Source of the DNA: Paracoccaceae bacterium
Lineage (GTDB): Bacteria > Pseudomonadota > Alphaproteobacteria > Rhodobacterales > Rhodobacteraceae
Assembly (NCBI GenBank): GCA_965116235.1
Contig: OZ220496.1
Location: 2,782,693 to 2,846,692 of the forward strand
Reading direction: 5' to 3'
Length of the DNA stretch: 64,000 nt
Shown here: piece after piece, positions 1 through 64,000 of the stretch
How positions within the stretch are numbered: the stretch's first letter is position 1
Layout: each line of letters starts with the position of its first letter
Notes under the pieces: model-generated
Told to the model about the DNA's origin: nothing
Databases searched by the model: none
Seen by the model: the letters and a program-made list of their open reading frames with translations, nothing else
Program-made: the position numbers and the translations under genes

Positions 1-737
1 CCGTTCCAAGCATGAATTAAACTCTGAACGGAACGTTCGATGATGTCATCGGTGACCTGAAATCCATATTGACGAAACAGCGCCTTGGTTTGCCGCACGG
101 CCGACGGAGCTCCATGACGATATTTACTGACCGCCGAAGCATGAGTCTCGTCGAGTTTCTCAGCGGAGCATGTTTGATCCAACAGCCCTATTCCACGAGC
201 GTCATCGGCATTGAAGAACTCACCAGAAAGAAGATACCGGCTCGCTGCCTTGCTCCCGATAGCTCGGTGTACATACGGCGAGATTGTTGCCGGTATCAAT
301 CCGAGCTTGACTTCGGAGAAAGAAAATTTGGCACTCTCACAGGCTACGACCTCGTCACACAGAGTCATGAGCCCCAGCCCACCACCGAGTGCTCCTCCCT
401 GAACTTTTGCCACTATGGGAACCGGAATGTCGTACCAAGCCTTGAGCATTGCGGCCAAGAGCCAAGCTTCTTTCTCTCTTTCAGACGGCGAGCTTTCAAG
501 CTGGTGCCGCATCCATTCCAAATCCGCACCAGCACAGAACATGTCACCTCGAGCCGTCAATGAAATCAGCCTGACCGATGCCTGTGAACCGATATTCTGG
601 GCCATTTCGGCCAATTCCATAATCATGGCCGCCGAAAAGGCATTCTTTTTTCGAGGCCTGTTCAGAATGACTTCGGCCACTCCACAGGAATCAATTTTTA
701 CCTCAACCAGAGCCACCCTACACCACCCTGCTTCCAT
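1..737 (-). CDS. enoyl-CoA hydratase/isomerase (crotonase) family protein; 3' end runs off the window
   Basis: My reverse-strand translation from the ATG at 737-735 gives MEAGWCRVALVEVKIDSCGVAEVILNRPRKKNAFS...FCAGADLEWM...VQGGALGGGLGL...SEVKLGLIP, which is the crotonase fold pattern. The start abuts the stop of the upstream gene (TGAATG). Confidence 0.8.
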   Translation of the reverse strand, partial: MEAGWCRVALVEVKIDSCGVAEVILNRPRKKNAFSAAMIMELAEMAQNIGSQASVRLISLTARGDMFCAGADLEWMRHQLESSPSEREKEAWLLAAMLKAWYDIPVPIVAKVQGGALGGGLGLMTLCDEVVACESAKFSFSEVKLGLIPATISPYVHRAIGSKAASRYLLSGEFFNADDARGIGLLDQTCSAEKLDETHASAVSKYRHGAPSAVRQTKALFRQYGFQVTDDIIERSVQSLIHAWN

Positions 738-1655
738 TCAATCCGGCAGGATCATGGCTTGCTTGGTCAAACCCAGCCTTTGCCGCACGACTTCAGGCCC
801 GACCACCCTGGCTCCGAGAGCTTCAATTATGTCGACGGCTCTTTCGACCAGTTGATAATTTTGTGCCAAGACACCCCTGCTCAAATACAGATTGTCTTCA
901 AGCCCGACCCGTACATTCCCTCCAGCCAACACAGCAGCGGCAACATACGGCATCTGATTTCGACCAAGGGAAAAAGCCGAAAACGTCCAGTGGGAAGGAA
1001 CGTTGTTCACCAATGCCAAATAGGTATTCAAATCATCCGGAGCTCCCCATGGCACGCCCATGCAAAGCTGAACCAAGACTGGTTCAGGCAGGATTCCTTT
1101 TTCAACAAGCTTTTTCGCATACCACAGATTCCCTGTATCAAACACCTCGATTTCCGGCTTTACGCCATATTCAATCATGCGAGTACACATCTCATCAAGC
1201 ATTCCCGGGGGGTTCAGCATGACGTAATCGGCTTCCGCGAAATTCATTGAACCACAATCCAAGGTACAAATCTCGGGCCGGCACGACTTGATGTGAGCGA
1301 CTCTCTCCTCGGCACTGGCCAAATCCGTACCCTTGGCCAGCGGCAGCGGTGAGCCGGGATGACCGACAACCAGATCCCCACCCATGCCCGCGGTCAGATT
1401 GATGACAACATCCACCTCAGAATTTCGAATGCGCTCCGTAACCTCTTCATAGTACTTGACCATCCTGGATGGTTCCCCGGTATCAGGATTGCGAACATGG
1501 CAGTGCACCACGGCCGCACCCGCCTGAGCCGCCTCAATGGCACTTTGGGCAATCGCCTTGGGTGAGCGAGGAACGTGCGGACTTCTCAGCTGGGTTCCAC
1601 CGGAACCGGTTACTGCACAAGTGATGAACACTTCCCCGTTCGAGTCCAGTGGCAT
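738..1655 (-). CDS. beta-keto acid cleavage enzyme (BKACE/DUF849, 3-keto-5-aminohexanoate cleavage enzyme family)
   Basis: The ORF 738..1706 contains FITCAVTG...VVHCHVRNPDTGEP...LTAGMGG...VRVGLEDNLY. The longest ORF starts at a GTG (1706). An ATG at 1655 is preceded by AAGGAAAGGA and gives a typical length of 305 aa. Confidence 0.85.
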   Translation of the reverse strand: MPLDSNGEVFITCAVTGSGGTQLRSPHVPRSPKAIAQSAIEAAQAGAAVVHCHVRNPDTGEPSRMVKYYEEVTERIRNSEVDVVINLTAGMGGDLVVGHPGSPLPLAKGTDLASAEERVAHIKSCRPEICTLDCGSMNFAEADYVMLNPPGMLDEMCTRMIEYGVKPEIEVFDTGNLWYAKKLVEKGILPEPVLVQLCMGVPWGAPDDLNTYLALVNNVPSHWTFSAFSLGRNQMPYVAAAVLAGGNVRVGLEDNLYLSRGVLAQNYQLVERAVDIIEALGARVVGPEVVRQRLGLTKQAMILPD

Positions 1656-1924
1656 GCATATTCCTTTCCTTGAGTCCTCCACTACAACAATGGCAGCGAG
1701 CGGCACCGGTCAGTCATTTAGGTCTAAACCCTACAAATTTAAGTTTTCGCGATCCGATCGTCAGCATGTAATGCAGTTTGTTACCAACTGGCTTCTTGAA
1801 TTCAAGCGGGGTACAACACTACATGCCCTTCATTCTCTGCATCAGAACCTGTTTTCAGAATGAACGCCATCCCTTCCCTCCGTGCACAGTGATCGCAGAA
1901 GATTGATTATGCCATGTTATTGGA

Positions 1925-3106
1925 ATGAATATGACCGAAGTAGTAATTGTGTCCGCCGCTCGAACGCCTGTCGGCAGTTTCAACGGCTCGTTAGCGAATG
2001 TTCCGGCCCACGACTTGGGAGCACAGGTCATCGAGGCCGCCTTGTCGAGAGGTCAGGTCAGCAAGGATGACGTCTCCGAAACGATCCTGGGGCAGGTCCT
2101 GACGGCCGGTCAAGGCCAGAATCCGGCACGACAGGCGCACATCCGGGCCGGCCTTCCGGTTGCTTCGGCGGCCTGGAGCGTCAATCAGGTTTGCGGTTCG
2201 GGCCTGCGGACCGTTGCGATTGGCGCTCAGCATGTCAAACTCGGCGACGCCGAGGTGGTTGTGGCCGGCGGACAAGAAAACATGAGCCTATCGCCTCACG
2301 TCGCCAATCTTCGCGCTGGCAAGAAGATGGGCAATCTTGAGTTCGTGGATTCAATGATCAAAGATGGGCTATGGGATGCCTTCAATGGCTATCATATGGG
2401 CACTACGGCCGAAAATGTTGCCCAAAAGTGGCAGATCTCGCGAGATGACCAGGATCATTTCGCTCTCATGTCCCAGAACAAGGCCGAAGTAGCCCAGAAG
2501 AACGGCAAATTTGATGACGAGATAGTTCCGGTTCGAGTCAAGACACGAAAAGGCGAAGTCGTTGTCGACACGGACGAGTATATCCGTCACGGTGCAACCC
2601 TGGAAAGCATGCAGAAGTTGCGACCCGCCTTTGACCGAGAAGGTTCGGTAACGGCCGGCAATGCTTCGGGCATCAATGACGGTGCGGCGGTCGTGGTGTT
2701 GATGTCTGGACCGGAAGCTGAACGACGCGACCTGAAACCGCTGGCCCGAATCGCATCCTATGCGACTGCTGGCGTCGATCCGTCAATTATGGGCATCGGT
2801 CCGGTAAATGCTTCTCGAAAGGCCCTTGAAATTGCCGGCTGGTCGGTTGCTGATCTGGATCTGGTCGAGGCCAATGAAGCTTTCGCCGCTCAAGCTTGTG
2901 CGGTCAACAAGGACATGGGCTGGAACCCTGAAATCGTCAACGTGAATGGCGGGGCCATTGCAATTGGACACCCCATCGGAGCGTCGGGATGTCGAATACT
3001 GAATACCCTCCTGTTTGAAATGATCCGTCAAGACCTCAAGAAGGGCTTGGCCACGCTTTGCATTGGCGGAGGCATGGGAGTGGCCATGTGTGTTGAAAGA
3101 GACTGA
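1925..3106 (+). CDS. phaA: acetyl-CoA acetyltransferase (thiolase II)
   Basis: 393 aa with [24 protein letters not shown] and a C-terminal [10 protein letters not shown] thiolase signature. It lies directly upstream of phaB. Confidence 0.95.
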
Positions 3107-3138
3107 GTGGAGTTCAATGAACTGCAAGGGAAAAAACA

Positions 3139-3861
3139 ATGAGTAGAGTTGCATTGGTAACGGGCGGCACCCGTGGCATCGGAGCGGCCATCTCGCGCCG
3201 GTTGAAAGACCATGGATATCAAGTCGCCGCCAGCTACGCCGGCAATGACGAGGCGGCAAACAAGTTTGCACAGGAAACAGACATAGCCGTGTTCAAGTGG
3301 TCGGTTGCCGACTACGACGCGTGCGCTTCAGGTGTCAGAGACGTCGAGGCAAAACTGGGACCGGTCGAGATTCTGGTCAACAATGCCGGGATCACCCGTG
3401 ACAAGATGTTTCACCGGATGACAGCGGAGGAATGGAATGCCGTCATCAACACGAACCTGAACGGTCTCTTCAACATGACCCATCAGGTCTGGAACGGCAT
3501 GCGTGACCGGGGATTTGGTCGTATCATAAACATTTCTTCAATCAATGGCCTCAAGGGGCAGATAGGACAAACCAACTACTCCGCCGCGAAGGCTGGCGAC
3601 ATCGGCTTTACCAAGGCCTTGGCGCAAGAAGGCGCTTTCAAGGGAATTACCGTCAATGCCATTACCCCCGGTTACATTGCAACGGAAATGGTCATGGCGG
3701 TTGATCAGAAGGTCCTTGACGGCATAACCAAGGGAATCCCGGTCGGACGTTTGGGCAAACCTGAGGAAATTGCCGCCTGCGTCGCATTTTTGGCATCCGA
3801 TGATTCCGGCTTCATTACCGGCTCGACTCTCAGTGCCAACGGCGGCCAGTACATGCATTAA
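3139..3861 (+). CDS. phaB: acetoacetyl-CoA reductase (SDR)
   Basis: 240 aa with VALVTGGTRGIG, NNAGITRD, the YSAAKAG catalytic motif and a C-terminal GSTLSANGGQYMH. Confidence 0.95.
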   Translation: MSRVALVTGGTRGIGAAISRRLKDHGYQVAASYAGNDEAANKFAQETDIAVFKWSVADYDACASGVRDVEAKLGPVEILVNNAGITRDKMFHRMTAEEWNAVINTNLNGLFNMTHQVWNGMRDRGFGRIINISSINGLKGQIGQTNYSAAKAGDIGFTKALAQEGAFKGITVNAITPGYIATEMVMAVDQKVLDGITKGIPVGRLGKPEEIAACVAFLASDDSGFITGSTLSANGGQYMH

Positions 3862-3940
3862 GACCGAAGAATGAGGCTCGTCGAGATGCCGTGCCCTGAA
3901 TGCGCTTGATTGCCTGTCGGTGCCCCAAACCTCGCTGAAG

Positions 3941-5131
3941 TCAATTTTTCAGCATCCTGACCGAATCGACGATGATTTCGGCAACCAGGCGGCAGTCGGC
4001 AACGGTAAAGGTCAGGGGTATGCGCATGTCCATCAGATTCTTGAGAATCTTCATGGTCTGAGGACATTCCTGATGATCCAGGTATTTCCAGCTGTCAAAT
4101 CGTGAGGTATATCCTTCGGGCTGTTCGGCCCCGAACCATTTCAATTCGACACCGCGGAATCGACACAGCCTCAGGAACTCCCTGATGTCTTGAGGGGTAT
4201 CAAACTCTACAAAAAACTGGATGGAAGAACCGACAAAACGTTCCCCTGCCCGTCTATCCGTTATCGAGATCCATGGCGAACGGCTCAGCTGCTCAGCGAT
4301 TGCCCGATAGCGCTTGTTCCACCGCTCACACTGCTTGTCCAGCTGGACCAGTTGGGGACGAAGAATAGCCGCCCTGAGATTGTCCATTCGGCCTGAACAG
4401 TTGGGAATCTGCATCTTGATATCGTCGAAACAACCTAGATCTGGACGGGCCAAATGCCGATCGAACAGCATGTAACTGCCGGCGAGCACAATGGCTTTCG
4501 CCATGATGTCATCACTGTTTGTAACCAGCAGCCCCCCTTCGCCAGAGTTCATATGCTTATAGGTCTGGGTCGAGAAGCAGCTGACAATCCCATGTCGCCC
4601 TGAGGGAACTCCCTGCCAAAAGGCCCCCATGGTATGGGCGCAGTCCTCAATCAGAATCAGGTGAAGCCTTGTACAAAGGGCAACCAGCTCGTTCATGTCG
4701 CAGATGTGTCCCCGCATGTGCGAAAGAACCAACACGCTGGCTCCCGACGTTCTGGCCTTTTGTTCCAAGTCGGCGAAGTCAATTGTCAGATCACCGCCGA
4801 TCTCGACCAGTACAGATCGTGCTCCCACGCTGTCTATCGCTCCTGGCACCGGGGCAAGAGTGAAGGCATTGGTCAGCACCTTGTCGTCCCTTTGAACGCC
4901 AACTGCCCTGAGTGCACAGGATATGGCATACCCGCCAGATGCCACCGCCAAGCAGTACCGAGTGCCCACATACTTGGCAAATTCCTGTTCAAGCCGTGAG
5001 GTCTCAGAAATTTCCCCTTCGATCACGTTGTATCGGTGCAGCCGCCCATGACGCAATACCGCAATGGCGGCATTGACTGCATGCTCGTCCAGAGATTCCT
5101 GCTGGGTAAAGCTTCGGTGAAACTTTCGCAT
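3941..5131 (-). CDS. DegT/DnrJ/EryC1/StrS family PLP-dependent aminotransferase
   Basis: Contains LAVASGGYAI, IEDCAHTMGA and the PLP-lysine context FSTQTYKHMNSGEGG. The longest ORF starts at a GTG (5158). An ATG at 5131 has a GAGAGGAAA Shine-Dalgarno sequence (SD). Confidence 0.85.
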   Translation of the reverse strand: MRKFHRSFTQQESLDEHAVNAAIAVLRHGRLHRYNVIEGEISETSRLEQEFAKYVGTRYCLAVASGGYAISCALRAVGVQRDDKVLTNAFTLAPVPGAIDSVGARSVLVEIGGDLTIDFADLEQKARTSGASVLVLSHMRGHICDMNELVALCTRLHLILIEDCAHTMGAFWQGVPSGRHGIVSCFSTQTYKHMNSGEGGLLVTNSDDIMAKAIVLAGSYMLFDRHLARPDLGCFDDIKMQIPNCSGRMDNLRAAILRPQLVQLDKQCERWNKRYRAIAEQLSRSPWISITDRRAGERFVGSSIQFFVEFDTPQDIREFLRLCRFRGVELKWFGAEQPEGYTSRFDSWKYLDHQECPQTMKILKNLMDMRIPLTFTVADCRLVAEIIVDSVRMLKN

Positions 5132-5173
5132 TTTCCTCTCAGGACTAAGCCCCCGCACGATTGCAACTGGGGG

Positions 5174-5941
5174 TCAGGTCACAAACTGGTCAGTCACCAA
5201 AGAGTTGGCGATTTCAGGAAGGCCATGGTAACTCGTTAGGATCCGATCGGGCCTGATTTCGGCGATTCGCTTTCCCATGGGTCCGAATCCTACGAGAACG
5301 ATGGGAATGCCAGCCCCTCGAGCGGTTTCGAGATCCGTGACGGTGTCCCCGATGAGCACTGATCTCGATATCGTTCCCCCCATGGCTTCTATGGTTTTGG
5401 TGAGCGCTCTGGGATCCGGTTTACGAAAAGGGTATGTATCCGCCCCGACCAACGATCTGAAATGACCCAGAATCCCGAGTTTGTCGAGCAGAATCCGGGC
5501 CAGCCTCTCCGGTTTGTTTGTACAAACTCCCAATGACCACTCCTTTTGAGTCAACTCAACCAGAATTTCATGCACGCCGTCGTACAGGTACGTGAACGTA
5601 TCAATTGCATTTTCGTAATTCTGGAGAAGCAAGATATACTGCTCGTCAATTTCTTCATGGGTGGGATCGGCATCCATGCGTTGAAAACCCAGCCTGATCA
5701 TGGCCCGGCCACCCTTGAATGCGGTCAGCTTGTCCTCAACAGGACACAGCATCTCGCCCACTCCTAAGTCGATGAAGCACTGATTGGCGGCATTGATCAA
5801 GTCGTGACCTGTATCCGCCAGGGTTCCATCCAGATCAAAGATAACTGACTTGTTGTCGTGCTGCAAACTCAATCGCCCGGTCCCATCCCTGTCAATGGCT
5901 CGACATGTAGCTTGATCAAAGTTCGCAACGATAGCACACAT
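5174..5941 (-). CDS. HAD-superfamily hydrolase, phosphoglycolate phosphatase-like
   Basis: HAD motifs VIFDLDGTLADT, GVCTNKP and GDTVTDLETARGAG. The longest ORF (to 6103) would overlap the divergent glmU start. The ATG at 5941, or a TTG further in, is more plausible. The start is uncertain. Confidence 0.75.
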   Translation of the reverse strand: MCAIVANFDQATCRAIDRDGTGRLSLQHDNKSVIFDLDGTLADTGHDLINAANQCFIDLGVGEMLCPVEDKLTAFKGGRAMIRLGFQRMDADPTHEEIDEQYILLLQNYENAIDTFTYLYDGVHEILVELTQKEWSLGVCTNKPERLARILLDKLGILGHFRSLVGADTYPFRKPDPRALTKTIEAMGGTISRSVLIGDTVTDLETARGAGIPIVLVGFGPMGKRIAEIRPDRILTSYHGLPEIANSLVTDQFVT

Positions 5942-6141
5942 TCTGATGAATGACCACTCGTTTATCTTACACTCACCCAGAACGGTCTCAACGACGCCTC
6001 GAACCTCAACGGGCAACAGTGAATGCGGGTCGTCTCTTCCTCTGCCCAATGAAACATTATTTGTATTGCAAGTTCCGGTAACGAAATCTACTCTCGTTGC
6101 CAATAATCAAGCCAGATGTGAGGCGGAGCGGTATTGAAGCC

Positions 6142-7464
6142 ATGAACGTTGCTGTCGTGTTACTTGGGGCCGGCAAAGGCAGTCGGATGCAGTCTCAAGA
6201 GCCAAAGGTTCTGCACGAGATTGCCGGAGCCCCAATGTACTATCATGCGTTTCAGGCGGCACAAGACCTCAAGCCGACTCGAACCGTATTTGTAACCGGA
6301 CCTGAAAACCGGAAAATAATCAACTCCCTGCAAGCATTTGATGTTTCGGCCGAAGTCGTTGTCCAGCCGCAGCAGTTGGGTACGGGGCATGCAGTTTCGC
6401 TGGCGATGCAGGAACTGGGAAATTTTGCGGGGACCGTCCTTGTACTTTATGGTGATACTCCTTTGCTCAAACCCACCTCCCTGCAACGCTTGCTCAAATC
6501 GGCTGAAGACGGTTCCTCCTTCGCTTTTCTGGGATTCGAGGCTACGAATCCAAGGCGGTACGGACGGGTGTTTCTAGACGATGCGGGCTATGTAAGCCGA
6601 ATACGGGAAGCCAAAGACCTGGAGCCGGGCGAATCAAGGCACAATCTTTGCAATGGCGGCATATTGTGCGGCCAGGCAAAAGCCTTGACCGAACTAATCC
6701 CTCTAATCCGCAATGACAATGCCAGCGGAGAATACTATCTCACCGACATACCGGAAATCGCGCGGATGAGAGGGATCCGAACTTTTCTTGCCCGTTGCAC
6801 GGAGGCTGAAGCCATGGGCATAAACACCCGCAGCGAACTGGCGGCCGCTGAAGCCGAGTATCAGTGCCGGGCCAGAGAATTGTTCATGGCCCGGGGGGTC
6901 AGTCTTGTTGATCCTCAATCGGTCTACTTCAGTTACGATACAGACATCAACCCGGATGTGAGAATTGAACCCAACGTCGTGATCGGCAGGGGTGTGTCGC
7001 TTCAGTCCCATGTAGTCATACATTCCTTTTCTTATCTGGAAGGATGCTCGATCGCTTCGGGAGTCCGTATTGGTCCTTTTGCCCGTATTCGGCCTGGAAC
7101 GCACATTGATGTGGGCGCCCGCGTGGGCAACTTCGTTGAAATCAAGGCGACCGCACTCGGGGCCGGGGCAAAGGTTTCCCATCTGACTTATGTCGGCGAT
7201 GCCGAGGTCGGCAAAGACACGAACATTGGAGCCGGGACAGTCTTCTGCAATTACGATGGCACACGAAAAAACAGGACGGTCGTCGGCGACAATGCCTTCA
7301 TAGGCTCGAATACCCTCTTGGTTGCGCCAGTCGAAGTGGGCGATGGCGCCATTACGGGGGCGGGAACGGTGGTTACTCGCAATGTGCCGGCCGATTCACT
7401 GGGAATCGCTCGTTCAAAGCAAATCAACAAGGTTGGCCTAGCGCCCCGTTTCCGATCCAGGTAA
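6142..7464 (+). CDS. glmU: bifunctional UDP-N-acetylglucosamine pyrophosphorylase / glucosamine-1-phosphate N-acetyltransferase
   Basis: N-terminal VVLLGAGKGSRM nucleotidyltransferase motif and C-terminal hexapeptide repeats (left-handed beta-helix). The ATG at 6142 (MNVAVV) is preferred over the TTG at 6097. Confidence 0.95.
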   Translation: MNVAVVLLGAGKGSRMQSQEPKVLHEIAGAPMYYHAFQAAQDLKPTRTVFVTGPENRKIINSLQAFDVSAEVVVQPQQLGTGHAVSLAMQELGNFAGTVLVLYGDTPLLKPTSLQRLLKSAEDGSSFAFLGFEATNPRRYGRVFLDDAGYVSRIREAKDLEPGESRHNLCNGGILCGQAKALTELIPLIRNDNASGEYYLTDIPEIARMRGIRTFLARCTEAEAMGINTRSELAAAEAEYQCRARELFMARGVSLVDPQSVYFSYDTDINPDVRIEPNVVIGRGVSLQSHVVIHSFSYLEGCSIASGVRIGPFARIRPGTHIDVGARVGNFVEIKATALGAGAKVSHLTYVGDAEVGKDTNIGAGTVFCNYDGTRKNRTVVGDNAFIGSNTLLVAPVEVGDGAITGAGTVVTRNVPADSLGIARSKQINKVGLAPRFRSR

Positions 7465-7471
7465 GACGTCC

Positions 7472-9292
7472 ATGTGCGGCATTATCGGCTATTTGGGAGC
7501 GCATGAAGCCTCGCCAATCATTTTGGACGCCCTCAGAAAACTTGAGTATCGAGGCTATGACAGTGCCGGAATTGCCACGATCTTCAAGGGGCGTCTCGAT
7601 CGCCGACGCACTTCAGGCCGAATTGACAACCTCGCCGATACGCTCGTTCGAAACCCCATCCGAGGGACCATAGGCATTGGACACACGAGGTGGGCAACGC
7701 ACGGCCCTCCGAATGAACAAAATGCTCATCCTCACCATACGTCCAACGTATCCGTTGTTCACAACGGCATCATCGAAAACTTCAAGGACATAAAAGACAG
7801 TCTCCAGGCCGATCGGTATGCGTTTTATTCCGAAACGGATACGGAAGCGATCTCGACCTTGGTCCAAAAATACATTGACGACGGCTGCAAGGAAATTGAA
7901 GCGGTCCACAGGTCGTTGGCCATTCTTCAAGGTCAATACGCCCTTTGCTTTCTTTTTGCAGGTCACGACGACACCATCATCGCCGCTCGCAAGGGTTCCC
8001 CTCTGGTCATCGGTCACGGAAGCGATGCCATGTACATTGCCTCGGATGCCTATGGCCTGAACGGATTAACCGATACCATCACATATCTGGAAGAAGGAGA
8101 CTCAGCCATAGTGGCGCGCTCGGGGGTCAGCATTTTCGATTGTCATCAAAAACTAGTCCAGCGCGACAAGAACATAGTCTCAATTGAAACTGGCCATCAT
8201 TTGAAAGGCCAGTACAAACATTTCATGCTCAGAGAAATTCATGAGCAACCGGAGGCCTTGTCCAAGGCCGTAGGAAGCCTTTTCCAATCCGAGCAGCTCA
8301 ATGCCCAAACGATTGACAGCATTAGCCATCAGGACATAGGCCGAATCAATCTCATTGGGTGCGGCACAGCCGCCTACGCCTGCCAAATCGGCAGTTACTG
8401 GTTTGAACATCTTGTTCAAATCGCTTCCAGGGCTGAAGTGGCGTCAGAATTTCGTTACCGGAATGCCGTAGTCGAAAAAAACGATCTTTCGATTTTTGTG
8501 AGTCAGTCGGGTGAAACGGCCGATACTCTGGCGGCCCTGCGATACATCATAAAGCATCAGGCCAGCAATCTGGCAGTGCTGAATGCATCCGCCTGTTCCA
8601 TGGAAAGGGAGAGTGCACGATCCCTGTCAATACATGCAGGATATGAGTTCAGTGTCGCCTCAACCAAAGCCTTCACCAGTCAACTCGCCATTCTGGCCGG
8701 ATTGGGATTGATTCTCGGGCACCGCAAGGGAACCGTGTCGGATAAGCGGTTCAATACCCTCAAGGCCGACCTCTTGGCGATGCCCGGCTTAGTCAGTACG
8801 GCCCTGGGCCTGAAAGATGATGTGATCAAGATTGCCCAATTTCTCGCGGGGTGTTCTGCCGCAATTTACATCGGGCGAGGGGTCATGTATCCGACGGCAC
8901 TTGAGGGCGCTCTCAAACTCAAGGAAATTACCTACATTCATGCCGAAGGCATGGCCTCGGGCGAACTCAAGCATGGACCAATTGCCTTGATTGATGAAAA
9001 GGTCCCGACCATCGTGCTTGCGCCTCGAAACGACCTGTTCCACAAGACCATCAGCAATTTGAAGGAAATAAGGGCTCGGGGCGGGCCAGTTATACTGATC
9101 TCGGACCGGGAAGGGATCTCTGAAGCTGGTGAAGAGGCCGCCTTCACTTTGACCCTGCCCAAAATAAACCCGCTGCTCGCCCCAATCCTGTATGCCATTC
9201 CCTTGCAAATGCTCGCCTATTACGCGTCGACCAAAAAAGGATTGGATGTGGACAAGCCTCGACATCTCGCAAAATCCGTAACGGTCGAGTGA
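7472..9292 (+). CDS. glmS: glutamine--fructose-6-phosphate aminotransferase
   Basis: 606 aa with N-terminal MCGIIGY (Ntn Cys), two SIS domains and a C-terminal LAKSVTVE. Confidence 0.97.
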   Translation: MCGIIGYLGAHEASPIILDALRKLEYRGYDSAGIATIFKGRLDRRRTSGRIDNLADTLVRNPIRGTIGIGHTRWATHGPPNEQNAHPHHTSNVSVVHNGIIENFKDIKDSLQADRYAFYSETDTEAISTLVQKYIDDGCKEIEAVHRSLAILQGQYALCFLFAGHDDTIIAARKGSPLVIGHGSDAMYIASDAYGLNGLTDTITYLEEGDSAIVARSGVSIFDCHQKLVQRDKNIVSIETGHHLKGQYKHFMLREIHEQPEALSKAVGSLFQSEQLNAQTIDSISHQDIGRINLIGCGTAAYACQIGSYWFEHLVQIASRAEVASEFRYRNAVVEKNDLSIFVSQSGETADTLAALRYIIKHQASNLAVLNASACSMERESARSLSIHAGYEFSVASTKAFTSQLAILAGLGLILGHRKGTVSDKRFNTLKADLLAMPGLVSTALGLKDDVIKIAQFLAGCSAAIYIGRGVMYPTALEGALKLKEITYIHAEGMASGELKHGPIALIDEKVPTIVLAPRNDLFHKTISNLKEIRARGGPVILISDREGISEAGEEAAFTLTLPKINPLLAPILYAIPLQMLAYYASTKKGLDVDKPRHLAKSVTVE

Positions 9293-9628
9293 CGGGTATA
9301 TCGAACTGTATGCAAGGAAACGAATGCCCGTCCAGATGGTTTGATTGGCTCAATTTACCGGGAAGGACAGAAGAACAGCCAATGGCAAATTCTTTCCCGG
9401 TGCCAGGACAATCTTTCATTTGACGTCCGTGGAAGAATCTTGTAACCCTTTTGCAGTGTAAAGGAAAGCAGGCAAGAGCGGCATTGTTCGTGAATATCTT
9501 GCCTTTGTGGGGGTTGTGGCACCCGGCAAATCGCCAGCATTCCGGCGAGGACCGTCGAAGAGAACTTGAAAACCGTGGCAGAAACTGAAAACTAACGCAC
9601 TGAAATTCATACCAACGGGAGAATCACG

Positions 9629-10714
9629 ATGAAAAGACGAACTTTCCTAACAACCGGAGCCGTCGGACTGGCTGCGAGTTCACTCGCGGCCCCAGCAGTC
9701 GCACAAGGCAAGCGACAGTGGAAAATGGTCACAGCGTGGCCAAAGAATCTACCCGGTCCCGGCGTGGCCGCACAAAGCTTGGCCAATCGTATCACGGCCT
9801 TGTCTGGCGGTCTCATCGAAGTCAAGCTCTTTGCAGCCGGCGAGCTTGTGCCCGGTCGGGGCGTTTTTGATGCCGTGAGCGAAGGTACCGCCGAGTTGTA
9901 TCATGCCGTGCCCGCATACTGGGGATCAAAATCCAAAGGAATTTTGCTGTTTGGATCCCAGCCGTTTGGCCTGCGCGCCGACGAACAGTTTGGCTGGCTC
10001 TTCCATGGTGGCGGTCAAGACCTCTATGACGAAATGTATGCCCGCTTCAACTTGAAGCCGTTCTTGTGTGGCAACTCGGGTCCTCAGTGGGGCGGCTGGT
10101 TCCGAAATGAAGTGAACTCCGTTGATGATCTGAGAGGCCTTAAGTTCCGCACAACCGGCCTGGCTTCAGAAATGGCCAACAAGATTGGCATGGCGGCCGA
10201 AGCCATGTCCGGTCCAGCCATGTTTCAGGCCCTTCAAACAGGCGCCCTTGATGCTGGCGAGTTCATTGGCCCATGGACCGATAGCTCTCTAGGATACTTC
10301 CAGGTCGCAAAGAATTACTACTGGCCCGGTGTTGGCGAACCATCCTCAGCGGAAGAATGCGCAGTCAATGCGGATGTCTACAACGCCCTTCCCGATGACC
10401 TTCAGCAAGCTGTCAGTTTGGCGTGCGAGAGCCTCTACAACCCGGTCTGGACAGAATACACAACCAAACATGCGGCGGCGCTCAAGAAACTGGTTGAGGA
10501 AGAAGGCGTTCATGTCAGAAAGTTCCCGGACAGCATCATAGACGCCATGGGCAAGGCGGCCATGGAACTCATTGGCGATCTTCGACAGAACGACGATGAA
10601 CTGGTCCGGCGCATCACGGAGAGCTTTGTTGCATACCGTGACAGCGTTGGCGACTACATGACATATGCTGACAACGGCCAGATGAATGCCCGTGCCGCAG
10701 TCATGGGCTATTAA
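9629..10714 (+). CDS. TRAP transporter substrate-binding protein (DctP-type) with a Tat-like signal
   Basis: MKRRTFLTTGAVGLAASSLAAPAVAQG is a twin-arginine-type signal. The following WKMVTAWPKNLPG... is typical of the COG4663 TRAP periplasmic component. Permease genes follow. Confidence 0.9.
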   Translation: MKRRTFLTTGAVGLAASSLAAPAVAQGKRQWKMVTAWPKNLPGPGVAAQSLANRITALSGGLIEVKLFAAGELVPGRGVFDAVSEGTAELYHAVPAYWGSKSKGILLFGSQPFGLRADEQFGWLFHGGGQDLYDEMYARFNLKPFLCGNSGPQWGGWFRNEVNSVDDLRGLKFRTTGLASEMANKIGMAAEAMSGPAMFQALQTGALDAGEFIGPWTDSSLGYFQVAKNYYWPGVGEPSSAEECAVNADVYNALPDDLQQAVSLACESLYNPVWTEYTTKHAAALKKLVEEEGVHVRKFPDSIIDAMGKAAMELIGDLRQNDDELVRRITESFVAYRDSVGDYMTYADNGQMNARAAVMGY

Positions 10715-10765
10715 TAGAGTCCAGGCCCGGTACCTGATTGGTACCGGGTTCGCAGCAAGGCCAAC

Positions 10766-11260
10766 ATGCTTGCACTTGCCGACTGCCTGGATGCCATAAA
10801 CAAATCCGTCGCCCGGGCCGTACGGTGGCTCGTCGTGATTATGGTGCTCATTCAGTTTGGCATCGTTCTCGGCCGATATGTTTTTGGCATCAACTCCATC
10901 GCGGTGCAGGAAAGCGTTCTGTATCTGCACGCCACGCTGTTCATGTTGAGTGCAGGATATACGCTGCTGGTCGATGGTCATGTGCGAGTGGACGTCTTTT
11001 ACGCTCGACTGTCTGATTCGGTCAAACGAAAGATCGATGTCTTTGGGCATCTCTTTTTGCTCATGCCGGCCATGCTGACCCTGCTTTATTGGTCCTGGCC
11101 GTCCGTCCGAAATTCCTGGTCAATCCTCGAAGGACCCATCTCGGTCGGCGGGATCGAAGCTGTGTTCCTGCTAAAATCCCTTATCCCCGCATTCTGCGTG
11201 TTGGTCATCATACAATCTCTTGCCATTCTGATTCGACTGTTCCTGGCCCCAAAGGAATGA
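10766..11260 (+). CDS. TRAP transporter small permease (DctQ-type)
   Basis: 164 aa, four hydrophobic segments, located between the TRAP binding protein and the large permease. Its stop overlaps the next start (ATGA at 11257-11260). Confidence 0.85.
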   Translation: MLALADCLDAINKSVARAVRWLVVIMVLIQFGIVLGRYVFGINSIAVQESVLYLHATLFMLSAGYTLLVDGHVRVDVFYARLSDSVKRKIDVFGHLFLLMPAMLTLLYWSWPSVRNSWSILEGPISVGGIEAVFLLKSLIPAFCVLVIIQSLAILIRLFLAPKE

Positions 11261-12804
11261 CCGCACATCTTGACATCATCATGTTTGCGGCACTTATGAT
11301 CGCCGTTCTCTCCGGGTTCCCCGTGGCGTTTTCGATTGCCGGAACCGCAGTAGTATTTGCCTACCTTGGTTGGCTCGCCGGAGAGATGGACATCTCACTT
11401 CTTGGTGCGCTTGGGCAAAGGGTATTCGGACTGATTTCCAACCAAGTCCTGATCGCCATCCCCGTCTTTATTCTGATGGGAGCCATCCTCGAAAAAAGCA
11501 AGGTTGCCGAAGATTTGCTCGACACCATGGGACGTCTGTTTGGCCAGCTGCGCGGAGGTCTGGGCATTTCGGTCGTACTCGTTGGAGCATTGCTGGCCGC
11601 TTCAACAGGTATCGTCGGCGCGACCGTCGTTGCCATGGGCCTGATTGCACTTCCATCAATGTTGCGGGCCGGTTACTCGAAACCCTTCGCGGCAGGAATC
11701 GTTTGCACGGCCGGAACGCTTGGCCAGATCATTCCCCCTTCAACGTTACTGATTATTTTGTCAGATGTGATGTCGAATGCCTTTCAGCAAGCTCAATATG
11801 CGCAAGGTCAGTTCAGTGTCGAAGCCCTTTCGGTTGGCCAGTTTTTCGCCGCAGCACTGGTGCCCGGCCTTGTCTTGGTTCTCCTGTATCTCATCTACAT
11901 CATTGCTCGAGGTTACATTTTTCCAGCCGAAGCGCCACCGCTCTCAGTTGCACGGCCGCCGATCTTCAGTGAAGTCGTGGGCGCCATAGTTCCGCCCATC
12001 GTTCTCATCTTTGCCGTTCTCGGATCAATCCTTGGCGGCGTTGCCACTCCAACTGAGGCCGCATCTGTGGGGGCGATTGGTGCACTGTTGATGGCCGTCA
12101 TACGCCAAGGGGCGAACCGAACCTTTCTCGTCGGCGGCACGACGGCGCTGGTGCTCGCCTTGCTGCTGTCGGGTGCGTTTCCAGTCCGACTGCAAAGAGA
12201 GACAGTGGACTCATCATCTGCCTTTCTTGGCGGTGTTTATGCGCTTTTGATCGTTGTGGGCCTCCTTGCTGTTCTGACTTCCGCCCGCTCCAGCATCCGG
12301 ACAGGGATGTTACGCGATGCAGCGGTTTCGACGATGACAATGACCTCAATGATTTTTGCGACGATTTTGGCTGCCAGCTTCTTTTCGCTGGTATTCATTG
12401 GCTTGGGTGGAGAAGATCGTACAGCCCACATACTGTCGCAGTTGCCGGGTGGATCCACAGGAGCCTTGTTGTTCACGATGATCTTTTTGTTTGTGCTTGG
12501 CTTTTTCCTCGACTTCGTCGAGATCGCGGTTATCGTATTGCCACTGGTGACACCCCAACTGATCCTTATGGGGCACGATCCAATTTGGCTCGGTATCTTG
12601 ATTGCTATCAACCTGCAGACCAGTTTCCTGACGCCACCATTCGGATTCTCACTATTCTACCTGCGTGGAGCTGCACCGGACGATGTGACAACAACCGCTA
12701 TATATCGCGGAGTTGTTCCCTTTATCGCACTGCAGATTCTGGGGATGCTGCTCATTTGGCAACTCCCCGTCCTTGCCACCTGGCTTCCACGCGTCATTTT
12801 TTAG
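11257..12804 (+). CDS. TRAP transporter large permease (DctM-type)
   Basis: Polytopic membrane protein. The ATG at 11257 (MTAHLDIIMFAAL...) is coupled to the dctQ stop. The 11089 start in the ORF track would overlap dctQ with a non-membrane, Arg-rich extension. Confidence 0.9.
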   Translation: MTAHLDIIMFAALMIAVLSGFPVAFSIAGTAVVFAYLGWLAGEMDISLLGALGQRVFGLISNQVLIAIPVFILMGAILEKSKVAEDLLDTMGRLFGQLRGGLGISVVLVGALLAASTGIVGATVVAMGLIALPSMLRAGYSKPFAAGIVCTAGTLGQIIPPSTLLIILSDVMSNAFQQAQYAQGQFSVEALSVGQFFAAALVPGLVLVLLYLIYIIARGYIFPAEAPPLSVARPPIFSEVVGAIVPPIVLIFAVLGSILGGVATPTEAASVGAIGALLMAVIRQGANRTFLVGGTTALVLALLLSGAFPVRLQRETVDSSSAFLGGVYALLIVVGLLAVLTSARSSIRTGMLRDAAVSTMTMTSMIFATILAASFFSLVFIGLGGEDRTAHILSQLPGGSTGALLFTMIFLFVLGFFLDFVEIAVIVLPLVTPQLILMGHDPIWLGILIAINLQTSFLTPPFGFSLFYLRGAAPDDVTTTAIYRGVVPFIALQILGMLLIWQLPVLATWLPRVIF

Positions 12805-13138
12805 ACGACTCCGACGAGCGGCGAGAAGCTCTAGCGCGGCAAAGCTCAGGGTTCCTCACAGCCTGAAAATTCAACCTGCCCAAGAAACCGAGGAGAACCT
12901 TCTGGGCGGAGCGATCGCGTAGTGGAATCGAGTAGGCCTTTCAGGTAAGTTGGTGCTGCATTCGCTGCTGATCCCGGGCAGGCCTGGCCTCTGGAAACAT
13001 AACGCAAAATGGCCGAAGCCCTTTGGTCTCGCCGGTTTGATGCCCTCCATCCTTCCGGCCAGTTCGGGATGCTCGTCTCTAGAGAATTATCAAGCCCGAG
13101 ATCGAATGGCCCCGTCGTACCATATCAACGAGCGCTGA

Positions 13139-13789
13139 TCAAAATGGTGGATGCAAGGCCAAGGCAAGAGTCGCCTCTATATCTCGGACCGAATTGGTTA
13201 CGGCACGACCGATCAGGTCCATGTTGCGAATCTGCCTTATCCTGTCCTTGCACTTCTTGTGCTGCATTTCCGACAAGATATGCTTGAATATTCCACAGGC
13301 ATCGACGAGACCGATGATCACAATGTCTCTTGGTCCGGGTATTTTGTCACTGAACAGAACGTCCAGTATCCGCAGCTTGACTTCCTGCTCGACCTTTCCA
13401 TCAATCACAGGATATCGACGAGTGCGAAAAACCCATAAAAACCGATCATCGACCTTCTCCAATATTTTCTTCTCCACCAGGCGACCCAATGCCAGTTTCT
13501 TGATTCTCTCGGAATCCAAAGCCAACGTCTCAACCCAACCCTTGGGATCCTTGTTGTCTTCACTGTCAACAATTGCCCTCAAAATTGGATCATACATTTC
13601 ATCCCCGGTCGGAGTGGAATCAATGACCGAGAGCCGTTCCAAATCCGTATCAATCTTGTCCAGCAACGCCAACTCCATCATGACGGAACCAGCCAGGACA
13701 CACCGCATGGAAAGCTCAGGCACATGAAGAATCCTGCCGTCTTCATCCTCAATCAGCATCAGCATAATTTCTTCAGGAAAACTTAACAT
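13139..13789 (-). CDS. GPP34/GOLPH3-family protein
   Basis: MLSFPEEIMLMLIEDEDGRIL...RCVLAGSVMMELALLDKI matches the characteristic N-terminal pattern of the GPP34 family. The ATG at 13789 is preferred over the TTG at 13795. Confidence 0.7.
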   Translation of the reverse strand: MLSFPEEIMLMLIEDEDGRILHVPELSMRCVLAGSVMMELALLDKIDTDLERLSVIDSTPTGDEMYDPILRAIVDSEDNKDPKGWVETLALDSERIKKLALGRLVEKKILEKVDDRFLWVFRTRRYPVIDGKVEQEVKLRILDVLFSDKIPGPRDIVIIGLVDACGIFKHILSEMQHKKCKDRIRQIRNMDLIGRAVTNSVRDIEATLALALHPPF

Positions 13790-14066
13790 CCACAAATCTC
13801 ACTTTCTCAGATTTCCGACCCCGCTTGCCAAACCGATCACAACGCGAATTGCGATTTGCATAAGCAGAACTAGATGGCCCGTGTCATATTTCAACCGATT
13901 TCCACCCTTTGTGAACTCTGCCATGGCCAAGCCCTAGCAAACTTTTCTGACGCAGCAAGAATCCTGCCTTCGGCTAGGAAATCGCTCACGCAAGCATACA
14001 TATTGTTACTATAACATTCTTTACCTCTTGCCAACGGTATATTCAAATTACTTGAATTCGAAGCCC

Positions 14067-15110
14067 ATGGACATGCACATCAAATCACCGCATGGGTTGA
14101 ACCAGGCACCACCCTTGGTCGATCCTTTTTTGCGCCCGATCACCTACCTAAGGGTCTCAGTTACCGACCGATGTGATTTCCGGTGCGTATATTGCATGTC
14201 AGAAAACATGGTGTTTGTCCCCAAGAAAAATCTCCTGACCCTCGAGGAACTGGATCGTTTGTGCTCAATTTTTATCAAGCTTGGCGTGACCAAAATCAGG
14301 CTTACAGGAGGCGAGCCCCTGGTTCGAAGAGGCTTGCTTGATTTTATCCGGGACATGTCACGGCATCTCAAGGCCAAGAGCCTAAGCGAGTTGACCTTGA
14401 CGACCAACGGCTCGCAACTTGCACGATTTGCCGCTGATCTCTACGATGCCGGAGTTCGACGTTTGAACGTCTCGCTTGATACCCTTGATGCCGACAAGTT
14501 CAAGCAAATCACCCGCTGGGGACGTTTCGAAAAGGTGCTGGATGGCATTATGGAAGCCAAGCGGCGCGGCTTGAAGATCAAGATCAATACCGTGGCCCTC
14601 AAGAACTTTAACGAAAGTGAACTGTTCGATTTGACAGGCTGGTGTGCGGAGCACGATTTTGATCTCACTTTTATCGAGGTGATGCCGATGGGTGATATCG
14701 GCAATGAAAACCGGATCGGACAATTCTGGTCTCTCACTGCTTTGCGAAAACAGCTGGAAACTCGATACACCCTGTTGGATACTGCCGAAAGAACGGGGGG
14801 ACCGGCCACTTACGCCAAGATTCGCGAGACCGGTCAGAGAATCGGCTTCATCACTCCCCTCACCCATAATTTTTGCGAGCTTTGCAATCGGGTTCGTATC
14901 ACCTGCACGGGAGATTTGTACATGTGTCTGGGGCAGGAAGACAAGGCGGACCTGAAAACGCCCCTTCGAAACTATCCCGATGACGACGGGCCGACAATCA
15001 AGGCTATAACCGCCGCCATCGCCAACAAGCCCAAGGGGCATGATTTTGATTACTCAAGACAAACGATTCGTGGCCAGATCACGCGTCACATGAGTCATAC
15101 TGGCGGCTGA
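14067..15110 (+). CDS. moaA: GTP 3',8-cyclase (molybdenum cofactor biosynthesis protein A, radical SAM)
   Basis: [18 protein letters not shown] radical-SAM cluster motif and a C-terminal [17 protein letters not shown] second cluster. The longest ORF starts at a TTG (14028). ATGs at 14067 and 14073 are closer to the usual N-terminus. Confidence 0.92.
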
Positions 15111-15130
15111 TAAGTGGAAGAGCATGAACG

Positions 15131-15529
15131 ATGAGCAGGAAAGTTGTAAAGTCTGATATTGAATGGCGCCGTCACTTGTCGGATCTGTCTTATCGTGTAA
15201 CTCGCAAGGGTGGCACTGAAAGGCCATTCACGAACGATGACTTCCCCAAGAAGAAGGGAAGATTTCTTTGCGTATGCTGCGGTGCCGACTTGTTTGATTC
15301 CCGACATAAGTTCGATTCGGGAACAGGCTGGCCAAGTTTTTATGCGCCCTCAACTGATGCCAATGTTGGCGAACGCGATGATTTTTCGCTTTTTCGAAAG
15401 CGTACCGAGGTCATCTGCAACAATTGCGATGCACATTTAGGACATGTGTTTCCTGATGGTCCGGAGCCCACGGGGCTTAGATACTGTATCAACGGAGCCG
15501 CTTTGGAATTTGCCCCGACTGAAGATTGA
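15131..15529 (+). CDS. msrB: peptide-methionine (R)-S-oxide reductase
   Basis: 132 aa with CVCCGADLF...GWPSF...CNNCDAHLGHVF...RYCINGAAL, the zinc CxxC pairs and the catalytic Cys context. Confidence 0.95.
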   Translation: MSRKVVKSDIEWRRHLSDLSYRVTRKGGTERPFTNDDFPKKKGRFLCVCCGADLFDSRHKFDSGTGWPSFYAPSTDANVGERDDFSLFRKRTEVICNNCDAHLGHVFPDGPEPTGLRYCINGAALEFAPTED

Positions 15530-15695
15530 TCGTCGATGACGAGCCTGCACAACTGGTGCCGATCGACATCAGGCTCATCGTCTTGCCGCGTGATGTCATG
15601 GCGGTTCATCCGGCATTTTCTTCCATGTTGCTCCGGTTTGGACGTCTGGACTGATCGCGCCGAACGACATGATCCGGTAAAGGAGAAAAAGTGCC

Positions 15696-16738
15696 GTGTC
15701 AGTTCATGATGCGAACAAGGCCCATCTTGAGCCTCTTTTGGTCATGCTTCGCAAGGGCAGCCATGAGGACCTGGCCGCGATATTTGAGAGGGTTTTTGCT
15801 GCCGATGCCACAATCCGCTTCGGTTATCCTTTCGGCAACCTGGTAGGGCCGGCAGAACTCTTGGAGAGCGTTTACGCTCCATTATTTCAAGCGATGCCTG
15901 ATTGGGAACGGCGCGACTTCATCGTCATGGCGGGAGCAGGTTGGGTCAACGCCCGAACTGGTAACTGGGTCGGGCTCGGCGGCAATTTCCTTGGTACACT
16001 CTCGGCTCCTTGGCTGGGTATTCCGGCGACTGGCAAACCGGTCTTCATGCGCTACCATGAATACCTGCGGATGGAAAATGACAAGATCGTTGAGATGGAA
16101 GCGCTATGGGACATACCCCAGGTCATGCTGCAAGCAGGAGCATGGCCAATGGCACCCCAACTTGGCTTGGAATGGATGTGTCCTGGCCCGGCCCATGGTC
16201 AGGGAGTCATAGCGACACCGCACAATGCCGCGAAGGCAAACCGCTCTGTACAGATCGTCTGGGACATGCTGCATGATCTGAAGCAAGGGGACGCAACGGC
16301 ACCGGATCGTGGCCTTGCAGGTTTCTGGCACCCAAACTGCCTCTGGTATGGACCCACGGGAATCGGTTCTGCCCGCGGCCATGCAGGAATCTGCAATGTC
16401 GTGCTGAAGAGCTTTCGCCAAGGACTCAGCCACAATTCCCGCAAACTCGACAGGGGCGTTTTTTTGGCGACCACGATCTTGTTGCCTTCAGCGGATGGCC
16501 ATAGGCGATCGCAACCCATTCTGGAGACGGGTTTCTAGGTCTTGCTCCAACTGGCAAGGTGTTCAACCGTCGGAGTCTTGATTTCTGGCGTATCGAGGAT
16601 GGCATGATTCGAGAAAACTGGGTCTTGGTTGACATGCTCGATCTCTATCGACAGCTCGGCATTAACGTGTTTGCCCGAATGGCTGCCCGTTGCGGCGACA
16701 ACCGCAACCATGAGAGTCAAAAGCACAACTGCCCTTGA
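15696..16738 (+). pseudogene. SnoaL-like / ester-cyclase family gene (two NTF2-like halves) disrupted by a frameshift and an in-frame TAG
   Basis: The frame from the GTG at 15696 ends at 16538. The family-typical C-terminus (HSGDGFLGLAPTGKVFNRRSLDFWRIEDGMIRENWVLVDMLDLYRQLGINVFARM) continues in the +2 frame to the TGA at 16736-16738. Joining the two parts needs one extra T in the T7 run (16459-16465), and the joined frame still has a TAG at 16502-16504. Confidence 0.6.
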
Positions 16739-16795
16739 CTCCGCAGGAACCGGCTTACAAGCATATCAATTGGAAGCAGCAACGACAGTCACGAT

Positions 16796-17269
16796 CTAGA
16801 ATTCGTCCCGCCGATTGGCTGCATCCGGAGCAATCAAATCGGGCGTAACGCGACCTAGACTTCGCAGGATTTGCTGAACCAGCGTCAATCGGCCCTTGTG
16901 AGTCTCGGTGACACGCTGGGTCAATCGCACCGGAATGCCATCCTCAAGACCATAGGTTTCAACGTTCGAAACGGTTCCGTCGTTGCCGTATGCAATCAAC
17001 ACGACGTTGCGTTCAACGACCTCGGGCGCTCTCAGCCCCCGACTGTGAATCGTATTTTCAACAAAAATCCATGACACGCCGTATTCATCATCAATCAGAG
17101 TGGGCGTTCCAATTGCATCAAACACCTGCTGCGGCGTGCTGACTCCAACCTCAATCGCAGCCAGTTCCTCGTCGGTCGGTATATGACCATGCCGGGAGGT
17201 TATACCTGCACATGCCACCAACAAAAGCACAGAAACACACAATGATGCAAGGCGAAACATGGTTTTCAT
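16796..17269 (-). CDS. bamE: outer membrane protein assembly factor BamE (SmpA/OmlA lipoprotein)
   Basis: Signal peptide with lipobox LLLVAC, followed by a SmpA/OmlA-like body of 157 aa. Confidence 0.75.
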   Translation of the reverse strand: MKTMFRLASLCVSVLLLVACAGITSRHGHIPTDEELAAIEVGVSTPQQVFDAIGTPTLIDDEYGVSWIFVENTIHSRGLRAPEVVERNVVLIAYGNDGTVSNVETYGLEDGIPVRLTQRVTETHKGRLTLVQQILRSLGRVTPDLIAPDAANRRDEF

Positions 17270-17524
17270 AAAGCGGATATCCTCGGTATTTTCAGCATGT
17301 CAAATCACATGTCCGACAGCCACTGGTTCTGGAACAGAATGCTAACATCACGCTCAATATATACACAACTTGGTGAATAATCGACAAGTGTTCCTATATT
17401 GACACGCGGGTATTGGTTGTCATCAGTCATACGGTCGATTATCAATATAGGACTCAAAGCCAATAATCAAATTAACGGGGCCGTTTGGCCATAGAAGTTT
17501 TCCCGATACGATTGGCACGAATCA

Positions 17525-18067
17525 ATGAACCGACGAACTGTCAAGGCCAGGCGGATCACAATTGCTGACCTGGGGCGTGAGGATGAACTTTTTCTGTCCT
17601 ATTCCCCCTCAAAGACTGAAAAAGAACAGATCTGCAAAGATCTCCAGGTTTTGGCCATTCACAAGCTCCAAATCAGTGGAAGTGTCTTGCCCTACAGGAC
17701 CAAAGACTGGGAGCTGGTCGGCAAACTGGCTGGACGCATAGTACAGGAGTGCAAAATCACTCTCGAGCCCATCCCCACAAGAATCAACATTGGTTTTGCC
17801 CGTCGCTACGTAAGCGACACGAGATTGCTTGACCCTCTCAGCAATAACAGGATTCCTGACGATGACAGTCTGGAGCCTCTGGAGCCGGTCGTTGACCTTT
17901 TCGATCTGGCACGTGAATTGCTGTTTCTGGAAATTCCCAGATTCCCGTTGAAGCCGGGAGCGGAGTTCCACTTTTCCGATACGAACGGTTCATCAGATCC
18001 GGCCCCTGATCACGAAGCCGTTCATCCGTTGGCCAAACTGGGGGAAATCTACAAAAAGCCGTGTTAA
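17525..18067 (+). CDS. yceD: YceD/DUF177 family protein
   Basis: 180 aa acidic protein immediately upstream of rpmF-plsX-fabH, the conserved position of yceD. Confidence 0.8.
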   Translation: MNRRTVKARRITIADLGREDELFLSYSPSKTEKEQICKDLQVLAIHKLQISGSVLPYRTKDWELVGKLAGRIVQECKITLEPIPTRINIGFARRYVSDTRLLDPLSNNRIPDDDSLEPLEPVVDLFDLARELLFLEIPRFPLKPGAEFHFSDTNGSSDPAPDHEAVHPLAKLGEIYKKPC

Positions 18068-18150
18068 TCGGCGGGCCCCGTCTTGTAATGACGGACAACC
18101 GGTTTACGTATCACTTTCATGTGTGTTTGGCAGAAGTATCGGAATTCAGG

Positions 18151-18354
18151 ATGGCAGTACAACAGAACAAGGTCAGCCCCGCCCGCAGGAACAAACGCAG
18201 GTCCCATGATGCGCTGCGAGCGGAGGGCTTGCGGGAGTGCGAGGAGTGCGGCGAAATGAAGCGACCCCACCACATCTGTTTCAATCCTGCGTGTGGCATG
18301 TATCGGGGAAAACAGGTCCTGATGGCCGCAGTTGAAGACATCGAAGAAGAGTAG
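18151..18354 (+). CDS. rpmF: 50S ribosomal protein L32
   Basis: MAVQQNKVSPARRNKRRSHDAL... is the canonical L32 N-terminus. The ATG at 18151 lies inside the longer track ORF. Confidence 0.95.
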   Translation: MAVQQNKVSPARRNKRRSHDALRAEGLRECEECGEMKRPHHICFNPACGMYRGKQVLMAAVEDIEEE

Positions 18355-19372
18355 ACTCACCCGCATTTCAAGATACGAAGGAACGGCCATCACCACGGTA
18401 GCAATTGATGTAATGGGAGGGGACAAAGGACCTGCTACGGTACTGGCCGGCATGGCCAAGGTGGTCAGCAAGTTCCCCGACTCCAGGTTCATTGTGCATG
18501 GTGACGAGGACCTGATCAAGAAATCGTTGAACAAGTTCAAGGCACTGAGAACGAGGTGTGAGATCAATCATACCACTCAGGTCGTCTCAATGGACGAAAA
18601 GCCGAGCAAGGTCGTTCGAAATGGCCGGGACAGCTCGATGTGGAAAACGGTCCAGACTCTCAAGGAGGGTTGTGCGGGCGTTGCCGTGTCGTGTGGAAAC
18701 ACCGGCGCTCTTATGGCCACTTCACTTGTCAATCTGAAAAAGTCGGCCGGCGTAACTCGACCGGCCATAGCCTGCTTGTGCCCCTCGCCCAATCCCGCAG
18801 GGTTCAATGTTTTGCTGGATGCCGGAGCCGACATCAGGGCCGACGAAAACGACTTGCTCTGCTACTCGGTTCTGGGCAATCAATTCGCACAGAGTGGTCT
18901 GTCGATTACAAGACCAAGGGTCGGACTCCTGAATGTCGGAATTGAATTGCACAAGGGGCGGGCTGAAATCAGGTCGGCCTATGACTTGATCCAAGCAAGT
19001 CAGGAGCAGAACAGATATCAGTTTATTGGGTTCGTCGAAGGTACGGACATCTTTTCATCCAAAGTGGACGTCATTGTCACCGATGGATTTACCGGCAACA
19101 CGGCCATCAAGAGTTCCGAGGGTGCCGCTCGTATAATTAGAGGCCAGTTGAAGGCGGCCTTTCAGCACACACCTTTTTCGCGCATCGGAGGCTTTTTTGC
19201 CTATACCTCGTTGCGCCGCTTTTTCAAGAAGATTGATCCCCGAAGAGCCAATGGCGGTGTCTTTCTGGGGTTGGATGGGATCGTGATCAAGTCCCATGGA
19301 GGATCGGATTCAGTCGGGATAGCTGCCGCCATCACGCTGGGAATGAGACTGGCAAGCGCCAAGAATTTTTGA
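18332..19372 (+). CDS. plsX: phosphate acyltransferase PlsX
   Basis: IAIDVMGGDKGP, NTGALMA and VTDGFTGN motifs. The only standard start upstream of the conserved N-terminus is the TTG at 18332, which overlaps the end of rpmF by 23 nt. Confidence 0.92.
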   Translation: MKTSKKSRLTRISRYEGTAITTVAIDVMGGDKGPATVLAGMAKVVSKFPDSRFIVHGDEDLIKKSLNKFKALRTRCEINHTTQVVSMDEKPSKVVRNGRDSSMWKTVQTLKEGCAGVAVSCGNTGALMATSLVNLKKSAGVTRPAIACLCPSPNPAGFNVLLDAGADIRADENDLLCYSVLGNQFAQSGLSITRPRVGLLNVGIELHKGRAEIRSAYDLIQASQEQNRYQFIGFVEGTDIFSSKVDVIVTDGFTGNTAIKSSEGAARIIRGQLKAAFQHTPFSRIGGFFAYTSLRRFFKKIDPRRANGGVFLGLDGIVIKSHGGSDSVGIAAAITLGMRLASAKNF

Positions 19373-19426
19373 TAGTTTGAGCCAGTTTTCATCCGACTTT
19401 CTCAATTTTTCGGAACAGCTTGAGTT

Positions 19427-20401
19427 ATGACCACATACAGCTCTGTGATCACGGGGACAGGACATCATTTGCCCGAAAGGGTTGTTACAAACGATTACTT
19501 CGAGGACCGTCTGGACACTTCCGATGAGTGGATCACCTCGCGGACCGGGATCAGTCAGCGACACTTTGCTGGCGAACATGAAAGCACATCGACGCTTGGT
19601 ACTGAAGCGGGCAAAAAAGCCATTGCCGACAGCGGCGTTCAACTGAATGAGATTGATCTCGTACTGGTCGCCACTTCAACACCGGACTACACCTTTCCAT
19701 CGGTTGCGACCCAAATTCAGGGCGAGTTGGGCATAACATCCGGCTGTGCCTTTGATATACAGGCCGTATGTTCCGGCTTCATTTTTGCCGTCGCCAACGC
19801 CCATGCCATGATCAAGGCAGGTGAAGCCACCAAAGCTCTGGTTATTGGAACGGAAACGTTTTCTCGAATACTCGACCACAAGGATCGATCAACCTGCATC
19901 CTGTTTGGCGATGGTGCCGGAGCCATCGTTCTGGAGGCCCGAGATTTTGCCGACCAGGAAGAGCCCTGTGGCATTCTGGCAACAGATCTGCATTCTGATG
20001 GGCGCTATCGCGAACTCTTGTTCGTTGACGGCGGCGTCTCGACAACGCAATCATCGGGGCATCTCAGAATGCAGGGTCGAGAGGTCTTTCGACATGCCGT
20101 CAACAAGCTGGTCACCTCAACGGAACGAGTCATGCAAAAGGCCCGAATCGACCACGTTGACTGGGTTGTACCCCATCAAGCGAACTATCGCATTATCAAG
20201 CAAACAACACAGCGGCTGAACATTGCTAGCGACAAGGTTATCCTGACACTCGACAAGCACGGAAACACTTCGGCGGCATCCATTCCGATTTCACTCTCGA
20301 TTGCCAATCGGAAGGGCACGTTCAAGCCGGGAGATATAATTCTGTCCCATGCCATTGGGGGCGGCTTTTGCTGGGGTGCATTTGTAATGCGATGGAATTG
20401 A
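19427..20401 (+). CDS. fabH: beta-ketoacyl-ACP synthase III
   Basis: 324 aa with AFDIQAVCSGF (active-site Cys), HQANYRI and GNTSAASIP motifs. Confidence 0.95.
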   Translation: MTTYSSVITGTGHHLPERVVTNDYFEDRLDTSDEWITSRTGISQRHFAGEHESTSTLGTEAGKKAIADSGVQLNEIDLVLVATSTPDYTFPSVATQIQGELGITSGCAFDIQAVCSGFIFAVANAHAMIKAGEATKALVIGTETFSRILDHKDRSTCILFGDGAGAIVLEARDFADQEEPCGILATDLHSDGRYRELLFVDGGVSTTQSSGHLRMQGREVFRHAVNKLVTSTERVMQKARIDHVDWVVPHQANYRIIKQTTQRLNIASDKVILTLDKHGNTSAASIPISLSIANRKGTFKPGDIILSHAIGGGFCWGAFVMRWN

Positions 20402-20488
20402 TGCTATCCTTGGCACGGCAGTTCGTCATTTGTACTTCTTGTTGAACGAAAACGGTCTTGTACTGTCAGATGGTCGAAGTTTTTTGTT

Positions 20489-20794
20489 ATGGGGACTGGC
20501 TTTATGGATGACGAGGTATTCATCAAGAATGATCTGATCGACATTATCCATGATCGACACGGGCTCTCGAAGAAGGATTGCCTCAGGCTGATTGATACGG
20601 TCTTCGAAGAAATCACGAGCGCACTCGCCCGGGATGAACGAGTCAAGATGACGTCGTTTGGCACTTTTGCGGTCAAATACAAGAAACCTCGTATGCTCAA
20701 GGATATCAGCACAAAAAAAGAGCTCTGCATCGACGCAAGATATCTGGTCAAGTTTATCCCCTCCGCCAAACTGAAAAAACGGATCAACGAGTAG
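20489..20794 (+). CDS. ihfA: integration host factor subunit alpha
   Basis: 101 aa HU/IHF fold with LSKKDCLRLIDTVFEEI...VKMTSFGTFAV. The position after fabH is typical of Alphaproteobacteria. The arm region (RMLKDISTKKELCI) is somewhat divergent. Confidence 0.88.
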   Translation: MGTGFMDDEVFIKNDLIDIIHDRHGLSKKDCLRLIDTVFEEITSALARDERVKMTSFGTFAVKYKKPRMLKDISTKKELCIDARYLVKFIPSAKLKKRINE

Positions 20795-20817
20795 AACGGT
20801 TCAGAACCGGCTCGACT

Positions 20818-21339
20818 ATGGCGACCCACAGCAACTTGGATCTGAAGGTCATAGGAAAAGTTTCGGACCGGCTCGGAGTTGAACAGCATACCCTTCGCTA
20901 TTGGGAGTCCAAGTTTGAGCAAATCAGTCCGGTCATTCGAAATCGGCGACGATACTATCGACCCGAGGATATCGAACTTCTGCAAGTGATTCGTGACCTG
21001 TGCATCAAGCAGGGCTACACGCTCAAGAAAGTCAGCCGCATCATTCAACAGAACGGAGCGTGTCATGCCAAAAGCCTGATTGCCGAATCTGCTACCAGCA
21101 CAGCCCCCTCCCATCAGCAACAAGCAGATCAAGTCATGGCGCCCCTGGCAGGTGAAGACTGCCGGACCCTCAATATGCAAGATCTGGATTCCTTTTGCTT
21201 GGCAGTCAACTCAAGCGGGTTGGGGATCAAGATTGATTTGGAAGAAAAGCGGCACAGAATGTTGAACGCCGCACAGAAGGAGGCACTTCAATCTCTCCTG
21301 CACCGGCTGAACGAAATCCGTGATCGCATGAAAGGCTGA
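20818..21339 (+). CDS. MerR-family transcriptional regulator
   Basis: IGKVSDRLGVEQHTLRYWESKF...RRYYRPEDIELL is a MerR helix-turn-helix. It lies directly after ihfA. Confidence 0.85.
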   Translation: MATHSNLDLKVIGKVSDRLGVEQHTLRYWESKFEQISPVIRNRRRYYRPEDIELLQVIRDLCIKQGYTLKKVSRIIQQNGACHAKSLIAESATSTAPSHQQQADQVMAPLAGEDCRTLNMQDLDSFCLAVNSSGLGIKIDLEEKRHRMLNAAQKEALQSLLHRLNEIRDRMKG

Positions 21340-21415
21340 ATGGAACCATCTGCCGCAAATTATTGCCAATCCGACATGAAAACACAAGAACCAAGCACAT
21401 ATATGGAGACTTCAT

Positions 21416-21493
21416 CGGGCCATAGCGCAGTCTGGTTAGCGCGTTCGTCTGGGGGACGAGAGGTCGTGAGTTCGAATCTCACTGGCCCGACCA
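21416..21493 (+). tRNA. tRNA-Pro (anticodon GGG)
   Basis: Folded by hand. Acceptor CGGGCCA/TGGCCCG, D stem GCGC/GCGC, anticodon stem TTCGT/ACGAG with loop CTGGGGG, T arm GTGAG-TTCGAAT-CTCAC, discriminator A, encoded CCA. Confidence 0.9.
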
Positions 21494-21511
21494 AACTTCT
21501 TTCCACAATTG

Positions 21512-22633
21512 ATGAAGCATGTGACGGTGCCTGAGCAATTTTCTGGCTTGCAAGGAGTTCTCTCGGACCGGCTCATCGCGCGGCTTTTCGAGCAGGGCGG
21601 CATCCACAGCGAGCATAGCCTTTCACCGGATCAGATCCAGCCGGCCAGCCTGGATTTGCGGCTGGGTCCGAAGGCTTATCGAGTCAGGGTGTCATTCCTC
21701 TCCGACCCCAACGGCACGATCAATGAGCGCATTGCCACCTACGGCATGCATGAAATCAACTTGGTCGCAGGAGCAGTACTGGAAAAGGGATGCGTCTATG
21801 TCATCCCCCTTCAAGAAAGTCTAAGACTGCCCGCCAAAATGTCCGGCGTGGCCAATGCAAAAAGTTCGACTGGCCGCCTGGATTTGCTGACCCGTCTGAT
21901 AACGGACAAAAGCACCGAATTTGATCGCGTTCAGGCAGGCTACACGGGTCCGCTTTATGCTGAGGTTTGTCCCAAGTCCTTTTCGGTTCTGGTTCGGGAA
22001 GGGATATCACTGAACCAGATTCGATTTTGCCAGGGTAAGGCGGAACTGTCCTCAGACGATCATCGTGAATTAAGTGCTGCCAACGGGCTGAATGCCTCGA
22101 AACTGGATTGGGGTGACGGTTTGGTGTTTTCCGTTGATCTCGAACTGGATGGCGGTATTGTCGGTTATCGAGCCAAGCCGCATACTGGCATTGTTGACTT
22201 GACCAAGTCCAACCACCACGATCCAAGGGACTTTTGGGATCCGGTATACGCCGAAAGCAAAAAACTGATTCTTGACCCCAGTTCATTTTACATTCTTGTG
22301 AGTCGGGAGGAAGTGACGATACCCCCCAGTTTTGCGGCTGAGATGGAACCCTACTTGCCCATGGTCGGCGAGTTCAGAGTTCATTATGCCGGCTTCTTTG
22401 ATCCGGGGTTTGGTCACGGCAATTCGGGTGGACGAGGTTCTAGAGGCGTTTTGGAGGTTCGTTGTCACGAAGTTCCGTTTTTGCTTGTGCATGGTCAGAA
22501 TGTGGGTCGGCTGGTGTTTGAAAAGATGCTTGAACCCCCAGCCAAACCTTACGGAACAAAGGTCAACTCAAACTATCAGGGGCAGAAGCTCAAACTCTCC
22601 CGTCACTTCAAGAGCGGATGGCAATTGGACTGA
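21512..22633 (+). CDS. 2'-deoxycytidine 5'-triphosphate deaminase, long (~370 aa) form
   Basis: The N-terminus with IQPASLDLRLG and the duplicated dUTPase-like fold match the long-form DCD family. The ATG at 21512 follows the TTG at 21509. Confidence 0.8.
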   Translation: MKHVTVPEQFSGLQGVLSDRLIARLFEQGGIHSEHSLSPDQIQPASLDLRLGPKAYRVRVSFLSDPNGTINERIATYGMHEINLVAGAVLEKGCVYVIPLQESLRLPAKMSGVANAKSSTGRLDLLTRLITDKSTEFDRVQAGYTGPLYAEVCPKSFSVLVREGISLNQIRFCQGKAELSSDDHRELSAANGLNASKLDWGDGLVFSVDLELDGGIVGYRAKPHTGIVDLTKSNHHDPRDFWDPVYAESKKLILDPSSFYILVSREEVTIPPSFAAEMEPYLPMVGEFRVHYAGFFDPGFGHGNSGGRGSRGVLEVRCHEVPFLLVHGQNVGRLVFEKMLEPPAKPYGTKVNSNYQGQKLKLSRHFKSGWQLD

Positions 22634-22728
22634 ATCCAACAGTTGGTCCGATTAGCAGAAACGCTGAATACGGACTCCGAAAAGAAGGGTGATTCCAACA
22701 GATCGGGTAAGGATTGACCTTCAGGCGA

Positions 22729-23790
22729 CTATATGTCCTTGATCATTTGCTCGTGATCGGCTTCGAGTTGTGATCTGCAGATCTCTGACGGTCTTGATCG
22801 GGCGTTGAAGGCATGCTGAGCCCTTTCCCAAGCGCCAGCACTCATGGACCCGGCTTTTAAGGCAACCTGATTCATCTCATTGAAATCACCGTTGCAGTGC
22901 AACATGACATCGCAGCCGGCCTGCAACGCCATTTCGGTTCTGGTCGCCATATTCCCCTCAAGCGCCGACATGGACAGATCATCCGTCATCAACAGACCAG
23001 CAAAGTTCAGGTCCTCACGGATGATTGAAATCACTTTATGGGACACGGTGGCGGGGAGATTGGCATCAATCTCACGGTACAGGACGTGGGCTGTCATGCC
23101 CAGAGGAACATCATGCAATTCCCTGAACGGTCGAAAATCTGAGGTCCTCAATTCATCCAGAGACCGTGTGCACACCGGCAATGCTGCATGACTATCGATA
23201 TTTGTGCTGCCGTGTCCAGGAATGTGCTTTAATACCGGCAAGACTCCACCGCTCAGACAGCCGTCTGCAACGCCCCTGGCGATCTGACCAACGTCGGCCG
23301 GACACATGCCATAACAGCGGTTCTTGAGAACGGGGTGGGTATCATCTGTCGCTGTATCGGCAATTGGCACACAGTTCGTGTCTATGCCCAGCTGCCGCAG
23401 TTCATCGGCAATGAGTCGATAGCGCATCCACATCACCTTTCGAGCCTTCTCCAGCGTCAGCTTGCTGCATATGTCAAGCGGAGGCAACCACTGGCGCCAA
23501 TGGGGCGGTCTCAGTCGCTGAACCCGTCCCCCCTCTTGGTCAATCATGATCAAAACCTCGAATCCAACTGTCTCACGCAACTCATCAATCAGGGACTTGA
23601 TTTGGCGCGAAGAACGGAGATTGCGATCAAACAGGATGAAGCCAATGGGTTGGGTTTCACGAAAAAAACCCTTTTCCCGAACCGTGAGCCTATGCCCGAG
23701 ACATCCAAAGATGTACGGACCCAAGGATGGGGCTACTTCATGGTCGTTGGCGTGCAATGCAGATATCCTCCAGCTCTGATTCGATTGCAT
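22729..23790 (-). CDS. nagZ: beta-N-acetylhexosaminidase (GH3)
   Basis: IMIDQEGGRVQRL and KHIPGHGSTNIDSH are GH3 NagZ motifs. The start overlaps the end of the upstream SPOR gene by 58 nt and may lie further in. Confidence 0.9.
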   Translation of the reverse strand: MQSNQSWRISALHANDHEVAPSLGPYIFGCLGHRLTVREKGFFRETQPIGFILFDRNLRSSRQIKSLIDELRETVGFEVLIMIDQEGGRVQRLRPPHWRQWLPPLDICSKLTLEKARKVMWMRYRLIADELRQLGIDTNCVPIADTATDDTHPVLKNRCYGMCPADVGQIARGVADGCLSGGVLPVLKHIPGHGSTNIDSHAALPVCTRSLDELRTSDFRPFRELHDVPLGMTAHVLYREIDANLPATVSHKVISIIREDLNFAGLLMTDDLSMSALEGNMATRTEMALQAGCDVMLHCNGDFNEMNQVALKAGSMSAGAWERAQHAFNARSRPSEICRSQLEADHEQMIKDI

Positions 23791-24539
23791 AACTCCTGGG
23801 CATCAGCCAGCATGCTGAAGCCCAGCCCGTGCAAGCGAAAGGTGATCGACTCCTCCCCGTCGAAACGCAGGATGGTCCAATCCTTGTTGCCCATAAGTGA
23901 ACGATACGTGCCTTGAAATTCCAACCAGCGATTTTTGGCCAATGTCTGATCCGGATAAGAGCCGAGATATACCATTATTGTCCCGCGGGCAATATCCTCG
24001 GGCGCACGTTGCCGGCCTGTCGTGGCAATTGAGTCTTGCTGACGTGTCAAAGCCCTTTTCTTTTGGGGATCGGCCTGTTCCTGATCGTAGGCAGCAAAGA
24101 ACTCGGCCAAAATATCCTGAGCCGACTTGCCGAGAGGAGCATCTCCTTCAGCCGACATGTCCTTTTGTTCGAGTCTGATTCCCCTTTCATTGAGCGACCG
24201 GGCATCATCGGGAAGTTCGACAGGGGGTGAAGCAAAGGTTACAACCTGCAACTTGTCAAGATCGAAGCCTCCCCCTTCGACCAGTTCATTGACTGGCTGA
24301 TCGACAAAACTGGCTTCCTTGCCTCCCTGATCCACCGGCTTCACCCACAGGGATCCCGGCGAAGAAATGACAGGAATTTCCCTGTTTTCCGAAAAGCGCA
24401 TCCCTTTAGCCGAATCGTATGCGATGTAGCCCAGGCCGCCGGAAACGACAATGGCAAGACTCGATACAGCCGGAATGGCAAGACGTTTCGGGTTGAATTT
24501 CCGGCTCTGTCGATAACTGGGGCCCGATTTCGTTGTCAT
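23733..24539 (-). CDS. SPOR domain-containing protein
   Basis: N-terminal TM segment (LAIPAVSSLAIVVSGGLGYIA), a low-complexity linker, and a C-terminal SPOR-like MVYLGSYPDQTLAKNRW...FRLHGLGFSMLADAQELC. It sits between argS and nagZ. Confidence 0.8.
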   Translation of the reverse strand: MTTKSGPSYRQSRKFNPKRLAIPAVSSLAIVVSGGLGYIAYDSAKGMRFSENREIPVISSPGSLWVKPVDQGGKEASFVDQPVNELVEGGGFDLDKLQVVTFASPPVELPDDARSLNERGIRLEQKDMSAEGDAPLGKSAQDILAEFFAAYDQEQADPQKKRALTRQQDSIATTGRQRAPEDIARGTIMVYLGSYPDQTLAKNRWLEFQGTYRSLMGNKDWTILRFDGEESITFRLHGLGFSMLADAQELCNRIRAGGYLHCTPTTMK

Positions 24540-24567
24540 CGTTTCATTGGCGTTGTCTGTTGTCCGA

Positions 24568-26310
24568 CTACATTCTGTTTACAGGAGTCACCCCTATGAT
24601 GCCCAATCCAAGCGCGATGATGATGCCTGTTGTCCGAGCCAAAGCGAGTCCGGCCATCGATGCGGGGACATCATCCTTCTTCAGGATGCGAAGGTTTGCC
24701 TGTTCATTTCCCTGGGCCCAGAAGGAGTGGAACTCTGAGACCAGTTCAATCAGATAAAAGACAAGGCGATGCGGTTCTCTATGCCTGGAAGCCAATTCGA
24801 CCGTACGGGGCCAATCGGCCAGCCGACGCAGGAAATTGACATGGGCCGGTGCAGACAGATGGCTGAGATCGGCTTGGGCAAGACTCTTGTCATCGATCTC
24901 AAGCCCGGCCTCAGAGGCTCGGGCCAAGAGTGAGCATATGCGGGCATGAGCATATTGAACATAAAACACCGGATTGTCCTTGGATTGCTCCTGTACCTTG
25001 TGGTAGTCAAAATCCAACGTCGCTTCGTTCTTGCGCATCAACATCACGAAGCGCGTAACATCGGGACCGACTGTGTCCAAGGCCTCGTCCAGCATCACAA
25101 AATTGCCGGCCCTCTTGGACATCTTCAGCTTTTCACTGCCCTGAAACACATTGACCTGCTGCATGAGTTTGATGCTGAAACGGACTTTGTCGCCGCCGAA
25201 TGCCTTGACAATGGCCGTCAGCCGCTTGACATATCCACCGTGATCAGACCCGAAAATATTGATCAGCTCATCAAAGCCACGACTTATTTTGTCAAAATGA
25301 TAGGCAATGTCGGGAGCAAAATAGGTCCAGCTGCCATCGGATTTCCTGATCGGACGATCGACATCATCGCCATGGTTCGTTGACTTGACGAGCGTCTGCC
25401 GTCGAGGTTCCCAATCTTCAGGAAGCCGGCCTTTTGGCGGTTCCAGGATTCCTTCATAAATCAGGTCCAAATCCTTCAGCTTCTGGATGGATTCCTCAAT
25501 TCGACCGTAATGCAGAAGCGTCTTTTCGTGAACAAAATTGTCCATCCTGACACCAAGTCGCTCAAGATCGTGCTTGATCAGCCCAAGCATGTGCTGAAGG
25601 GAATAGTCTCGAACCCTGTCAATCCACTCACTCTCAGGCCGGTCAAGAAGCGCGGTTCCAAATTCACCCTTCAGTCCTTCGCCGACAGCAACCAGATAGT
25701 CACCGCCATAGCCGTCGGCTCCAAAGACCACATCACGTCCATGTGCCTCCATGTATCGGAGGTAGGCTGACCGGGCAAGAGTATCAACTTGGCCCCCGCC
25801 ATCATTGACATAGTATTCCCTGACAACATGATAGCCGACAAACTCAAGCAATCGTCCCAAGGCATCACCGAATACGGCGCCACGCGCATGACCAATGTGC
25901 AGAGGACCGGTCGGGTTGGCTGAAACGAACTCCAAGTTGACCTTTCGCCCCTGCCCCTGATCAACTTGTCCAAAGTGCTGCGGATCTTCCAGTGCACTGC
26001 CAATGACCCGGTGCCAAAATTCTGGCTTCATTGTCAGATTGACAAACCCCGGACCGGCAATGTCCAGAGATCGAATCCTCTCGTCGGATCGGAGCCGGGC
26101 AACCAGGATTTCAGCCAGCTGGCGTGGACCGGCATTCGCGTGCCGGGCCAGAACGATGGCGGCGTTGGTCGACATTTCTCCATGCCCCTCGTTTTTGGGA
26201 CGTTCAAGGGTAACGCCATCAAAGGAGCAATCGCTCGCAATAATGCCTTCGCTTTTCAGCCTGTGCAAGTGCTTCTCAATGTCTGTCTTCAGTTCAGAAA
26301 TCATACCCAT
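24568..26310 (-). CDS. argS: arginine--tRNA ligase
   Basis: 580 aa with SANPTGPLHIGHARG (HIGH) and KMSKRAG (KMSKS-type) motifs. Confidence 0.97.
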   Translation of the reverse strand: MGMISELKTDIEKHLHRLKSEGIIASDCSFDGVTLERPKNEGHGEMSTNAAIVLARHANAGPRQLAEILVARLRSDERIRSLDIAGPGFVNLTMKPEFWHRVIGSALEDPQHFGQVDQGQGRKVNLEFVSANPTGPLHIGHARGAVFGDALGRLLEFVGYHVVREYYVNDGGGQVDTLARSAYLRYMEAHGRDVVFGADGYGGDYLVAVGEGLKGEFGTALLDRPESEWIDRVRDYSLQHMLGLIKHDLERLGVRMDNFVHEKTLLHYGRIEESIQKLKDLDLIYEGILEPPKGRLPEDWEPRRQTLVKSTNHGDDVDRPIRKSDGSWTYFAPDIAYHFDKISRGFDELINIFGSDHGGYVKRLTAIVKAFGGDKVRFSIKLMQQVNVFQGSEKLKMSKRAGNFVMLDEALDTVGPDVTRFVMLMRKNEATLDFDYHKVQEQSKDNPVFYVQYAHARICSLLARASEAGLEIDDKSLAQADLSHLSAPAHVNFLRRLADWPRTVELASRHREPHRLVFYLIELVSEFHSFWAQGNEQANLRILKKDDVPASMAGLALARTTGIIIALGLGIIGVTPVNRM

Positions 26311-26393
26311 GCACCTAACAACTCTTCTCTTTCAGACCGTTTCACGACTTGGCTCAGGCAAACCCCTGCCCCTTTCTCTTGCAAGGGGCAAGC

Positions 26394-27551
26394 CTACATG
26401 ATTCCGTCCACTTCTTTCGGCTGCACGATTCCCTTATCTTGAGCCGTTTGGATTGTAAACCGGTCCGTCATTCCAGCGATGTAGTCACCGACCAGTCTTC
26501 GGCGGCAAAACCGCCCTTCATCGATTCGGCCCTGCCAATTTTCGGGCAGGCTGGAAGGGTTTTCCAGATAATAATGAAACAGCTTTGTCAGAAGGCCCTG
26601 AATCCTGGCCTTTTTGCCCTTAATCAAGTCGCTATGGTACAAATTGGCTTTCAGATAGGCACTGATCTCCCTGAGATAATCAAGGCCGTCGTCAGAAAAG
26701 GCGATGACCGGCTTGCCGTAGAGACGAACTTCTTCGGTATTGGCAAAGGCGTTTTCATCCAAAATGCGTTTCGATTCTTTTGTGATATCGCCCATGAAGT
26801 AATTGAACGTTTGACGAATGACGTTGGCCCTTAGCCGATGACTGTCGACTGTCGGATTGTCACCTTCCAATGATGTACATATGCAGCCAATGAGCCGCAG
26901 CTGCCTTGCGTCGTCCAAATCGATGACTCCAGCCCGCATGCCATCATGCAGGTCATGCGAGTTGTAGACTATGTCATCGGCTAGAGCCGCCACTTGCGCT
27001 TCACAACTGGCGTGAACACCCAATCGAAGGTCGTGACGCTGGTTATAGTGTGCCGTAATGAAGGGTATGTCCCGCGTTACCGGACCATTATGCTTGGCAA
27101 TTCCTTCCAAGCTGGCCCAAGACAGATTCAAACCGTCAAAACCAACATACGGGCTCGACAGATAGGTTACGATTTGCAGGGCTTGGGCATTATGATTGAA
27201 CCCTCCCACCCCGGCAAGCAGGCTGTCCAGTATGCTCTCTCCCATATGTCCGAAAGGGGGATGGCCAATATCATGAGCCAAAGCAATCACCTCAGCCAAT
27301 TGAGGATTCAACCTCAGTTGCCGGGCAATCGATCGTGATGCTCGCGAAACTTCAATCGTATGTGTCAGACGTGTACGAAAGTGATCCCGGTTCGAGGCAA
27401 TCCAGACCTGTGTCTTATCGGTTAAACGTCGAAATGCTGTAGTGTGAACGACACGGTCACCATCACGCACAAACGGTGATCTGTCATCAAAGGCCGCTTC
27501 GCGGTACAACCGGCCCGGATCAGTCTTGGCACTGACGGCACAATCACGCAA
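26394..27551 (-). CDS. dgt: deoxyguanosinetriphosphate triphosphohydrolase-like (HD domain) protein
   Basis: FRTRLTHTIEV, LAHDIGHPPFGH and DDIVYNSHDLHDG are HD-domain dGTPase motifs. The start is a TTG. Confidence 0.9.
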   Translation of the reverse strand: MRDCAVSAKTDPGRLYREAAFDDRSPFVRDGDRVVHTTAFRRLTDKTQVWIASNRDHFRTRLTHTIEVSRASRSIARQLRLNPQLAEVIALAHDIGHPPFGHMGESILDSLLAGVGGFNHNAQALQIVTYLSSPYVGFDGLNLSWASLEGIAKHNGPVTRDIPFITAHYNQRHDLRLGVHASCEAQVAALADDIVYNSHDLHDGMRAGVIDLDDARQLRLIGCICTSLEGDNPTVDSHRLRANVIRQTFNYFMGDITKESKRILDENAFANTEEVRLYGKPVIAFSDDGLDYLREISAYLKANLYHSDLIKGKKARIQGLLTKLFHYYLENPSSLPENWQGRIDEGRFCRRRLVGDYIAGMTDRFTIQTAQDKGIVQPKEVDGIM

Positions 27552-27612
27552 CGGCCCTGCTCACTCCCAAACTTGTTTCCATGCCTCAATTTTCTTGTCG
27601 ATTTGACAGCCG

Positions 27613-27996
27613 TTGCTTATATGTCAAATCTATACTTCATCTGAATTTTGGCAACCACAAACCTTAACATTGTTCATACCTCCTCGAGTTTCAGAACGGG
27701 CTTTCAAGCGCTTGGCCGATATCAACGCCCAGCAGGATGCATCCCGGTGCCTGCGCGTGGCAGTCAAAGGGGGCGGGTGCTCGGGGTTTCAGTATGAAAT
27801 CGCGTTCGATGAACCTCAGGAAGACGATTTGAAGATTGAACAGGACGGACAAACTGTTTTGGTTGACGAGATGTCCCTGCCCTTTCTGGACAATGCGGTC
27901 ATTGACTATAGCGAGGAAATCATCGGAGCAAAATTCGTCGTGAACAATCCCAATGCCAAGTCAACCTGCGGATGCTCCCTCAGTTTCTCGCTTTGA
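27613..27996 (+). CDS. erpA: iron-sulfur cluster insertion protein (HesB/IscA/ErpA family)
   Basis: VKGGGCSGFQY and a C-terminal CGCSLSF. There is no ATG. The track start is the TTG at 27613, and an in-frame TTG at 27670 would give a typical 108 aa. Confidence 0.85.
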   Translation: MLICQIYTSSEFWQPQTLTLFIPPRVSERAFKRLADINAQQDASRCLRVAVKGGGCSGFQYEIAFDEPQEDDLKIEQDGQTVLVDEMSLPFLDNAVIDYSEEIIGAKFVVNNPNAKSTCGCSLSFSL

Positions 27997-28006
27997 CGGT
28001 GCCACG

Positions 28007-28789
28007 GTGAAAATTGCGACATACAACGTCAATGGTATCCGGGTTCGACTACCCCGGCTGCTGGACTGGTTGAACGAACGCGAGCCGGATGTGGCACTTC
28101 TGCAGGAAATCAAATGCGAAGACCATCTCTTTCCGCATCAGCCGCTCAGCGATATGGGATACAACATCGAGACTCATGGACAGAAGGGATTCAATGGCGT
28201 GGCCGTCCTCTCCAAGTATCCTCTGAACGATGTTATTCGCGGCTTGCCGAACGAGCCCGAGGACACTCAATCGCGGTGGATTGAGGCCAGTATCGGTCTC
28301 AAGGAACACTCACTGAGGGTGTGTTGCCTGTACTTGCCGAACGGCAACCCGGCTGACAGTGAAAAATACGATTACAAGATACGGTGGCTAAGGCGACTGC
28401 AGAAAAGAGCGTCTGAATTGCTTGATAATGAAGATCCCCTGGTCATTGCCGGAGACTATAACGTCATACCGCAGGCTGAAGATGCCCGTTTTCCGGATAA
28501 CTGGATCGATGACGCCCTGTTTCGGCTCGAAACCCGAACTGAGTGGCGCAAGCTCCTGAACTCGGGATTGCACGACGCCTATCGTCTGTGCCATCCCTTT
28601 TCAACCGAATATACGTTCTGGGACTTTCAAGCCAACGCCTGGCAAATCAACAATGGAATCAGAATTGATCATCTTCTGATCTCAGCCCAGAGCGCCGATT
28701 TGCTGCGCGATTGCCAGATTGACAGGCACGTCAGGGGATGGGCAAAACCTTCTGACCACGTTCCCATTTGGGTTGATTTGGATTGTTAA
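28007..28789 (+). CDS. xthA: exodeoxyribonuclease III
   Basis: VKIATYNVNGIR...LLQEIK...WDFQ...RIDHLL...SDHVPIW. The GTG at 28007 gives the canonical MKIATxNVN N-terminus. The ATG at 27953 would overlap erpA by 44 nt. Confidence 0.92.
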   Translation: MKIATYNVNGIRVRLPRLLDWLNEREPDVALLQEIKCEDHLFPHQPLSDMGYNIETHGQKGFNGVAVLSKYPLNDVIRGLPNEPEDTQSRWIEASIGLKEHSLRVCCLYLPNGNPADSEKYDYKIRWLRRLQKRASELLDNEDPLVIAGDYNVIPQAEDARFPDNWIDDALFRLETRTEWRKLLNSGLHDAYRLCHPFSTEYTFWDFQANAWQINNGIRIDHLLISAQSADLLRDCQIDRHVRGWAKPSDHVPIWVDLDC

Positions 28790-29757
28790 CGCCTGTAAAT
28801 TGCATGGCGTTGGGTCCCAACAGGTCTGGACTGTTTCCGACTTGGAACCTTGCCTGCCATTCACCGATCGATCTGGCCATTGGCTGTAATGCCATGGATC
28901 TGACTCCGGGAGCAATGTCGGACCCTTGATTTCGATACTGGCTTGATCATTGATCTCCCGATTCGACGGAATGGGATCACCGAGACGCCGGCTTAGGGAA
29001 GGGAAGTCAACGTGACACGCTGCGGGGCTAAAGGTCAATCGGGAAAATGCACCGACAATGGTGCTCCTGCATGCGAAAGAGGAGCTTGACTGGAACGACA
29101 ATCAAGGAGTGGGATGTCATCGTGACGCGCTTTTAGGCCGCCCTTCCAAAGCTGAATTTCTGCAACCTTGCAAGAACAGGCACTATTCTCACTTTGGGAT
29201 GGTGTCCGGCTGGACCGGTTTCAGGTGATGCGCACGCCCGGAAGCTTCAAGGCCTGCTCCTGCAGCAGGATCGGTGCCATCATCAGTTTGGCAAGGCGCA
29301 GAAACGGCTGTCTGTCGGGTGGCCGCCTTGGGCTGGGCTTGGGACAATGGGTCGCCGGTGCCACGCCCGATGATCACGCCGGAAGGCCGTCATCATGGAA
29401 CAGAAGGGTTTGCCCGGTCGTGCGCATGAGCCATTCGGCATATCGGGCCAGCATGGCACAGCCAAACATGGATGCGTCCACGACAAGCCCGATGATGAGA
29501 CCGGCCGCACCTTCCGATCCATGGTGTTCAGGCTTCCGACAGCGTGACCCCCACGAGGCCGTCGCTTGTTGGACCGTACGGTCTCATCGGTCATGTCCCG
29601 GCCGGCTGAGCCGACACGACCGGAGGCCGTCCAAGGTTGCTTCGGCGCGATGTTGACAGCCCTTTGACACCCGGTGAGTCCACTGGCTCGCGTCTGAAGG
29701 TCACGTGCGGTTTCATCCTGTATCGCTCCTGACGGGGGCCGGCCGCCGGCCTGCGCC

Positions 29758-29776
29758 GATGCCGACAACCGGCATC
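29758..29776 (-). terminator. hairpin just downstream of the left autotransporter stop
   Basis: GATGCCG-N5-CGGCATC stem-loop 33 nt after the stop, followed by a GGCCGGCGGCCGGCC palindrome. There is no U-tract, so function is uncertain. It is conserved in the right arm. Confidence 0.35.
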
Positions 29777-29808
29777 GCTCCGCAACCCGACGGCCTTCCG
29801 TCTCCCAA

Positions 29809-32800
29809 TCAGAAGCGGAAGGTCACGGACAGACCGCCCCCAAAGTCGGTGTTGTCGCTCCCCGCCGTCGCATAAAAGGCATCCCCCGTCAGTAGCGTCG
29901 TGTCGTGGCCGCCCAGAGACATCGCCCCGCCCACGCCCAGACGCACCCAGGTCGGCTTCACCTCCGTCGCCAGCCGGGTGCCGGCCACCATCACCGCATG
30001 CTTGGACGAGAACTCATGCTCCAGATCCAAAGACGCATACAGCCGACCGTCGGTATCCTCCGGACCCAACTCGGCCAAGACACCTACACGACCCTGAACG
30101 CTCTGCTCCTTGTCCGGAGCAACCCGGCCGGCTCCATCGATCCGGGTCGGTTCGTCAAAGGCGTCCATGTCCACCGATGACCAAGACAGACCCCCACGCG
30201 GAATCACGGTCATGCCTCCCATACTCATCGGCTGACCGACTTCCACTCCGAGCGCCAGACCGTTGCCACCTCCCTTGGAGGTGATCGCACCGACCGCACT
30301 GTTGGCCGACACCATCGTGATATCAAAGAACCGGGTGTAGCTCAGCTGGCCGTCCACATACAGCCCGCGGTCGTCCGTCCAGGTCAGGGACAGGCCCACA
30401 CCGGTGCCGCTCGCTTCCATGGTGCCACCCTTCTTGACGGTGGCCTCACTTTGCCGGTAGTGGGCACTCACGCCCAGCACCAGACGCTCATCGGTCGGCA
30501 CTTCCAGACCCGCCTCAAAGTCGGTCTGCTTGACATCCCATGCCAGAGACTGACGCCAAAAGTCCTGGGCCGTCGTCGATGTATCGGCCATCCGCTCACC
30601 GTCACGGACCGCCAGACGTACCCAGACACCCGTGCGGGAACTTGGAGTTACCACATGCTCGCCCTTGCTGCTCTCGACCATGACCTCCTCGTCGCCGGTG
30701 GTCCGGCGGGGCACCGCCATGCGCGTACTGTAGGGCGTCAGGTCCACCAGACCCAGAAGCACCGACGGCAACACCTCATACAGACGCGCCCGATGGCTGT
30801 ACAGACGCAAGACCGGAGCCGACGGATCATCCTCGAATTGGTAACCATCCGTAATCTTCTCGAGCTGGGCCTTGAACACCTGTTCGTACACACCCATCCG
30901 GTCGCCACGGCGGTAGACATGATCATTCACCTTCAGATCATTCTCGGTTCCGGATGCACTGCGGGTCTTGAACTCGAGTGTGGAACGGGTCCTCTCCTTG
31001 TTCTCTTCTTCTATATCCTGGGCCGCGGACACGCGGTTCAGGATCTTGCCTTCGACATGACCCACGACACCCGCCTCATCCTTCTCCAGAATCACCGCGA
31101 CAACTTCGGCCTGGTCATCGTCAGCCTTGGGATCCACCTCGATGGCCACGCCGGATTTCGCCTTGACATGCGCGCGAGGACCAATCACGATCGTGCCACC
31201 CCCCTTCTCGCTCGCGCCTAGCGCGACTATGCTGCTTCTCCGGATGCGCACGCCGGCACATATGTTCTGGCCCGTCTTCGTGTTGGTGCATGCCGAGTCA
31301 CCACCCATGACCGTACCGCGGATGGTAAGAGCAAACTTGTCGACGGCCGAGCCGCGCTTGTCGACCATGATGCCATAATGGTCCGCCGTGATCACGCTGC
31401 CTTCCTTGGTCTCGACCGTGGCCGTGGCACCAGCGTAAGCACGGGCACGGATGCCAACCTTCTTCGCCGTGATGCGGCTGCCCGCCTCCATCGTGATCGA
31501 TACGGCCTTGTAGCCTTGCGCATGAATGCCCGCAGGTGATGTGCCCGTAGTAGGTTCTGCACCCGCCGTGATCTTGCCTCTGTGGGTGATCGTGATGGTA
31601 CCGGTGCGGTCGGGGTCAAGGTAAACCGCAATCCCATATCCGCTTGCCACAATCTCGCTGTCCGCTCCTGTCTTAATCACGACGTCGCCCCCGGCTGTCG
31701 TTTCGCCAGGATCTAGGAGTCGTACATACATCCCAAAATTGTCTTCGGTGAGTATACTCCCCAAGTGCCTGATCATGATTTTGCCTTTGGCGTCTGCGGT
31801 TAGATCCATATTGATGCCGTACTCCTGCGCCTTTATGCTGCTGCCTGGCATCGTTGTGACCGTGACGTCTCGGATGCCTTTCGCTTCAATACCATGTCCA
31901 GCCGCATCGATCAGGCCTCCGTGGGTGATCCTGATGTTGCCGATGCGTTTATTTCCGCCAATCTCGGCCTTGATCCCATACGGGTAGACTCCATTGTCAC
32001 TGGCTGATTGGTTTCGGTTCGTCTTGATCTTGCTGCCCGCTCCCGTCTCAATCACGATGTCGCCCTTGATCCCGCTCCCGCTTGTGGGATCCTCCAGGGA
32101 TGCACTTATTCCATGCGTGGCATATATTGCGCCTTGGTGCGTGATCGTGATTGTGCCGACACCCGCGGGCTTTATAGCTGCGACAATGCCATACGCACTG
32201 ATGGGGTTGCCATCCGCGCCGAGCGTCACTCCGGGATCAACCGTAATCGTGATACCACCCTTGGCATGCTGCTCGACATCCATGCCATAGCCCTGCTCAT
32301 AATTCTCGCCGCTGTCATGCGCAAGAATGGAACCGCCCTTGAGATGGACCGTGATCGGTATCGTCGTGCCCGCGGCGGCTTCGTCAGTGCGAACGTGGAT
32401 GCCTTTTTTGGGACCGCGCGGCACCGGCAGCGGCGGCGTCGCCTTCGACACGTCAATTGTGGCGCTCGACTCAAGATGGATGCCCCCGGTCACCCCGTCC
32501 TTTTTATTGGCCTTGTCTTCGGCTTCCCCCGTGTGTTTAAGGTCAATGCCCAATAATCCCCCAGCACCCGAGGTAGTGATGATGCTCTTTTCGTCCAGTA
32601 CGAGCTTGAGCAAGCCGGTTCCGGCACGCTCCATGCCTATGCCCGTGCCCTGCGAATAGGTCGCGATACGGCCTGTGACCACAACATCACGGGCGCCACC
32701 AGTTGTGGCGGTAATGCTGAGGGCACCGCCGGTGAGGTGTTTTGCGGTTGGGCTTTCGCCAAGCACGGCCCCGTTCAAGTCCAGTGTCAGACCTCCGGTC

Positions 32801-33081
32801 AGTCCGCGGCATGAAATCACGTCCGTGTATGGCTCGTCACTGCTCAGGGCAAACTTGGGCAGCGTTCCATCTGTACCCGTGCATGTTTGGGCCGCAACCG
32901 AATGTGGTACCGCCAGGAGCATCCCCAGCCCGACAAACAGCGCTCCAATTGTCGAAGGCCCGAAGCCCGGTCCACGGAGGGACCCAACCGAGAGATCATC
33001 TACCCCCCCCCTGCTCGTGTTCATGGGCACGCACGGGCCGGCCCCGTCCGCCCAGATCGAAATCAATCCTGTCATGATCAT
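29809..33081 (-). CDS. autotransporter outer membrane protein (large repetitive beta-helix-type passenger plus C-terminal beta-barrel); reading frame intact
   Basis: Signal-like STIGALFVGLGMLLAVPHSVAAQ. Long Gly/Thr/Ile-rich passenger with recurring units such as ...GTITITH.G.I.A...GI.A... C-terminal about 280 aa barrel region ending GGGLSVTFRF (terminal aromatic). Start taken as the ATG at 33081 (MIMTGL) with GAGAAGGGAA upstream. The 33216 TTG start in the track reads through the promoter region. Confidence 0.85.
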   Translation of the reverse strand: MIMTGLISIWADGAGPCVPMNTSRGGVDDLSVGSLRGPGFGPSTIGALFVGLGMLLAVPHSVAAQTCTGTDGTLPKFALSSDEPYTDVISCRGLTGGLTLDLNGAVLGESPTAKHLTGGALSITATTGGARDVVVTGRIATYSQGTGIGMERAGTGLLKLVLDEKSIITTSGAGGLLGIDLKHTGEAEDKANKKDGVTGGIHLESSATIDVSKATPPLPVPRGPKKGIHVRTDEAAAGTTIPITVHLKGGSILAHDSGENYEQGYGMDVEQHAKGGITITVDPGVTLGADGNPISAYGIVAAIKPAGVGTITITHQGAIYATHGISASLEDPTSGSGIKGDIVIETGAGSKIKTNRNQSASDNGVYPYGIKAEIGGNKRIGNIRITHGGLIDAAGHGIEAKGIRDVTVTTMPGSSIKAQEYGINMDLTADAKGKIMIRHLGSILTEDNFGMYVRLLDPGETTAGGDVVIKTGADSEIVASGYGIAVYLDPDRTGTITITHRGKITAGAEPTTGTSPAGIHAQGYKAVSITMEAGSRITAKKVGIRARAYAGATATVETKEGSVITADHYGIMVDKRGSAVDKFALTIRGTVMGGDSACTNTKTGQNICAGVRIRRSSIVALGASEKGGGTIVIGPRAHVKAKSGVAIEVDPKADDDQAEVVAVILEKDEAGVVGHVEGKILNRVSAAQDIEEENKERTRSTLEFKTRSASGTENDLKVNDHVYRRGDRMGVYEQVFKAQLEKITDGYQFEDDPSAPVLRLYSHRARLYEVLPSVLLGLVDLTPYSTRMAVPRRTTGDEEVMVESSKGEHVVTPSSRTGVWVRLAVRDGERMADTSTTAQDFWRQSLAWDVKQTDFEAGLEVPTDERLVLGVSAHYRQSEATVKKGGTMEASGTGVGLSLTWTDDRGLYVDGQLSYTRFFDITMVSANSAVGAITSKGGGNGLALGVEVGQPMSMGGMTVIPRGGLSWSSVDMDAFDEPTRIDGAGRVAPDKEQSVQGRVGVLAELGPEDTDGRLYASLDLEHEFSSKHAVMVAGTRLATEVKPTWVRLGVGGAMSLGGHDTTLLTGDAFYATAGSDNTDFGGGLSVTFRF
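33003..33011 (-). repeat. G9 homopolymer (C9 on the + strand) inside codons 23-26 of the left autotransporter
   Basis: AGC AGG GGG GGG GTA reads ...NTSRGGVDDL and is in frame. Confidence 0.9.
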
Positions 33082-33121
33082 TGTTCCCTTCTCGTTATCC
33101 AAAAAGTAAAGTCTGCTAAAA

Positions 33122-33150
33122 AATAAATGCCCCCCCCCCAAGATTTGCAA
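33122..33150 (-). promoter_or_regulatory. putative sigma70-type promoter of the left autotransporter, with a G10 tract in the spacer
   Basis: On the gene strand: TTGCAA-ATCTT-G10-CA-TTTATT, a 17 nt spacer, about 40 nt upstream of the ATG. The tract is 33130-33139 (C10 on the + strand). The -35/-10 assignment is by eye only. Confidence 0.45.
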
Positions 33151-33186
33151 CTCTTTTGTGACGCTCCGGTTCATTTTTCTCCAAAC

Positions 33187-33204
33187 TGTCGCATGCATGC
33201 GACA
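33187..33204. promoter_or_regulatory. 18 bp perfect palindrome TGTCGCATGCATGCGACA upstream of the left autotransporter promoter
   Basis: Self-complementary over all 18 nt. It lies 36 nt upstream of the putative -35 and about 30 nt after the stop of the Cys-rich ORF. It could be an operator or a terminator stem. Confidence 0.3.
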
Positions 33205-33234
33205 CACCGGCTTCAACGATGTGTTGTGGCTTAC

Positions 33235-33786
33235 TCAGGGGAAAGCCTCGGACGGTGCACGATTGATCACGACTATATCAAGGGTTGAGCCTTTTCTGGT
33301 GTTCCCGTATCCCGACATGTGTGGCCCTGTTGGGCCGTTTTGGTGGATGGGGTCATGCGTCGGGCTGGGATGACGGCAAAAAGTGACAGCCCTGTACCGC
33401 CGTTGCCGGATATTCCTGAGGTCACCGAAGTCCGGAGGCGGACACACGCTCCCGCAGGAGGCGGGGTTGTCGCCATGGCAACAGCTGCAATGCTCCCAGC
33501 CGCTGGCGGGGCTGTATTTGGTCAACGTGGCACGACACGGCAACGGATCGGCAAAACGCCAAACCGGTATGCGGCCGAACCGGGCAATGATGGCTTCCAA
33601 GCCCAAGGCAACGGCACCTTGCCGACCAGCTTTCAGGTTGGGGATGACACTCGGTGGCGGATTGCGATTGACAAGAGGCGATTTGCGGAATTGCCGAGCA
33701 CTTTTGTCCCAAACGGATTTCCGCTGCTTGATGGTAGGTCGGGAGGCATGATCCGGCATGGTCGCGATACGCATGAACACACGCAT
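33235..33786 (-). CDS. hypothetical Cys-rich protein conserved in both repeat arms (intact copy)
   Basis: 183 aa ORF with GWEHCSCCHGDNPASCGSVCPPP. Across the first ~57 codons the two arms differ at 8 synonymous third positions against 3 replacements, which supports this frame. The C-terminal half is much more divergent. I recognise no family. Confidence 0.4.
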   Translation of the reverse strand: MRVFMRIATMPDHASRPTIKQRKSVWDKSARQFRKSPLVNRNPPPSVIPNLKAGRQGAVALGLEAIIARFGRIPVWRFADPLPCRATLTKYSPASGWEHCSCCHGDNPASCGSVCPPPDFGDLRNIRQRRYRAVTFCRHPSPTHDPIHQNGPTGPHMSGYGNTRKGSTLDIVVINRAPSEAFP

Positions 33787-34022
33787 AAGGATTGCAAACG
33801 ACCGTGTTGGTGCTCGTTGACGAGGAATTGTGTGTACATGGATAGTTTGTGCAAAAAAAATGAAGTTAAAACCTTTGCAAACCGGCCCGTGTGATTGTGG
33901 GTTGTGGGGGAGGATTAATCACAAAGGCTCAAATCGGTTCGGAAGTTGGGTTTAGATCCTCGCTACAGAGGTGATTCGCGCGGTCCTGCGTTGGCGGAAG
34001 TCAAGTGCTTTGACGGTCCTGG

Positions 34023-35246
34023 CTACGCTTTTTCGATTATGTAGTCCATGAGCGACGGGATACCCGGTTCCCAGCAGTCGGCTGCCATGCCGTCCCAGAT
34101 ATATCCCTTGTGCCGCATGAAGCGCCATCGTGCCATCGTCTGTTCCGGCCCTAGACCATCCAGTACTCGCTTCAGCTGGTTCGTATCCACCCGACCGTCG
34201 TGACTGCGAAAGGTCAGCGCTACATCCAGAGCCACTTTCAACCCATCAGGCAACTCCATGAATTCCCAGCGACGGCGAGCATAATAACGCTGCCGCGTGT
34301 CATACGCGGCAGCGTTAGCCGTACGACACTCGGTTGGACCGAAATGCTTGCTCTCGGCCTGTATCACCGCATCAAAGGCAACGGACCCGTAAAGCTGCAA
34401 GAAATAGGGATAGCCATCCGTCATGCCAACAAGATCTGCAATTGCCGTTGCATCACACGATATGCCCACAGCGGCTAGCGGGCGGGCTACAACATCGGTC
34501 GCGGCAATGGTGTCAAGACAGCCTAGGGGGAGATCAATGCCACGATCCCAGAAACTGGCGCCAGCCTGATCAAGGCTGTCCACCAAGCCCGGCGTACCGG
34601 CCAGTACCAGAGCGATGGGCATGCGTTCGCCGGCTTCCAGTACCGCATTAAGCAAAACACGCAGGGCATCCGGTTCTACCATGTGGGCCTCATCAAGGGT
34701 AATCAGCAGCGGACCAGCTAAGCGCAGGAGAGACTCCGATTCGGTGCGATCCGAACGCTCTGGCAAGGTCAGGGTTACCGACCCGAGACCCATCGTGATG
34801 TGAGCCTCCTTTGGCTGCATTGACTCAATATCACGCATCAGCTCCGTATGCTGGATGCGAGAGCGTTTTAGCCAGCTCCAGACCCGATCCCAAGCGGTAT
34901 CAAGCGGCTTGGTCGCATCCGATGTGCTGCCGGTTATCTCAATCGTTGGTCGAAAGAGAGTGCGATGCATACCCTCCTTCGTTGTGACCGCATTGGCTGA
35001 CAAGGGCAACAGGATATCCGGCTCCGGTCGCGAGCGTATAGTCTGGCGCAGAGCATTGAGGAGCACCGTCTTGCCTGTTCCACGTGGCCCGTAAATATAC
35101 AGGAAATCGGGTCCAGTTCGGTCTGCAATGGTCGTCAAAGGCCGCAACTGATGGACCGTTCGTGCCAGCACCGAATCAATCGCCGGTCGCTGGCCCATAA
35201 AGGGGGGTGGCTTGGCAATGCCCGGAACAAACGGGTTGTCGGTCAT
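34023..35246 (-). CDS. AAA/ORC-like (Arch_ATPase-type) ATP-binding protein
   Basis: NPFVPGIAKPPPFMGQRPAI lead-in, Walker A YIYGPRGTGKTVLL and Walker B-like LLITLDEAH. The start is uncertain: ATG at 35246 or 35297, while the longest ORF reaches 35423. Confidence 0.7.
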   Translation of the reverse strand: MTDNPFVPGIAKPPPFMGQRPAIDSVLARTVHQLRPLTTIADRTGPDFLYIYGPRGTGKTVLLNALRQTIRSRPEPDILLPLSANAVTTKEGMHRTLFRPTIEITGSTSDATKPLDTAWDRVWSWLKRSRIQHTELMRDIESMQPKEAHITMGLGSVTLTLPERSDRTESESLLRLAGPLLITLDEAHMVEPDALRVLLNAVLEAGERMPIALVLAGTPGLVDSLDQAGASFWDRGIDLPLGCLDTIAATDVVARPLAAVGISCDATAIADLVGMTDGYPYFLQLYGSVAFDAVIQAESKHFGPTECRTANAAAYDTRQRYYARRRWEFMELPDGLKVALDVALTFRSHDGRVDTNQLKRVLDGLGPEQTMARWRFMRHKGYIWDGMAADCWEPGIPSLMDYIIEKA

Positions 35247-35781
35247 CGCATTTGCGTCGGTCGGTCCTGCCACTGATTCCCTCTTCCCGCTCGTCATCTG
35301 TCGTACCAATATAGACAAACACCCATTCAAACGCAAGATAACAGCACGCCAGCCATGCGAGCCATCCAAGCTGGAATCAGCCGGTCCTGTTCGGAAGATT
35401 ACAGCTATCTGGTTTGGCCTCATGCGCCATGAGTCAGGTAAAATGACTGGCGTCCCAGTGATGTGCGCCAGCGTTCAGCATAACGATATCCAAGAACATG
35501 CTGACATGATACAACCAGCCATCAGCCGATCGGTTCGCAACAGGGCAGAAACGACTGGCCGGAGATCAGAAGCATAAACCGTTCATTGGGCCAAGCGTCG
35601 GAAGCCGATGAATCATCCGAAGCTTTGCCCCCTTCGCCCAACTTCGGAAGTTTGGCACACCAGACCAGCATGGCAACTGCCAAGCGGAAAATCACTAGAA
35701 TTAAGCAAGAGGCTGTCAGTGATGTGAGTGTTAGTAGCGGTTGAAAATGCATTCCAGAAAGGATGGACAGTTTGCAATTCC

Positions 35782-37083
35782 CTAATGTCTCCCGCTGACC
35801 GGCGCGTAGAGATTGTCATAACTTGAAGCAATCAAGCGCGGACAGTGCTTGTGGATTCGCGAAAGCAGAAGCGTTCTCATCGAGTGATAAAACGAATTGT
35901 GATGTCGATTGACGAATGCTTGAAGATTGCTGCCTCTTACAACTTGGCCAATTCTCCTCTGCCTTGATTTCTTGAACTTGTCAAAGGCCTCCTTTGGGGT
36001 GGTTGACCCCGCTATGGCTGAAGCCAGCACCCATCCGTCCTCGATGGCCATGTTCCCTCCTTGGGCCAGAAACGGCAATAATGGATGAAGAGCATCACCG
36101 ATCAGGCAAGTGTTCTCGACAGACCAAACCGGATGCACTCGGCTAGGACGGAGATCGTAATATCGTTGACCAGTGCTGGCCTCAGCGATATCAATGGTCG
36201 ATTGAAACCGATCCAGCAACGCCGAAAGCTCGTCAAGGGCCTTGCTTGCAGGTTTTGACGCCGGAACAACGGCGACAAGATTCAGAAATCTTCCCTTGTT
36301 GATCGGATACGCCACTGTGTGACAGGTTCTCGTATAGGTGAGAGTAACCTGTGCAAGGCTAAGGCTGCCATGATCCGGTATCTCATTCATGGGAACAACC
36401 ATGCGCAAGGCAGAGTATGAAGACCTTGAATTTCTGTGTCCTGGATTGACAAGCCGGTTCACCCGCGAAGCCACCCCGTCCGCTCCCACGAGAATCTGGG
36501 GAAAATGACAGGTGCCATTCGCCCGTCTAACACCGTACCGATCACCTTCTAGCGGAAATTCAACAACATTTTCGTTAAAATGGACGACAACCCCCAGATT
36601 GCGAGCATGCTCGATGAGCACATCAAGTAACTCCCCCCGCTCCAAGGTGAGGTATCCCAAATTCCATTCGTCGCGAAATTTGCCGACATCCAGACGAAAC
36701 AAGTCATGTACGACCGCCGAATCTCTGACCACAATGTGATTGATAACGTTCGCAATTGCAGCAAGCTGGTCGTTGAGACCAAGTCGGGCGAGCAGATACG
36801 AGGCATTCGGGGTAATCTGAATACCCATGCCGCCAGTCTGTGGAGAACTCCTTTTTTCAATCACTACGGATTTAATTCCTAACCTGGCCAGGGAAATGGC
36901 CAGTGTCAAACCGGCAAGCCCACAGCCTACAATGACGATGTCATGCAATGTTCTGCTCACAACATTAGATCCATAAATTCCAGTACTGCAGACCGCATGA
37001 AGATAACGACACAGGTCACAACACCCAGATAATCGACACCACCCAGACTCAACCGAAGATAAATCAACATTCAAGCCATTCAT
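35782..37083 (-). CDS. FAD-dependent monooxygenase (salicylate/aromatic hydroxylase-like, UbiH/PheA family)
   Basis: IVIVGCGLAGLTLA dinucleotide fold, DGVASRVN, and LIGDALHPLLPFLAQGGNMAIEDG. The ~45 aa preceding the GxGxxG is unusual, so an internal GTG start is possible. Confidence 0.85.
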   Translation of the reverse strand: MNGLNVDLSSVESGWCRLSGCCDLCRYLHAVCSTGIYGSNVVSRTLHDIVIVGCGLAGLTLAISLARLGIKSVVIEKRSSPQTGGMGIQITPNASYLLARLGLNDQLAAIANVINHIVVRDSAVVHDLFRLDVGKFRDEWNLGYLTLERGELLDVLIEHARNLGVVVHFNENVVEFPLEGDRYGVRRANGTCHFPQILVGADGVASRVNRLVNPGHRNSRSSYSALRMVVPMNEIPDHGSLSLAQVTLTYTRTCHTVAYPINKGRFLNLVAVVPASKPASKALDELSALLDRFQSTIDIAEASTGQRYYDLRPSRVHPVWSVENTCLIGDALHPLLPFLAQGGNMAIEDGWVLASAIAGSTTPKEAFDKFKKSRQRRIGQVVRGSNLQAFVNRHHNSFYHSMRTLLLSRIHKHCPRLIASSYDNLYAPVSGRH

Positions 37084-37441
37084 ATTTGCTCGACACGAGA
37101 GGTTGCACCGCTGCTAACACTTTACGTGATGAAAACAATCTTTGACAATGTCTCCAGTTTTTGAATAACCGCTCATGTACGTTATGATTTAGTCGTCAGC
37201 AATTGTTAGAGACAATCGGGGGTCGGATTTCGTGCTTGTTATCGGTGGAATCTTGGTGGGAATCGCTCTGGGGCTACGCAAGGCAAAAAAGAGACAGGGC
37301 TCAAGCTGGGACTTCGTTCATCATGCTGTTGTATATGCCATAGCTTGGGGTCTTCTGGCATGGATGCTAACCTTGATCCTCGGTTGGTACGATGTGTACA
37401 TGTAGTCTGCACGACCGAAACTTCGTTGACAGGAATCGCGG

Positions 37442-38383
37442 ATGACAATTGATCGCAAGGACAGCATTGGAGAATTTGGCTATCTTGACCTGAAGAGTTA
37501 TACTGGCATCCCCACATTCCTTGCTCAGCCCTATGCCCGAAACTTGGCCAATGCCGATGTTGTGGTGACCGGCGTTCCCTTTGACTGTGCAACGAGTGAC
37601 AGACCTGGCGCACGGTTCGGTCCCAAGGCCATTCGGGAGGCTTCCATTGGACTGAGCTTTGACGCTCCTTATGGCTGGAAGCTGCACCCGTTTAACGGGG
37701 TTAGAGTTGTTGATGGCGGCAATCTGGCTTGGTCACATGGCAAGATCAGTGAGTTTCCCGGGCAACTCGAGCAGCACATTTCAAAGATCATTGCTAACGA
37801 TGTTGCCGTACTGAGTCTGGGAGGAGACCACTATGTATCTTATCCTATTCTCAGGGCGCATGCCCAGAAGCACGGCCCATTGTCCCTGCTGCAATTTGAT
37901 GCTCACACCGACACATGGGCTGAAGATGATCCCGCCAGCATTGATCATGGGACGATGTTTCGACTGGCCATCGATGAAGGAATCATAAATCCTCATAAAT
38001 CAGTTCAGGTAGGGATTCGAACCGTTAACGCCGAGACAACGGAAATGAATATTCTGGACGCTGATACGGTCCACTCTTCAACCCCAGGCACGATAGCCAA
38101 GAAGATCACGCGGCTGTTGGGCGATCATCCCACCTATCTGACCTTTGACATTGACGCGTTGGACCCTGCCTACGCACCTGGTACCGGGACACCCGTTTGG
38201 GGCGGGTTGAGTTCAGCACAGGCGTCCATGATCCTTCGCAATTTGCGTGGCATCAACCTGGTTGGCATGGACATTGTCGAAGTGTCGCCGCCATATGACC
38301 ATTCCAACATTACGGCCATCGCCGGAGCCCATGTTGCCATGGACCTGATCTGTCTGTGGGCATCCAGAAGGAAAGCGATTTGA
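37442..38383 (+). CDS. agmatinase / guanidino-acid hydrolase (ureohydrolase family)
   Basis: GVPFDCATSDRPGARFGP, LGGDHYVSYP, FDAHTDT and TFDIDALDPAYAPGTGTP are arginase-fold Mn-binding motifs. Confidence 0.9.
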   Translation: MTIDRKDSIGEFGYLDLKSYTGIPTFLAQPYARNLANADVVVTGVPFDCATSDRPGARFGPKAIREASIGLSFDAPYGWKLHPFNGVRVVDGGNLAWSHGKISEFPGQLEQHISKIIANDVAVLSLGGDHYVSYPILRAHAQKHGPLSLLQFDAHTDTWAEDDPASIDHGTMFRLAIDEGIINPHKSVQVGIRTVNAETTEMNILDADTVHSSTPGTIAKKITRLLGDHPTYLTFDIDALDPAYAPGTGTPVWGGLSSAQASMILRNLRGINLVGMDIVEVSPPYDHSNITAIAGAHVAMDLICLWASRRKAI

Positions 38384-38438
38384 TCAAGCACTTGCACTGG
38401 CGTAAGGACATGGCGACTCATTATTCGGAATCGATAGC

Positions 38439-39518
38439 ATGAAAGCCGCTGTTTGCAAGGAATTTGGCCGACCTTTGGTTGTTGAGGACGTTCACCTGAG
38501 ATCGATCAGAGAGAATGAAGTCAAGGTCAAGATTATGGCCTGCGCCATTTGCCACTCAGACATTTCATGCATGGAGGGGGCCTGGGGAGGTGACTTGCCG
38601 GCAGTGTATGGACATGAGGCATCTGGGGTCGTCCTTGAAGTTGGCATCGACGTTCTAGACTGTAAGCTCGGCGATCACGTGCTTGTAACCCTGATTAGAG
38701 CTTGTGGTGATTGCATATCTTGCGGGAACGAAAGTTTTGTGACTTGTGAAGAGCCCTACCATCGATTGGAACAAAGCCCGCTCATTAACAGTGCGGGACA
38801 TCCGATAGAGCATGGCCTTGGCACAGCGGCTTTTGCCGAAGAAGCCATCATCCATCACTCCCAGATACACAAGATACCCTCCAGCCTTCCGTTTGATGTT
38901 GCCTCTCTCCTCTCGTGTGGAGTCATTACGGGGTTTGGTGCAGTTCGGAATACGGCAAACATAGAGGCGGGATGTTCAGTTGCCGTGATCGGTGTTGGGG
39001 GTGTCGGGCTGAACGCCATTCAAGGCGCGAAAATTTGCGGAGCGGACAGAATTGTCGCCGTCGATCTTAGCCATGAACGGCTCAAGCAGGCCCAAGAGCT
39101 CGGAGCAACAGATTTGATCGTTGCAAGCGATACCACTCACAGGGCGATTCGGCAACTGACTGAAGGACGGGGTGTCAATTATGCTTTTGTTACCGCAGGA
39201 GTAGGCGAGATTTATAATTCGGCCATCAAGTGTCTAGCTCCCAAGGGCGAGCTCATTGCTGTCGGGATGCCGCCATCTGATTTCAAGGGAGAATGGTCGC
39301 CCGTGAATCTGGCTTATCTGGGACAGTCCATCAAAGGGTCGAAGATGGGTGATACCGTATTGAAAAAGGACATTCCCTATCTCTTGGAACTCTACAAGAA
39401 CGCTGAGTTGAAGTTGGATCAGCTAATCTCGCACCGTTACAAGCTTGAGGATATCAATCGGGCAATTGACGAAGTGAGGCACGGCGCTGTTGCTCGTAAT
39501 GTGATCTGTTTCGATTAG
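38439..39518 (+). CDS. zinc-dependent alcohol dehydrogenase family protein
   Basis: CAICHSD, GHEASGVV, the structural zinc CGDCISCGN..C, and the GVGGVGLNA Rossmann motif. Confidence 0.9.
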   Translation: MKAAVCKEFGRPLVVEDVHLRSIRENEVKVKIMACAICHSDISCMEGAWGGDLPAVYGHEASGVVLEVGIDVLDCKLGDHVLVTLIRACGDCISCGNESFVTCEEPYHRLEQSPLINSAGHPIEHGLGTAAFAEEAIIHHSQIHKIPSSLPFDVASLLSCGVITGFGAVRNTANIEAGCSVAVIGVGGVGLNAIQGAKICGADRIVAVDLSHERLKQAQELGATDLIVASDTTHRAIRQLTEGRGVNYAFVTAGVGEIYNSAIKCLAPKGELIAVGMPPSDFKGEWSPVNLAYLGQSIKGSKMGDTVLKKDIPYLLELYKNAELKLDQLISHRYKLEDINRAIDEVRHGAVARNVICFD

Positions 39519-39523
39519 GCACC

Positions 39524-40768
39524 ATGCAACTTGATGATCTCGCAATATTCGTGGTGGAAAACCAGCCTCCGGGTTGGGGTGGCCGGTATTTTATCTTTGT
39601 CAAGCTCTCAACCAAGTGCGGGCTTGCCGGTTACGGAGAAGTGTATGCGGCATCTGTTGGTCCACCAGCCATGCGAGCCGTCATTGAAGATGTCTTTGAG
39701 AGGCATGTTCAGGGTCATCATCCGAGGGATGTTGAGCTGATGTATCGCCGGGCCTATTCTGCAGGCTTCTCGCAAAGACCCGACCCAACAGTCATGGGTG
39801 CTTTCTCGGGGTTAGAGATGGCCTGCTGGGACATAATGGGCAAAGCCCACAATCTACCCGTTTATTCATTCTTGGGTGGGTTGGTTAACCCTAGAATCAG
39901 GACTTACAGTTACATTTACCCTCTGCCACATCATGACCCGATATCATTTTGGTCGAACCCCGAGGCAACCGCTGAGTCAGCCAATGCCATGATCGAACGG
40001 GGATTCACGGCAATGAAGTTTGATCCTGCGGGCCCATATACGATCCGCGGCGGACATCAACCTTCTCAGTACGATCTTGAAAGTTCATTTGAGTTCTGCC
40101 AAACCTTGCGAAGGGCTGTCGGAAACAGGGCTGACATTCTTTTCGGGACACATGGACAATTTACGACTGGCGGCGCAATTCGGCTGGCAAGAATGTTGGA
40201 AGAGTTCTCGCCTCTATGGCTGGAGGAACCGATTCCACCAGATAATCTGGATGAATTCGTCAAAGTGGCTCAATCCTGCAGTATCCCCATTGCAGCTGGT
40301 GAAAGACTCACGACCAAGGTTGAGTTTGCGGCACTGCTAAAGTCGGGCGGTGCCTCGATCCTGCAACCGGCTCTCGGTCGTTCTGGCGGAATTCTGGAAA
40401 CAAAGAAAATTGCCGCGATTGCCGAGGTATACAACGCTTCGATCGCACCCCACCTCTACGCTGGCCCAATCGAATGGGCCGCCAACATTCAACTTGCAGC
40501 CTGCATACCCAATTTTCTCCTGCTTGAAGCGATTGGCACCGGCGGTGAGTTTCACCGTCAATTGATCGGTGATGGTCCCGTATGGGATCAGGGCTACGTC
40601 ATCCCGCCGAATGGTCCGGGTTTGGGGATTGAACTGGATGAAGATCTCGCCCGATCGCATCCCTACAAAGGCACGCAACTGCATCTTGAAATGCAGGAAG
40701 AACCCTGCCAGTATGAACGACCGAACAACTTTCTTGGCGGAGCCCCACCAATGAAACCGCGGAGTTGA
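39524..40768 (+). CDS. mandelate racemase/muconate lactonizing enzyme family (enolase superfamily) acid-sugar dehydratase-like protein
   Basis: 414 aa with GYGEVY, LEMACWDIMGK, FGTHGQF, LWLEEP and IAAGERL. Substrate is not assignable from sequence alone. Confidence 0.88.
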   Translation: MQLDDLAIFVVENQPPGWGGRYFIFVKLSTKCGLAGYGEVYAASVGPPAMRAVIEDVFERHVQGHHPRDVELMYRRAYSAGFSQRPDPTVMGAFSGLEMACWDIMGKAHNLPVYSFLGGLVNPRIRTYSYIYPLPHHDPISFWSNPEATAESANAMIERGFTAMKFDPAGPYTIRGGHQPSQYDLESSFEFCQTLRRAVGNRADILFGTHGQFTTGGAIRLARMLEEFSPLWLEEPIPPDNLDEFVKVAQSCSIPIAAGERLTTKVEFAALLKSGGASILQPALGRSGGILETKKIAAIAEVYNASIAPHLYAGPIEWAANIQLAACIPNFLLLEAIGTGGEFHRQLIGDGPVWDQGYVIPPNGPGLGIELDEDLARSHPYKGTQLHLEMQEEPCQYERPNNFLGGAPPMKPRS

Positions 40769-40815
40769 CTACCCAGAAGACTACTTGACGAACTTGTACG
40801 CCAGGAGCAGATCGC

Positions 40816-40840
40816 GGCGGCACAAATCTTGTGTGCCGCC
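40816..40840 (+). terminator. stem-loop after the enolase-superfamily gene
   Basis: GGCGGCACA-AATCTTG-TGTGCCGCC, a 9 bp perfect stem 48 nt after the stop. No clear U-tract. Confidence 0.4.
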
Positions 40841-41504
40841 AATGAATTCAACTCACAGCCAGTGAGTTCCTGGGTGCCGAGACAAAACGAGTGCCGGCGT
40901 TCAACCAGGTTTCGTATAGAATTGCATCACTGCAACGAGTAGAGAGTCCGAAATGCAATTTCACCGTAGCGACGAATGCATATAAAACCGGGTCATTAGC
41001 GCCTGTATGAGCGCTTCGGCTGAGACATGTTTTCCTGAGCGCGACCATCGTGCTATGCAATCTGCCACAGCACCTCAATCGATCTTGGGGTATAGTGGCA
41101 CAAACTGCATGCAACAATTGATGTGCCGGCACATACGTACACTTTGCACTGCCACCGGGCTCAAGTTCATGATGCATCGGTCTTGCAGCACATCTCGACA
41201 CCGCAAACCCATGCAGGCCGTCACGGGAGATTATCGCTCTGCTACCAACCGGATCCAGGCCAAGATTATTCAGAAGGTTGCTATCCCGGACATCCTGCCA
41301 AAATCAACAAGAAGCGAATCTCCGTCGAGCATTGACGAGATCTGCTGAGTCATTGCTTCTGGCGAATTTCAGGCAGCTGTAGAAATTCGACGACAACTTT
41401 TCGGCAACGATCAGGCCCGTTGCTATTCGCCTCTTGTACCGATACATTCATGCAATAAGACAGAACATGGTTAATGACGCTACTGCCAAGACAATTTTTT
41501 CATC

Positions 41505-42431
41505 ATGAACAATACTGGAAATTGGGTTGGAGTGGATTGGGGTACAACCAATGTCAGATACTGGTTGCTGACCCATGACAACCAGCTCATCAATGACAAT
41601 TTCTCTTCAATGGGAATGAACTCCGTCCAGCCAAGCCAATACGAACAAATTCTCATTGATACGCTCCTGCAGTGGTTCTCCCTGGATGAACCGGTTGAAG
41701 TCATCGCGTGTGGAATGCTGGGCGCAGCCAATGGCTGGGTTGAAGTGCCTTATCAGCATACACCATGTGAACCCGTCTTGCCAGAGCGATTGCTCAAGGT
41801 AGAAACCCGACACACGGCACTGGATGTGCGCATAATTCCGGGAATTGCCAATTACAAACCCAACTTTGACGTCATGCGAGGCGAGGAGACACAGATTAGA
41901 GGCTTTTTGCATAAAGTCCCCGACTTTGAAGGCGTGTTGTGTTTGCCCGGCACCCACACGAAATGGGTCCATGTCAAGAATTCCCTGGTGGTCAGCTTTC
42001 AAACATTCTTGACGGGCGAACTGTTTGACCTCTTGAGCAAGCATTCGGTCCTGCGACACTCGGTTGACGCCGAATTGGAGAATGAAGAAGAATTCCAGAC
42101 GGCCGTCGATGAAACTCTGTCCCGGCCCGAACTTATGGCAAACAGGCTTTTCTCCGTACGAGCGAAGTCTCTGTTGGCCCAACAGGGAAAGGATGCAGCA
42201 ACATCAAGCCTGATCGGGACCCTCATGGGAACAGAGCTGGCCGGTTCAAAGCCATACTGGCTCGGACAGGAAGTCGCCATAATCGGATCAGGGAAATTGA
42301 CCAAACTGTATCAGAAGGGGTTGCAACTCACTGGTTTGGACCCCGAAGTGTTCGACTCCACCGAGTGCACCATCTTGGGCTTGGCCAAGACACGCGAAGA
42401 TGCAAATGAGAGTCAGTCACTCTCGCTGTAA
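41505..42431 (+). CDS. dgoK: 2-dehydro-3-deoxygalactonokinase
   Basis: WVGVDWGTTNVRYW, ACGMLGAANGW and MRGEETQIRGF are typical of the DgoK family. Confidence 0.85.
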   Translation: MNNTGNWVGVDWGTTNVRYWLLTHDNQLINDNFSSMGMNSVQPSQYEQILIDTLLQWFSLDEPVEVIACGMLGAANGWVEVPYQHTPCEPVLPERLLKVETRHTALDVRIIPGIANYKPNFDVMRGEETQIRGFLHKVPDFEGVLCLPGTHTKWVHVKNSLVVSFQTFLTGELFDLLSKHSVLRHSVDAELENEEEFQTAVDETLSRPELMANRLFSVRAKSLLAQQGKDAATSSLIGTLMGTELAGSKPYWLGQEVAIIGSGKLTKLYQKGLQLTGLDPEVFDSTECTILGLAKTREDANESQSLSL

Positions 42432-42970
42432 AAAACCGGCAAGTTGCCAAGTTGAGCCGAAGCCTTCAAGAGCTGTTCGACGTATTCGGTTTCAGAACGG
42501 CGGCACGCAATGTACCACAGAGATTCTTCAACGAGCCAGAAGGCCGCCGCAATCTGACCCAATCGGGTACGTCTGAACATGCCTTTCATAAATTTTTCTG
42601 GTGAGCAATCAATTGGTGTATTCTTGGCCAAAATGTCACGAATGTGATCTCCGGTCAACTCAATTACAGACCTTGAGTTACTGACTTCACAAATCAAAAC
42701 ACTTGCGTTCTGAAGCGACTTTTCCAGATCCAACACAAGGTGTTCAACATTCTCAGGTGGAGCAAAAATCAGCAACTCATCGGGAGACATCCATGCCATT
42801 GACAGTTCGTCGGCAGTAGTTATCTTGCAGCGGTCTGGCAACTGAAGGCCCACAGTAGCTTCAATTTGATCTCTGACAAACTTTGAATTCAGATCACCAC
42901 GAAACAGGATCATTCCTGCTTCCTCAAGCACCCTGAAGGCGAACAGAGCTGAGGCTGACGCTTTAGCCAT
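42413..42970 (-). CDS. soxG: sarcosine oxidase subunit gamma
   Basis: 185 aa ORF immediately after soxA, with its start overlapping the soxA stop by 8 nt. Position and size fit the gamma subunit. Confidence 0.8.
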   Translation of the reverse strand: MAKASASALFAFRVLEEAGMILFRGDLNSKFVRDQIEATVGLQLPDRCKITTADELSMAWMSPDELLIFAPPENVEHLVLDLEKSLQNASVLICEVSNSRSVIELTGDHIRDILAKNTPIDCSPEKFMKGMFRRTRLGQIAAAFWLVEESLWYIACRRSETEYVEQLLKASAQLGNLPVFYSESD

Positions 42971-45968
42971 CGATCTGGGTTCTTTCCGGATCGTAAGCCA
43001 CCGGATTCACGATCTTTGCTTTGGTCAACTTGCCATCACAGTTAAAATTGATGACCTCCCCCATTCGTTCGGTTCCATTCTCGACCAGTCCCAAGGCGAT
43101 CGGACGATTCAGAATCGGCGAGAAGTAACTGGAGGTAACCCTTCCCTCCATCTGGGGGTGACCATATTCGGACAATGTGTCACTTTGTGCGTAGACACCA
43201 TGAGGCAAAGGCTCCTTGTAGTTGAGCACTTCCAGGCCGACAAACTGCCATCTGTCGGATGCAGACAGGAACGTTCTTTGCTGCCCTCTCTTCCCGATAA
43301 AATCGGCCTTCTTTTTGGAGACGGCCCAATCGAGACCCAAATCTTGAGGTGTAACCGTCCCATCCGTTTCGTCCCCAATCATGATGAAGCCCTTCTCGGC
43401 GCGTAAAACGTGAAGGGCTTCCGTTCCGTAAGGCTCAATCGAAAATTCCTTGCCGGCCTCAAGCAATTGCTCCCACAAACTAAGGCCCTGGCTGGCCTTT
43501 ACTGCCACCTCGAAGGACAGTTCACCGGAAAATGAAATTCGAAATATCCTGACCTTAAATTCGCTCAAAATCCCCTCTTGCCAGTTCATGAACGGAAAAC
43601 TCTCACGGTCAAGGTCTGTACCTCCCACTTTTTCGAGAAGCTTTCGCGAATCTGGGCCTGCAATGCCGATCTGGACGTATTCTTCTGTCAAGTTGGCGAC
43701 GTAAACCTCCCAATCCCACCACTCGCACTGAAGCCATTCTTCCATCCAGGCGTGTATGCTGTCAGCACCTCCCGTGGTCGTATGACACAAGAAGGTATCG
43801 TTGGTCAGACAAGCCACGACACCATCATCCATCAAGAATCCGTTTTCGTCACACATCAAGCCATACCGGCATTTGCCAGGCTTCAGATTGCTCATCACGT
43901 TGGTGTATACCATGTCGAGAAAGCGTCCGGCATCCTTGCCCCGAACCAGCAATTTGCCGAGGGTCGAGGCGTCAATGATGCCGACCGAAGTTCGGACTCT
44001 CAGTGCTTCACGCTGGACCGCATTTTCAGTTTTTTCTCCTTCTTTCTGATAGCAGTAGGGACGACGCCAGTCAGCGACAGGCTCCCAGTAGGCACCATGG
44101 GCTTCATGCCAAGAATCCAGAGGAGTCTTGCGTGTGGGTTTGAACAGGTCACCAGTTGCCTCCCCAGCGACCGAGCCAAAAACGATGGGCGAATATGGCG
44201 GACGAAACGTCGTGGTACCGACTTGTGGAATCGGCACGCCCAAGTGTCCAGCAACAAGAGCCAAGCCATTGACGTTTGAGGTTTTTCCCTGATCGGTTGC
44301 CATTCCTAGCGTCGTATAACGTTTGGTGTGTTCAATACTCTCGAACCCCTCCTGAATGGCCAACTCGACGTCCGAGACCTTAACATCGTTCTGGAAATCA
44401 ACCCATGACTTCCGCCTTTCGGACTTTGGCATGCCCTCCGGCACTAGCCATGCAGGCTTGATCGGTCCTGCAACCTCATCTCCATCAAGAGCTAAGGCCG
44501 CAATGTCAAAATTGCCAACCTTGGCGATTTTGCCAACCGCCTCGACGGTTTGCTTTTGGATTGCATGGTTCAGAAGATGCCCATTTGCCGAGCCAATCGG
44601 AAAAATCCTCTGCTCGCCCTCGGCATTGATCGGTGGGTTGTTCCAGTCGGGAACAAACATTGAATTCTCTTCGTCCCAGTTGAGCTTGCCCTGACAGTGA
44701 GACCAAATATGGACCGCTGGCGACCATCCGCCTGACATGGCAACTGCTTCACACTCAATACTGCCGAGAGATTTTCCTTCACCAACCTGCGAGCAGATGT
44801 CCACTCCTTTCACCGACCCTTGCCCCCTGACCTTGCCGATGCCCCGACAGGCGACGATTTTAACACCCCGCTTTCGGACAAGTTCTGGCAAAGAGCCCTT
44901 GATCTCATTTCGAGCATCCAGAACAATTGGTACCGACAAGCCGGAGTCAACAAGCTTCAATGCTGTCCTGTAACCATCATCGTTGTTGGTGATGACGACC
45001 GTACGGTCACCAGGAGTGACGGCGAACCTGTTGACATAGTCACGCACTGCGGAAGCCAGGCATACTCCCGGAATGTCGTTCCCAGCGAAACAGAGCGGTC
45101 TTTCGATGGCACCAGTGGCCATGAGAACTTTGGCCGCTCTTATCTTCCAAAGCCTCTTGGACAGAGCATTTGAGGGGTCACGGGCATATGAAAGAGTCTG
45201 TTCTGCAATATAGAAGTCATGATCAAAGGCCCCGACGAGGGTTGTTCGGGTTCTGATTCTTACGGTTCCGGAACTGGACAGATCATCAACCAGCTTCTGG
45301 ACCAGACCTGGCGAGTCTGAAGCATCAGGCTGTTCATGATCCAAGGCATACCGACCTCCAAGAAACGGCGTCTGCTCAACCAGCAGAATTTGCAACCCGG
45401 TAGTCGAGAGCATTTTAGCCGCCAACAGACCGGCAATACCACCTCCGACAATCAGGACGTCGACATGAACGTAAAAATGTTCATAAATGTCCGAATCTCG
45501 TGCTTTCGAAACCTGACCCAAACCTGCTGATTGCCGGATGGCCGGCTCATAAAGAACCTCCCAGCCCTTTTTGGGTGCGATAAAGGTCTTGTAGTAGAAA
45601 CCGGCCGGAATAAAATTGGAAACAAGATTGGATACACTGCCCAAATCCATCTCCAGACTGGGCCAATGATTTTGGCTCTGAACGACCATTCCATCCCTGA
45701 GTTCAATCATTGTGCCGACTTGGTTGGGTCTATGGCTCTTGCCATCGCCAATCATGAACAGGGCATTCGGCTCTTCAGGACCACAAGCCAAGAGACCACG
45801 TGGACGATGATACTTGAAACTTCGGCCAACCAGTTGTTGTCCATTTGCCAGCAGAGCCGACGCTACGGTATCACCCTCGAACCCCTTGCAAACCTTTCCA
45901 TTGAACCTGAAGGTCAAAGGTTTTGATCGGTTTATGTGCCGGCCACCTGACGAAAGTCGAACGCTCAT
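42963..45968 (-). CDS. soxA: sarcosine oxidase subunit alpha
   Basis: 1001 aa with an N-terminal 2Fe-2S-like/NAD region (VLIVGGGIAGLLAA) and a C-terminal aminomethyltransferase-fold domain. Confidence 0.95.
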   Translation of the reverse strand: MSVRLSSGGRHINRSKPLTFRFNGKVCKGFEGDTVASALLANGQQLVGRSFKYHRPRGLLACGPEEPNALFMIGDGKSHRPNQVGTMIELRDGMVVQSQNHWPSLEMDLGSVSNLVSNFIPAGFYYKTFIAPKKGWEVLYEPAIRQSAGLGQVSKARDSDIYEHFYVHVDVLIVGGGIAGLLAAKMLSTTGLQILLVEQTPFLGGRYALDHEQPDASDSPGLVQKLVDDLSSSGTVRIRTRTTLVGAFDHDFYIAEQTLSYARDPSNALSKRLWKIRAAKVLMATGAIERPLCFAGNDIPGVCLASAVRDYVNRFAVTPGDRTVVITNNDDGYRTALKLVDSGLSVPIVLDARNEIKGSLPELVRKRGVKIVACRGIGKVRGQGSVKGVDICSQVGEGKSLGSIECEAVAMSGGWSPAVHIWSHCQGKLNWDEENSMFVPDWNNPPINAEGEQRIFPIGSANGHLLNHAIQKQTVEAVGKIAKVGNFDIAALALDGDEVAGPIKPAWLVPEGMPKSERRKSWVDFQNDVKVSDVELAIQEGFESIEHTKRYTTLGMATDQGKTSNVNGLALVAGHLGVPIPQVGTTTFRPPYSPIVFGSVAGEATGDLFKPTRKTPLDSWHEAHGAYWEPVADWRRPYCYQKEGEKTENAVQREALRVRTSVGIIDASTLGKLLVRGKDAGRFLDMVYTNVMSNLKPGKCRYGLMCDENGFLMDDGVVACLTNDTFLCHTTTGGADSIHAWMEEWLQCEWWDWEVYVANLTEEYVQIGIAGPDSRKLLEKVGGTDLDRESFPFMNWQEGILSEFKVRIFRISFSGELSFEVAVKASQGLSLWEQLLEAGKEFSIEPYGTEALHVLRAEKGFIMIGDETDGTVTPQDLGLDWAVSKKKADFIGKRGQQRTFLSASDRWQFVGLEVLNYKEPLPHGVYAQSDTLSEYGHPQMEGRVTSSYFSPILNRPIALGLVENGTERMGEVINFNCDGKLTKAKIVNPVAYDPERTQIDG

Positions 45969-46026
45969 CGGTCCATGTCCAAATTGGGCAATGCTTCTGC
46001 GATCAGGTTTTGAATCATTCGGTCAC

Positions 46027-46344
46027 CTACAACTCAAAATCCTGTCTTCGACTTCGAATGGCCTGAATTATCTGGGCCGGCGGCTTTACGGTCTGGGCCA
46101 GGTATGTACCAAAAACCTCGATCGTGTTTGTACACCGGGCAACGTGAAACCACTTGCCGCATCCCATTGCATGCCTCCATCGCTCGAACAGGACACCCTT
46201 GGGATTTTCTCGCAAAAACAGATACTTTTCAAAATCGTCATCAGTGGATTCGGGCCCCATGCGAACAAGATGGGCTTCCCCATAATAGCTCAGCTCGGTT
46301 TCATCGGCTTCAACCCCGCAGTACGGACATTTCAGTTTCAGCAC
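46027..46344 (-). CDS. soxD: sarcosine oxidase subunit delta
   Basis: 105 aa, LKLKCPYCG...E..Y..E, the zinc-ribbon-type SoxD N-terminus. GTG start with an AAGGAGG SD. Confidence 0.9.
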   Translation of the reverse strand: MLKLKCPYCGVEADETELSYYGEAHLVRMGPESTDDDFEKYLFLRENPKGVLFERWRHAMGCGKWFHVARCTNTIEVFGTYLAQTVKPPAQIIQAIRSRRQDFEL

Positions 46345-46390
46345 GACATCCCCTCCTTTTCAAACTTCGACTTCTCTTGTCGCCCGACGT

Positions 46391-47638
46391 TCAGTGTGCC
46401 ACTCCTGCAGCAACACTTTCATCAATGAAGCGACCTTCCTTGAATCGGTCAAGTGTAAATGCCGCTGCCAACGGTCCGGGTTCACCCTTGGCAAGCAAGT
46501 CGGCCATTGCCCAGCCTGAACCTGGTATGGACTTGAAGCCACCCGTACCCCAGCCGCAATTGATAAAGAGATTGCGGATCGGAGTTTTCGAAATGATCGG
46601 GGACCGGTCTCCGGTCATGTCAACAATGCCTCCCCATTGTCGCAGTATTTTCAATCGTGAGAAAACGGGGAACAATTCAACGAGTGCGCGGACAGTATTT
46701 TCAATATGGACAAAGGAACCGCGCTGTGTGTAGTTATTATAGCTGTCAGCACCGCCTCCAACAACAAGTTCACCCTTGTCCGACTGACTGACATAGCCGT
46801 GGACCGTGTTCGCCATGACGACAATGTCCAGACATGGCTTTATAGGTTCTGACACCAAAGCTTGCAGTGCAACGGATTCAATGGGCAAGCGAAAACCGGC
46901 CATCTCAGCCAGCAAACTTGAGTACCCGGCTACGACCATGCCAACCTTTCCAGCCATAATCGCTCCCCTGTTGGTTTGCAGGGCAATGTCCCCGTTCGCC
47001 GCAGGATCAATTCCTGTTACCTCACACTGCTGGATGATATCCATGCCCATGTCAGAACATGCCCTGGCATATCCCCACGCGACCGCATCATGTCTGGCGG
47101 TTCCTCCTCGGGGTTGCCACAAGGCTCCTAGGATCGGATAGCGCGGACCTTCGATATTGATAATGTTGCAGAGTTCGCGCACTCGCTGGGGAGTGATATA
47201 TTCTGTTTTGACTCCCTGAATGATGTTGGCATTGTTGATCCGTTGGAATCCCCTAGCCTCATGGTGGGTTTGCGCAAGGCTCATGACACCCCGCGGGCTG
47301 AACATGATGTTGTAGTTCAAATCCTGGCTTAGGGTTTCGTAGAGAGATCGGGACTTCTCGTATATCGCTGCCGATGAGTCCTGAAGATAATTGGATCGAA
47401 TGATGGTCGTGTTTCGTCCGGTATTGCCACCCCCAAGCCATCCCTTCTCGACAATGGCAATATTCTTGATGTCATGATTTTTTCCAAGGTAATAGGCCGA
47501 AGCCAGCCCGTGGCCTCCAGCACCGACAATGACAACATCATATCGTTTCTTCAGTTCTGGCGACCGCCACGCTCGCTCCCAGCCCTGATGATAGTTCAGC
47601 GCCTCTTTCACCAATCCAAATGCGGAGTATCTTTTCAT
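46391..47638 (-). CDS. soxB: sarcosine oxidase subunit beta
   Basis: MKRYSAFGL..., VVIVGAGGHGLASA FAD fold, and a C-terminal GWGTGGFK. The ATG at 47638 is preferred over the TTG at 47653. Confidence 0.95.
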   Translation of the reverse strand: MKRYSAFGLVKEALNYHQGWERAWRSPELKKRYDVVIVGAGGHGLASAYYLGKNHDIKNIAIVEKGWLGGGNTGRNTTIIRSNYLQDSSAAIYEKSRSLYETLSQDLNYNIMFSPRGVMSLAQTHHEARGFQRINNANIIQGVKTEYITPQRVRELCNIINIEGPRYPILGALWQPRGGTARHDAVAWGYARACSDMGMDIIQQCEVTGIDPAANGDIALQTNRGAIMAGKVGMVVAGYSSLLAEMAGFRLPIESVALQALVSEPIKPCLDIVVMANTVHGYVSQSDKGELVVGGGADSYNNYTQRGSFVHIENTVRALVELFPVFSRLKILRQWGGIVDMTGDRSPIISKTPIRNLFINCGWGTGGFKSIPGSGWAMADLLAKGEPGPLAAAFTLDRFKEGRFIDESVAAGVAH

Positions 47639-47889
47639 CCTAACGTCATGCAACTTCTACCCGCCTCACAGCCCCGTACATGTAATGGAATTTCTGCGTA
47701 TTGTTAGAATGGTGCCGAGATATAAGCCTCGGCTTCCGAACCGATTTAAGCTTTTGTGATTGATCACAACCCATCACACGGGTCGATTTGAAAAGGTTTG
47801 ATCTTCATTTTTCTGCACACACTATCCATACACAGACAATTCCTCGTCAACAAGCACCAACACGGTCGTTTGCAATCATACGTGTGTTC

Positions 47890-48428
47890 ATGCGTATCGC
47901 GACCATGCCGGATCATGACTCCCGGCCCACCATCAAGCAGCGAAAATCCGTTTGGGACAAAGATGCCCGGCAATTCCGCAAATCGCCTCTTGTCAATCGC
48001 AACCCGCCACCGAGCGTCATCACCAACCTGAAAGCCGGCCGGCAAGGTCCGCTGCCTTGCGCTTGGAAGCCATCATTGCCCGGTTCGGCCGCATACCGGT
48101 TTGACGTTTTGCCGATCGGTTGCCGTGTCGTGCCATGTTGACCGAATACAACCCCGCCAGCGGCTGGGAGCATTGTAGCTGCGGCCATGGCGAAGACACC
48201 CACCCCTGCGGGAGCGTGTGTCCGCCTCCGGACTTCGGCGACCTCAGGGATATCCGGCAACGGCGGTACAGCGCTGTCACTTTTTGCCGTCATCCCAGCC
48301 CGGCACATGACCCCATCCACCAACACGACCCAACAGGGCCACACATGGCGGGATGCGGGAATGCCGAAAAAGGCTCAACCCTTAGTGCAGTCGTGATCAC
48401 TCGTGCGCCGTCCGAGGCTTTCCCCTGA
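47890..48428 (+). pseudogene. second copy of the Cys-rich arm ORF, split by a 1-nt deletion
   Basis: Homologous to 33235-33786 throughout, but CAAGGTGCCGTTGCC in the left copy is CAAGGTCCGCTGCC here (about 48046-48060). The frame therefore shifts and ends at 48141, and homology resumes in the track ORF 48120-48428. Confidence 0.45.
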
Positions 48429-48458
48429 GTAAGCCACAACACATCGTTGAAGCCGGGG

Positions 48459-48476
48459 TGTCGCAGGCATGCGACA
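48459..48476. promoter_or_regulatory. imperfect copy of the arm palindrome (TGTCGCAGGCATGCGACA)
   Basis: Same position relative to the promoter as in the left arm, with one mismatch from perfect dyad symmetry. Confidence 0.25.
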
Positions 48477-48512
48477 GTTTGGAGAAAAATGAACCGGAGC
48501 GTCACAAAAGGG

Positions 48513-48540
48513 TTGCAAATCTTGGGGGGGGGCATTTAAT
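48513..48540 (+). promoter_or_regulatory. putative sigma70-type promoter of the right autotransporter, with a G9 tract in the spacer
   Basis: TTGCAA-ATCTT-G9-CA-TTTAAT, a 16 nt spacer. The tract is 48524-48532. AGGAG lies 5 nt before the ATG at 48586. Confidence 0.45.
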
Positions 48541-48585
48541 GTCAACGAGTTCTATTTTCTATTTTTGGATAGCAAGACAGGAGTA

Positions 48586-51521
48586 ATGATGATGAAATTG
48601 ACTTCACTTTGGGGCCGACGCGGCCATCCGGCCCCTGCCTGTGAACGCGTCGGGGGGGGGTAGATGACCTTGCGACCCGCCCCCGCGTCGGGTCGGCATT
48701 CAGGCTTGCGACGATTGGAGCGCTGCTTGTCGGGCTCGGGATGCTTGTCGCCTCGCCGCATCCCTCAGCGGCCCAAGGCACCTGCTCCGTAAGTGACGGG
48801 ACGAATTCGGAAACGGTTCCGGATGGCAATCCGCCGGAGGTTACCAAGACCGGCCAGTACGACGAGCAACTTGATTGCAAGGGACTCGCCAACGGCCTGA
48901 AGCTGACGCTGGATGACTTCAAGGTCGGCACAAGCGACGACCCAGCTGATGAAAGAGGTCTTATCGTTAACGCGGATGGTGCCGAAGGCGACGATGTCAC
49001 GGTCATGGGCAAAGTAGTCATCCATTCCGATAAGTCCGGCATAAACCTGTCACGGGACGGGACGGGATTGCTCAAGTTGCAGTTGGATCCGGAAAGCGAA
49101 ATCAATATCGCGTTGTCCGATGATGATGATGCGCGCATGAGAGGGAACAGTGGCATTTTTCTCGAGCACTCGGGGGAAGCCGATACGGCTCTTGATGGCG
49201 GCATCCACCTCGTGTCGAGTGCCAAGATTGACGTGTCGAAGTCGCTGTACGTCGGCAAGGCAGGCATCGCTGTTAGGACCGGGGAAACAGAATCGGACAC
49301 AGCCGAGGGCACGACGATACCGATCACGATCCATCTCAAGGGCGGTTTCATTCGTGCGGAGGACACTGACAGTAAGAAACAGTCGGGAAATGGCATCAGA
49401 GTCATTCAGTACGCCAAGGGCAAAGTCGACATCACGGTGGACCCGGGGGTGATGATCGGCATGGAAGGCAAATCCATCGGCCGGGCTGGCATTGATGCTA
49501 CGATTTTTCCCAAGGGCGACGGCAACCTCGTGATCAAGCACTCAGGGCATATATACGCCGACGAGTATGGAATATATGCATCCTTAGCAGATCCTGGCGA
49601 CACGCCAGCCGGGGGCGACATCACGATTGAGACGGGAGCGGACAGCGTGATTGACACAAGCGGGTATGGGATTGCGGCTTACCTTGAAGAAGACCGCACC
49701 GGGACCATCAAGATCAACCACTATGGCAAGATCAAGGCGGGTGCCCAAGCGGGTATTCATGCGCAAGGTGACAAGGCCATATCGATCACGATGGAGGCGG
49801 GCAGCCGCATCACGGCGACGGAGATTGGCCTTCGTGCCCTCGCTTACCTTGGCGCCACGGCCACGGTCGAGACCAAGGAAGGCAGCGTGATCACGGCGGA
49901 CCATCATGGCGTTCAGGTTGACCAAAGAAGCCCGAAGCAAGGAGACCCGGCCATAACAAAGTTTACTGTCACCATCCGCGGCACGGTCATGGGTGGTGCC
50001 ACCGAATACGCCGGTGTGCACATCTTTAAGAGGGATCTGCCGCCGGATGGAACTCAGGGAGATTCTGGGTATTGGGCAGGAGATCCGACGCCGAGCGGAG
50101 TGGGCGGCACGATCGTGATCGGTCCCCGGGCGCATGTGAGCAGTTTCCATGCCCAGCCCGATACTGAATCCGCGAAGAAGGTGGCCATCAAGGTGGATGC
50201 CGGTGCGAGCACCGCCACCGCTCCGGTGACCATCATCCTGGAAAAGGACGAGGCGGGTGTTGTGGGTCATGTTGAAGGCCAGATCCTGAACCTCGCGGCG
50301 ACAGGAAACAGCAAGGGAAAAACGGACGAACCACCCCGCTCGACACTCGAGTTCAAGGTGTCGGGAAGTAAGACGGCTCTGGAACCGGGTGCCCCCGATG
50401 CGATCATTTATCGTCGTGGCCAACGGATGGGCGTATATGAACAGGTGTTCAAGGCTAAGCTCGAGGAGCTTGACGATGATAAGGGTTACCAGTTCAAGGA
50501 TGTTGCGTCGGCTCCGGTCTTGCGTCTGTACAGCCATCGGGCGCGTCTGTATGAGGTGGTGCCGTCGGTGCTTCTGGGTCTGGTGGAGCTGACGCCCTAC
50601 AGCACGCGCATGGCCATGCCCCGCCGGAGCACCGGCAACGAGGAGGTCATGGTCGAGAGCAGCAAGGGGGAGCATGTGGCGGTGCCGGGTGCCCGCACGG
50701 GTGTCTGGGTGCGTCTGGCGGTTCGCGATGGGGAACGGATGGCCGATACATCGACGACCGCAACGGACTTCTGGCGTCAGTCTCTGGCGTGGGATGTGAA
50801 GCAGACCGGCTTTGAGGCGGGTCTGGAGGTGCCGACCGATGAGCGTCTGGTGCTGGGCGTGAGTGCCCACTACCGGCAGAGCGAGGCCACCGTCAGGAAT
50901 GGTGGCACCATGGAAGCGAGCGGCACCGGTGTGGGCGTGTCCCTGACCTGGACGGACGACAGCGGGCTGTATGTGGACGGCCAGTTGAGCTACACCCGGT
51001 TCTTTGATATCACGATGGTGTCGGCCAACGGTGCGGTTGGTGCGATCACCTCCACGGGTGGCGGCACCGGTCTGGCGTTCGGTGTGGAAGTCGGCCAGCC
51101 GATGAGCATGGGGGGCATGACCGTGATTCCGCGTGGGGGTCTGTCCTGGTCATCGGTGGACATGGATGCCTTTGACGAACCGGCCAGGATCGATGGAGCC
51201 GGCCGGGTTGCTCCGGACAAGGAGCAGAGCGTTCAGGGTCGTGTGGGCGTGCTGGCTGAGCTGGGTTCCGGGGAGGCGGACGGTCGGCTGTATGCATCGC
51301 TGGATCTGGAGCATGAGTTCTCGTCCAAGCGTGCGGTGATGGTAGCCGGCACCCGGCTGACGACCGAGGTGAAGCCGACCTGGGTGCGTCTGGGCGTCGG
51401 CGGGGCGATGTCTCTGGGCGGCCACGACACGACGCTACTGACGGGGGATGCCTTTTATGCGACGGCGGGGAGCGACAACACCGACTTTGGGGGTGGCGTG
51501 TCCCTGACCTTCCGCTTCTGA
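48586..51521 (+). CDS. autotransporter outer membrane protein, paralog of 29809-33081; frame broken at a G9 tract (phase-OFF as sequenced)
   Basis: ATG ATG ATG AAA... (MMMKLTSLWGRRGHPAPACERVGGG) hits TAG at 48661. With one more G the frame runs GGGVDDLATRPRVGSAFRLATIGALLVGLGMLVASPHPSAAQG into the 926 aa track ORF (48741-51521). That continuation aligns with the left copy (RGGVDDLSVGSLRGPGFGPSTIGALFVGLGMLLAV). The protein ends GGGVSLTFRF. Confidence 0.8.
48652..48660 (+). repeat. G9 homopolymer in the 5' coding region of the right autotransporter
   Basis: Read directly: GTC GGG GGG GGG TAG. The main ORF is in the frame reached with G10 (or G7/G13). Confidence 0.9.
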
Positions 51522-51553
51522 TCGGGAGACGGAAGGCCGTCGGGTTGCGTAGC

Positions 51554-51572
51554 GATGCCGGTTGTCGGCATC
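51554..51572 (+). terminator. hairpin downstream of the right autotransporter stop
   Basis: GATGCCG-GTTGT-CGGCATC 33 nt after the stop. Same element as in the left arm. Confidence 0.35.
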
Positions 51573-52744
51573 GGCGCAGGCCGGCGGCCGGCCCCCGTCA
51601 GGAGCGATACAGGATGAAACCGCACGTGACCTTCAGACGCGAGCCAGTGGACTCACCGGGTGTCAAAGGGCTGTCAACATCGCGCCGAGGCAACCTTGGA
51701 CGGCCTCCGGTCGTGTCGCCTTCGCCGGCCGGGACATGGCCGATGAGACCGTCCGGTCCAACAAGCGACGGCCTCGTGGGGATCACGCTGTCGGAAACCT
51801 GAACACCGTGGATCGGAAGGTGCGGCGGGTCAATCATCATCGGGCTTGTCGTGGACGCATCCATGTTCGGCTGTGCCATGCGGACCCGATATGCCGAATG
51901 GCTCATGCGCACGACCGGGCAATCCCACCTGTTCCATGATGACGGCCTTCTGGCGTGATCATCGGTCGGGGCACCGGCGACCCCATTGTCCAAGCCCGAC
52001 CCAAGGCGACCACCTGGCATGAATCCGACAGACGGCCGTTTCTGCGCCTTGCCGAACTGACGTTGACACCGCCCCTGTTGCAGGAGCGGGCCTTGGAGCT
52101 TCTTGGCGTATGTATTGCCTAAAACCCGTTCAGCTTGACGTCATCCCAAAGTGAAGCTTGTACTTGTTCTGGCAAGGTTGCAAAAAAACCAGTTCCGGAA
52201 GTTCAGTGTAACGGTGGACAGGAATATTTAGTTCGGACGGGATTATATGCCTGATGGTCTACGGATTGCGTCTAAAATCAACGGACGACCCGGCTTGACG
52301 GAATTGGACCGTACTTTACGTTCTTCAATATCTACCAAACAGGAGATCGGAGCAGTGAAATGCGTATGGAAGAGAGACAAACCAGTACGTCATCAGCACT
52401 GGGAACACGTTAACCCTCCTCTTCAAATAATGTGCGAAATCCACTCCAAGCGCTCGTTTAAGTTGAGGCTACCTTACCGTTGTGATTGTTCCAATCCTTA
52501 TTCGGAGAATATGTCTGACCTGCTAGGTGCCTCTTCGTTTCTCAAGACAATCCAGTGTGGTCCGTACGAAAGCAACTCTGTCAGACTTTTAAGGTTGCAA
52601 CCTTCAGTTCTTTAGCAATATACAGATATGTGATGCCTCAGGGTACGTTTGAGCGCAGGAGTTTGTTGGCACTGCTTACTTCATGTAGAGCACTCTGGCA
52701 ATGGATATTGGTAGTCGTCATGGATTCGGCTGAAGTGGACTGAT

Positions 52745-53671
52745 ATGACCATTTGGCTTCCCGGTATCACTCTCTCACTGATTACCACCGGGGTGTTGGT
52801 GTTTTTCTTGTACCGTCATCAATCCTCCGACTCACGGGAACGCAACAAGGAGATCGACATTTATCTCAAGCAGTTCAATGAACTTGCCACAGAACGGGAA
52901 AAAGGAATTATCGACGCTGACGAGGAAGCCAAGATCAAGACTGAACTCGGCCGAAAGATCTTGACCTGCAATCATAAATTGGCTCAGCAACCAGACCCAA
53001 AGATGCTGTCTCCCAAAAGTACGCTTGCCCTGGCAGTTGGCTTGGGCTTTTTCCTTATTCTCGGCACGCAATTAATCCACACAAAGATCGGTCACCCTGG
53101 GTATCCCGATCAGCCCATAAAGGTTCGCTTGGAAGAAACCGAAGCCTCAATTAACTCCAGGATGTCTACAGCCAGAATGTTTGAAGTCATGACTGGAAAA
53201 AGCTGGAATGCGGAGATCAAGAAAGCGGATGAGATGCTCAACCAATGGGCTGAACTGAAGGCGGAAGATTCAAGTGGATACGTCGCCTTGTTACGACAGA
53301 GTTTTGAAGACAGCTTCGAACGGCAGAACTTTGCCCAGGCTAGCCATTACAAGAGGGAACTGATCTCACTTTTGGGCAACGAGGCCTCTGTTCAGGATTA
53401 TCTGGGCTTGGCCAATGCCATGGTTTTGGCTACCAACCTGTACATTACTCCTGAAGGTGAGGAGGTCATCAGCAAAGTACTGACTCTGGACGAAAACAAC
53501 TACACGGCCAATTTTTATTTGGGGCTAATGTTCAGTCAGGTCGGACGACCAGACCAGACATTTGAAATCTGGAACAGCCTGCTGAGTAAGCAACCGAATA
53601 CTCAAAACATTTGGAAATACTACATTCAGACCAATTTGAATGGCATGGCGGCAAGAGCCGGTCTTCAGTAA
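52745..53671 (+). CDS. ccmI: c-type cytochrome biogenesis protein CcmI (CycH)
   Basis: N-terminal TM MTIWLPGITLSLITTGVLVFFLY, then IDIYLKQFNELATEREKGIIDADEEAKIKTELGRKIL, a second TM and a TPR-like C-terminal region. Confidence 0.8.
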   Translation: MTIWLPGITLSLITTGVLVFFLYRHQSSDSRERNKEIDIYLKQFNELATEREKGIIDADEEAKIKTELGRKILTCNHKLAQQPDPKMLSPKSTLALAVGLGFFLILGTQLIHTKIGHPGYPDQPIKVRLEETEASINSRMSTARMFEVMTGKSWNAEIKKADEMLNQWAELKAEDSSGYVALLRQSFEDSFERQNFAQASHYKRELISLLGNEASVQDYLGLANAMVLATNLYITPEGEEVISKVLTLDENNYTANFYLGLMFSQVGRPDQTFEIWNSLLSKQPNTQNIWKYYIQTNLNGMAARAGLQ

Positions 53672-53812
53672 TGAATAAAGTCAGTTGAAACCGGACTATC
53701 TTTTGCCGCATCTCAAGGGAGACTGCACAGAACGAATGACGGCACTTCGATATTCCATGGCGCTGGCGTTCCAATCCGGGATATCAGATACTGCAAATTG
53801 TTTGGGATCGCC

Positions 53813-54319
53813 ATGAGCAACTTTCAACTAGCCCACCAGAACATTCCCGTTGAAAACATGTCTGAGTTCGTTCGAAGAGTCGCTGATAGTCGGTCTCTGG
53901 CTGGACTGGATGTCGGCTCAAAGACAATTGGTGTTGGTGTTTCGGATACAAGTCGTATCGTTTCAACGCCCTATACAACAATTGCTCGCAAGAAGTTTTC
54001 CAGTGATGTTCAACAATTGCTTGCCTTCGAAAGGGAATGGTACATAGGAGGATACATCATCGGACTGCCCAAAAACATGGATGGATCATCGGGGCCCAAG
54101 GTCCAGTCCATTCGAGCTTTCGCCTATAACTTGTGTCGTCACACTGAACTGCCAGTGACCTTCTGGGATGAAAGATTGTCAACTGTTGCCGCGGAGAGAT
54201 ATCTGCTCGAATCGAATACCTCCCGTCGCAAAAGAGCCCAAAAAATTGATAGTATCGCAGCATCCGTCATTCTTCAAAATGCCTTGGACTATCTGAACAA
54301 TGTTAGAGCGTCAAAGTGA
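53813..54319 (+). CDS. ruvX: Holliday junction resolvase-like protein RuvX (YqgF)
   Basis: LAGLDVGSKTIGVGVSD...GLPKNMDGSSGP...FWDERLST. Alternative starts are the TTG at 53798 and the ATG at 53858. Confidence 0.88.
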   Translation: MSNFQLAHQNIPVENMSEFVRRVADSRSLAGLDVGSKTIGVGVSDTSRIVSTPYTTIARKKFSSDVQQLLAFEREWYIGGYIIGLPKNMDGSSGPKVQSIRAFAYNLCRHTELPVTFWDERLSTVAAERYLLESNTSRRKRAQKIDSIAASVILQNALDYLNNVRASK

Positions 54320-54561
54320 GCAAAAGAAAAGTTTGGCAGCGCGATGAACCGGACAGCCCATGTCAGGACATCTGCTTGATTCACCCTGATGCCAAGATTT
54401 GCATCGGCTGCTATCGAACTCCGGAAGAGATCAGCCGCTGGGGCAAATACTCGCCTGAAAAGAGACAGTCCCTCATCCGGCAACTGCCCGAAAGAAGTCA
54501 GCGTGTCAAAGGGCGCCGTGGTGGCCGGACGGGGAGAAAGAGCCGAGCCCGCTCGAACTGA
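54316..54561 (+). CDS. DUF1289 domain-containing (predicted Fe-S) protein
   Basis: SPCQDICLIHPDAKICIGCYRTPEEISRW is the DUF1289 Cys pattern. The GTG start overlaps the ruvX stop (GTGA). Confidence 0.85.
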   Translation: MSKRKVWQRDEPDSPCQDICLIHPDAKICIGCYRTPEEISRWGKYSPEKRQSLIRQLPERSQRVKGRRGGRTGRKSRARSN

Positions 54562-54572
54562 ATTTCTTGAGT

Positions 54573-55583
54573 TCAGTTGCAAGCGTGAAACGACTTGATC
54601 TGTTGCAGCGTAGCGCGTATCCCTTCCACCCCATTGCAATCCATGAACTGCTGCGAAGAGAGATTTCGTCGCCATATCTTGGCCCCTTGTCGACCGGTGA
54701 ACAAGCCTAGCATATGTCGCGTTATTCGTCTGATTGGTGTTCCTCGTTCGACTTCCTGTGCCATGTAGCGAATCATTTTGTATATAACGGCATCAAGAGT
54801 GTCCGGGTTGGGGGAAGAAAAAATTCTGTGATCGGCTTCCAGCAACAGGTTGACGGGGTCACGGTAGGCGGCTCGACCCACCATGACTCCACTTATTCCT
54901 CTGTTCAGGTGTGATTTAACCTGGTCCAAATCGTCGATCCCCCCGTTAATGCATATCGTCAGATCAGGGAACATGCTTTTCATCGCATGCACCAACTCAT
55001 AGTCCAGTGGTGGCACTGTCCTGTTCTCTTTCGGACTCAAGCCATTGAGGTATGCCTTCCTGGCATGGACAATTACTCTCTTTATTCCTGTCTCTTCCAT
55101 TCTGGCAACAAGGTCAGGCAATACCTTGCAAGGATTATCATCATCGACTCCGATACGACATTTGACGGTTATTTCAGTTCCGTTGGCTACATCTTGCATC
55201 GCCTTGATACAGTCCATGGCCAGATCCGGCAATGTTATCAGCTTTGCTCCGAAGCAGGCGTTAGCCACTCGGTCTGAAGGGCAACCCATGTTCAAGTTTA
55301 TCTCATCAAAGCCGAACCGATTGGCTATGTCTACCGCTTGAGCCAATTCAGTCGGGTTTGACCCCCCTAGTTGCAAAGCCAAGGGATGTTCTTGGGGATG
55401 ATATGCCAAGTGCCTGTCCACATTCCCGTGGATCAAGGCGGTGGCAGCAACCATTTCCGTGTACAACAATGAATGTCTGGAGAGCAATCTGAACAGATAG
55501 CGACAATGACGGTCTGTCCAGTCCATCATCGGGGCCACTGACAGGGTATAGGACGGAAGGAGGAAATGGGAGTCAGGCGGCAT
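54573..55583 (-). CDS. dusA: tRNA dihydrouridine(20/20a) synthase
   Basis: SVAPMMDWTDRHCRYLFRLLS, LNMGCPSD and HARKA motifs. The ATG at 55583 gives about 337 aa. The longest ORF extends to the ATG at 55694. Confidence 0.9.
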   Translation of the reverse strand: MPPDSHFLLPSYTLSVAPMMDWTDRHCRYLFRLLSRHSLLYTEMVAATALIHGNVDRHLAYHPQEHPLALQLGGSNPTELAQAVDIANRFGFDEINLNMGCPSDRVANACFGAKLITLPDLAMDCIKAMQDVANGTEITVKCRIGVDDDNPCKVLPDLVARMEETGIKRVIVHARKAYLNGLSPKENRTVPPLDYELVHAMKSMFPDLTICINGGIDDLDQVKSHLNRGISGVMVGRAAYRDPVNLLLEADHRIFSSPNPDTLDAVIYKMIRYMAQEVERGTPIRRITRHMLGLFTGRQGAKIWRRNLSSQQFMDCNGVEGIRATLQQIKSFHACN

Positions 55584-55765
55584 GAGCTGTATTCCTGAAG
55601 TTACGGAATCATCCAGTGTCCCGGTGCTGTCATTGTCTGCTTCGATGAAGCTGGATCCGCCAGAATTCCAAGATGCTGCGTACCATAAATCCATAAATGG
55701 ATCTTAAACTTGATTGTTGCAATGCGGAGTTTCCAGTGGTATAAGTCATTCGACAGTCGGGAATC

Positions 55766-56788
55766 ATGGAGTTTGGATTCATGATGGATGAGAGCCTTTT
55801 CGGAGTCCGCGACAAGCGTGGACATTGGCGACCCTTCAGGCGAGTCAAGTACCCGCCGTTGTTCACTTGGCCCGTCAGGATTCGTCCCCTTTTGGCGTGG
55901 ATATTTCGCTGGAATGGCTACATTTACCCGTACAACCTGCTGTATGCTGTCGTAGGCATCCTGGTTTGGACCTACCTGACCCCCGACCTGTCAACGATGC
56001 AGTCATTTGGCTTCGACTGGGTTCTTTTCATCCTGCTCAGAAATGCCGGCATCATGACCCTTTGGTACGGCCTGTTTCATCTGCGTCTATACATTGTCAA
56101 GGGCCAGGGAACCGCGTTCAAATATAACCCCAAATGGCCGGAAACCGACAGTTCCGGTTTTCTGTTTCGAAATCAAACCATCGACAATCTGATCTGGTGC
56201 TACTTCAGTGCCTTGCCTCTGTGGACTGCATATGAAGCGGCAACCCTTTGGATGATGGCAAACGGATTTATTCCTGTTTTGGCCTTCACCGAGAATCCGG
56301 TGCTGTTTGTTGCACTATTTTTTGCCATTCCACTGTTCAGAGAAGTTCATTTTTACTTTATCCACCGACTGATCCACTGGCCTCCACTCTATCGTGCCTG
56401 CCACAAGGTTCATCATGCCAACTCCAATCCAGGTCCTTGGTCGGGATTGTCCATGCATCCCGGAGAACATCTTATTTATTTTTCAAGTGTCCTGTTGCAT
56501 TGGATTGTTCCCTCGAACCCGGTACATGTCGTATTCCATATGGTTCACCTGACCATGTCACCACCTGTGACTCATTCGGGATTTGAAAAGGTCGTTCTGG
56601 ATGATGGCAAGGCTGTCGACACCAATGCATTGGCTCACTACCTTCACCACAAGTATTTTGAAGTGAACTATTCTGATGGAGCCGTGCCACTTGACAAGTG
56701 GTTCGGATCGTTTCATGACGGGTCGCCGGAGGGCGACAAGCTGGTCCAGCAAAGGTTAAGACACCTCAAGGCTCGATCCGTAAAATAG
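55766..56788 (+). CDS. fatty acid hydroxylase / sterol desaturase family membrane protein
   Basis: Histidine boxes HFYFIHRLIH, HKVHH and HYLHHKY, with several TM segments. Confidence 0.85.
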   Translation: MEFGFMMDESLFGVRDKRGHWRPFRRVKYPPLFTWPVRIRPLLAWIFRWNGYIYPYNLLYAVVGILVWTYLTPDLSTMQSFGFDWVLFILLRNAGIMTLWYGLFHLRLYIVKGQGTAFKYNPKWPETDSSGFLFRNQTIDNLIWCYFSALPLWTAYEAATLWMMANGFIPVLAFTENPVLFVALFFAIPLFREVHFYFIHRLIHWPPLYRACHKVHHANSNPGPWSGLSMHPGEHLIYFSSVLLHWIVPSNPVHVVFHMVHLTMSPPVTHSGFEKVVLDDGKAVDTNALAHYLHHKYFEVNYSDGAVPLDKWFGSFHDGSPEGDKLVQQRLRHLKARSVK

Positions 56789-56852
56789 CGACGATTCTCA
56801 ATATCTTGGTTAACCGCTCCACCTGTTGCCTGAATAACTGGTTTTGAAGGCT

Positions 56853-56862
56853 GGGGGGGGGG
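56853..56862. repeat. G10 homopolymer in a convergent intergenic region
   Basis: Read directly: GAAGGCT-G10-ACGAC, between the stops of 55766-56788 (+) and 57007-57678 (-). Confidence 0.9.
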
Positions 56863-57006
56863 ACGACTTTGTAGGGTTGAAACGTTGTCATTGGCAGGCT
56901 CTGGGAGCCAAGACACCAATTGTTGTCCGTTCCGTCTTGGAACTTGCTACCGGTGCAGCGTTGCTGTCGTCAGATTGCCATGTTTCTGAAATGAAGCCAA
57001 CATCCA

Positions 57007-57678
57007 TCAGTTTTCATGGGAAACCGGCTCGAAATCAACCATGTCACGTGCTGTTCGGGCAATGAAAAGCCCGACGATTCGAGTTTGCGGGAATCGCTTT
57101 GTTAAGATTGACTTTGCGGCTCGAAAATGTGCACCCGTTGTCAGGACGTCATCGACGATGACAATTCGTTCTTGAACGGGCATAATGCACTGCTTGTCAT
57201 CAACACGATATAGATTTTCGATCTGCTCAGGACGCATCCGCTCTTCTTTAACATGAACCGATTCTGTACTCGCGATCTGAACAATGAGTTCGCGGATATC
57301 AAGAGGTGGAGTGGGACGAATGGAATTTAGCATCCGTACCATTCGGTCATCGTAAAGGGGATCATCTTTTGCCTTTGATGGTGGAATCGGCACAAAGGTC
57401 AGGCGGTCCAGAACTTTCAGCAGGGCAGATTTAAACGCGGTTGCAGTCTCTCGAATAGCCTTCTCTTTGTATTTCCACTCCGGCAATCCACGACGGTCCG
57501 TCGGTTTCTTGAAGTTTATTATCAGTTGATTGGTCGTACTGTGCCTGTACCCCTCACCGGCACTATATTCACCGAAAAAGCAACACGCATCGTCATCATT
57601 CAGATACCAATGGTCTTGACGTGTCAGTTGGTCGATCTCAGTCAGACGATGTGGAAAGGTATTGGCAGATTTCATCAT
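57007..57678 (-). CDS. phosphoribosyltransferase-domain protein (ComF-like PRTase core without the N-terminal zinc finger)
   Basis: PRPP loop RIVIVDDVLTTGAHFRAAKSIL near the C-terminus. The ATG ATG at 57678/57675 is preceded by AAGGA. The longest track ORF (to 57783) would overlap the upstream gene by 146 nt. Confidence 0.75.
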   Translation of the reverse strand: MMKSANTFPHRLTEIDQLTRQDHWYLNDDDACCFFGEYSAGEGYRHSTTNQLIINFKKPTDRRGLPEWKYKEKAIRETATAFKSALLKVLDRLTFVPIPPSKAKDDPLYDDRMVRMLNSIRPTPPLDIRELIVQIASTESVHVKEERMRPEQIENLYRVDDKQCIMPVQERIVIVDDVLTTGAHFRAAKSILTKRFPQTRIVGLFIARTARDMVDFEPVSHEN

Positions 57679-58552
57679 AATCCTTGACACGTAAGGCACC
57701 TTTATTGGCAAGCCTGTCGGGCCACCTGAGGCGCTGATCTTGGAAGCAACTGTCAAGAATGAACAGCTTGCGGCCCTGTTCAAGTGCCGCGCGGGCTTGA
57801 ATGAGTGTACCCGATGTCTCCCCGGCCTCCACGATTATGGTGGCTTCGGTGAGAGCCGACATGGTTTTGTTCCGTTCTGGAAAGAACAGGCGATTCTGCC
57901 GATAATCCTGAGATTCGTAGCGTATGACTGGCACTTGGCTGATGACCAAAAAGTGTTCGGCGATCTGACTTTGCAACTCGGCGTTCTCTTTCGGATAGAC
58001 ATGTGACAATGGGGTACCTACGACTGCGATCGTCCGCCCGTTCTCCTCCATAGCGGTTTCATGAGCCATGCGGTCAACTCCAGCCGCCAAACCGGAGACA
58101 ACTGTGAAGCCGTCCTGCACCAAATCGCTTACCAATCGTCTGGTATAGGCAAGTCCTTGTTGCGACGGCTTACGGGTGCCGACCACGGCAACCGAGCGCG
58201 AAGCCGTCAGGTCCCACCAACCTTGATAGTAGAAGCATTCGATAGGATGTGCCGCATCACGGAGTTTATCGGGATACTCGGCTGAGCCGTGAACCCGCAC
58301 CCCAAACCGCCCAACTCCGGCTTCTTCAAACTTCTGCTTGACGCGGTCGGCATACTCATAGGCACGGTCGACGGAAACGAAATCTGACGGAAGGCTGTCG
58401 GGGTAGCGGGCAAACCGTTGAGACAAGGACCTGAACGTTGTCTTCGGTTCTGTCCACAAGACTTCGTATGCCCCCATCTCCAAAAATGGAGAAACCGCCA
58501 GACTTTCAAAATCCGGTCGGCCAAGTGGGAGTTCTGCCGTCATCCCTTGCAC
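57638..58552 (-). CDS. DprA/Smf-like (SLOG Rossmann fold) protein lacking the C-terminal winged-helix extension
   Basis: VAVVGTRKPS...VVSGLAAGVDRMAHETAL..GRTIAVVGTPLSHVYPKEN...FPERNKTMSALTEATIIVEAGETSGTLIQARAALEQGRKLFIL matches the DprA core. 304 aa. Start is the GTG at 58552 or the ATG at 58543. Confidence 0.8.
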   Translation of the reverse strand: MQGMTAELPLGRPDFESLAVSPFLEMGAYEVLWTEPKTTFRSLSQRFARYPDSLPSDFVSVDRAYEYADRVKQKFEEAGVGRFGVRVHGSAEYPDKLRDAAHPIECFYYQGWWDLTASRSVAVVGTRKPSQQGLAYTRRLVSDLVQDGFTVVSGLAAGVDRMAHETAMEENGRTIAVVGTPLSHVYPKENAELQSQIAEHFLVISQVPVIRYESQDYRQNRLFFPERNKTMSALTEATIIVEAGETSGTLIQARAALEQGRKLFILDSCFQDQRLRWPDRLANKGALRVKDYDEICQYLSTSSD

Positions 58553-58652
58553 CTTTATAGCTGGTCTTGGCCTTCCAAGGCCAACCCTTCTCTTTCCAAC
58601 ACCAAAAAAGGGGAATTATACGCCTGTTCACCTAAAATATTACGGAATGCAC

Positions 58653-58726
58653 TGGAGGCGAGTACCGGAATTGAACCGGTGTACACGGTTTTGCAGACCG
58701 CTGCGTAACCACTCCGCCAACTCGCC
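58653..58726 (-). tRNA. tRNA-Cys (anticodon GCA)
   Basis: The reverse complement is GGCGAGTTGGCGGAGTGGTTACGCAGCGGTCTGCAAAACCGTGTACACCGGTTCAATTCCGGTACTCGCCTCCA. Acceptor GGCGAGT/ACTCGCC, loop CTGCAAA, discriminator U, encoded CCA. Confidence 0.9.
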
Positions 58727-58799
58727 TTATCTCCTGTCAGTTACAATATAGCGTAAGTGTACCAGATTAACAGGTTTTCTCCACTCGTACTGCAAAAGC

Positions 58800-59696
58800 C
58801 TATACCCAGTCCGGATCGCTCAAGCCGAGTTTACGACAATATGACGTAACCGTATTGGCCAGCAGGCAGGCGATTGTCATGGGACCGACTCCTCCGGGAA
58901 CAGGAGTTATGGCCCCGGCAACCGTCGCAGCTTTTTCAAAGTTTACATCTCCGACCAGTTTTGGCTTGGCATCGGCTGCATCGGAAGGGTTGATTCGGTT
59001 TATTCCGACATCAATCACTGTCGCTCCCGGCTTGACCCAATCACCATCAATAAAATGGGGTCTGCCGACTGCCGCAATGAGTATATCGGCCTGTCGGCAT
59101 ACTTCAGGCAATTCTCTTGTGCGGCTGTGCGCAACAGTTACCGTGCAATTTTCCTTCAAGAGGAGCTGTGCCAGGGGCTTGCCGACAATGTTTGATCGTC
59201 CGACAACCAGGGCGTTCATGCCTGAAAGTTTCTTGTGGTAGTCCAAAAGCATCAGCAAACAGCCGAGAGGGGTACACGGTATCATTGACTTTTGCCCGGT
59301 GGCTAGCAACCCTACATTGGAAATGTGAAAACCGTCGACATCCTTCTCGGGGGAAATGGCATTGATTATCTTGTTGGAATCAATGTGCTTGGGCAACGGA
59401 AGCTGTACCAATATGCCATGAACCGACTGATCGCTGTTGATTTGACCGATCAGGTTCAAGAGTTCTTCCTCCGGAACGTTCTTGTCGAGGACGTACTTAT
59501 GGGACTGCATTCCGACTTCGGAAGTCTGTCTGGACTTGTTTCGTACGTAGACCTCACTGGCCGGATCTTCACCAACAAGTATGACAGCGAGGCCGGGAGC
59601 AATTCCATTGACCCGCTTAAGTTCGTCAACTCGGTTTGCGACCTTGCGTCTGAGAGTGGCGGCAAACGACTTCCCGTCAATGATATGAGCTGTCAT
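58800..59696 (-). CDS. folD: bifunctional methylenetetrahydrofolate dehydrogenase / methenyltetrahydrofolate cyclohydrolase
   Basis: 298 aa with [36 protein letters not shown] and [11 protein letters not shown]. Confidence 0.95.
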
Positions 59697-59732
59697 GCTG
59701 CGTCCTTCAATTAATTCAGTGATTAAGAATGC

Positions 59733-60326
59733 CTAAGCATGAGGCCACCTGTCCTGCATTGGCACGAACACCTTGACCCGGTCACCAACGAATATCAAAC
59801 CCTCTCGCTCAACCCAGGCGGTGACTCCCCTGCGATTCCGTGCTGCACTCTTGAAGGCTTTTCCCTTGCCTCGGTTTTCCTTCTCGATTTCACGGGCTGG
59901 AAAATTGCATGGGAGATTGATCATGTCAATGGTCACGGTTGCTCCCGAGGCAAACTGGAGACGGGTGGATGGAGGTATTAGCGTAAAATCTGGAATCCCT
60001 CGAACAACCAGATTGGCACCCAGCAATTCCGGGACAATCCGCTCCATTTCCATCTCATCAGCAATCAAATCCAAGTCTTCCAGCGAAACAATGGAAAGCT
60101 GCCGAACATTTCGAATGGGCGTGTCCTCAGGGTAAAGGTCCTTGACCCGAACGCAAGCCGGTCTTGTCAGCCCATGATGGGAGTCCCCTTCCAGTCCTCC
60201 ATATGTGAGCCGAGCTTGCGTCTGGGTACTGGACCGGATTGAGGCGGTAGGGTTTGACACCTTGCCAATCCATTCCAGCGAGGCAGGCGAATTGAATTCA
60301 GTAAAAATACTCACGGAACCCTTCAA
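59733..60326 (-). CDS. MOSC domain-containing protein
   Basis: GLEGDSH...RQLSIVSLEDL...GANLVVRG...LPC is a MOSC beta-barrel-type pattern. The start is a TTG. Confidence 0.75.
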   Translation of the reverse strand: MKGSVSIFTEFNSPASLEWIGKVSNPTASIRSSTQTQARLTYGGLEGDSHHGLTRPACVRVKDLYPEDTPIRNVRQLSIVSLEDLDLIADEMEMERIVPELLGANLVVRGIPDFTLIPPSTRLQFASGATVTIDMINLPCNFPAREIEKENRGKGKAFKSAARNRRGVTAWVEREGLIFVGDRVKVFVPMQDRWPHA

Positions 60327-60517
60327 TCAAAACCATATGGAATCCCCTTCACAGACTCGCAATTTGCATGCGGCATGGTAAAACAGATTTTTTTACTTAG
60401 TAGGTCGGCAGGCCCCTGAAAGTCAAGACAGTGTTTGTTCATGCCGCGATACCGCCAATTCACGCCATTGACGGAACCGAACTCCTCAGCGGGTGAGTTG
60501 TACCGGCGGCAGGCGTC

Positions 60518-62104
60518 CTACTTTTTCTTGACCTTGGGAACGATTGAGGATTGTGATGCCGCCGATGGCAATGGCAACACCTTTCGACTGTCGTTCTTTG
60601 GCGATTGCTCTTGGTCTGGAGGCTGTGGTTTATCACCCGCAATCACGTGGGTTATTTCTTCGCCGGTGAGGGTTTCATATTCAAGCAGTCCCTGCGCAAG
60701 CCGTTCGAGATCCTGCCTCTTGTCGGTCAGTATCCGCTTCGCCTGCACATAGCCCTCATCAACAATGCGCCTGACTTCCTCATCGATGAGTTCTTGGGTT
60801 TCAGGACTGACGCTGCGACCGGACGCGACCGGACCCAGATAGGTATCCTGTTCAGTCGAATAGTCAATGCGTCCCAGCTTGTCTGACATTCCATAGCGAG
60901 TGACCATGTCTTTCGCCAGTTGAGTCGCCTGCTTGATGTCGGATGCCGCCCCGGACGTGATATTGTCATCGCCGAACACGATCTCTTCGGCTACTCGTCC
61001 TCCCATCGCCATGGCAATCATGGACTGAAATTTTGTGACTGTCACCGTCAACTGGTCGCGTTCGGGCAAGCTGAGAACCAGTCCCAAAGCTCTCCCTCTG
61101 GGAATGATGGTGGCCTTGTGAATCGGATCGTGCTGTGGCACATTGAGACCGACAATCGCATGGCCGGCTTCGTGATAGGCGGTCAATTCCCGTTCTTCCT
61201 TGGTCATGATCATCGAACGCCGCTCTGTCCCCATGAGAATCTTGTCCTTGGCATTCTCAAAATCAACCATGGTTACAAAGTCTCGCCGCACTCTGGCCGC
61301 TATCAGGGCCGCTTCATTGACTAGATTCGCCAAGTCGGCACCCGAAAAACCAGGGGTTCCGCGTGCGATCGTCTGCAGGTTCACATCACTTCCGAGGGCA
61401 ACCTTGCGGGCATGAACTTGCAAAATTTTTTCTCTGCCAACCAGATCAGGCGTCGGCACGACGACCTGACGATCAAACCGGCCGGGCCGCAACAGTGCCT
61501 TGTCGAGTACATCCGGACGATTGGTCGCTGCTATGATGACGACTCCGTCATTGGCTTCAAACCCGTCCATCTCGACCAGCAACTGGTTCAGAGTCTGCTC
61601 ACGCTCATCATTGCCCCCGCCGATACCAATCCCGCGGGAACGACCAACGGCATCAATCTCGTCAATGAACACGATGCACGGCGCATTCTTCTTGGCTTGA
61701 GTGAACATGTCTCGCACCCGCGATGCGCCCACCCCCACAAACATCTCGACAAAGTCCGAGCCGGAAATGGAATAAAAGGGAACATTGGCTTCGCCGGCGA
61801 TGGCCTTGGCCAGCATGGTCTTCCCTGTTCCCGGCGATCCAATCAGCAAGGCACCTTTGGGAATTTTTCCTCCCAAGCGAGAAAAAACATTCGGATTCTT
61901 CAGAAAATCGACGATTTCCTCGAGTTCTTCCTTGGCTTCGTCGATACCGGCAACATCGTCAAAGGAGACCTGAGTTCGATCTTCGGTCAGAAGCCTGGCT
62001 CGGGACTTGCCATAGCCGAATATGCCGCCCATCCCTTGTGACTGCTTCCGCTGAAGATAATACATCAACAGCAAGAACAACAATCCCAGTATCAGACCGT
62101 TCAT
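60518..62104 (-). CDS. FtsH-family ATP-dependent zinc metalloprotease paralog lacking TM1 and the periplasmic domain
   Basis: 528 aa. It begins at a single TM ([17 protein letters not shown]) that aligns with TM2 of the upstream ftsH. Walker A GSPGTGKT, Walker [10 protein letters not shown], second region of homology (SRH) [20 protein letters not shown] and HEAGHAIV are all intact. Confidence 0.9.
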
Positions 62105-62192
62105 GACTTATCCACCCTGATCGATGCTCCTCCCGATTCGCGCATTCCAACCCTGTCCTGTCGATCCTCTGAACAGGAACGGGGTTCGGCGG

Positions 62193-64000
62193 TCACTGGA
62201 GCGACTCATCACTGGCATTGTCCCGAGCCATCTTTTCTTCTTGCCGCGGACGGCGGCTCGTTGTCGGCACCGTAAAGATTCGTTTTTGATCGGCTGGAGG
62301 CGGATCATCATCCTTGGTCAAGGGCTCGCCCTTCAGCACCTTCTCAATATCCTTGCCGGTCAAGGTTTCATATTCAAGCAAGCCTTGCGCCAACCGTTCC
62401 AGATCATCCCGCTTCTCAATCAGGATGGCCTTGGCGGTGTTGTATCCCTCTTCCACAATCTTGCGAACTTCAGCATCTATGATCTCCAACGTGTCCTGAC
62501 TAGTGTTCGCCTGCGTCGAATACGGCCCAAGAAATGACTGTTGCTCGTTGGCATAATCAATATTTCCCAGCTTTTCCGACATCCCGAACTGCGTGACCAT
62601 CGCCCGGGCAATGCGCGTTACCTGCTTGATGTCGGAGGCCGCTCCGGAAGTTACATTTTCGGGGCCGAAAACCAGTTCCTCAGCCACCTTTCCACCCATG
62701 GCCATCGCAATCTTGGATCTGTATTTCGTAATGTTGACGGACAACTGGTCGCGCTCAGGCAGGGCCAGAACCAATCCGAGCGCCCGTCCTCTTGGTATGA
62801 TCGTGGCCTTGTGAATCGGATCATGCTGCGGGACGTTCATGCCGACAACGGCGTGACCGGCTTCGTGGTACGCTGTGAGTTTCTTTTCATCTTCTGTCAT
62901 GACCATTGATCGCCGTTCAGCCCCCATCATGACCTTGTCCTTTGAGTTTTCAAAATCGAGCATCGTGACAAAACGCCGGCCAACACGAGCGGCAAGAAGG
63001 GCCGCTTCATTGACCAGATTGGCCAGATCGGCACCAGAAAAACCCGGTGTGCCTCGTGCAATGGTACGAAAGTCGACATCCGGACCCAGCTTGATGTTTC
63101 GGGCATGAACTTCCAGTATCTTCTCCCGCCCCGCAATGTCCGGATTGGGAACGTGAACCTGTCGATCAAATCGGCCGGGGCGCAACAGTGCCGGATCAAG
63201 GACGTCGGGACGGTTCGTTGCTGCAATTATGATTACGCCTTCATTCGCCTCAAACCCGTCCATTTCGACCAGCAACTGGTTCAGGGTCTGCTCGCGCTCA
63301 TCGTTGCCACCCCCGTAGCCAACCCCGCGTGATCGCCCGACAGCATCAATCTCGTCAATGAATACGATGCACGGCGAGCTTTTCTTGGACTGTTCAAACA
63401 TGTCCCGAACTCGTGAGGCACCGACACCGACAAACATCTCGACAAAGTCCGATCCAGAAATCGAAAAGAAAGGAACTCCGGCTTCGCCGGCAATGGCTCG
63501 GGCCAAGAGAGTTTTACCTGTTCCGGGTGGCCCCACCAGCAAAGCCCCTTTCGGAATTTTTCCCCCGAGCCGGGAAAACTTGGCCGGGTCGCGCAGGAAC
63601 TCGACGATCTCCTCAAGCTCCTCCTTGGCCTCATCGATTCCTGCCACGTCCAGAAAGGTCACCTTGCCCTGACGCTCCGTCAACAACTTGGCCTTTGACT
63701 TGCCAAATCCCATCGCGCCGCCCCGGCCACCACCCTGCAAGCGATTCATCAGGAACAACCAGAAGGCTATCAGAAGAATGATGGGCAGAAACGGACCAAC
63801 GAACGACATGAAACCGCTGGGCTCTTGCGGCTCAACCTCGACAGCCACATCGTTTTCAAGAAGATATCCAGACAGATCATACCCGCCCGGGGCAATGGTC
63901 TTGATTCGTTCGCCTGATGTCGTGGCGGCGTGAACTTTTTCGCCATCAATGATGACGGCACTGATTTCCTCTTCATCGACGAGTTGTATGAAGCCTGAAA
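62193..64000 (-). CDS. ftsH: ATP-dependent zinc metalloprotease FtsH; 5' end beyond the window
   Basis: [31 protein letters not shown] and HEAGHAVV. The frame stays open upstream of the track start (63848) to the window edge, through periplasmic-domain-like sequence (...[49 protein letters not shown]). Confidence 0.93.

Follow-up and report, generated by a model that had tools for sequence, protein, structure and literature searches.

The two inverted arms in the window, by which we mean the whole 64-kb stretch of DNA analysed here, are probably paired contingency loci: autotransporter cassettes that were inserted independently, that would vary in phase through slipped-strand mispairing, and whose ends would have been homogenised by gene conversion. 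Poly-G phase variation is the likely functional core of the arms, and their inverted geometry is probably a by-product.

Inverted arms and their autotransporter cassettes

An earlier note on this DNA had described kilobase-scale inverted arms and called for a self-alignment. BLASTN of the window against itself agreed with its coordinates within a few bases: the arms 29157-33945 and 47733-52186 are reverse complements of each other. The inverted matches joined 29157-31785 to 52186-49521 (82.9% over 2723 columns), 32918-33945 to 48745-47733 (85.6% over 1034) and 32032-32376 to 49646-49302 (69.7%), and a repeat search of the window reported the arm pair as 1348 nt at 93%. In a 100-nt sliding comparison, the arms were 91-99% identical in the beta-barrel and 3' flank, 88-96% in the signal peptide and the ~800 nt upstream of it (the 5' leader), and 43-70%, with indels, in the passenger, where a ~300-nt block was present in the left arm only. 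The longest exact runs shared by the arms were 138 and 95 nt. The GC content of the arms (56-65%) was above that of the surroundings. Repeats of this size can confuse assemblers, and nothing more specific suggests that the duplication is a collapsed or mis-joined repeat. However, the arms differ by 3-50% along their length, with several indels, and each has unique junctions to genes ordered as in independent genomes; an assembly artefact is extremely improbable.

We found 13 close homologs, of which at least 12 lie on a single 3,253,087-bp contig of a related genome, and more copies at the unrelated loci L001, L002 and L083. The leader and tail boundaries of the window arms are common to L001 and L002, and L083 holds a second closely spaced inverted pair. 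The cassette is lineage-restricted, 4.4-4.8 kb in size, and runs from a terminal repeat through a leader, a 16-nt palindrome, a promoter-like region with a poly-G spacer, the autotransporter with a 5' coding poly-G tract, a hairpin and a tail to the other terminal repeat. An IS lies within the L001 leader, and other leaders have deletions. The parts of the window copies are as follows.

29138..29154, minus strand: left 3' terminal inverted repeat, a degenerate remnant that aligns with AACTTCCGAAACCGATTT; similarity among copies stops here
29155..29808, minus strand: left non-coding 3' tail, 63% GC; also conserved in L001, L002 and the right arm, with indel lengths not divisible by 3
29731-29806, minus strand: left hairpin, strong, directly past the stop codon (dG -62.5 kcal/mol, z = -3.5)
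29809..33081, minus strand: left autotransporter gene (phase ON), whose 1090 codons stay in frame across the G tract, with the PF03797 and TIGR01414 barrel
33003..33011, minus strand: left poly-G tract in the coding region, G9; it codes for R-G-G before the hydrophobic core of the putative signal peptide, and TAGATGA comes next
33130..33139, minus strand: left promoter-region poly-G tract, G10, between the -35-like TTGCAA (33145-33150) and the -10-like CATTTATT
33188..33203, no strand: left palindrome GTCGCATGCATGCGAC, perfect, 16 nt, ~40 nt upstream of TTGCAA; a candidate regulator site
33204..33930, minus strand: left non-coding leader, with a non-conserved 183-aa 'Cys-rich' ORF
33931..33947, minus strand: left 5' terminal inverted repeat AACTTCCGAACCGATTT, perfect
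33948..47730, no strand: interior, 13.8 kb of native chromosome in ancestral orientation, outside the cassettes
47731..47747, plus strand: right 5' terminal inverted repeat, 2 mismatches
47748..48459, plus strand: right non-coding leader
48460..48475, no strand: right palindrome copy, 1 mismatch
48524..48532, plus strand: right promoter-region poly-G tract, G9, after TTGCAA at 48513-48518
48586..48663, plus strand: right gene frame start (phase OFF), an ATG with a Shine-Dalgarno-like AGGAG, 22 codons, G9 (48652-48660), then TAG
48661..51521, plus strand: right autotransporter body (passenger and beta-barrel, PF03797), intact but out of frame with its own start codon
51522..52188, plus strand: right non-coding tail, with a hairpin at 51524-51599
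52189..52206, plus strand: right 3' terminal inverted repeat CCAGTTCCGGAAGTTCAG, degenerate

Both arms encode a PF03797 protein (E = 7e-30 and 2e-30), and both genes are transcribed outward; paralogous autotransporter modules pointing away from each other are what the earlier note had reported. PF03797 together with TIGR01414 (4.5e-27) identifies a type Va autotransporter with a C-terminal 12-stranded barrel, which the AF2 model renders at low confidence; the C-terminal residues are ...TFRF. By inspection only, a putative signal peptide consists of the hydrophobic core STIGALFVGLGMLLAVP followed by SVAAQ|T, and it is conserved in the family alignment. GAGAAGGGA stands before the ATG of the left gene. 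Passenger residues 70-760 are all-beta in the AF2 model, with pLDDT mostly 80-95, and carry the motif I-T-I-T-H-x-G-x-I / G-I-x-A. For the passenger, Foldseek found nothing in the PDB at E <= 0.001; its only matches, all weak, were to Hap, IgA1 protease, EspC and Ag43. A PDB sequence search gave no match. We infer an adhesin-like function. With 34 clusters among 1.84 billion representatives, this type of passenger is very rare; it occurs in complete-genome-sized metagenome contigs, one of which has at least 12 copies.

No coding substitution pattern was found in any frame of the leader and tail. A 1-nt deletion breaks the frame of the 'Cys-rich' ORF in the right arm, a stop codon shortens it in L001, and in L002 it is deleted; the earlier claim that a small Cys-rich ORF is a shared part of the arms was not confirmed. 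The palindrome and the hairpin, also claimed for each arm, were both recovered. The palindrome (33188-33203 and 48460-48475; 0.02 expected by chance) sits in the most conserved block of the leader, and the post-stop hairpin has a dG of about -62 kcal/mol and z = -3.5. A generic promoter scan did not call the TTGCAA / CATTTAtt element, which is a putative promoter by its resemblance to consensus.

Insertion, probable mobility and probable exchange between copies

Pfam assigned to the interior an AAA_22 ATPase, an FAD monooxygenase, agmatinase, Zn-ADH, an enolase-superfamily gene, DgoK and SoxG/A/D/B, in agreement with the gene content listed before; xthA and ccmI form the outer flanks. The interior is colinear with a related locus, L006 (soxBDAG-dgoK-enolase-ADH-agmatinase-FAD monooxygenase). 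In at least 10 related Paracoccaceae genomes, dusA-ruvX-ccmI|soxBDAG...xthA-dgt-argS has the order and strand of the window, with no autotransporter at either junction and a ccmI-soxB gap of 105-350 nt in relatives. Because these genomes keep the gene order without autotransporters, each cassette is an insertion, and the interior has kept its orientation. Two cassettes would have entered this conserved neighbourhood independently and in opposite orientations, one between xthA and a variable metabolic block and the other between soxB and ccmI.

The description of the arms as repeats that bracket a metabolic segment was misleading: the segment is ancestral, and the cassettes are independent insertions of a family dispersed over unrelated loci. 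That the arms mobilised the segment as one unit, as a composite transposon or genomic island, is very improbable. There are inverted terminal modules around a cargo, and the GC content of the arms is raised. However, the interior is colinear with L006 and lies between the genes that also flank it in many arm-less relatives, its GC content (51.9%) equals that of the flanks, and a separate pair of terminal repeats bounds each arm. The earlier note had already set aside a composite transposon, and rightly, since transposase and integrase are absent and the interior is native DNA; two IS with transposase genes around foreign cargo were not found.

The cassette ends are ~18-nt imperfect terminal inverted repeats located at the exact ends of the unit. 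AACTTCCGAA(A)CCGATTT is found at both ends, and its 5' copy is perfect in the left window cassette and in L083b. The terminal repeats of L002 are significant (p < 0.001), and the 5' end of the left window cassette matches the 3' end of L002 at 18/18 positions with one gap. The 3' terminal repeat AACTTCCGAAACCGATTT occurs without mismatch in L002 and with 2 mismatches in L001; the 3' repeats of both window copies are degenerate and not significant on their own. A possible target-site duplication in direct orientation (CTAAA in the left window cassette, CTAA in L002) was seen in only 2 of 4 copies and was unclear in the right cassette and L001. Because terminal repeats bound the cassette and there is no transposase inside it, the cassette probably spread in the manner of a mobile insertion cassette, through a transposase supplied in trans. 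No autonomous element with matching ends was found in the window or the related loci examined, and a scan of JGI metagenomes for the terminal motif returned only scattered single matches. The IS in the L001 leader is no match either, as its ends differ from those of the cassette.

The similarity between copies is a mosaic. The left gene body is nearest to L001, a copy at another locus (81-99%), and the left leader and distal tail are nearest to the right arm (89-94% versus 73-88%). Synonymous divergence between the arms is 0.5-0.98 in the passenger and lower, 0.16-0.33, in the barrel. These patterns support the earlier proposal of gene conversion between copies. Gene conversion would keep the barrel, leader and tail alike across the family, and the putatively beta-helical passenger would diverge and gain or lose repeat modules.

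The same note had proposed the arms as substrates for inversion. Their exact runs of 138 and 95 nt exceed the minimal length for RecA recombination, and that part of the proposal stands. A working invertible segment, in which RecA flips the 13.8-kb interior and swaps passenger and barrel halves between the autotransporters, is nevertheless quite unlikely. The arms are inverted (1.35 kb at 93%), the mosaic shows that copies do recombine, and L083 holds another such pair. However, the interior has only been seen in the ancestral orientation, shared on both sides with the relatives, and no recombinase, invertase or integrase gene lies in or beside the region. Exchange within the genes would also leave both intact, with no obvious change in phenotype. 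Finally, close dispersed repeats would survive preferentially if inverted, because direct repeats would delete the interval; therefore, the arrangement would need no function as its explanation.

Poly-G tracts and reading frames

We observed five G/C runs of 9 or more in the window, four of them at homologous cassette positions, against a background of 5 such runs in ~1.6 Mb of related loci (~3 per Mb). Both tracts are present in all six copies examined. The coding tracts are G9, G9, G10, G11, G9 and G9, and the promoter tracts, in the same order of copies, are G10, G9, interrupted, G8, G9 and G10. A repeat tract thus lies in both the coding and the promoter region, and the length of the coding tract varies among copies and sets the ON or OFF frame. 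One copy is ON and five are OFF, each OFF copy being exactly one nucleotide from ON. The tract is the only defect in the OFF copies, which are otherwise uninterrupted ORFs of 900-1000 codons. In the right gene, no internal stop was found in 48661..51521, and changing G9 to G10 in silico gave a 978-codon ORF ending at 51521. In the 3.25-Mb genome, 8 of the 12 annotated N-termini read through RGG/GGG-VDDL and 4 begin after it. Distant homologs, some at an identity of only 32-40%, have the tract at the same place (G12 and G10 in L039, G21 in L204), and the N-terminus of 8 of 20 remote relatives contains a poly-Gly run. Four features had gone unnoticed in the earlier note: the pair of poly-G tracts in each arm, the frameshift of the right gene, the inverted repeats at the cassette ends and the dispersed multi-copy family.

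Slipped-strand mispairing in replication would change the length of the G tracts. In the coding tract (G9-G11, within the first ~25 codons and before the signal-peptide core), a change would shift the reading frame, and both wrong frames would halt immediately in the TAGATGA past the tract. In the promoter tract (G8-G10 between TTGCAA and CATTTAtt), a change would alter the spacing of the hexamers. In this assembly, the left gene is ON and the right gene OFF, one G from ON. Actual switching is suggested by the differences in tract length, with ON and OFF frames among the copies. Long-read assemblies err most often in homopolymer length, and single ON/OFF calls may therefore be mistaken.

Of the 6 copies, 5 are OFF, one leader contains an IS and others have deletions; some of the family may therefore be in decay instead of switching. 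That the G tracts are incidental throughout, with the right copy and most relatives being frameshifted pseudogenes and not reversible OFF states, is unlikely. The proportion of copies out of frame, the damaged leaders and the passenger dN/dS of 0.4-1.1 fit decay. However, the OFF copies are otherwise intact over 900-1000 codons and one nucleotide from ON, the barrel dN/dS is 0.04-0.4, the tract position is kept in homologs 32-40% identical, with G21 in one, and comparable tracts otherwise occur at only ~3 per Mb.

Beyond phase-variable, independently inserted cassettes, a wider reading is possible but doubtful. A non-autonomous mobile element would be spreading phase-variable adhesin genes around the chromosome of host-associated Paracoccaceae, with the leader and tail as homology 'handles' for passenger exchange among a dozen loci. 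This would be distributed antigenic variation combining transposition, gene conversion and dual (promoter and coding) poly-G switching, in which close inverted pairs are recombination hot spots.

Relation to known systems

Phase-variable surface-protein families are a hallmark of host-living bacteria that evade immunity or phage, and they are well documented in a few pathogens. If switching is real, the family would mark these bacteria as being under strong fluctuating surface selection, and it would offer a compact study system in which each genome has many genes and each gene two tracts. An autotransporter annotated as 'truncated' or 'frameshifted' in such a genome should be read as an OFF state and not as a pseudogene.

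A literature search returned no report of phase-variable autotransporter loci in Rhodobacterales/Paracoccaceae. Homopolymeric-tract phase variation is known in the autotransporter genes NalP and MspA of Neisseria meningitidis (PMC3723659), and Campylobacter autotransporter genes have phase-variable homopolymeric tracts (PMC7168839). As in those genes, a type V secretion gene has in its 5' coding region a G/C homopolymer whose length sets the frame, and ON and OFF lengths occur among copies. Unlike them, the cassette gene has a second tract in a promoter-like spacer and belongs to a family with at least a dozen paralogs per genome, its host is a member of the Paracoccaceae (Rhodobacterales), and switching is predicted from sequence.

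The chlamydial polymorphic membrane proteins (Pmp) are an autotransporter paralog family (PMC4488443). Like the Pmp family, the cassettes provide many autotransporter paralogs in a single genome; the C-terminal barrel is conserved, and the passengers, putatively beta-helical in the cassettes, vary and consist of short repeat motifs. Some Pmp members show poly-G phase variation. However, there is no detectable sequence relationship, the Pmp motif being GGAI/FxxN and not that of the cassette passenger, and the cassette copies have a conserved non-coding leader and tail and terminal inverted repeats.

Mobile insertion cassettes (MICs) are non-autonomous, with terminal inverted repeats and passenger genes, as in the Tn3-type MICs with TALE genes in Xanthomonas (PMC4337579); the qnrS2 MIC is another (PMC5444012). 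Like them, the autotransporter cassette is a discrete unit: its boundaries are the same at unrelated loci, its terminal inverted repeats are imperfect, and it carries a cargo gene but lacks a transposase. It differs in its ambiguous target-site duplication, in the decay of the 3' repeat in the two window copies, in that no matching autonomous element was found in the loci examined, and in that its movement is deduced.

The opa genes of Neisseria are dispersed outer-membrane protein paralogs, each of which switches independently via a repeat in the signal-peptide region and among which recombination makes mosaics. Opa proteins are small 8-stranded barrels, and their repeat is a pentamer (CTCTT). 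The cassettes share with opa the dispersed outer-membrane paralogs, the repeat in the putative signal-peptide coding region, through which each copy would switch by itself, and the mosaics among copies, but their repeat is a homopolymer and their proteins are ~1000-residue autotransporters.

The inverted arms and the DNA between them

We found that the window, aligned with itself by BLASTN, contains two main inverted matches, 29157-31785 with 52186-49521 (82.9% identity, 2723 columns) and 32918-33945 with 48745-47733 (85.6%, 1034 columns), and a third, weaker one inside the arms. A repeat search of the window returned a 1348-nt inverted arm pair at 93% identity. Thus, the kilobase-scale inverted repeat described in an earlier note from the sequence alone is real. 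As that note had it, each arm carries an autotransporter gene (PF03797) transcribed outward from the center, and the genes between the arms are those it had listed.

29157-33945, minus strand: left cassette (arm) with its autotransporter gene
between the cassettes: 13.8-kb interior
47733-52186, plus strand: right cassette (arm) with its autotransporter gene

A sliding comparison showed that arm identity is a mosaic: 91 to 99% in the 3' flank and C-terminal third of the gene, 43 to 70% with indels in the gene middle, where a ~300-nt block is present on the left only, and 88 to 96% in the signal-peptide region and ~800 nt upstream. The GC content of both arms is 56 to 65%, versus 50 to 52% in the interior and flanks.

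To the left of the arms lie argS-dgt-xthA and to the right ccmI-ruvX-dusA. A profile scan of genome contigs with SoxA, run for taxonomy and synteny, assigns the organism to Paracoccaceae, with 65 to 69% identity to its nearest relatives. At least 10 related Paracoccaceae genomes have dusA(+) ruvX(-) ccmI(-), then soxB soxD soxA soxG(+) ... xthA(-) dgt(+) argS(+), which is exactly the arrangement of order and strands seen along the minus strand of the window. The dgoK-enolase-ADH-agmatinase-FAD monooxygenase block also occurs, with its order unchanged, at the related locus L006. The ccmI-soxB spacing is 105 to 350 nt in the relatives versus 5.1 kb in the window, and their ccmI-soxB interval contains no autotransporter. 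By this spacing and the conserved order and strands, both cassettes are insertions, and the orientation of the 13.8-kb interior is the ancestral one. A composite transposon, in which the arms would mobilize the interior together, is therefore excluded, since the interior is syntenic ancestral DNA and comparison with the relatives makes the two cassettes separate insertions. The earlier note's statement that this is not a classical composite transposon is borne out by the ancestral interior and the arm-less relatives.

The same note regarded the arms as a substrate for inversion of the interior. Homologous inversion through the arms is possible, and their exact identical runs of 138 and 95 nt suffice mechanistically. 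However, there is no recombinase gene, the interior orientation is ancestral, and both genes would stay intact after an exchange inside them. The xthA-to-ccmI comparison that the note proposed recovered the ancestral order and no sign of a fixed inversion. Where copies of a dispersed repeat lie close together, mainly inverted pairs would be expected to survive, as direct repeats lead to deletion of the DNA between them.

Gene conversion between the copies, also suggested there, is supported by the pattern of nearest copies and by lower divergence in the barrel and flanks. For the body of the left gene, the best match is the cassette copy at another locus, L001 (81 to 99%); the left leader and distal tail match the right arm best (89 to 94% versus 73 to 88%). 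Synonymous divergence between the arms is 0.5 to 0.98 in the passenger and 0.16 to 0.33 in the barrel, and the non-coding flanks diverge even less than barrel synonymous sites; dN/dS is 0.4 to 1.1 and 0.04 to 0.4, respectively. Low divergence at the cassette ends and high divergence in the passenger indicate that copies within the genome are homogenized at their ends, with the passenger diverging. The GC peaks coincide with the most homogenized parts, which GC-biased conversion or foreign origin would fit. Overall, the earlier description was largely accurate, and the biology of interest is that of the cassettes, not of the bracket that they form.

We also observed several features beside the cassettes. 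Between the right cassette and ccmI, a ~540-nt stretch (52207-52744) with a 122-aa ORF (52247-52615) has no counterpart in the relatives' 105- to 350-nt ccmI-soxB spacers. An AAA_22/AAA_16 ATPase gene (34023-35423, minus strand) directly borders the left cassette on its inner side and could be detected at none of the 80 related loci; at L054 and L009, two related loci, an FAD-monooxygenase-like gene directly adjoins xthA. A paralog of the ATPase (45% identical) lies at 17045-18376 of L002, another cassette locus, 3.5 kb from the cassette there. The only database matches of the ATPase (PADLOC, NCBIfam), to mad8 and Hda, are weak and uninformative, so no link between ATPase and cassette emerged. 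Two tandem FtsH-like genes (60518-62104 and 62193-63848, minus strand; AAA plus Peptidase_M41, 528 and 551 aa) are direct duplicates of each other, ~72% identical in nucleotide sequence.

Anatomy and dispersal of the cassette

In gene sense, the cassette consists of the following elements.

5' terminal repeat: AACTTCCGAACCGATTT
leader: ~730 nt
palindrome: 16 nt, GTCGCATGCATGCGAC, inside the best-conserved leader block
promoter-like region: -35-like TTGCAA, poly-G tract, -10-like CATTTAtt
start region: Shine-Dalgarno-like sequence, ATG, ~22 codons, second poly-G tract, then TAGATGA
candidate signal peptide: core, then the ...AAQ|TC junction
passenger: repeat modules of the type ITITHxGxI / GIxA; the left copy has four of them, the right copy two
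barrel, then a long hairpin: dG about -62 kcal/mol, z = -3.5
tail: ~650 nt, then the inverted terminal repeat

Indels among copies in the leader and tail have lengths that are not multiples of three. In a six-frame test, both had stops in every frame and non-synonymous/synonymous ratios of 0.5 to 1.06; the true barrel frame, as a control, gave 0.23 to 0.31 without stops. Eight leader and tail ORFs had no Pfam matches. Rfam returned nothing at the gathering threshold across the window except two tRNAs outside the arms, and nothing at E <= 1 in the left arm. By these signatures, the leader and tail are non-coding. The small Cys-rich ORF that the earlier note placed in each arm is open in the left arm only. 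Because the Pfam and six-frame dN/dS tests were negative, we rejected both this ORF as a gene and the leader as a recognizable transposase remnant. Both leaders contain a promoter-like TTGACG-18-GATAGT, a consensus match only (33817-33846, plus strand; 47850-47821, minus strand). It faces out of the cassette 5' end, and in the right copy it aims at soxB, 80 nt past the cassette end.

The terminal motif is AACTTCCGAA(A)CCGATTT, and the 3' end is the inverted counterpart of the 5' repeat with one extra A. The 5' repeat is perfect in the left window copy and in copy b of the cassette locus L083 (11866-11882); the 3' repeat is perfect in L002, has 2 mismatches in L001, and is degenerate in both window copies. 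A direct repeat, CTAAA or CTAA, surrounds the unit in 2 of 4 copies. The cassette itself encodes no transposase, and a terminal-repeat search that included a motif scan of JGI metagenomes found no autonomous element with matching ends. With these ends, a direct repeat around some copies and no transposase of its own, the unit resembles a mobile insertion cassette and may be one.

The JGI scan gave at least 120 single hits, consistent with chance, and one unrelated repeated element of ~100 nt (L089, L091, L092, L110, L119, L126, L138, L174, L190, and L200, from contigs Ga0056133, Ga0056108, Ga0056135, and others). This element shares a 17-mer with the cassette terminal repeat and is otherwise dissimilar, so coincidence is probable. 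One locus, L202, has two motif copies, both pointing outward. The L001 leader is interrupted by an unrelated 1.4-kb IS (DDE_Tnp_1, 8028-9428); its terminal inverted repeat measures 17 nt, and 11 bp of the target, ACCTGGAAGCC, are duplicated. We rejected this IS as the cassette mobilizer, as neither its ends nor its duplication is related to the cassette ends.

Among 5.8 billion proteins searched, the autotransporter had no more than 13 close relatives. At least 12 share one 3,253,087-bp contig, where barrels are ~90% identical and passengers are variable and modular. A single ENA metagenome assembly supplied three further loci, L001, L002, and L083. Conservation in L001 and L002 extends to the whole unit (the gene with ~950 nt upstream of it and ~650 nt downstream), similarity ends where that of the window does, and the neighboring genes are unrelated. 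L083, too, has two inverted copies near each other, here convergent and separated by 4.6 kb (840-3734, plus strand; 8376-11078, minus strand); in copy a the distal leader and the tail are missing. Passengers of this type are rare, with only 34 clusters matching at E <= 1e-3 among 1.84 billion representatives. Three distant homologs (32 to 40% identity) occur in L039, a Paracoccaceae MAG contig (OZ220486.1, 63% GC), at 834-3809, 14152-16917, and 22478-22960; they surround the same dusA-ccmI-soxBDAG block as in the window, in a different lineage and with different insertion points. Two family autotransporters lie in tandem at 1-5874 of L204, a 3.01-Mb circular contig (ERZ24894574 ctg6925c). A barrel-domain profile scan of genome contigs found no relatives, and a family-alignment scan of JGI metagenomes and a distant-mode search of a plasmid collection no matches. 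When the AF2 model was compared with the PDB by Foldseek, nothing reached significance. We conclude that this is a new, lineage-restricted and apparently phase-variable autotransporter family in Paracoccaceae, of which the window holds an ON/OFF pair.

Poly-G tracts and the state of the reading frame

Five G/C runs of at least 9 occur in the window, four of them at homologous positions of the two cassettes; outside autotransporter genes, 1.6 Mb of related loci also contain five. The fifth run in the window, an intergenic G10 at 56853-56862 without an autotransporter link, lies between a fatty-acid-hydroxylase-family gene (55766-56788, plus strand) and an ORF (57007-57783, minus strand).

Poly-G tracts and frame state of six copies (ON, frame open through the coding tract); homopolymer lengths are error-prone in assemblies, and the calls rest on assembled tract lengths
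window left: coding G9, promoter G10; ON
window right: coding G9, promoter G9; OFF, ON with +1 G
L001: coding G10, promoter GGGGGAGGG (interrupted); OFF, ON with -1 G
L002: coding G11, promoter G8; OFF, ON with -1 G
L083a: coding G9, promoter G9; OFF, ON with +1 G
L083b: coding G9, promoter G10; OFF, ON with +1 G

Of the six, only the left window copy has a frame that stays open from the start codon. The frames of the remaining five stop at TAG or TGA directly after the tract, each one nucleotide from being open, and one extra G placed in the right gene in silico gave 978 uninterrupted codons. On the 3.25-Mb contig, RGG/GGG-VDDL is read through in 8 of 12 annotated proteins, and the remaining 4 start downstream of it. 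The two complete L039 homologs start MTP-G12 and MSAASA-G10 (tracts in codons 3 to 9), and the second gene of the L204 pair, 40% identical, has G21 at 3073-3093 (codons ~25 to 31). With tracts in relatives this distant, the trait is old. Among remote relatives, 8 of 20 have an N-terminal poly-Gly run, and in 11 of 20 the annotated start is at or after the signal-peptide core.

The tract architecture is that of a slipped-strand contingency locus, with switching predicted from the tracts. The Neisseria NalP/MspA and Campylobacter autotransporters have such tracts (PMC3723659, PMC7168839). Mobile insertion cassettes (PMC4337579, PMC5444012) have, like the unit described here, terminal repeats and no transposase. 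The predicted mechanism is of a known kind; less usual are the dual tracts and the packaging in a putative mobile cassette.

Follow-up and report, generated by a model that had tools for sequence, protein, structure and literature searches.

The left of two paralogous autotransporter genes in the window (the whole 64,000-nucleotide stretch of DNA analyzed here) is very probably subject to slipped-strand phase variation, with the left copy in the ON state in the consensus of one metagenome assembly. Its open reading frame (ORF; 29809..33081, minus strand) spans 1090 amino acids plus a stop codon (29811..29809) and is open throughout. A C9 run on the plus strand at 33003-33011 corresponds to G9 on the gene (minus) strand. 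Read from the start codon at 33081, the gene strand is ATG ATC ATG ACA GGA TTG ATT TCG ATC TGG GCG GAC GGG GCC GGC CCG TGC GTG CCC ATG AAC ACG AGC AGG GGG GGG GTA GAT GAT CTC, which places the tract 70 nt from the ATG at codons 24-27 (R-G-G-V). The nine guanines supply R24, G25, G26, and the first base of V27, roughly 20 residues ahead of a hydrophobic core. The first-pass annotation had described the tract as lying in frame with this start and with the whole 1090-aa ORF, and re-reading the minus strand bears this out.

The sequence flanking the tract is arranged such that a change in length closes the frame at once. Directly 3′ of G9 lies the heptamer TAGATGA (32996..33002, minus strand), whose TAG falls in the G8 frame and whose TGA falls in the G10 frame. 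Upon changing the tract in silico, the frame closed at codon 26 for G8 and at codon 28 for G10; of these three lengths, only G9 yielded the 1090-aa product, which is the frame switch expected of a contingency locus. The repeats expected of such a locus were found at two places, namely the G9 at codons 24-27 and a G10 in the putative promoter spacer. Tract lengths that leave the left copy ON are 6, 9, or 12, and one glycine more or fewer at this position should be tolerated. Placement of the start codon at 33081 agrees with a Shine-Dalgarno-like, purine-rich GAGAAGGGA located 5′ of it (33085..33093, minus strand). The corresponding site in paralogs reads GACAGGAGTA or GAAAAGGGAACA, and the start at 33081 aligns with their combined Shine-Dalgarno and ATG positions. 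The ATG at 33024, nearer to the tract, has no Shine-Dalgarno-like context and is missing from the right copy.

[quoted passage not shown] On the minus strand, a −35-like hexamer, TTGCAA (33145..33150), is followed by G10 (33130..33139) and then by TTTATT (33122..33127), a candidate −10 hexamer with a weak match to consensus. The putative spacer, ATCTT + G10 + CA, is 17 nt long. Promoter-spacer homopolymer switches of the Bordetella fim, Neisseria porA/opc, and capC type place their tract between functional −35 and −10 elements, and the candidate hexamers flank the upstream tract of the left gene in a similar order. The right copy carries G9 at the corresponding site (48524-48532), giving a 16-nt spacer, and paralogs devoid of the tract display TTGCAA/TTGCTA-N17-TAnnnT. 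The assignment of the −35-like element draws on recurrence of the motif in the genome: TTGCAAA-N4-9-G8 retrieved 44 overlapping matches at ~27 distinct sites, the reversed pattern retrieved 0, and same-genus genomes contained 0-2. A sigma-70 consensus scan called neither the TTGCAA promoter nor TTTATT. We also considered an alternative in which the upstream tract lies inside a longer ORF beginning at ATG 33174. This was rejected in favor of the promoter reading of the upstream tract, as only two paralogs have that frame open and in the right copy it ends immediately. By inspection across the subfamily, the length of the promoter tract had no obvious link to the coding state; the paralog located at 2310935 in the genome, for one, pairs a G9 promoter tract with an ON coding frame.

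The protein encoded by the left gene is best explained as a classical (type Va) autotransporter, a classification suggested by the combination of domain annotation and structure prediction. The sole Pfam match was PF03797 (E=6e-30, residues 839-1059). An AlphaFold model built on a 38-sequence alignment (pTM 0.72) predicted a disordered leader (residues 1-65, pLDDT below 50), a high-pLDDT series of short, regular strands spanning residues 75-760, a helix at residues 763-778 just before the barrel, and a C-terminal barrel with strands at 818-1089. Type Va proteins have a C-terminal 12-stranded barrel translocator (PF03797) and an α-helical linker that lies before the barrel and passes through it; the left protein has the PF03797 barrel and a predicted helix just ahead of it. 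Judging from the strand pattern of the model, the passenger domain would be β-rich and solenoid-like (~residues 65-760; 30802..32889, minus strand). The model and Foldseek together place the linker helix (763-778) and C-terminal β-barrel translocator (818-1090) at 29812..30795 on the minus strand. Foldseek matches to the barrel included the translocators of EstA, EspP, NalP, BrkA, AIDA-I, and Hbp. Barrel matches dominated the list, which contained no structural match specific to the passenger, with translocator-only entries reaching target-normalized TM scores of 0.7-0.8 and E values of 1e-12 to 1e-8. A sequence search of the PDB with the left protein returned no match. The leader, with the signal peptide read by eye and a slash for the predicted cleavage site, is MIMTGLISIWADGAGPCVPMNTSRGGVDDLSVGSLRGPGFGPSTIGALFVGLGMLLAVPHSVAA/QTC. 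Within it, residues 44-64, STIGALFVGLGMLLAVPHSVAA/Q (32890..32952, minus strand), make up the hydrophobic core of the signal peptide together with the predicted site of cleavage, as read by eye from the translation. The hydrophobic stretch covers residues 44-58 and is followed by SVAA/Q. P59, A64, Q65, and C67 are nearly invariant among 38 homologs.

The right paralog carries a tract of equal length in the opposite state. Its leader (48586..48663, plus strand) runs from a start at 48586 through G9 at 48652-48660 into a TAG at 48661-48663, reading ATG(48586)...TGT GAA CGC GTC GGG GGG GGG TAG, and the copy is thus OFF. From 48660 to 51521, the body of the ORF occupies the frame that a G10 or G7 tract would bring in line with the start. 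Reading the frames of both copies upheld the earlier claim that an identical G9 leaves the left gene ON and the right gene OFF. The same annotation had pointed to the difference immediately 5′ of the tract, AGCA versus GTC, as the origin of the opposite states. This difference is real but insufficient alone: the distance from start to tract is 70 nt in the left copy and 66 nt in the right, and the alignment traces this net 4-nt offset to three indels (+3, −1, and +2). The frame states are opposite because the start-to-tract distances differ by this net amount. The two proteins share 49% identity in the N-terminal half and 77% in the C-terminal part. Since each copy has its own tract, it is a reasonable inference that the two would switch independently.

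Beyond the two copies in the window, we examined the host genome, a metagenome-assembled single contig of 3.25 Mb with 52.9% G+C and 96% completeness. The autotransporter family comprises about 40 paralogs in this genome, where PF03797 was matched 45 times versus 1-9 times in each of 13 same-genus genomes. No homolog of the left protein was found in those 13 genomes at E<1e-20, and a search of genome contigs with the left autotransporter found no relative. SoxA of the host is 65-69% identical to that of Paracoccaceae/Rhodobacteraceae metagenome-assembled genomes and 55-57% identical to that of Litoreibacter, Shimia, and Halocynthiibacter. The host bacterium is likely of marine origin and is possibly host-associated or a symbiont.

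Homopolymeric G/C runs in the genome are bimodal in length. We counted 380 runs of length 6, 14 of 7, 25 of 8, 132 of 9, 31 of 10, 11 of 11, and 1 of 12, giving 200 runs of 8 or more with a mode of 9. The counts for A/T runs instead fall smoothly (1455, 346, 73, and 2). By sequence context, the 200 long tracts divide into the autotransporter-leader type G(n)TAGATGA (39), those with TTGCAA within 20 nt upstream (30), those at a homologous leader site of a porin family (15), and others (116). TA directly follows 102 of the 200. The bimodal distribution and the homologous position of the tract in about 39 paralogs show that the coding tract did not arise by chance. For the host genome, we rejected a loss of mismatch repair as the source of the tracts: MutS is present and intact, which leaves no indication of a general repair defect that could increase slippage. 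Two DNA methyltransferase genes in this genome also bear tracts.

A census of frame states was compiled for the 35 autotransporter paralogs in which a tract accompanies an ORF of 750 codons or more, with start and frame assigned using manual corrections. Seven of the 35 tracts are in frame, at genome positions 487198, 864623, 1338582, 2022807, 2310935, 2815703 (the left gene), and 2934209; the remaining 28 are out of frame. An intact ORF of 800-1100 codons lies 3′ of the tract in every OFF copy (28/28). In most paralogs, both OFF frames end within 24-29 codons in total, and in nearly all copies they end no more than one to three codons past the tract. After corrections, the ON length is 8/11 in ~12 paralogs, 9 in 12, and 7/10 in 11, and because of this variation, one common tract length gives both states. 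G9 itself is present in 5 of 12 paralogs with an ON length of 9 versus 19 of 23 others (Fisher p = 0.022, a post hoc test on a small sample). The data hint that the OFF state is favored in the family.

Variation in tract length was directly observed between strains. We compared orthologous tracts with conserved flanks between the host genome and strain-variant contigs from the same metagenome (ENA assembly ERZ24894574), and lengths differed at four of nine tracts, all in sister genes of the left copy. In the pair that is 98.6% identical (L094), the coding tract is G10 in the variant versus G8 in the host genome, the upstream tract is G9 versus G11, and a third tract is 9 in both. In the pair that is 99.2% identical (L096), the promoter tract is G9 in the variant versus G7 in the host genome, and the coding tract is 9 in both. 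The pair at about 92% identity (L095) differs in state: the variant has a coding tract of G9 with a called 1141-aa ORF (ON), versus G10 (OFF) in the host genome, and the promoter tract is 9 in both. Promoter and coding tracts are 9 and 9 in both members of the pair at about 95% identity (L098). Across the 15.7 kb covered by the two closest pairs, three of four small indels are 2-nt poly-G changes and none falls in another homopolymer. Given this concentration of small indels in poly-G, tract length changes faster than any other feature of the sister loci, and the ON/OFF state differs between strains. A strain variant of the left locus was also sought. The protein search gave no match above 82% identity other than the protein itself, exact look-ups of four alternative left N-termini and two flanking proteins returned nothing outside the same genome, and leader-motif scans of the metagenome contigs yielded only one unrelated, AT-rich chance match.

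The same leader design appears in a second species. A circular 3.01-Mb genome from the same sample encodes no fewer than 14 autotransporters sharing 37-41% identity with the left protein. One of these (L099) is laid out as ATG, ~20 codons, G23, TAGG, a signal peptide, and AQSCT, and the next gene carries G16. Given that this genome has the same leader layout, the leader tract is older than the divergence of these species and has been retained since.

These observations bear on whether the left tract is a programmed switch or has another origin. It is unlikely that G9 at the left locus is an assembly artefact or a minority haplotype, such that most cells may in fact be OFF. The genome is a single contig from a metagenome, homopolymers are the main class of long-read error, and the contig names resemble hifiasm output; the sampled population is also heterogeneous, with strain-variant contigs in existence. 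Differences between contigs are, however, mostly 2 nt and limited to poly-G, A/T homopolymers being free of them, and the completeness of 96% speaks against widespread frameshift errors. Moreover, a wrong call would alter only the state assigned to this copy at present and would leave the mechanism as it is. The least likely of the alternatives is that the frame is set by RNA-polymerase slippage or ribosomal frameshifting on G9, such that every copy would give a mixture of frames, with tract length only biasing expression and the ON/OFF states being graded. Long homopolymers are sites of RNA polymerase slippage, the established cases being chiefly A/T runs of at least 9, and leaky expression from OFF alleles is compatible with the present data. 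DNA length differences between strains are nevertheless directly seen, and the immediate stops in both shifted frames fit a hard OFF state.

A further alternative is decay of the family in place of programmed, reversible switching. Under this explanation, which we consider very unlikely, the tracts are mutational hot spots that degrade a redundant gene family, the OFF copies are decaying pseudogenes, and the left copy has not yet been hit. A frameshift is present in 80% of copies, some members are shortened or have extra stops (e.g., those at genome positions 2108576 and 1998306), and lineage-specific decay has been reported for Campylobacter capC/capD (PMC7168839). Retention of 800-1100 open codons by all 28 OFF copies is unexpected if they are decaying. 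The tract and TAGATGA keep their site from one subfamily to the next and also in a second species, where protein identity is ~40%, and runs of length 9 outnumber those of length 7 by 132 to 14, so long tracts are maintained. One ortholog, in addition, differs in state between two strains (ON versus OFF), its flanks being conserved. Because the OFF ORFs are intact and length changes occur between strains at orthologous tracts, we view the tract as a switch and not as a dead frameshift.

Slipped-strand phase variation therefore remains the preferred reading, and we propose the following sequence of events. A hypermutable poly-G in a long N-terminal leader would gate expression of the left gene. 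With G9, the preprotein would be made and exported by Sec, the barrel inserted, and the β-solenoid passenger displayed. Slipped-strand mispairing during replication may then add or remove one or two G's, and with G8 or G10, translation would end at the TAG or TGA of the conserved G(n)TAGATGA, a silencing that would be reversible. The second poly-G (G10) probably tunes transcription through the −35/−10 spacing. Control would thereby have two tiers: a leader tract that turns the gene fully ON or OFF, and a promoter tract that likely modulates expression. As start-to-tract distances differ among paralogs, so does the ON length (8, 9, or 10), and each copy would be expected to switch on its own. 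For the left gene itself, we infer variation of the tract, frequent and reversible switching, a functional promoter tract, and production of the protein. At the level of the lineage, we tentatively suggest a phasome of ~200 tracts, a proposal that is plausible if somewhat short of probable. It would include ~40 autotransporters and ~15-20 porins, each under two-tier control with stops in both shifted frames, together with two methyltransferases, and with most copies OFF it would generate combinatorial surface variation. Such a phasome would equal or exceed in scale those of classic mucosal pathogens, with pressure from phages or hosts as a possible driver.

In host-adapted pathogens such as Neisseria, Haemophilus, Helicobacter, Campylobacter, Bordetella, and Chlamydia, phase variation of surface proteins by strand slippage is textbook knowledge. 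Our literature search found no report of slipped-strand phase variation of surface proteins in Rhodobacterales. The mechanism is thus already known; what is new is the lineage, the scale, a promoter-plus-leader design that is uniform, and the presence of stops in both shifted frames. Among known systems, CapC and CapD of Campylobacter jejuni/coli belong to the classical autotransporters, their barrel being conserved and their passengers divergent, and their genes carry a poly-G in the putative promoter (capC) or the coding sequence (capD), with G9 the commonest length (PMC7168839). The present genes are likewise autotransporter genes with promoter or coding poly-G tracts, most often G9. Unlike capC and capD, the left gene combines both tract positions, belongs to a set of ~40 paralogs per genome versus one to a few, and resides in an alphaproteobacterium of 53% G+C. 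No sequence relationship between CapC/CapD and the left protein was detected beyond PF03797.

The two-tier arrangement has a counterpart in Helicobacter pylori sabA, an outer-membrane adhesin gene with repeats in the promoter region and the 5′ coding region (PMC2715451). The left gene resembles sabA in pairing a putative promoter tract with a coding tract. By contrast, sabA has poly-T and CT repeats, encodes a Hop-family protein, and has been experimentally demonstrated to switch. Chlamydial PmpG offers a parallel at the family level: its poly-G varies in length, and many members are frameshifted yet otherwise intact, which has been read as temporarily off (PMC6740158). Both are expanded paralogous autotransporter families whose members are frameshifted at poly-G but intact. 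Unlike in the left family, most Pmp tracts lie deep inside the gene, no promoter tract has been described, and the hosts are obligate intracellular pathogens. NalP and MspA of Neisseria meningitidis are autotransporters switched by coding homopolymers (PMC3723659). The left gene shares with them a coding homopolymer in an autotransporter, whereas NalP and MspA are single genes. Neisseria opa is a multigene family whose copies switch independently via CTCTT repeats in the region encoding the signal peptide. Compared to the left family, opa differs in having CTCTT pentamers and in encoding 8-stranded barrels. A promoter-plus-leader pair of G tracts is not known from opa, NalP, or MspA. Bordetella pertussis has poly-G/C tracts at genes for surface proteins, autotransporters included, and at fimbrial promoters. 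Unlike in the left family, far fewer loci are involved in B. pertussis, and no uniform leader-tract design is known to extend across a large family.

The host genome possesses a whole toolkit: its autotransporter and porin families are expanded, tracts occur in putative promoters as well as in leaders, and genes for DNA methylases also bear them. The co-resident second species has the same leader design. Should the switching prove true, contingency-locus biology would extend to an uncultured Paracoccaceae bacterium, and the family would constitute a natural system of ~35 parallel switches. Such a system would allow ON-length offsets, mutational bias toward G9, and selection to be studied as setters of the expressed fraction. 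As one of only seven family members readable in the consensus, the left copy is a first candidate for an expressed autotransporter.

Tract length in the autotransporter family was assessed genome-wide in 35 paralogs of the single-contig 3.25-Mb genome (G000:C1), in which the length that brings the start codon into frame (ON) differs from copy to copy. From the conserved N-terminus (MxMTxLISIW) up to the leader tract, the DNA sequence gcccatgaacgcga is kept, and its reading frame varies by paralog (window 33011-33081 compared with the paralog leaders). Judged from sequence, the intervening peptide seems unconstrained, and each paralog's ON length is set by small indels between the N-terminus and the tract. 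Paralogs for which the modal G9 is the ON length were at G9 in 5 of 12 cases, compared with 19 of 23 for the others (Fisher p = 0.022, post hoc). ON copies account for 7 of the 35 paralogs, where one third would be expected by chance (binomial p = 0.063).

Within the window, the left and right autotransporter arms (29809-33400, - strand; 48300-51521, + strand) are inverted repeats pointing away from each other. The arms are separated by ~15 kb carrying sarcosine oxidase genes. Their 5' regions are conserved and their 3' halves share 77% protein identity, a combination through which inversion or gene conversion could be possible. Upstream of the left copy (- strand, window 33078-33174), GGAG stands before an ATG at 33174, and the frame opened there crosses the promoter tract. 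With the promoter tract at G10, this frame is in frame with the left autotransporter ORF; a G9 would instead close it at a TGA overlapping the start codon (ATGA). The equivalent frame of the right copy meets a stop directly after the promoter tract, and the passage of the frame from 33174 through the tract is probably coincidental. A third long tract in the window, the homopolymer G10 at 56853-56862 (+), lies between convergent ORFs (55766..56788, +, and 57007..57783, -), where neither a promoter nor a coding role is obvious.

The two-tier design, with one poly-G tract in the putative promoter spacer and another in the coding leader, recurs in a second paralogous family of G000:C1, matching Pfam Porin_4 (E = 7.5e-16) and comprising ~15-20 copies. 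Here, TTGCAAAT...G9-TAAATG lies ~120 nt upstream of the leader tract CCATGGA-G9-TAGACGCCTCCATGGATGA, as at 223418-223555, 697081-697215, 1126172-1126306, and 3160927-3161061. A G9 also lies close to the 5' end of each of two nearly identical genes for N6_N4 DNA methyltransferases (PF01555, E = 1.5e-43; tracts at 1946801-1946809 and 2582402-2582410), which are candidate phase-variable methylases (phasevarion).

Among 13 same-genus genomes, six (G003-G008) also have G9 runs in abundance, with 58-247 overlapping matches. Searches of these six recovered neither the autotransporter family nor the TTGCAAA-G(n) motif, and a search of two single-contig genomes from this G9-rich set, G006 and G007, gave no MutS_V match in either. 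A contig from a strain variant of G000 (L097, ENA assembly ERZ24894574) encodes an autotransporter gene at 2786-5880 with promoter G8 and leader G11, which was compared with G000:C1:1941959-1944474. Since the adjoining flanks are 99.8% identical to G000, while the gene's best G000 match is only 86% identical and located elsewhere in the genome, the strains seem to differ either in the presence of the gene or through allele replacement. The same assembly contains a co-resident 3.01-Mb circular genome with its own autotransporter family, about 40% identical to that of the window. On contig L099 of this second species, the homologous leader position is occupied by G23 (2857-2879) and G16 (6548-6563), much longer than the G000 tracts.

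Follow-up and report, generated by a model that had tools for sequence, protein, structure and literature searches.

A run of ten G residues in the promoter region of the left autotransporter gene, within the 64,000-nt stretch analysed here (the window), very probably belongs to a hypermutable promoter cassette. In the favoured reading, held with some reserve, the tract tunes transcription through the length of the −35/−10 spacer and acts as a ‘volume’ switch paired with a translational switch. The G10 tract would be a slippage-prone homopolymer in the core promoter, between a TTGCAA −35 hexamer and an A/T-rich −10 region. Replication slippage would add or remove one G and thereby change the −35/−10 spacing, and the changed spacing would raise or lower transcription initiation (‘volume control’). 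Translation would be turned on or off by frameshifting at a further G tract, in the part of the gene that encodes the signal peptide. The promoter is one of ∼30 copies of a standard cassette serving genes for outer-membrane proteins (autotransporters and porins). The use of the hexamers by RNA polymerase, the dependence of activity on tract length and the optimal length are points that we infer from these data.

Layout of the probable promoter of the left autotransporter gene

On the minus strand, the site reads TTGCAA (33150–33145), ATCTT (33144–33140), the homopolymer GGGGGGGGGG (G10, 33139–33130), CA (33129–33128) and TTTATT (33127–33122). The spacer between TTGCAA and TTTATT counts 17 nt, 10 of which are the G tract. 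The homopolymer (33130–33139, minus strand; C10 on the plus strand) is the proposed hypermutable part of this spacer; paralogous promoters carry G7, G9, G10 or an interrupted G5AG3 at the same place. The hexamer TTGCAA (33145–33150) is proposed as the −35 element on the basis of its recurrence and its fixed distance to an inverted repeat, and TTTATT (33122–33127) is a −10 candidate with a 17-nt spacer at G10 and without A at −11. The distance from TTTATT to the ATG of the left autotransporter (33081) is 40 nt; that from the tract end to the ATG is 48 nt, as compared with 44–59 nt across all cassettes. An RBS-like AAGGGA (33090–33085) precedes this start, the two together covering 33079–33090.

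Two further elements lie upstream on the same strand. The perfect 16-nt inverted repeat GTCGCATGCATGCGAC (33188–33203), with its motif at 36 genome sites, is likely an operator common to all cassettes. An A-rich block, AGAAAAATGA ... CACAAAAGAG (33151–33180), abuts the 5′ side of TTGCAA, is kept in autotransporter and porin cassettes, and may be likened to an UP element.

The gene under this promoter (29809–33081, minus strand) encodes a protein of 1090 aa with ∼40 paralogues in the genome. A PF03797 beta-domain spans residues 839–1059 (E = 6e-30), as in classical (type Va) autotransporters, and the passenger has no Pfam match. The coding tract, a G9 in the N-terminal (signal-peptide) region (33011–33003, minus strand), is in frame with the 1090-aa ORF ending at 29809 and is followed by TAGATGA; downstream of it comes a hydrophobic N-terminal segment, ...GALFVGLGMLLAVPHSVAAQ.

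An Rfam search gave no match at E ≤ 1 in the region, and the possibility of a structured RNA element was rejected. A co-directional ORF (33235–33786) upstream of the promoter is a possible source of read-through transcription. A terminator-like hairpin located upstream (33401–33385) is weak and falls within a candidate ORF. Just upstream of the left arm are two neighbouring AAA_22/AAA_16 ATPase genes (34023–35423 and 35782–37083, both on the minus strand), members of a family with ∼15 paralogues in the genome and few close relatives elsewhere, which may be linked to a mobile element.

A cassette repeated across the genome

The genome searched is a single 3.25 Mb contig with 52.9% G+C. At 30 loci, TTGCAA (with at most one mismatch) is followed after 5–9 nt by G7–10 and, 110–123 nt further downstream, by a second tract of G8–10. 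The hexamer is exact in 27 of these cassettes and has one mismatch in the other three, and both tracts are G on the sense strand in all 30. The general order is inverted repeat, 37–38 nt, TTGCAA, 5–9 nt, G7–10, A/T-rich box, 44–59 nt, ATG and G8–10 in the signal-peptide region. The genes served are autotransporters and a family of porins of 435–494 aa (PF13609). Three upstream elements are common to all families, namely the inverted repeat, an AGAAAA(A)TGA box and an A-rich stretch abutting TTGCAA. The inverted repeat, GT[CT]GCA-N4-TGC[GA]AC, accounts for the 36 genome sites; a TTG hexamer lies 35–38 nt downstream in 32 of them, almost always at 37–38 nt. Symmetric double substitutions (GTTGCA...TGCAAC) retain the palindrome, and the repeat at 33188–33203 is likely to be an operator.

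The window contains an inverted second copy of the promoter region. In this right arm (48513–48540, plus strand), TTGCAA, ATCTT, G9 (48524–48532), CA and TTTAAT follow each other in the same architecture, with a 16-nt spacer, and the inverted repeat is found at 48460–48475 (plus strand). The two arms are ∼92% identical across the 650 nt upstream of the tract, and the similarity falls just past the A/T box. The right-arm coding tract, also G9 (48652–48660), leaves its gene out of frame. Much of the preliminary description is borne out at this level: the letters and coordinates of a G10 within a 17-nt spacer between −35-like and −10-like hexamers were verified on the minus strand, the same promoter architecture exists in the second copy, there with G9, and the pairing of a promoter tract with a coding tract extends to a genome-wide cassette at ∼30 loci.

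The translational layer has a regular form. The second tract lies after ∼25 codons of the ORF; TAGATGA or TAGACG usually comes next, with an immediate stop in both wrong frames. Among 29 scorable cassettes, three are in frame in the assembly, including that of the left autotransporter. The 26 others have intact frames of 435–1068 aa that need +1 in 13 cases and −1 in 13, a distribution as would be expected of a phase-variable family. An early homopolymer, a frame shift of ±1 and an otherwise intact ORF are found together, the features that would define a translational slipped-strand switch of the pilC or Campylobacter capC type.

The tract itself is far beyond chance. Runs of G or C in the genome number 380, 14, 25, 132, 31, 11 and 1 for lengths of 6, 7, 8, 9, 10, 11 and 12, with a second peak at 9. 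Runs of at least 8 nt amount to 200; 108 of them are outside gene calls, which are crude and cover 84% of the genome, and another 39 fall no more than 150 nt into a gene, G being on its sense strand. The hexamers are less distinctive: each matches the consensus at 4 of 6 positions (8 of 12 for the pair), and by our own arithmetic a match has a chance of ∼0.04 per hexamer, or a few percent per tract when several placements are allowed. Taken alone, the hexamer match is not beyond chance. The site rises above chance because the arrangement of TTGCAA and a G tract recurs at 30 loci. A consensus promoter scan of the window listed the site of neither arm, owing to the score of 8/12 and to a second hexamer without A at its position 2.

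What follows the tracts was also recorded. Among the 200 runs of at least 8 nt, the next letters are TA in 102 and TAG in 62, whatever the context, and after G5–6 runs, TA ranks below the eight most frequent dinucleotides. The G9-T(A) signature also occurs in unrelated genes of four same-genus genomes, C-strand genes included. Selection for a stop codon or a −10 element accounts for only part of it. Examples of G runs in the window are those at 33003–33011, 48652–48660 and 56853–56862; the last is an intergenic G10 between ORFs 55766–56788 (plus strand) and 57007–57783 (minus strand), without an upstream TTGCAA.

Spacer geometry, tract length and alternative readings

Evidence for a −35 function comes from relatives that lack the tract or have an interrupted one. 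Tract-less relatives carry TTGAAA, TTGCAA or TTGCTA at the hexamer site, at the same distance from the inverted repeat and with a 17-nt spacer. Seven of 11 tract-less sites linked to the inverted repeat read TTGAAA-N17-TAGTT[CT], and a tract-less autotransporter subfamily has TTGC[AT]A-N17-TAC[AG]TT or TTGCAA-N18-TATATT. Three paralogues with interrupted tracts (G5AG3, G5AG3 and TGGGAGGGG) keep 16 nt. The genome as a whole uses sigma-70 geometry and favours TAnnnT at 17 nt: TTGACA-N17-TAnnnT occurs 20 times upstream of genes, versus ∼3 for the background of other spacings or the antisense strand, and after TTGAC[AG] a genome-wide enrichment is seen for T at +18 and A at +19. TTGCAA probably functions as a −35 element. 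The earlier proposal of a tract in the spacer of an autotransporter promoter stands in part, since the tract is placed where a sigma-70-type spacer should be and the TTG hexamer is backed by tract-less relatives; it is weakened by the poor hexamers, the ambiguous −10 register and the failure of the scan to list the site. The promoter reading becomes likely in the context of the 30-locus cassette, the tract-less relatives, the length polymorphism and the stability of an interrupted tract.

The −10 element may lie in either of two registers. TTTATT corresponds to the box position of the other families, yet lacks the A-11 favoured by the genome’s own promoters. The overlapping TATTTT (33125–33120, minus strand) has both A-11 and T-7 and is an alternative candidate, with a spacer of 19 nt at G10 and of 17 nt at G8, which would be the optimum. 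In the tract-bearing families, a G9 tract places the A/T box 16 nt from TTGCAA, both where 7 nt precede the tract and, as in the family that includes the left autotransporter (family A), where 5 nt precede it and CA is added; at G9, TTTATT is 16 nt away, just like the boxes starting with TA in the remaining cassette families. Spacer lengths among the 11 family-A promoters are 14, 16 (eight promoters), 17 (the left autotransporter) and 18 nt, with flanks otherwise conserved. With a register of either 17 or 19 nt, G10 could be a high or a low state. For the same reason, the earlier claim that 17 nt is optimal, and that the in-frame copy has the best spacer, comes down to a single locus, and 8 of the 11 family members have 16 nt. 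The proposed pairing of the in-frame state with a canonical spacer likewise comes from this one locus, and the other two in-frame cassettes have 16 nt. One of three loci with 17 nt is in frame, versus 2 of the 26 others; by our own arithmetic this is not significant, and the association was rejected.

Tract length varies in the family. A homologue search beyond this genome recovered the family only in the ENA assembly ERZ24894574, which comprises contigs of a close relative and, from a more distant one, a circular genome of 3.01 Mb. The family-A locus at genome position 1,019,417 and its orthologue in the close relative share 99% identity across 420 nt, and the single indel in this comparison is the promoter tract, G9 versus G7. 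The interrupted promoter tract G5AG3 is identical in both assemblies; at the same pair of orthologues the coding tract differs (G10 versus G8), as does a tract further upstream (G9 versus G11). A third orthologous pair is unchanged. Within the genome, paralogues carry promoter tracts of G7, G9 and G10. The earlier idea of a promoter tract of changing length is supported by the family-A orthologues (G7 versus G9); the variation is thereby shown for the promoter family and not for the left autotransporter locus itself. When the autotransporter, the AAA ATPases and xthA were looked up as exact proteins in other assemblies, no orthologue of this locus emerged, and homologue searches with the AAA protein and xthA gave no close orthologue beyond this genome. 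Scans of genome and metagenome contigs for the exact family-A promoter pattern gave nothing, nor did a search for related loci with the conserved C-terminal half.

In the closest paralogue (83% identity; genome 2595596–2595616), a G11 replaces the GGTGTGT that adjoins the inverted repeat (window 33204–33210), and the corresponding tract is G9 in the second assembly. It looks like a third variable tract arising next to the operator.

Whether these lengths can be trusted is a matter in itself, and there is a modest chance that the G10 length, and with it the 17-nt spacer, is an artefact of the assembly consensus or a population average, in which case the difference between 17 nt on the left and 16 nt on the right would be uninformative. 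Long-read data are prone to errors in long homopolymers, the genome consists of one metagenome-style contig, and the related assembly has hifiasm-like contig names. Against an artefact, corrections of +1 and −1 are needed equally often (13 each), unlike what a one-directional calling bias would give; runs of 6 and 7 are not inflated, and an interrupted tract is identical in two assemblies. Even a hypermutable tract might lack any regulatory effect, being carried in a duplicated, gene-converted 5′ cassette or made by a genus-wide process that generates G9-TA, with expression under the coding tract alone. The modal length of 9 for tracts of every location, the TA that follows about half of them (102/200) regardless of context and in unrelated genes of relatives, and the distant homologues with a coding tract only would all fit such a neutral tract. 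This is nonetheless unlikely: total spacer length is conserved across families that differ in the length preceding the tract, interrupted tracts hold the 16-nt length, and neutrality would not easily account for a position between the conserved TTG hexamer and the sole A/T-rich block ahead of the RBS.

The length of the tract might set the distance or helical phase between a regulator, bound at GTCGCATGCATGCGAC or at the near-palindrome AAGAGTTGCAAATCTT, and the −10 element or start site, rather than sigma-70 spacing. The strict placement of the inverted repeat 37–38 nt upstream of TTGCAA in 32 promoters would suit a regulator, as would the palindromic nature of TTGCAA, part of a 14/16 palindrome in family A, and the poor −10 candidates. 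Such phasing is rendered quite unlikely by the tract-less relatives with an ordinary TTGAAA-N17-TAGTTY. Moreover, a regulator at the inverted repeat is fixed relative to the TTG hexamer, because the repeat is upstream at a constant distance and the tract downstream. A sigma-54 (RpoN) promoter, in which TTGCAA would be the −12 element and the tract would lie at or after the start site, is highly improbable and was rejected. The consensus is TGGCAC-N5-TTGCW, and TTGCA fits its −12 box; yet GTCACAAAAGAG (family A) and ACAAAGCATG (porin family) precede TTGCAA, and the GG of the −24 element is found 10–11 nt upstream of the GC in no cassette family.

Relatives, known systems and significance

The cassette and the autotransporter family are absent from thirteen same-genus genomes. 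Several same-genus genomes have an excess of G9 runs (79, 38, 31 and 30, versus 132 here). One same-genus genome possesses a repeated gene family of its own, in which C9 comes a few codons past the start (MKRLLNTPPP...) at five loci; because of it, poly-G/C contingency loci look like a genus trait expressed on different gene families. In the distant relative, autotransporter homologues with 37–41% identity (ERZ24894574:ctg6925c) have coding tracts of ∼G24 (1355–1380) and ∼G15 (5049–5063), followed by TAG, and no promoter tract. Since these distant homologues have the coding tract alone, the promoter layer looks like a later addition in this lineage. The genome encodes GcrA, which is characteristic of Alphaproteobacteria, and the nearest named xthA homologues, at ≤75% identity, belong to Paracoccaceae and roseobacter-group bacteria. 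A full-text literature search, covering part of the journals, brought up no description of a comparable system in Alphaproteobacteria.

Promoter homopolymer switches are textbook biology in a few host-restricted pathogens (Neisseria, Bordetella, Treponema and Helicobacter). At fim2 and fim3 of Bordetella pertussis, a poly-C tract separates the BvgA sites from the −10 element in promoters that depend on BvgA, and the change in spacing leads to phase variation. Meningococcal opc has its poly-C at the −35 element. At Bordetella fim and meningococcal opc, the homopolymer sets the distance from a regulator to the −10 element or start. The present cassette resembles fim2/fim3 in having a homopolymer in the promoter region of genes for surface structures; it differs in the recognizable TTG −35 hexamer before the tract and in a candidate operator located upstream of this hexamer at a fixed distance.

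Closer parallels exist. In porA of Neisseria meningitidis, the length of a poly-G tract between the −35 and −10 elements sets the volume of transcription, with an optimum of 17 nt (PMC7864442). Here too, a G homopolymer of ∼9–11 nt occupies the spacer of a promoter for an outer-membrane protein gene, and some cassettes drive porins. Unlike porA of a host-restricted Neisseria, the present system is known from sequence alone, in a roseobacter-group alphaproteobacterium, and its cassette is repeated at ∼30 loci with a common upstream inverted repeat. Treponema pallidum tp0126 likewise has poly-G in the −35/−10 spacer, which is optimal at 17 nt, and the tprE/G/J/F/I/L promoters, which serve a paralogous family of outer-membrane proteins, have poly-G tracts of 7–11, mostly 9, with a CRP-like regulator working together with the tract at tprE/G/J (PMC7864442). 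The paralogous outer-membrane family is a shared trait, and regulator plus tract in tpr parallels operator plus tract here. In tpr, however, the start site is 4 nt after the tract, hence the tract is not a classical spacer there; the Treponema system has no paired coding tract, and phylum and lifestyle differ. Two layers are known from Helicobacter pylori, where a promoter poly-T tract and 5′ coding CT repeats exert slipped-strand control on a single adhesin gene, sabA (PMC2715451). As in sabA, promoter region and coding region each have a repeat; the repeats are of different types in sabA and poly-G in both layers here, and a ∼30-gene standard cassette stands against a single gene. The proposed mechanism is of a kind already known (porA, tp0126), and what is notable is the scale (∼30 genes) and the host lineage.

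On a wider view, put forward tentatively as a possibility somewhat short of probable, the left autotransporter promoter may be a single unit in a modular poly-G switch of two layers that spans the genome. Some 30 autotransporter and porin genes would owe to a portable cassette both graded promoter control and binary frame control, each stochastic and independent for every gene. The whole would constitute a large simple-repeat ‘phasome’ outside the classical host-restricted pathogens, in which the promoter layer is a recent addition to an older switch based on the coding tract only. Its purpose would presumably be surface variation against phages, grazers or a host. The logic known from pathogens would then be met in an uncultured marine alphaproteobacterium, in a form standardized as promoter tract, coding tract and common operator. 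Should the promoter tract prove functional, the tract-less and interrupted paralogues would provide a natural series for the addition of a transcriptional layer to a translational switch, and metagenome analysts would gain a reason to read heterogeneity in homopolymer length as biology and not as error. Also on that condition, large repeat-driven sets of phase-variable genes would not be confined to pathogens.

Follow-up and report, generated by a model that had tools for sequence, protein, structure and literature searches.

The right autotransporter gene

The window, by which is meant the whole stretch of 64,000 nucleotides that was analysed, carries two paralogous autotransporter genes, referred to here as the right and the left gene. 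The right gene has the following features.

48579-48583, + strand: Shine-Dalgarno AGGAG, preceding three ATG codons
48586, 48589 and 48592, + strand: the three ATG codons, in one common frame, forming with the Shine-Dalgarno the block 48579-48594
48586-48663, + strand: leader frame in the OFF state, 25 codons, ending with TAG at 48661-48663
48652-48660, + strand: coding G9 tract, the proposed slipped-strand switch
48660-51521, + strand: autotransporter body, in the +1 frame
48678-48704, + strand: basic residues of the signal peptide (R32, R34 and R40 of the fused protein)
48705-48752, + strand: hydrophobic core L41-A56, Kyte-Doolittle values up to 2.57
48768-48779, + strand: AAQ/G, followed by a beta-rich passenger
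50772-51425, + strand: C-terminal autotransporter beta-barrel, PF03797 (Pfam, E=2.6e-30)

Regarding the reading frames, the frame check agreed with the coordinates of the earlier note: translation from the Shine-Dalgarno-preceded ATG 48586 runs for 25 codons across G9 and ends at TAG 48661, and the leader peptide is MMMKLTSLWGRRGHPAPACERVGGG followed by the stop. The Shine-Dalgarno-ATG block is kept in all five aligned family leaders. The body is open in the +1 frame for 958 codons, from just 5' of the tract, where it starts with ...GGVDDLATRPRVGSAFRLATIGALLVGLGMLVASPHPSAAQGTCS, to TGA 51519-51521. That one added G reaches this frame, as had been proposed, is arithmetically correct, and the loss of two restores it equally, G10 or G7 joining leader to body; with G8 or G11, the proximal GTG 48641 falls in frame with the body.

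The database annotation of the right gene begins at ATG 48741 (P0001, 926 aa), and a start past the tract was the alternative that the earlier note had left standing. It fails on position: ATG, GTG and TTG are absent from the body frame between the tract and ATG 48741, and since this codon falls within the hydrophobic core, a start 3' of the tract would yield no signal peptide. With G9, the body thus has no usable start giving a signal peptide, so that no exported protein would be possible (OFF).

As for the protein, the fused frame reads, in order, a Gly run, VDDL, basic residues, the hydrophobic core, AAQ/G, the passenger, a helix and the beta-barrel; judged by residue composition and Kyte-Doolittle values, the features of a putative Sec signal peptide occur in the fused (G10 or G7) frame only. 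The tract had been placed in the signal-peptide region; it is near the 5' end, and more exactly it sits in an N-terminal extension 5' of the signal peptide proper.

The right gene is a classical type Va autotransporter. PF03797, also found in the left gene (Pfam, E=6e-30), is the only Pfam domain in either full-length gene. In the AlphaFold2 model of the right gene (mean pLDDT 73.5), short beta strands across residues 14-597 are followed by a helix (599-614) and the barrel (654-925), whose best Foldseek matches are EstA, EspP, BrkA, NalP, Hbp and AIDA-I, with target-normalised TM-scores of at most 0.77. A trimeric type Vc identity (YadA-type anchor) was rejected, as Pfam gives only the monomeric PF03797 and the structural matches are type Va barrels; a chlamydial Pmp identity was rejected on the same Pfam result for the full-length genes. 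Pmps are characterised by a middle domain of their own and by GGA(I/L/V)/FxxN repeats. In Pfam searches with E up to 10, no family matched the first 570 residues of the fused right protein, leaving the passenger without a Pfam family, and the ESPR motif (PF13018) was not found in three family N-termini.

The paralog family and its coding tracts

The left gene provides the closest comparison within the window, and its features are as follows.

29809-33081, - strand: left paralog autotransporter, 1090 aa from ATG 33081, in frame (ON)
33003-33011, - strand: its coding G9 tract, in frame
33130-33139, - strand: its upstream G10 tract

Here G9 is in frame because the leader measures 70 nt, against 66 nt in the right gene. 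The restored right-gene junction does match the left paralog, with GGVDDL...TIGAL.VGLGML aligning as had been claimed.

The G/C run-length spectrum of the window is bimodal: five runs of at least 9 nt (9-10 nt) were observed where 0.66 would be expected, and runs of 7-8 nt, of which 8.5 would be expected, are missing altogether. A/T runs of at least 9 nt are absent from the window. Four of the five long tracts lie at homologous positions in the left and right paralogs; the other, G10 at 56853-56862, was weighed as the remnant of a family leader and rejected, its alignment scores being no better than those of shuffles. All codons of the Gly runs are GGG, a triplet that accounts for just 17% of Gly codons; the conserved entity is the DNA homopolymer and not the peptide.

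Copies of the family number at least 15 in the 3.25 Mb genome of the window (about 1.4% of its DNA) and at least 16 more in a related genome of 3.01 Mb, with others in further contigs. The tract position is conserved in more than 40 members from at least three lineages, with lengths from G8 to G32, and in nearly all members the poly-G that separates start codon from signal peptide is uninterrupted (G8-G11, G15, G21-G32). About 40% of the family is out of frame at the tract alone and otherwise intact. Judged from annotated N-termini, the 15 copies of the window genome divide into nine with Gly run and full signal peptide and six truncated inside it, and the 16 of the 3.01 Mb genome into ten full and six truncated.

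Relatives of the passenger are few (only 37 among 1.84 billion cluster representatives); 16 were inspected, eight having an N-terminal Gly run and seven being truncated. In the DNA of relatives from the window's group, the coding tracts at the homologous position are G9, G9, G10, G9, G11, G9 and G9, a second species carries G21, G22 and G32 in a tandem array, and a third species has G15; these relatives all derive from a single ENA metagenome assembly (ERZ24894574), with contig names that suggest a long-read assembler, and errors in these homopolymer lengths are plausible, and certain for G21-G32.

An orthologous locus from another strain was not found in GTDB representatives, in JGI metagenomes or by exact-protein look-ups. 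The family protein patterns had no match in the first two sources, nor the 28-nt leader pattern in JGI metagenomes, and exact-protein look-ups of P0002 and two flanking window genes returned no match; the exact right gene is a single sequence in the databases searched. A route through the SoxB neighbour led to a related species (43.5% G+C, ten assemblies) and was abandoned: these loci are uninformative on the tract because the autotransporter close by is not related (BLASTP E=2.3) and G/C runs of at least 7 nt are lacking there. The closest catalogued relative of the window genome is a sponge-symbiont MAG, with 70% GlmS identity.

The paralogs bear directly on whether the OFF state is an assembly artefact, the true tract being G10 and the gene intact. 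G/C homopolymers of at least 9 nt are a classic error site, the related contigs have long-read-style names (ctg6925c and ctg6291l in ERZ24894574, for instance), the window offers no other G/C run of at least 7 nt on which accuracy could be calibrated, and a similar doubt was voiced over the poly-G tracts of Chlamydia psittaci pmp genes (PMC3323650). Such a miscall is nevertheless unlikely: six of the 15 copies in the window genome are out of frame, as are four of the five in related contigs whose DNA was read, and the in-frame length is 8, 9 or 10 according to the paralog, so that no uniform length bias could turn all copies ON. The other genes of the window are intact, including those with A7, A8 or T7 runs; and even with a wrong call in the right gene, the tract would remain a hypermutable switch by design.

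It is also conceivable that the right gene, being redundant among its paralogs, went out of frame for good at a mutational hotspot, in a family that is eroding and not switching. Redundant paralogs are many, an insertion sequence splits the upstream flank of L001, and decay, not phase variation, was judged the cause of some inactive capC/capD genes in Campylobacter (PMC7168839). Against this, the tract is the sole lesion in a gene with 958 open codons, and every other out-of-frame copy examined is alike, with body frames of 958-1038 open codons. The tracts are, moreover, unbroken at 13 of 14 positions amid about 30% divergence and indels around them, and permanent decay appears very improbable.

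A further explanation places the event at the RNA level: RNA polymerase slippage or ribosomal +1/-2 frameshifting would give some full-length protein from G9, and the tract would then set an expression level and not a heritable ON/OFF state. Homopolymer runs of at least 9 nt are known transcriptional slippage sites, best documented on A/T runs. L003 has a leader and a G9 OFF state identical to those of the right gene, which suits recoding and could also mean that G9 is stable there; and in L002 a 19-nt duplication creates two Shine-Dalgarno-ATG starts in different frames, which shows a tolerance of several entry frames in the family. Nonetheless, no stimulatory structure or conserved shift site is apparent beyond the run itself. 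Recoding, which is quite unlikely, would be compatible with switching at the DNA level and not exclusive of it.

The upstream tract and the flanks of the cassette

One tract per gene had been described earlier, and this proved incomplete: a second G tract lies 5' of the start. It belongs to the flanks of a duplicated cassette.

47791-48532, + strand: conserved upstream flank of the cassette, apparently non-coding
48460-48475, + strand: near-palindrome GTCGCAGGCATGCGAC, within this flank
48512-48520, + strand: invariant GTTGCAAAT, within this flank
48524-48532, + strand: upstream G9 tract, 54 nt 5' of the ATG, between TTGCAA and TTTAAT
51522-52186, + strand: conserved downstream flank, of which the first 280 nt are 98% identical to those at the left locus

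Paralogs of the window's group carry such a G8-G10 tract about 55 nt before the start, adjoining the invariant TTGCAA: it is G10 in the left paralog, G9 in L003, L096 and L097, and G8 in L004, and it is interrupted (G5AG3) in L001. Next to TTGCAA, the tract may tune transcription via promoter spacing, a proposal that we offer tentatively: TTGCAA and TTTAAT are separated by 16 or 17 nt in four loci, a spacing that L004, L096 and L097 do not fit, and a consensus promoter scan called no sigma-70 promoter around the tract. Inverted repeats were found only as short, non-conserved ones, and an invertible promoter element was discarded. Likewise, the tract does not belong to a small upstream ORF (ATGAACCGG...), whose ATG is ACG in L003 and which would suffer frame-breaking indels between the tract and the Shine-Dalgarno.

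The upstream flank forms an inverted repeat with 33131-33876, with a match of 84-92%, and is conserved also at L096, L001, L097 and L004; in L001 it is split by the insertion sequence. Its substitutions have no bias by codon position (17/13/18, p=0.65), as compared with 24/11/46 (p=9e-6) in the C-terminal part of the gene; on these counts, a 183-codon ORF in the flank is unsupported overall as a real gene. In the first 171 nt of this ORF, nine of 13 changes are at third positions. Rfam returned no known RNA element in the leader or the upstream flank. The downstream flank is covered by the inverted-repeat pairs I1, I3 and I7, and is conserved also at L001, L096 and L004.

Probable phase variation and known systems

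Overall, the right gene probably belongs to a multi-copy family of type Va autotransporters that is specific to its lineage and phase-variable by a slipped-strand G tract. The earlier reading of the locus as slipped-strand phase variation gains strong comparative support from the conserved position of the tract, its varying length and the OFF copies that are otherwise intact; reversible switching at the right-gene locus is inferred from this comparison. Paralogs with near-identical leaders also differ in tract length or state, with G9 in the left gene (ON) and G10 in L001 (OFF), and with P0002 annotated in frame against the right gene and L003 with G9 (OFF). Two features of a contingency locus are present: long, uninterrupted and over-represented repeats at the 5' end (48652-48660, 48524-48532), and a frame that is set by the length of the coding tract. 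In mechanistic terms, replication slippage would change the tract length by one base at high frequency; one G more (or two fewer) would fuse leader to body and turn the right gene ON. Each of the at least 15 copies would flip independently and reversibly, and the population would carry a shifting mix of surface proteins.

More tentatively, and with less than even confidence, the at least 15 cassette-like loci may constitute a phasome, in which two independent poly-G switches per gene and recombination between the conserved flanks would give combinatorial heritable surface variation in a probably sponge-associated Rhodobacterales-like bacterium. Each locus would comprise a conserved upstream flank of about 800 nt, a promoter-proximal G tract, the coding G tract, a variable passenger, the conserved barrel and a conserved downstream flank of about 660 nt. 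If true, no such system would have been described before in a symbiont of a marine invertebrate, and this one would point to host-recognition or phage pressure.

Most known cases of phase variation through repeat slippage are in pathogens of humans and animals, and here an uncultured marine alphaproteobacterium appears to hold a whole expanded family of surface proteins under such switches. If the switching is real, stochastic diversity of the cell surface is maintained in the symbiont population, which bears on the ways in which symbionts escape phagocytosis by the host or attack by phages. On the practical side, annotation pipelines give about 40% of the family false, truncated starts.

Judged on sequence comparison, then, this looks like a known kind of switch in a new gene family and lineage. 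Outer-membrane protein genes of Helicobacter pylori have CT repeats in the signal-peptide region; the repeat is similarly at the 5' end, in or before the signal peptide, where a frame change would abolish export, but it is a dinucleotide repeat and the protein family is different. The Pmps of Chlamydiaceae are a large paralogous autotransporter-like family with several long poly-G tracts, whose frame state differs between sequencing efforts (PMC3323650); they resemble the present family in being numerous paralogous surface proteins with poly-G tracts, which occur in only some Pmps and here in nearly every copy, at one fixed position.

Neisseria meningitidis NalP and MspA are autotransporters for which ON/OFF switching by coding-sequence homopolymers was shown experimentally (PMC3723659). 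The homopolymer is inside an autotransporter coding sequence in both cases, and the NalP barrel is among the structural matches to the model; NalP and MspA, however, are encoded by single-copy genes of a human pathogen and have proteases as passengers, and their switching was seen in experiments where the present evidence is comparative. In Campylobacter, the type Va autotransporters capC and capD have a poly-G tract in the putative promoter (capC) or the coding sequence (capD), at a position conserved across the genus and most commonly G9 (PMC7168839). Type Va architecture and a poly-G tract at a conserved position are thus shared, whereas the present family has both tract positions in one gene, at least 15 copies per genome, a passenger without a Pfam match and an alphaproteobacterial instead of an epsilonproteobacterial host.

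Finally, the earlier note knew of no such mechanism in alphaproteobacterial genes of this kind, but the mechanism is not new to the class: badE of Bartonella krasnovii has A9 and G9 tracts early in its reading frame, which underwent one-base changes repeatedly during host passage (PMC11466379). Being an alphaproteobacterial surface adhesin with a G tract early in the reading frame, badE is the direct precedent within the class; it is, however, trimeric (type Vc) and a single gene of a mammalian pathogen, while the right gene has the PF03797 barrel of the monomeric type and is one of many family members.

Reading frames and protein of the right gene

The frame that had been described for the right gene, from ATG 48586 through G9 to a stop right behind the tract, was found as claimed when its coordinates were re-read, and it corresponds to MMMKLTSLWGRRGHPAPACERVGGG. 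The elements concerned, together with those of the left paralog, are:

48579-48583, plus strand: Shine-Dalgarno (SD) motif AGGAG, 5' of the start codons
48586, 48589 and 48592, plus strand: three ATG codons, all in one frame
48652-48660, plus strand: coding G9 tract, with TAG at 48661-48663 directly 3'
33081 to 29809, minus strand: left paralog from its ATG, in frame
33003-33011, minus strand: coding G9 tract of the left paralog, ON (start codon in frame with the autotransporter body)

The long body frame opens with GGVDDLATRPRVGSAFRLATIGALLVGLGMLVASPHPSAAQGTCS, is shifted by +1, and runs for 958 open codons, from just 5' of the tract as far as 51521; one extra G (G10) fuses it to the leader frame, as the earlier note held, and G7 does so too. 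The left paralog is in frame despite its G9 because its leader measures 70 nt, against 66 nt in the right gene. Between the tract and ATG 48741, from which the database entry P0001 (926 aa) is annotated to start, the body frame has no ATG, GTG or TTG, and ATG 48741 itself falls within the hydrophobic core, which spans residues 41-56 of the fused protein, so that a protein started there is without a signal peptide; for these reasons, a gene start downstream of the tract, the counter-reading entertained in the earlier note, does not hold. A proximal GTG at 48641, without SD, would be in frame at G8 or G11. By frame logic, the signal peptide is lost in the G9 state.

As for the protein, the right gene is a classical type Va autotransporter: its fused N-terminus has basic residues, then the hydrophobic core, then AAQ|G, and the PF03797 beta-domain occurs in both window genes (E about 1e-30). 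In the AlphaFold2 model of the right gene (mean pLDDT 73.5), the passenger is beta-rich; a helix (residues 599-614) comes next, then a barrel (654-925) that Foldseek placed with EstA, EspP, BrkA, NalP, Hbp and AIDA-I. Pfam searches gave no family for the passenger and no ESPR in the N-terminal extension.

Tract lengths and coding states across the family

Homology searches found 14 family proteins on the window's own 3.25 Mb contig, 15 with the left gene. A second organism (61% G+C) has at least 16 more on its circular contig of 3.01 Mb, and others were located on a circular contig of 5.19 Mb and on shorter ones. The annotated N-termini fall into two classes: a glycine run followed by a full signal peptide (MMTKLTSLWGRRGHPAPACERVGGGVDDL..., MNARGGVDDL..., ...AMGGGGGGGGGGVGSPP...), or a start inside or after the hydrophobic core (MLVASPHPSAAQ..., MPHPAAAQ..., MAQSCTP...), with full and truncated forms numbering 9 versus 6 in the window genome and 10 versus 6 in the 3.01 Mb genome. 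The passenger alone had only 37 matches among 1.84 billion cluster representatives; of 16 inspected, 8 carried the N-terminal Gly run and 7 were truncated. The family is rare, and the G tract is a family-wide trait.

All retrievable DNA of relatives came from one ENA metagenome assembly, ERZ24894574, and the window's group of loci has 53-56% G+C.

Tract lengths (upstream; coding) and state of the two window genes and of related paralogs at five loci (L numbers)
Left gene: G10; G9; ON
Right gene: G9; G9; OFF
L001: G5AG3; G10; OFF
L003: G9; G9; OFF
L004: G8; G11; OFF
L096: G9; G9; ON
L097: G9; G9; OFF

L001 has a leader almost identical to that of the left gene with one G more; L003 shares its leader with the right gene and is likewise G9 OFF, and P0002, an annotated relative whose leader is nearly that of the right gene, is annotated in frame. 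Coding tracts reach G32, G22 and G21 in the three tandem genes of the second species (locus L002), and G15 in a third lineage. These states are probably the product of slipped-strand switching, in which replication slippage would alter tract length by one base, often and reversibly, each copy flipping ON or OFF independently of the others. A homopolymer miscall deserves mention, since the relatives come from an apparently long-read assembly and such a doubt has already been voiced about the Chlamydia psittaci pmp genes (PMC3323650); it is unlikely, however, because leader indels set the in-frame length differently from copy to copy (8, 9 or 10), so that no uniform length miscall turns all copies ON and the mixed states stay unexplained. 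Irreversible decay, argued for Campylobacter capC and capD (PMC7168839), is very improbable here: every out-of-frame copy has an open body of 958-1038 codons behind the tract, the frames are otherwise intact, and 13 of the 14 tracts are uninterrupted. RNA-level slippage or frameshifting, which could act together with slippage of the DNA, seems rather improbable.

Glycine runs of the family use GGG exclusively, a codon with a 17% share among the Gly codons of housekeeping genes, and paralogs differ in the frame that they use for the peptide 5' of the tract; both points indicate that selection is on the DNA homopolymer rather than on the peptide. Some copies have a second start. The SD-ATG of L004-type genes begins a short upstream ORF of 20 codons, whose end overlaps a proximal ATG (MNARGG...) as ATGA. 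In L002 (13560-13620 and 16990-17050), two SD-ATG starts in different frames precede the G22 and G21 tracts as the result of a 19-nt tandem duplication (GGGAGCCGATCATGGA...), and therefore two of the three length classes would be translated.

Within the window, not one G/C run is 7-8 nt long (8.5 expected) and five are 9-10 nt long (0.66 expected), four of which belong to the two autotransporter paralogs; no A/T run reaches 9 nt. G/C homopolymers of 5-8 nt are depleted, and A/T runs of 5-7 nt are above expectation. Long G/C runs appear to be avoided, the five tracts excepted, and the bimodal spectrum is consistent with an overall avoidance on top of which a set of long tracts is maintained. 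The fifth tract (G10, 56853-56862) is intergenic, after a fatty-acid-hydroxylase-like gene (55766-56788); a 73-codon ORF from 56844 crosses it (MKAGGGDDF...), and the region has no significant DNA likeness to family leaders beyond the tract itself.

Upstream tract, flanks and genomic setting

The upstream tract lies between an invariant TTGCAA and TTTAAT/TTTATT; the spacing is 16 or 17 nt in four loci, a rule that fails in L004, L096 and L097, and a consensus scan called no promoter near the tract. A role in promoter spacing is conceivable, if somewhat doubtful. In the second species, a strong TTGACT-N17-TATAGT promoter lies ~190 nt 5' of each gene (L002 9790-9910 and two downstream copies), and the leader has a GC-rich hairpin followed by a T run that may be an attenuator.

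The duplicated unit exceeds the gene (47791-52186 and 29157-33876): the two window loci share 77-98% identity over some 740 nt on the upstream side and some 660 nt on the downstream side, while divergence is far greater in the N-terminal and middle portions of the passenger. The same flanks accompany the paralogs at L096, L001, L004 and L097, and L003 joins the right gene's leader to a left-type passenger start. This cassette-like pattern of conserved ends and variable middle suggests gene conversion or recombination between copies.

Other features were seen in these flanks. A perfect 16-nt palindrome upstream of the left paralog (33188-33203, GTCGCATGCATGCGAC), with one mismatch in its right counterpart (48460-48475), may be the binding site of a dimeric regulator. 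The upstream flank is otherwise unconstrained, but in its first 171-nt block (47878-48048) third codon positions of a same-strand ORF (MRVFMRIATMPDH...) account for 9 of the 13 differences between left and right; a small protein of roughly 60 aa may be encoded by it. In L001, an insertion sequence (8036-9321; a gene with a weak DDE_Tnp_1 match and one unassigned neighbouring gene) splits the conserved upstream flank; this locus further carries an additional G9 (9707-9715) in place of the window's GGTGTGTC.

The neighbours of the right gene are a soxB-like gene (46391-47653) on one side and a TPR-like gene of 308 aa on the other; at the corresponding place, a related low-G+C species lacks any family member. 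GlmS encoded in the window is closest to the one in 'Rhodobacteraceae bacterium bin131' (70% identity), a sponge MAG from Aplysina aerophoba (PMC5649159); no other representative genome exceeds 52%. Since bin131 is sponge-derived and an ankyrin-repeat gene adjoins the L004 paralog, association of the organism with a sponge or other invertebrate is a reasonable inference. An AAA_22/AAA_16 ATPase gene lies near family members at two loci (window 34023-35423; L004 13045-14376). The window also has two tandem FtsH-like genes (60518-62104 and 62193-63848; AAA plus peptidase M41; 528 and 551 aa), apparently short at the N-terminus for FtsH.

Comparison with known systems

Among the closest working analogues are Campylobacter capC and capD, with poly-G in the promoter and in the coding sequence, respectively, and G9 as the commonest length (PMC7168839), along with Neisseria NalP and MspA (PMC3723659) and the Chlamydia Pmp family (PMC3323650). 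Inside the Alphaproteobacteria, the close analogue is Bartonella krasnovii badE, a trimeric autotransporter whose A9 and G9 tracts underwent repeated one-base changes during host passage (PMC11466379); the idea that the mechanism was undescribed in this class must therefore be given up. No comparable report for sponge symbionts or Rhodobacterales was found in the literature searched. What is new here is the protein family; its scale, with at least 15 copies per roughly 3 Mb genome and a tract in nearly all; and the combination, within a single gene of an uncultured marine lineage, of a coding with an upstream tract.

Follow-up and report, generated by a model that had tools for sequence, protein, structure and literature searches.

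Shosta (ShosTA) is an already named and studied toxin-antitoxin system, characterized in E. coli APEC O1 and the P2-like phage P2_4C9 (PDB 8ZVA-8ZVD, 9VZO, 9W2P/Q), where shosA is followed by shosT on the same strand. Its antitoxin, ShosA, consists of a SAM-like and a Rossmann domain without a winged helix and binds ssDNA and RecA (PMC11961720, PMC12961424). The toxin, ShosT, is a 424-aa protein that combines an N-terminal pyrophosphatase (PPase)-like domain (residues 1-164), whose contribution to toxicity in E. coli is only marginal, with a phosphoribosyltransferase (PRTase) domain, and mutation of D331/D332 in its PRPP loop abolishes toxicity (PMC11961720). Modules with such a long toxin protect against T7, lambda and SECphi phages.

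Several other systems share single components with Shosta. DprA and ComFC are the DprA-like and PRTase-fold proteins of natural transformation, and ComFC carries an N-terminal 4-Cys zinc finger. PsyrTA/RqlHI likewise employs a DprA-like antitoxin, and other phage-defence systems also use a toxic effector with a PRTase fold. In the window analyzed here, a stretch of 64,000 nucleotides from a Paracoccaceae bacterium, two adjacent genes very probably form a Shosta toxin-antitoxin anti-phage module of a short-toxin type, which entered by horizontal transfer as an islet of two genes next to the 3' end of tRNA-Cys. In the literature we found no experiment on this short-toxin type; the functional studies that we found all concern the long ShosT of E. 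coli. In the following sections, we compare the pair with the described systems, summarize its insertion site and distribution, and weigh alternative readings.

Gene layout and protein features

The minus strand of the window carries two intact, overlapping open reading frames, as described in an earlier note on this sequence. The first, shosA (57638-58543), encodes the DprA-like protein and ends in a TGA codon (57640-57638). Read from the publicly annotated start (ATG, 58543), its product has 301 aa and is 100% identical to public protein P0137; the length of 304 aa given in the note holds for an in-frame GTG (58552), not for this ATG. An AAAGGTG Shine-Dalgarno sequence precedes the gene. The second frame, shosT (57007-57675), encodes the PRTase-like protein, which has 223 aa when read from the first ATG (57678) and 222 aa when read from the second (57675), so that the previously given 224 aa exceeds the actual length by one or two residues. 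The public record starts at the second ATG, and the 222-aa product is identical to public protein P0001. The 3' end of shosA and the 5' end of shosT overlap by 38 nt (57638-57675), or by the 41 nt stated earlier when counted from the first ATG. The Shine-Dalgarno sequence of shosT (AAGGA, 57685-57681) is indeed located inside shosA, just upstream of the overlap. The layout is one of translational coupling in which the antitoxin gene comes first, and an overlap of 38 nt is also present at three other loci (L001, L002 and L091). The P2_4C9 genes have the same order, but are separated by one base.

The leader of shosA contains a candidate promoter and operator (58563-58620, minus strand), comprising a perfect TATAAT (58620-58615) and a palindrome, TTGGCCTTGGAAGGCCAA (58584-58567), which was flagged as a hairpin. 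These elements may provide the pair with its own promoter and operator; the consensus scan called no promoter in the leader because the -35 element is weak.

Profile searches assigned both proteins to Shosta. ShosA matches the PADLOC ShosA model PDLC03961 (E 1.3e-97; residues 24-300, profile positions 20-294 of 303), and ShosT matches the PADLOC ShosT model PDLC03962 over profile positions 2-215 of 237 and residues 12-216 of its 224-aa reading (E 3.2e-48). The characterized E. coli/P2_4C9 ShosA (2.4e-85) and ShosT (1.8e-53) are recognized by these models as well. These full-length matches, together with scores below the NCBIfam cut-offs for DprA and ComF, bear out the earlier proposal of a nucleotide-centred conflict or defence module, and since Shosta is already named and studied, the defence reading is no open hypothesis. 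The pair is a typical representative of this known family, with a toxin of the short form. The models specific for E. coli fit less well, with a weak match of ShosA to PDLC02997 (5.6e-26) and no match of the toxin to PDLC03012. ShosA also matches the PsyrA model (3e-26), but far more weakly than the ShosA model, and its partner is not PsyrT-like and matches ShosT only. In contrast to other defence systems with a PRTase-fold effector, the partner here is a DprA-like protein and the window contains no reverse transcriptase or ncRNA; the Rfam search of the window returned two tRNAs and nothing else.

The Pfam domain DNA_processg_A (PF02481, 6e-60) covers residues 85-289 of the 304-aa reading of ShosA, so that a C-terminal winged helix would not fit, in agreement with the absence of this domain reported before. 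The AF2 model comprises an N-terminal helical (SAM-like) domain and a Rossmann/SLOG domain, and its top Foldseek matches are S. pneumoniae DprA (3uqz, 4e-15) and E. coli ShosA (8zva, 9e-13). Both of these proteins have the same SAM plus Rossmann layout, so the DprA-like protein should not be called truncated, as it had been. The suggestion of nucleotide sensing in the manner of the SLOG protein ThsA also finds no support: E. coli ShosA is an antitoxin that binds ssDNA and RecA, and the Thoeris ThsA SLOG/STALD model PDLC00412 gave E 0.033 and 11 bits, too weak to count as a match. ShosA scores below both NCBIfam DprA cut-offs (TIGR00732, 174.5 vs 191.15; NF008007, 138.9 vs 495).

ShosT is the more divergent partner. 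At 222 aa, it is much shorter than E. coli ShosT and lacks the N-terminal PPase-like domain, which the general PADLOC profile does not need; its AF2 model (pLDDT 86) shows a PRTase fold only. Pfam gave sub-threshold matches only, around the PRPP loop VIVDDVLTTGAHF (E 0.008), in line with the earlier remark that this loop is the sole recognizable feature. Within the loop, D175/D176 are invariant among 37 homologues (alignment A1) and align with D331/D332 of E. coli ShosT, so the Asp-Asp pair is common to both toxins; the PRPP loop and the predicted catalytic pair of the short toxin are intact. Short and long ShosT align at the PRPP loop only (BLASTP E 0.29; hhalign probability 1%), and they are linked only by the PADLOC profile, which is broad, and by a modest resemblance of the short-toxin model to the E. 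coli ShosT structures (8zvd and 8zvc; Foldseek 3e-4 and 1e-3; TMq 0.45). The top Foldseek match is H. pylori ComF (7p0h; E 2e-5, TMq 0.51, 221 aligned columns). ShosT contains three cysteines, of which C31 alone is conserved in the family, so the protein has no 4-Cys zinc finger, as had been observed, and its score is far below the comF cut-off (TIGR00201, 25.5 bits vs 233.55; E 1e-5). A PDB sequence search with the single ShosT sequence gave no match, the family profile retrieved nothing beyond the generic PRPP loop of APRTs (E ~0.3), and PHROGs returned matches only to families of unknown function. Clustered at 50% identity, the short toxin family comprises 2,367 representatives, of which 738 have E <= 1e-30; its members are nearly always ~205-225 aa long.

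Insertion site and distribution

The pair occupies the slot between the 3' end of tRNA-Cys and a convergent gene, as previously proposed. The tRNA-Cys(GCA) gene (58653-58726, minus strand; ARAGORN; Rfam RF00005, 64.5 bits) forms the right-hand boundary of the insert with its 3' end, and shosA sits 109 nt downstream of it. The convergent gene (55766-56788, plus strand) is an FA_hydroxylase by Pfam. Between the two lies a 1,864-nt (~1.9 kb) segment (56789-58652) that consists of a 218-nt spacer, shosT, shosA and the 109-nt leader. Three related contigs (L083, L084 and L085) lack this segment at the syntenic site; they carry the FA_hydroxylase gene, tRNA-Cys, folD, MOSC and an ftsH-like gene, contain no gene between hydroxylase and tRNA, and have only 13-18 nt between the hydroxylase stop codon and tRNA-Cys. 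The three contigs represent one fairly distant lineage, with a hydroxylase protein just 66% identical to that of the window. Their empty sites identify the pair as a mobile 1.86 kb islet and agree with the island insertion at a tRNA suggested in the note. On the basis of this one lineage, the two-gene islet was probably acquired horizontally at the 3' end of tRNA-Cys.

Searches at the insert found no integrase and no att-type repeat of the tRNA-Cys 3' end, and short direct repeats around it occur at chance level only. Composition is not diagnostic, with a GC content of 0.48-0.57 across the insert and ~0.50 in the flanks. Adjacency to a tRNA is not a family trait, as a tRNA is lacking within 10 kb of most homologous loci and tRNA-Cys occurs at none of them. 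In the window, the pair stands alone amid housekeeping genes, with no surrounding defence island. When the 50 ORFs of the window were scanned as a control, the only matches were housekeeping look-alikes, and a PADLOC dGTPase match corresponds to the housekeeping Dgt.

Elsewhere, the linkage of the two genes is strongly conserved. Of 80 species genomes with a short ShosT, 77 encode ShosA directly upstream of it, and the genes overlap in 76 of these 77, most commonly by 38 nt. The same gene order in so many independent genomes indicates that the arrangement is not due to chance. The pair also occurs outside this lineage, distributed patchily across phyla, and is found on 18 plasmid records and nine temperate-phage records; carriage by mobile elements is shared with E. 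coli ShosTA. A Methylomonas plasmid carries it next to Kiwa, an RM system, Vsr and MazE/PIN, and neighbours across 17 loci include pAgo, TIR-Aga, DRT, AbiEii, type IIG RM, CapP and KwaB. That homologous pairs are carried by plasmids and phages and are located in defence islands supports the defence role suggested earlier.

Proposed mechanism and alternative readings

The model for the window pair is taken from E. coli ShosTA (PMC11961720, PMC12961424). By analogy, ShosT would bind PRPP and disturb nucleotide (purine) metabolism, which may lead to replication stress, DNA damage, filamentation, and growth arrest or death. ShosA would act without binding the toxin, as in a type IV toxin-antitoxin system, and would offset the damage via ssDNA binding, RecA and recombination proteins. 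Phage infection could tip this balance, either as ssDNA replication intermediates flood the cell or by host shut-off while the unstable ShosA decays, and the infected cell would then abort the infection. Toxicity, its neutralization by ShosA and protection against phages are accordingly predicted for the window pair from the E. coli system. As the short toxin lacks the PPase-like domain, PPi hydrolysis would be uncoupled from the transfer reaction.

Three other readings of the locus were weighed against this model. It is extremely improbable that the genes are a housekeeping natural-transformation pair, with DprA loading RecA onto ssDNA that enters the cell and a ComFC-like PRTase aiding DNA uptake. 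ShosA is a true DprA homologue by Pfam and Foldseek, among solved structures the two proteins most closely resemble S. pneumoniae DprA (3UQZ) and H. pylori ComF (7P0H), and the toxin has the weak TIGR00201 match. Nevertheless, both proteins score below the equivalog/subfamily cut-offs, the zinc finger is missing, and the overlapping operon is mobile and defence-linked and not a syntenic core pair, as seen from the empty site in the related contigs, the patchy, plasmid- and phage-borne occurrence and the strong matches to defence-specific models. The window contains no separate canonical dprA or comFC. In public records, the first gene bears the name 'DNA-protecting protein DprA', which also speaks for this reading, and the second is labelled 'hypothetical protein'; the practical value of the present assignment is a corrected annotation, as the DprA label suggests natural competence where a defence or toxin-antitoxin module stands. 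A selfish addiction cassette, which has no meaningful anti-phage role in its host and is kept because its loss kills the cell, is very unlikely. ShosTA was originally described as a toxin-antitoxin pair, reportedly in the 2012 paper by Kimelman; the antitoxin-first order with overlap is typical of such systems, and the cassette is alone among core genes here and frequent on plasmids. Against this reading stand the phage protection conferred by long-type Shosta and the location of short-type pairs amid defence genes and in accessory regions of temperate phages. Addiction and anti-phage roles are not mutually exclusive.

The remaining reading concerns the toxin itself, which might work unlike E. 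coli ShosT: as a ComFC-like protein, it would bind ssDNA or act on it, or modify a nucleotide or nucleic acid, instead of perturbing PRPP/purine pools, with ShosA as its direct partner. The ComF fold match, the missing PPase-like domain and the restriction of sequence similarity with long ShosT to the PRPP loop are in its favour. So is the joint occurrence of both types: a long and a short Shosta pair lie tail to tail on an R. leguminosarum plasmid, and three further plasmids hold both types within a few kb, which suggests that the two are not redundant. We nonetheless consider it unlikely, as one PADLOC profile takes both toxin forms at similar scores, ShosA is of the same kind in both, and the PRPP loop and Asp-Asp pair are invariant, which argues for PRPP chemistry. 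A broader proposal, conceivable but doubtful, is that the short ComF-like ShosT marks a Shosta subtype that works differently and is older than the long form, derived from a DprA-ComFC transformation pair that was recruited as a toxin-antitoxin defence module, with a toxin that lacks the PPase domain and perhaps has another target. The hints for it are that the subtypes share only the PRPP loop and adjoin on rhizobial plasmids.

Within the Shosta assignment, the short-type pair could show if a PRTase domain alone suffices for toxicity and defence, and the nearness of short ShosT to ComF hints at the origin of Shosta; these questions are incremental and lie within a known system.

A ShosTA operon between tRNA-Cys and a hydroxylase gene

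The interval between the tRNA-Cys(GCA) gene (58653-58726) and a convergent fatty-acid hydroxylase gene (55766-56788) contains two intact ORFs on the minus strand, which form a coupled operon with the antitoxin gene first. The upstream ORF, shosA, ends with a TGA at 57640-57638 and begins at either a GTG (58552; 304 aa) or an ATG (58543; 301 aa). Public annotation uses the ATG, upstream of which lies AAAGGTG, and the protein on record (P0137) is identical. For the downstream ORF, shosT, two neighbouring ATGs (57678 and 57675) are possible starts; the second follows an AAGGA inside shosA at a distance of 5 nt and agrees with a public 222-aa protein (P0001). An earlier note, made from the sequence alone, had correctly described an overlapping two-gene operon; its overlap of 41 nt holds from the first ATG and becomes 38 nt from the second, and its protein lengths of 304 and 224 aa were slightly off. 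Two elements in the stretch leading from tRNA-Cys to shosA (58563-58620, minus strand) may represent the operon's own promoter and operator: a perfect TATAAT at 58620-58615 and the 18-nt palindrome TTGGCCTTGGAAGGCCAA at 58584-58567. The 218-nt spacer separating the hydroxylase and shosT stop codons contains a ten-G run (56851-56860), which could be prone to sequencing errors or slippage.

Pfam searches identified a DprA domain in the first protein (residues 85-289 of the 304-aa reading, 6e-60) and only sub-threshold phosphoribosyltransferase (PRTase) matches in the second, around VIVDDVLTTGAHF. The PADLOC models for ShosA (PDLC03961, 1.3e-97) and ShosT (PDLC03962, 3.2e-48) match the first and second protein, respectively, over almost their full length. 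The literature describes ShosTA (Shosta) as a toxin-antitoxin system directed against phages; defence has been demonstrated (Millman et al; Rousset et al), and its proteins from E. coli APEC O1 are the subject of two structural papers (PMC11961720, PMC12961424). The window pair is a routine instance of this known system, within reach of existing models, and the earlier proposal of a nucleotide-centred defence module was soundly reasoned and right about the class. The remaining interest lies in the short-toxin subtype, for which we found no experimental work in the literature and whose nearest solved structure is ComF.

The toxin was modelled with AlphaFold from 37 homologues (pLDDT 86, pTM 0.85); the model's best PDB match is H. 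pylori ComF (7p0h; E 2e-5, TMq 0.51), followed by E. coli ShosT (8zvd, 3e-4; 8zvc, 1e-3) and then ordinary PRTases. In the antitoxin model (pLDDT 72), five helices make up the N-terminal domain and a Rossmann domain follows as far as the C-terminus; the model matches DprA from S. pneumoniae (4e-15) and R. palustris as well as E. coli ShosA (8zva, 9e-13). The previously reported absence of a winged helix is thus borne out, but does not make the protein a truncated DprA, since this layout is normal for ShosA and pneumococcal DprA.

Short and long ShosT

The E. coli ShosTA locus was retrieved from the P2-like phage P2_4C9 with a query of ShosA residues taken from a PDB alignment. Its gene order is that of the window, with shosA (349 aa as annotated) before shosT (424 aa), and the general PADLOC models match the two pairs comparably (2.4e-85 and 1.8e-53 in P2_4C9). 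In contrast, the E. coli-type ShosT model (PDLC03012) does not match the window toxin, and the corresponding ShosA model (PDLC02997) matches the window antitoxin weakly (5.6e-26). The pyrophosphatase-like N-terminal domain (E. coli ShosT residues 1-164) is missing from the window toxin, and the alignment of short with long toxins is confined to the PRPP loop (BLASTP E 0.29; hhalign). This catalytic loop is intact: D175/D176 are invariant across the short family and align with E. coli D331/D332, and the D331A/D332A double mutation abolished E. coli ShosT toxicity (PMC11961720). The pyrophosphatase-domain mutation R56A reduced toxicity only marginally (PMC11961720), which makes a toxin consisting of the PRTase domain alone plausible.

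Insertion, distribution and mode of action

The closest contigs found (L083, L084, and L085), with a hydroxylase 66% identical to that of the window, contain in window order FA_hydroxylase, tRNA-Cys, folD, MOSC, an ftsH-like gene, and ftsH. Here, the hydroxylase stop and the tRNA 3' end are 13-18 nt apart, compared with 1,864 nt in the window (56789-58652). An integrase, a repeated tRNA end, and a clear GC shift were looked for in the window insert, and none was found. As these contigs represent one fairly distant lineage, we only infer the direction of change; gain in the window is a simpler reading than loss in the relatives' lineage, because the distribution of the pair is patchy and mobile. 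Adjacency to a tRNA gene as a family trait was rejected on homologous loci.

The short toxin family comprises 2,367 representatives at 50% identity, nearly all of about 205-225 aa. Among 80 GTDB species genomes with a short toxin, which include Alpha- and Gammaproteobacteria, Acidobacteriota, Chloroflexota, Binatia, Marinimicrobia, and others, 77 have a gene for ShosA immediately before the toxin gene and in the same orientation; the genes overlap in 76 of these 77 loci, most commonly by 38 nt, and always in the same frame relation. In the other three genomes, the toxin genes are truncated or orphan. The pair is mobile, being found on 18 plasmid and 9 temperate-phage records; it adjoins the integrase in Burkholderia phage Mana, and on a Methylomonas plasmid it has Kiwa on one side and an RM/Vsr/MazE-PIN cluster on the other. 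R. leguminosarum plasmid p3 (4461-8247 of L091) carries a long-type pair (DprA, 320 aa; PRTase, 414 aa) in tail-to-tail orientation with a short-type pair (303 and 219 aa), with genes for a serine protease and an error-prone polymerase alongside, and both types occur within a few kb on three further plasmids (CP021375.1, NZ_CP034911.1, and LR723680.1). The 132 ORFs around 17 homologous loci include strong matches to pAgo, TIR-Aga, DRT reverse transcriptase, KwaB, AbiEii, type IIG RM, CapP, and PDC-S54.

Three observations effectively rule out a housekeeping DprA/ComFC pair: this mobility, the empty site in related contigs, and the NCBIfam cut-offs, which neither the first protein (dprA TIGR00732, 174.5 against 191.15) nor the second (comF TIGR00201, 25.5 against 233.55) reaches. 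The data also fit a purely selfish toxin-antitoxin cassette, and such a role leaves room for defence. By analogy with the E. coli proteins, ShosT would bind PRPP and upset purine metabolism, and this disturbance may lead to DNA damage, filamentation, and death. ShosA would not bind ShosT, but would bind ssDNA and RecA and offset the damage; toxicity could be released by phage ssDNA intermediates, or by host shut-off together with ShosA instability. That the short toxin acts instead in a distinct, ComFC-like mode appears unlikely.

Neighbouring genes and atypical loci

When the 50 ORFs of the window itself were put through the same defence scan, the only matches were housekeeping look-alikes (the AAA domains of FtsH, a radical-SAM enzyme, and Dgt by argS). 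The ORF at 26397-27551 (minus strand) was rejected as an anti-phage dGTPase despite a PADLOC dGTPase match of 3e-84: it lies above the TIGR01353 cut-off, reaches 194 against a cut-off of 400 with the anti-phage dGTPase model, and has argS and xth as its neighbours. It is thus a housekeeping Dgt, and the PADLOC dGTPase model alone over-calls.

Truncated or orphan short shosT genes lacking an adjacent shosA, as in L017, L078, and L071, look like decayed systems; in L071, only a DprA-like ORF (30% identity) lies downstream. P0020, a 349-aa protein from a 2.5-kb metagenome contig, is a single ORF in which the ShosA C-terminus continues into ShosT; the join probably stems from a frameshift or faulty assembly and not from a true gene fusion.

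On its side away from the tRNA, the hydroxylase gene has dusA in the window, an MmeI-like type IIG restriction-modification gene and a 662-aa unknown in L083 (2687-7755), and an AAA_14/DUF4143 ATPase in L084 (6553-7728) and L085; given this variability, the hydroxylase gene seems to collect accessory genes on both sides. Beyond the tRNA, the window contains tandem FtsH paralogues (60518-62104 and 62196-63848, minus strand), of which the 528-aa protein has AAA and M41 domains but lacks FtsH_ext and the membrane N-terminus. This tandem (526 and 643 aa) is kept in L083 and L084.
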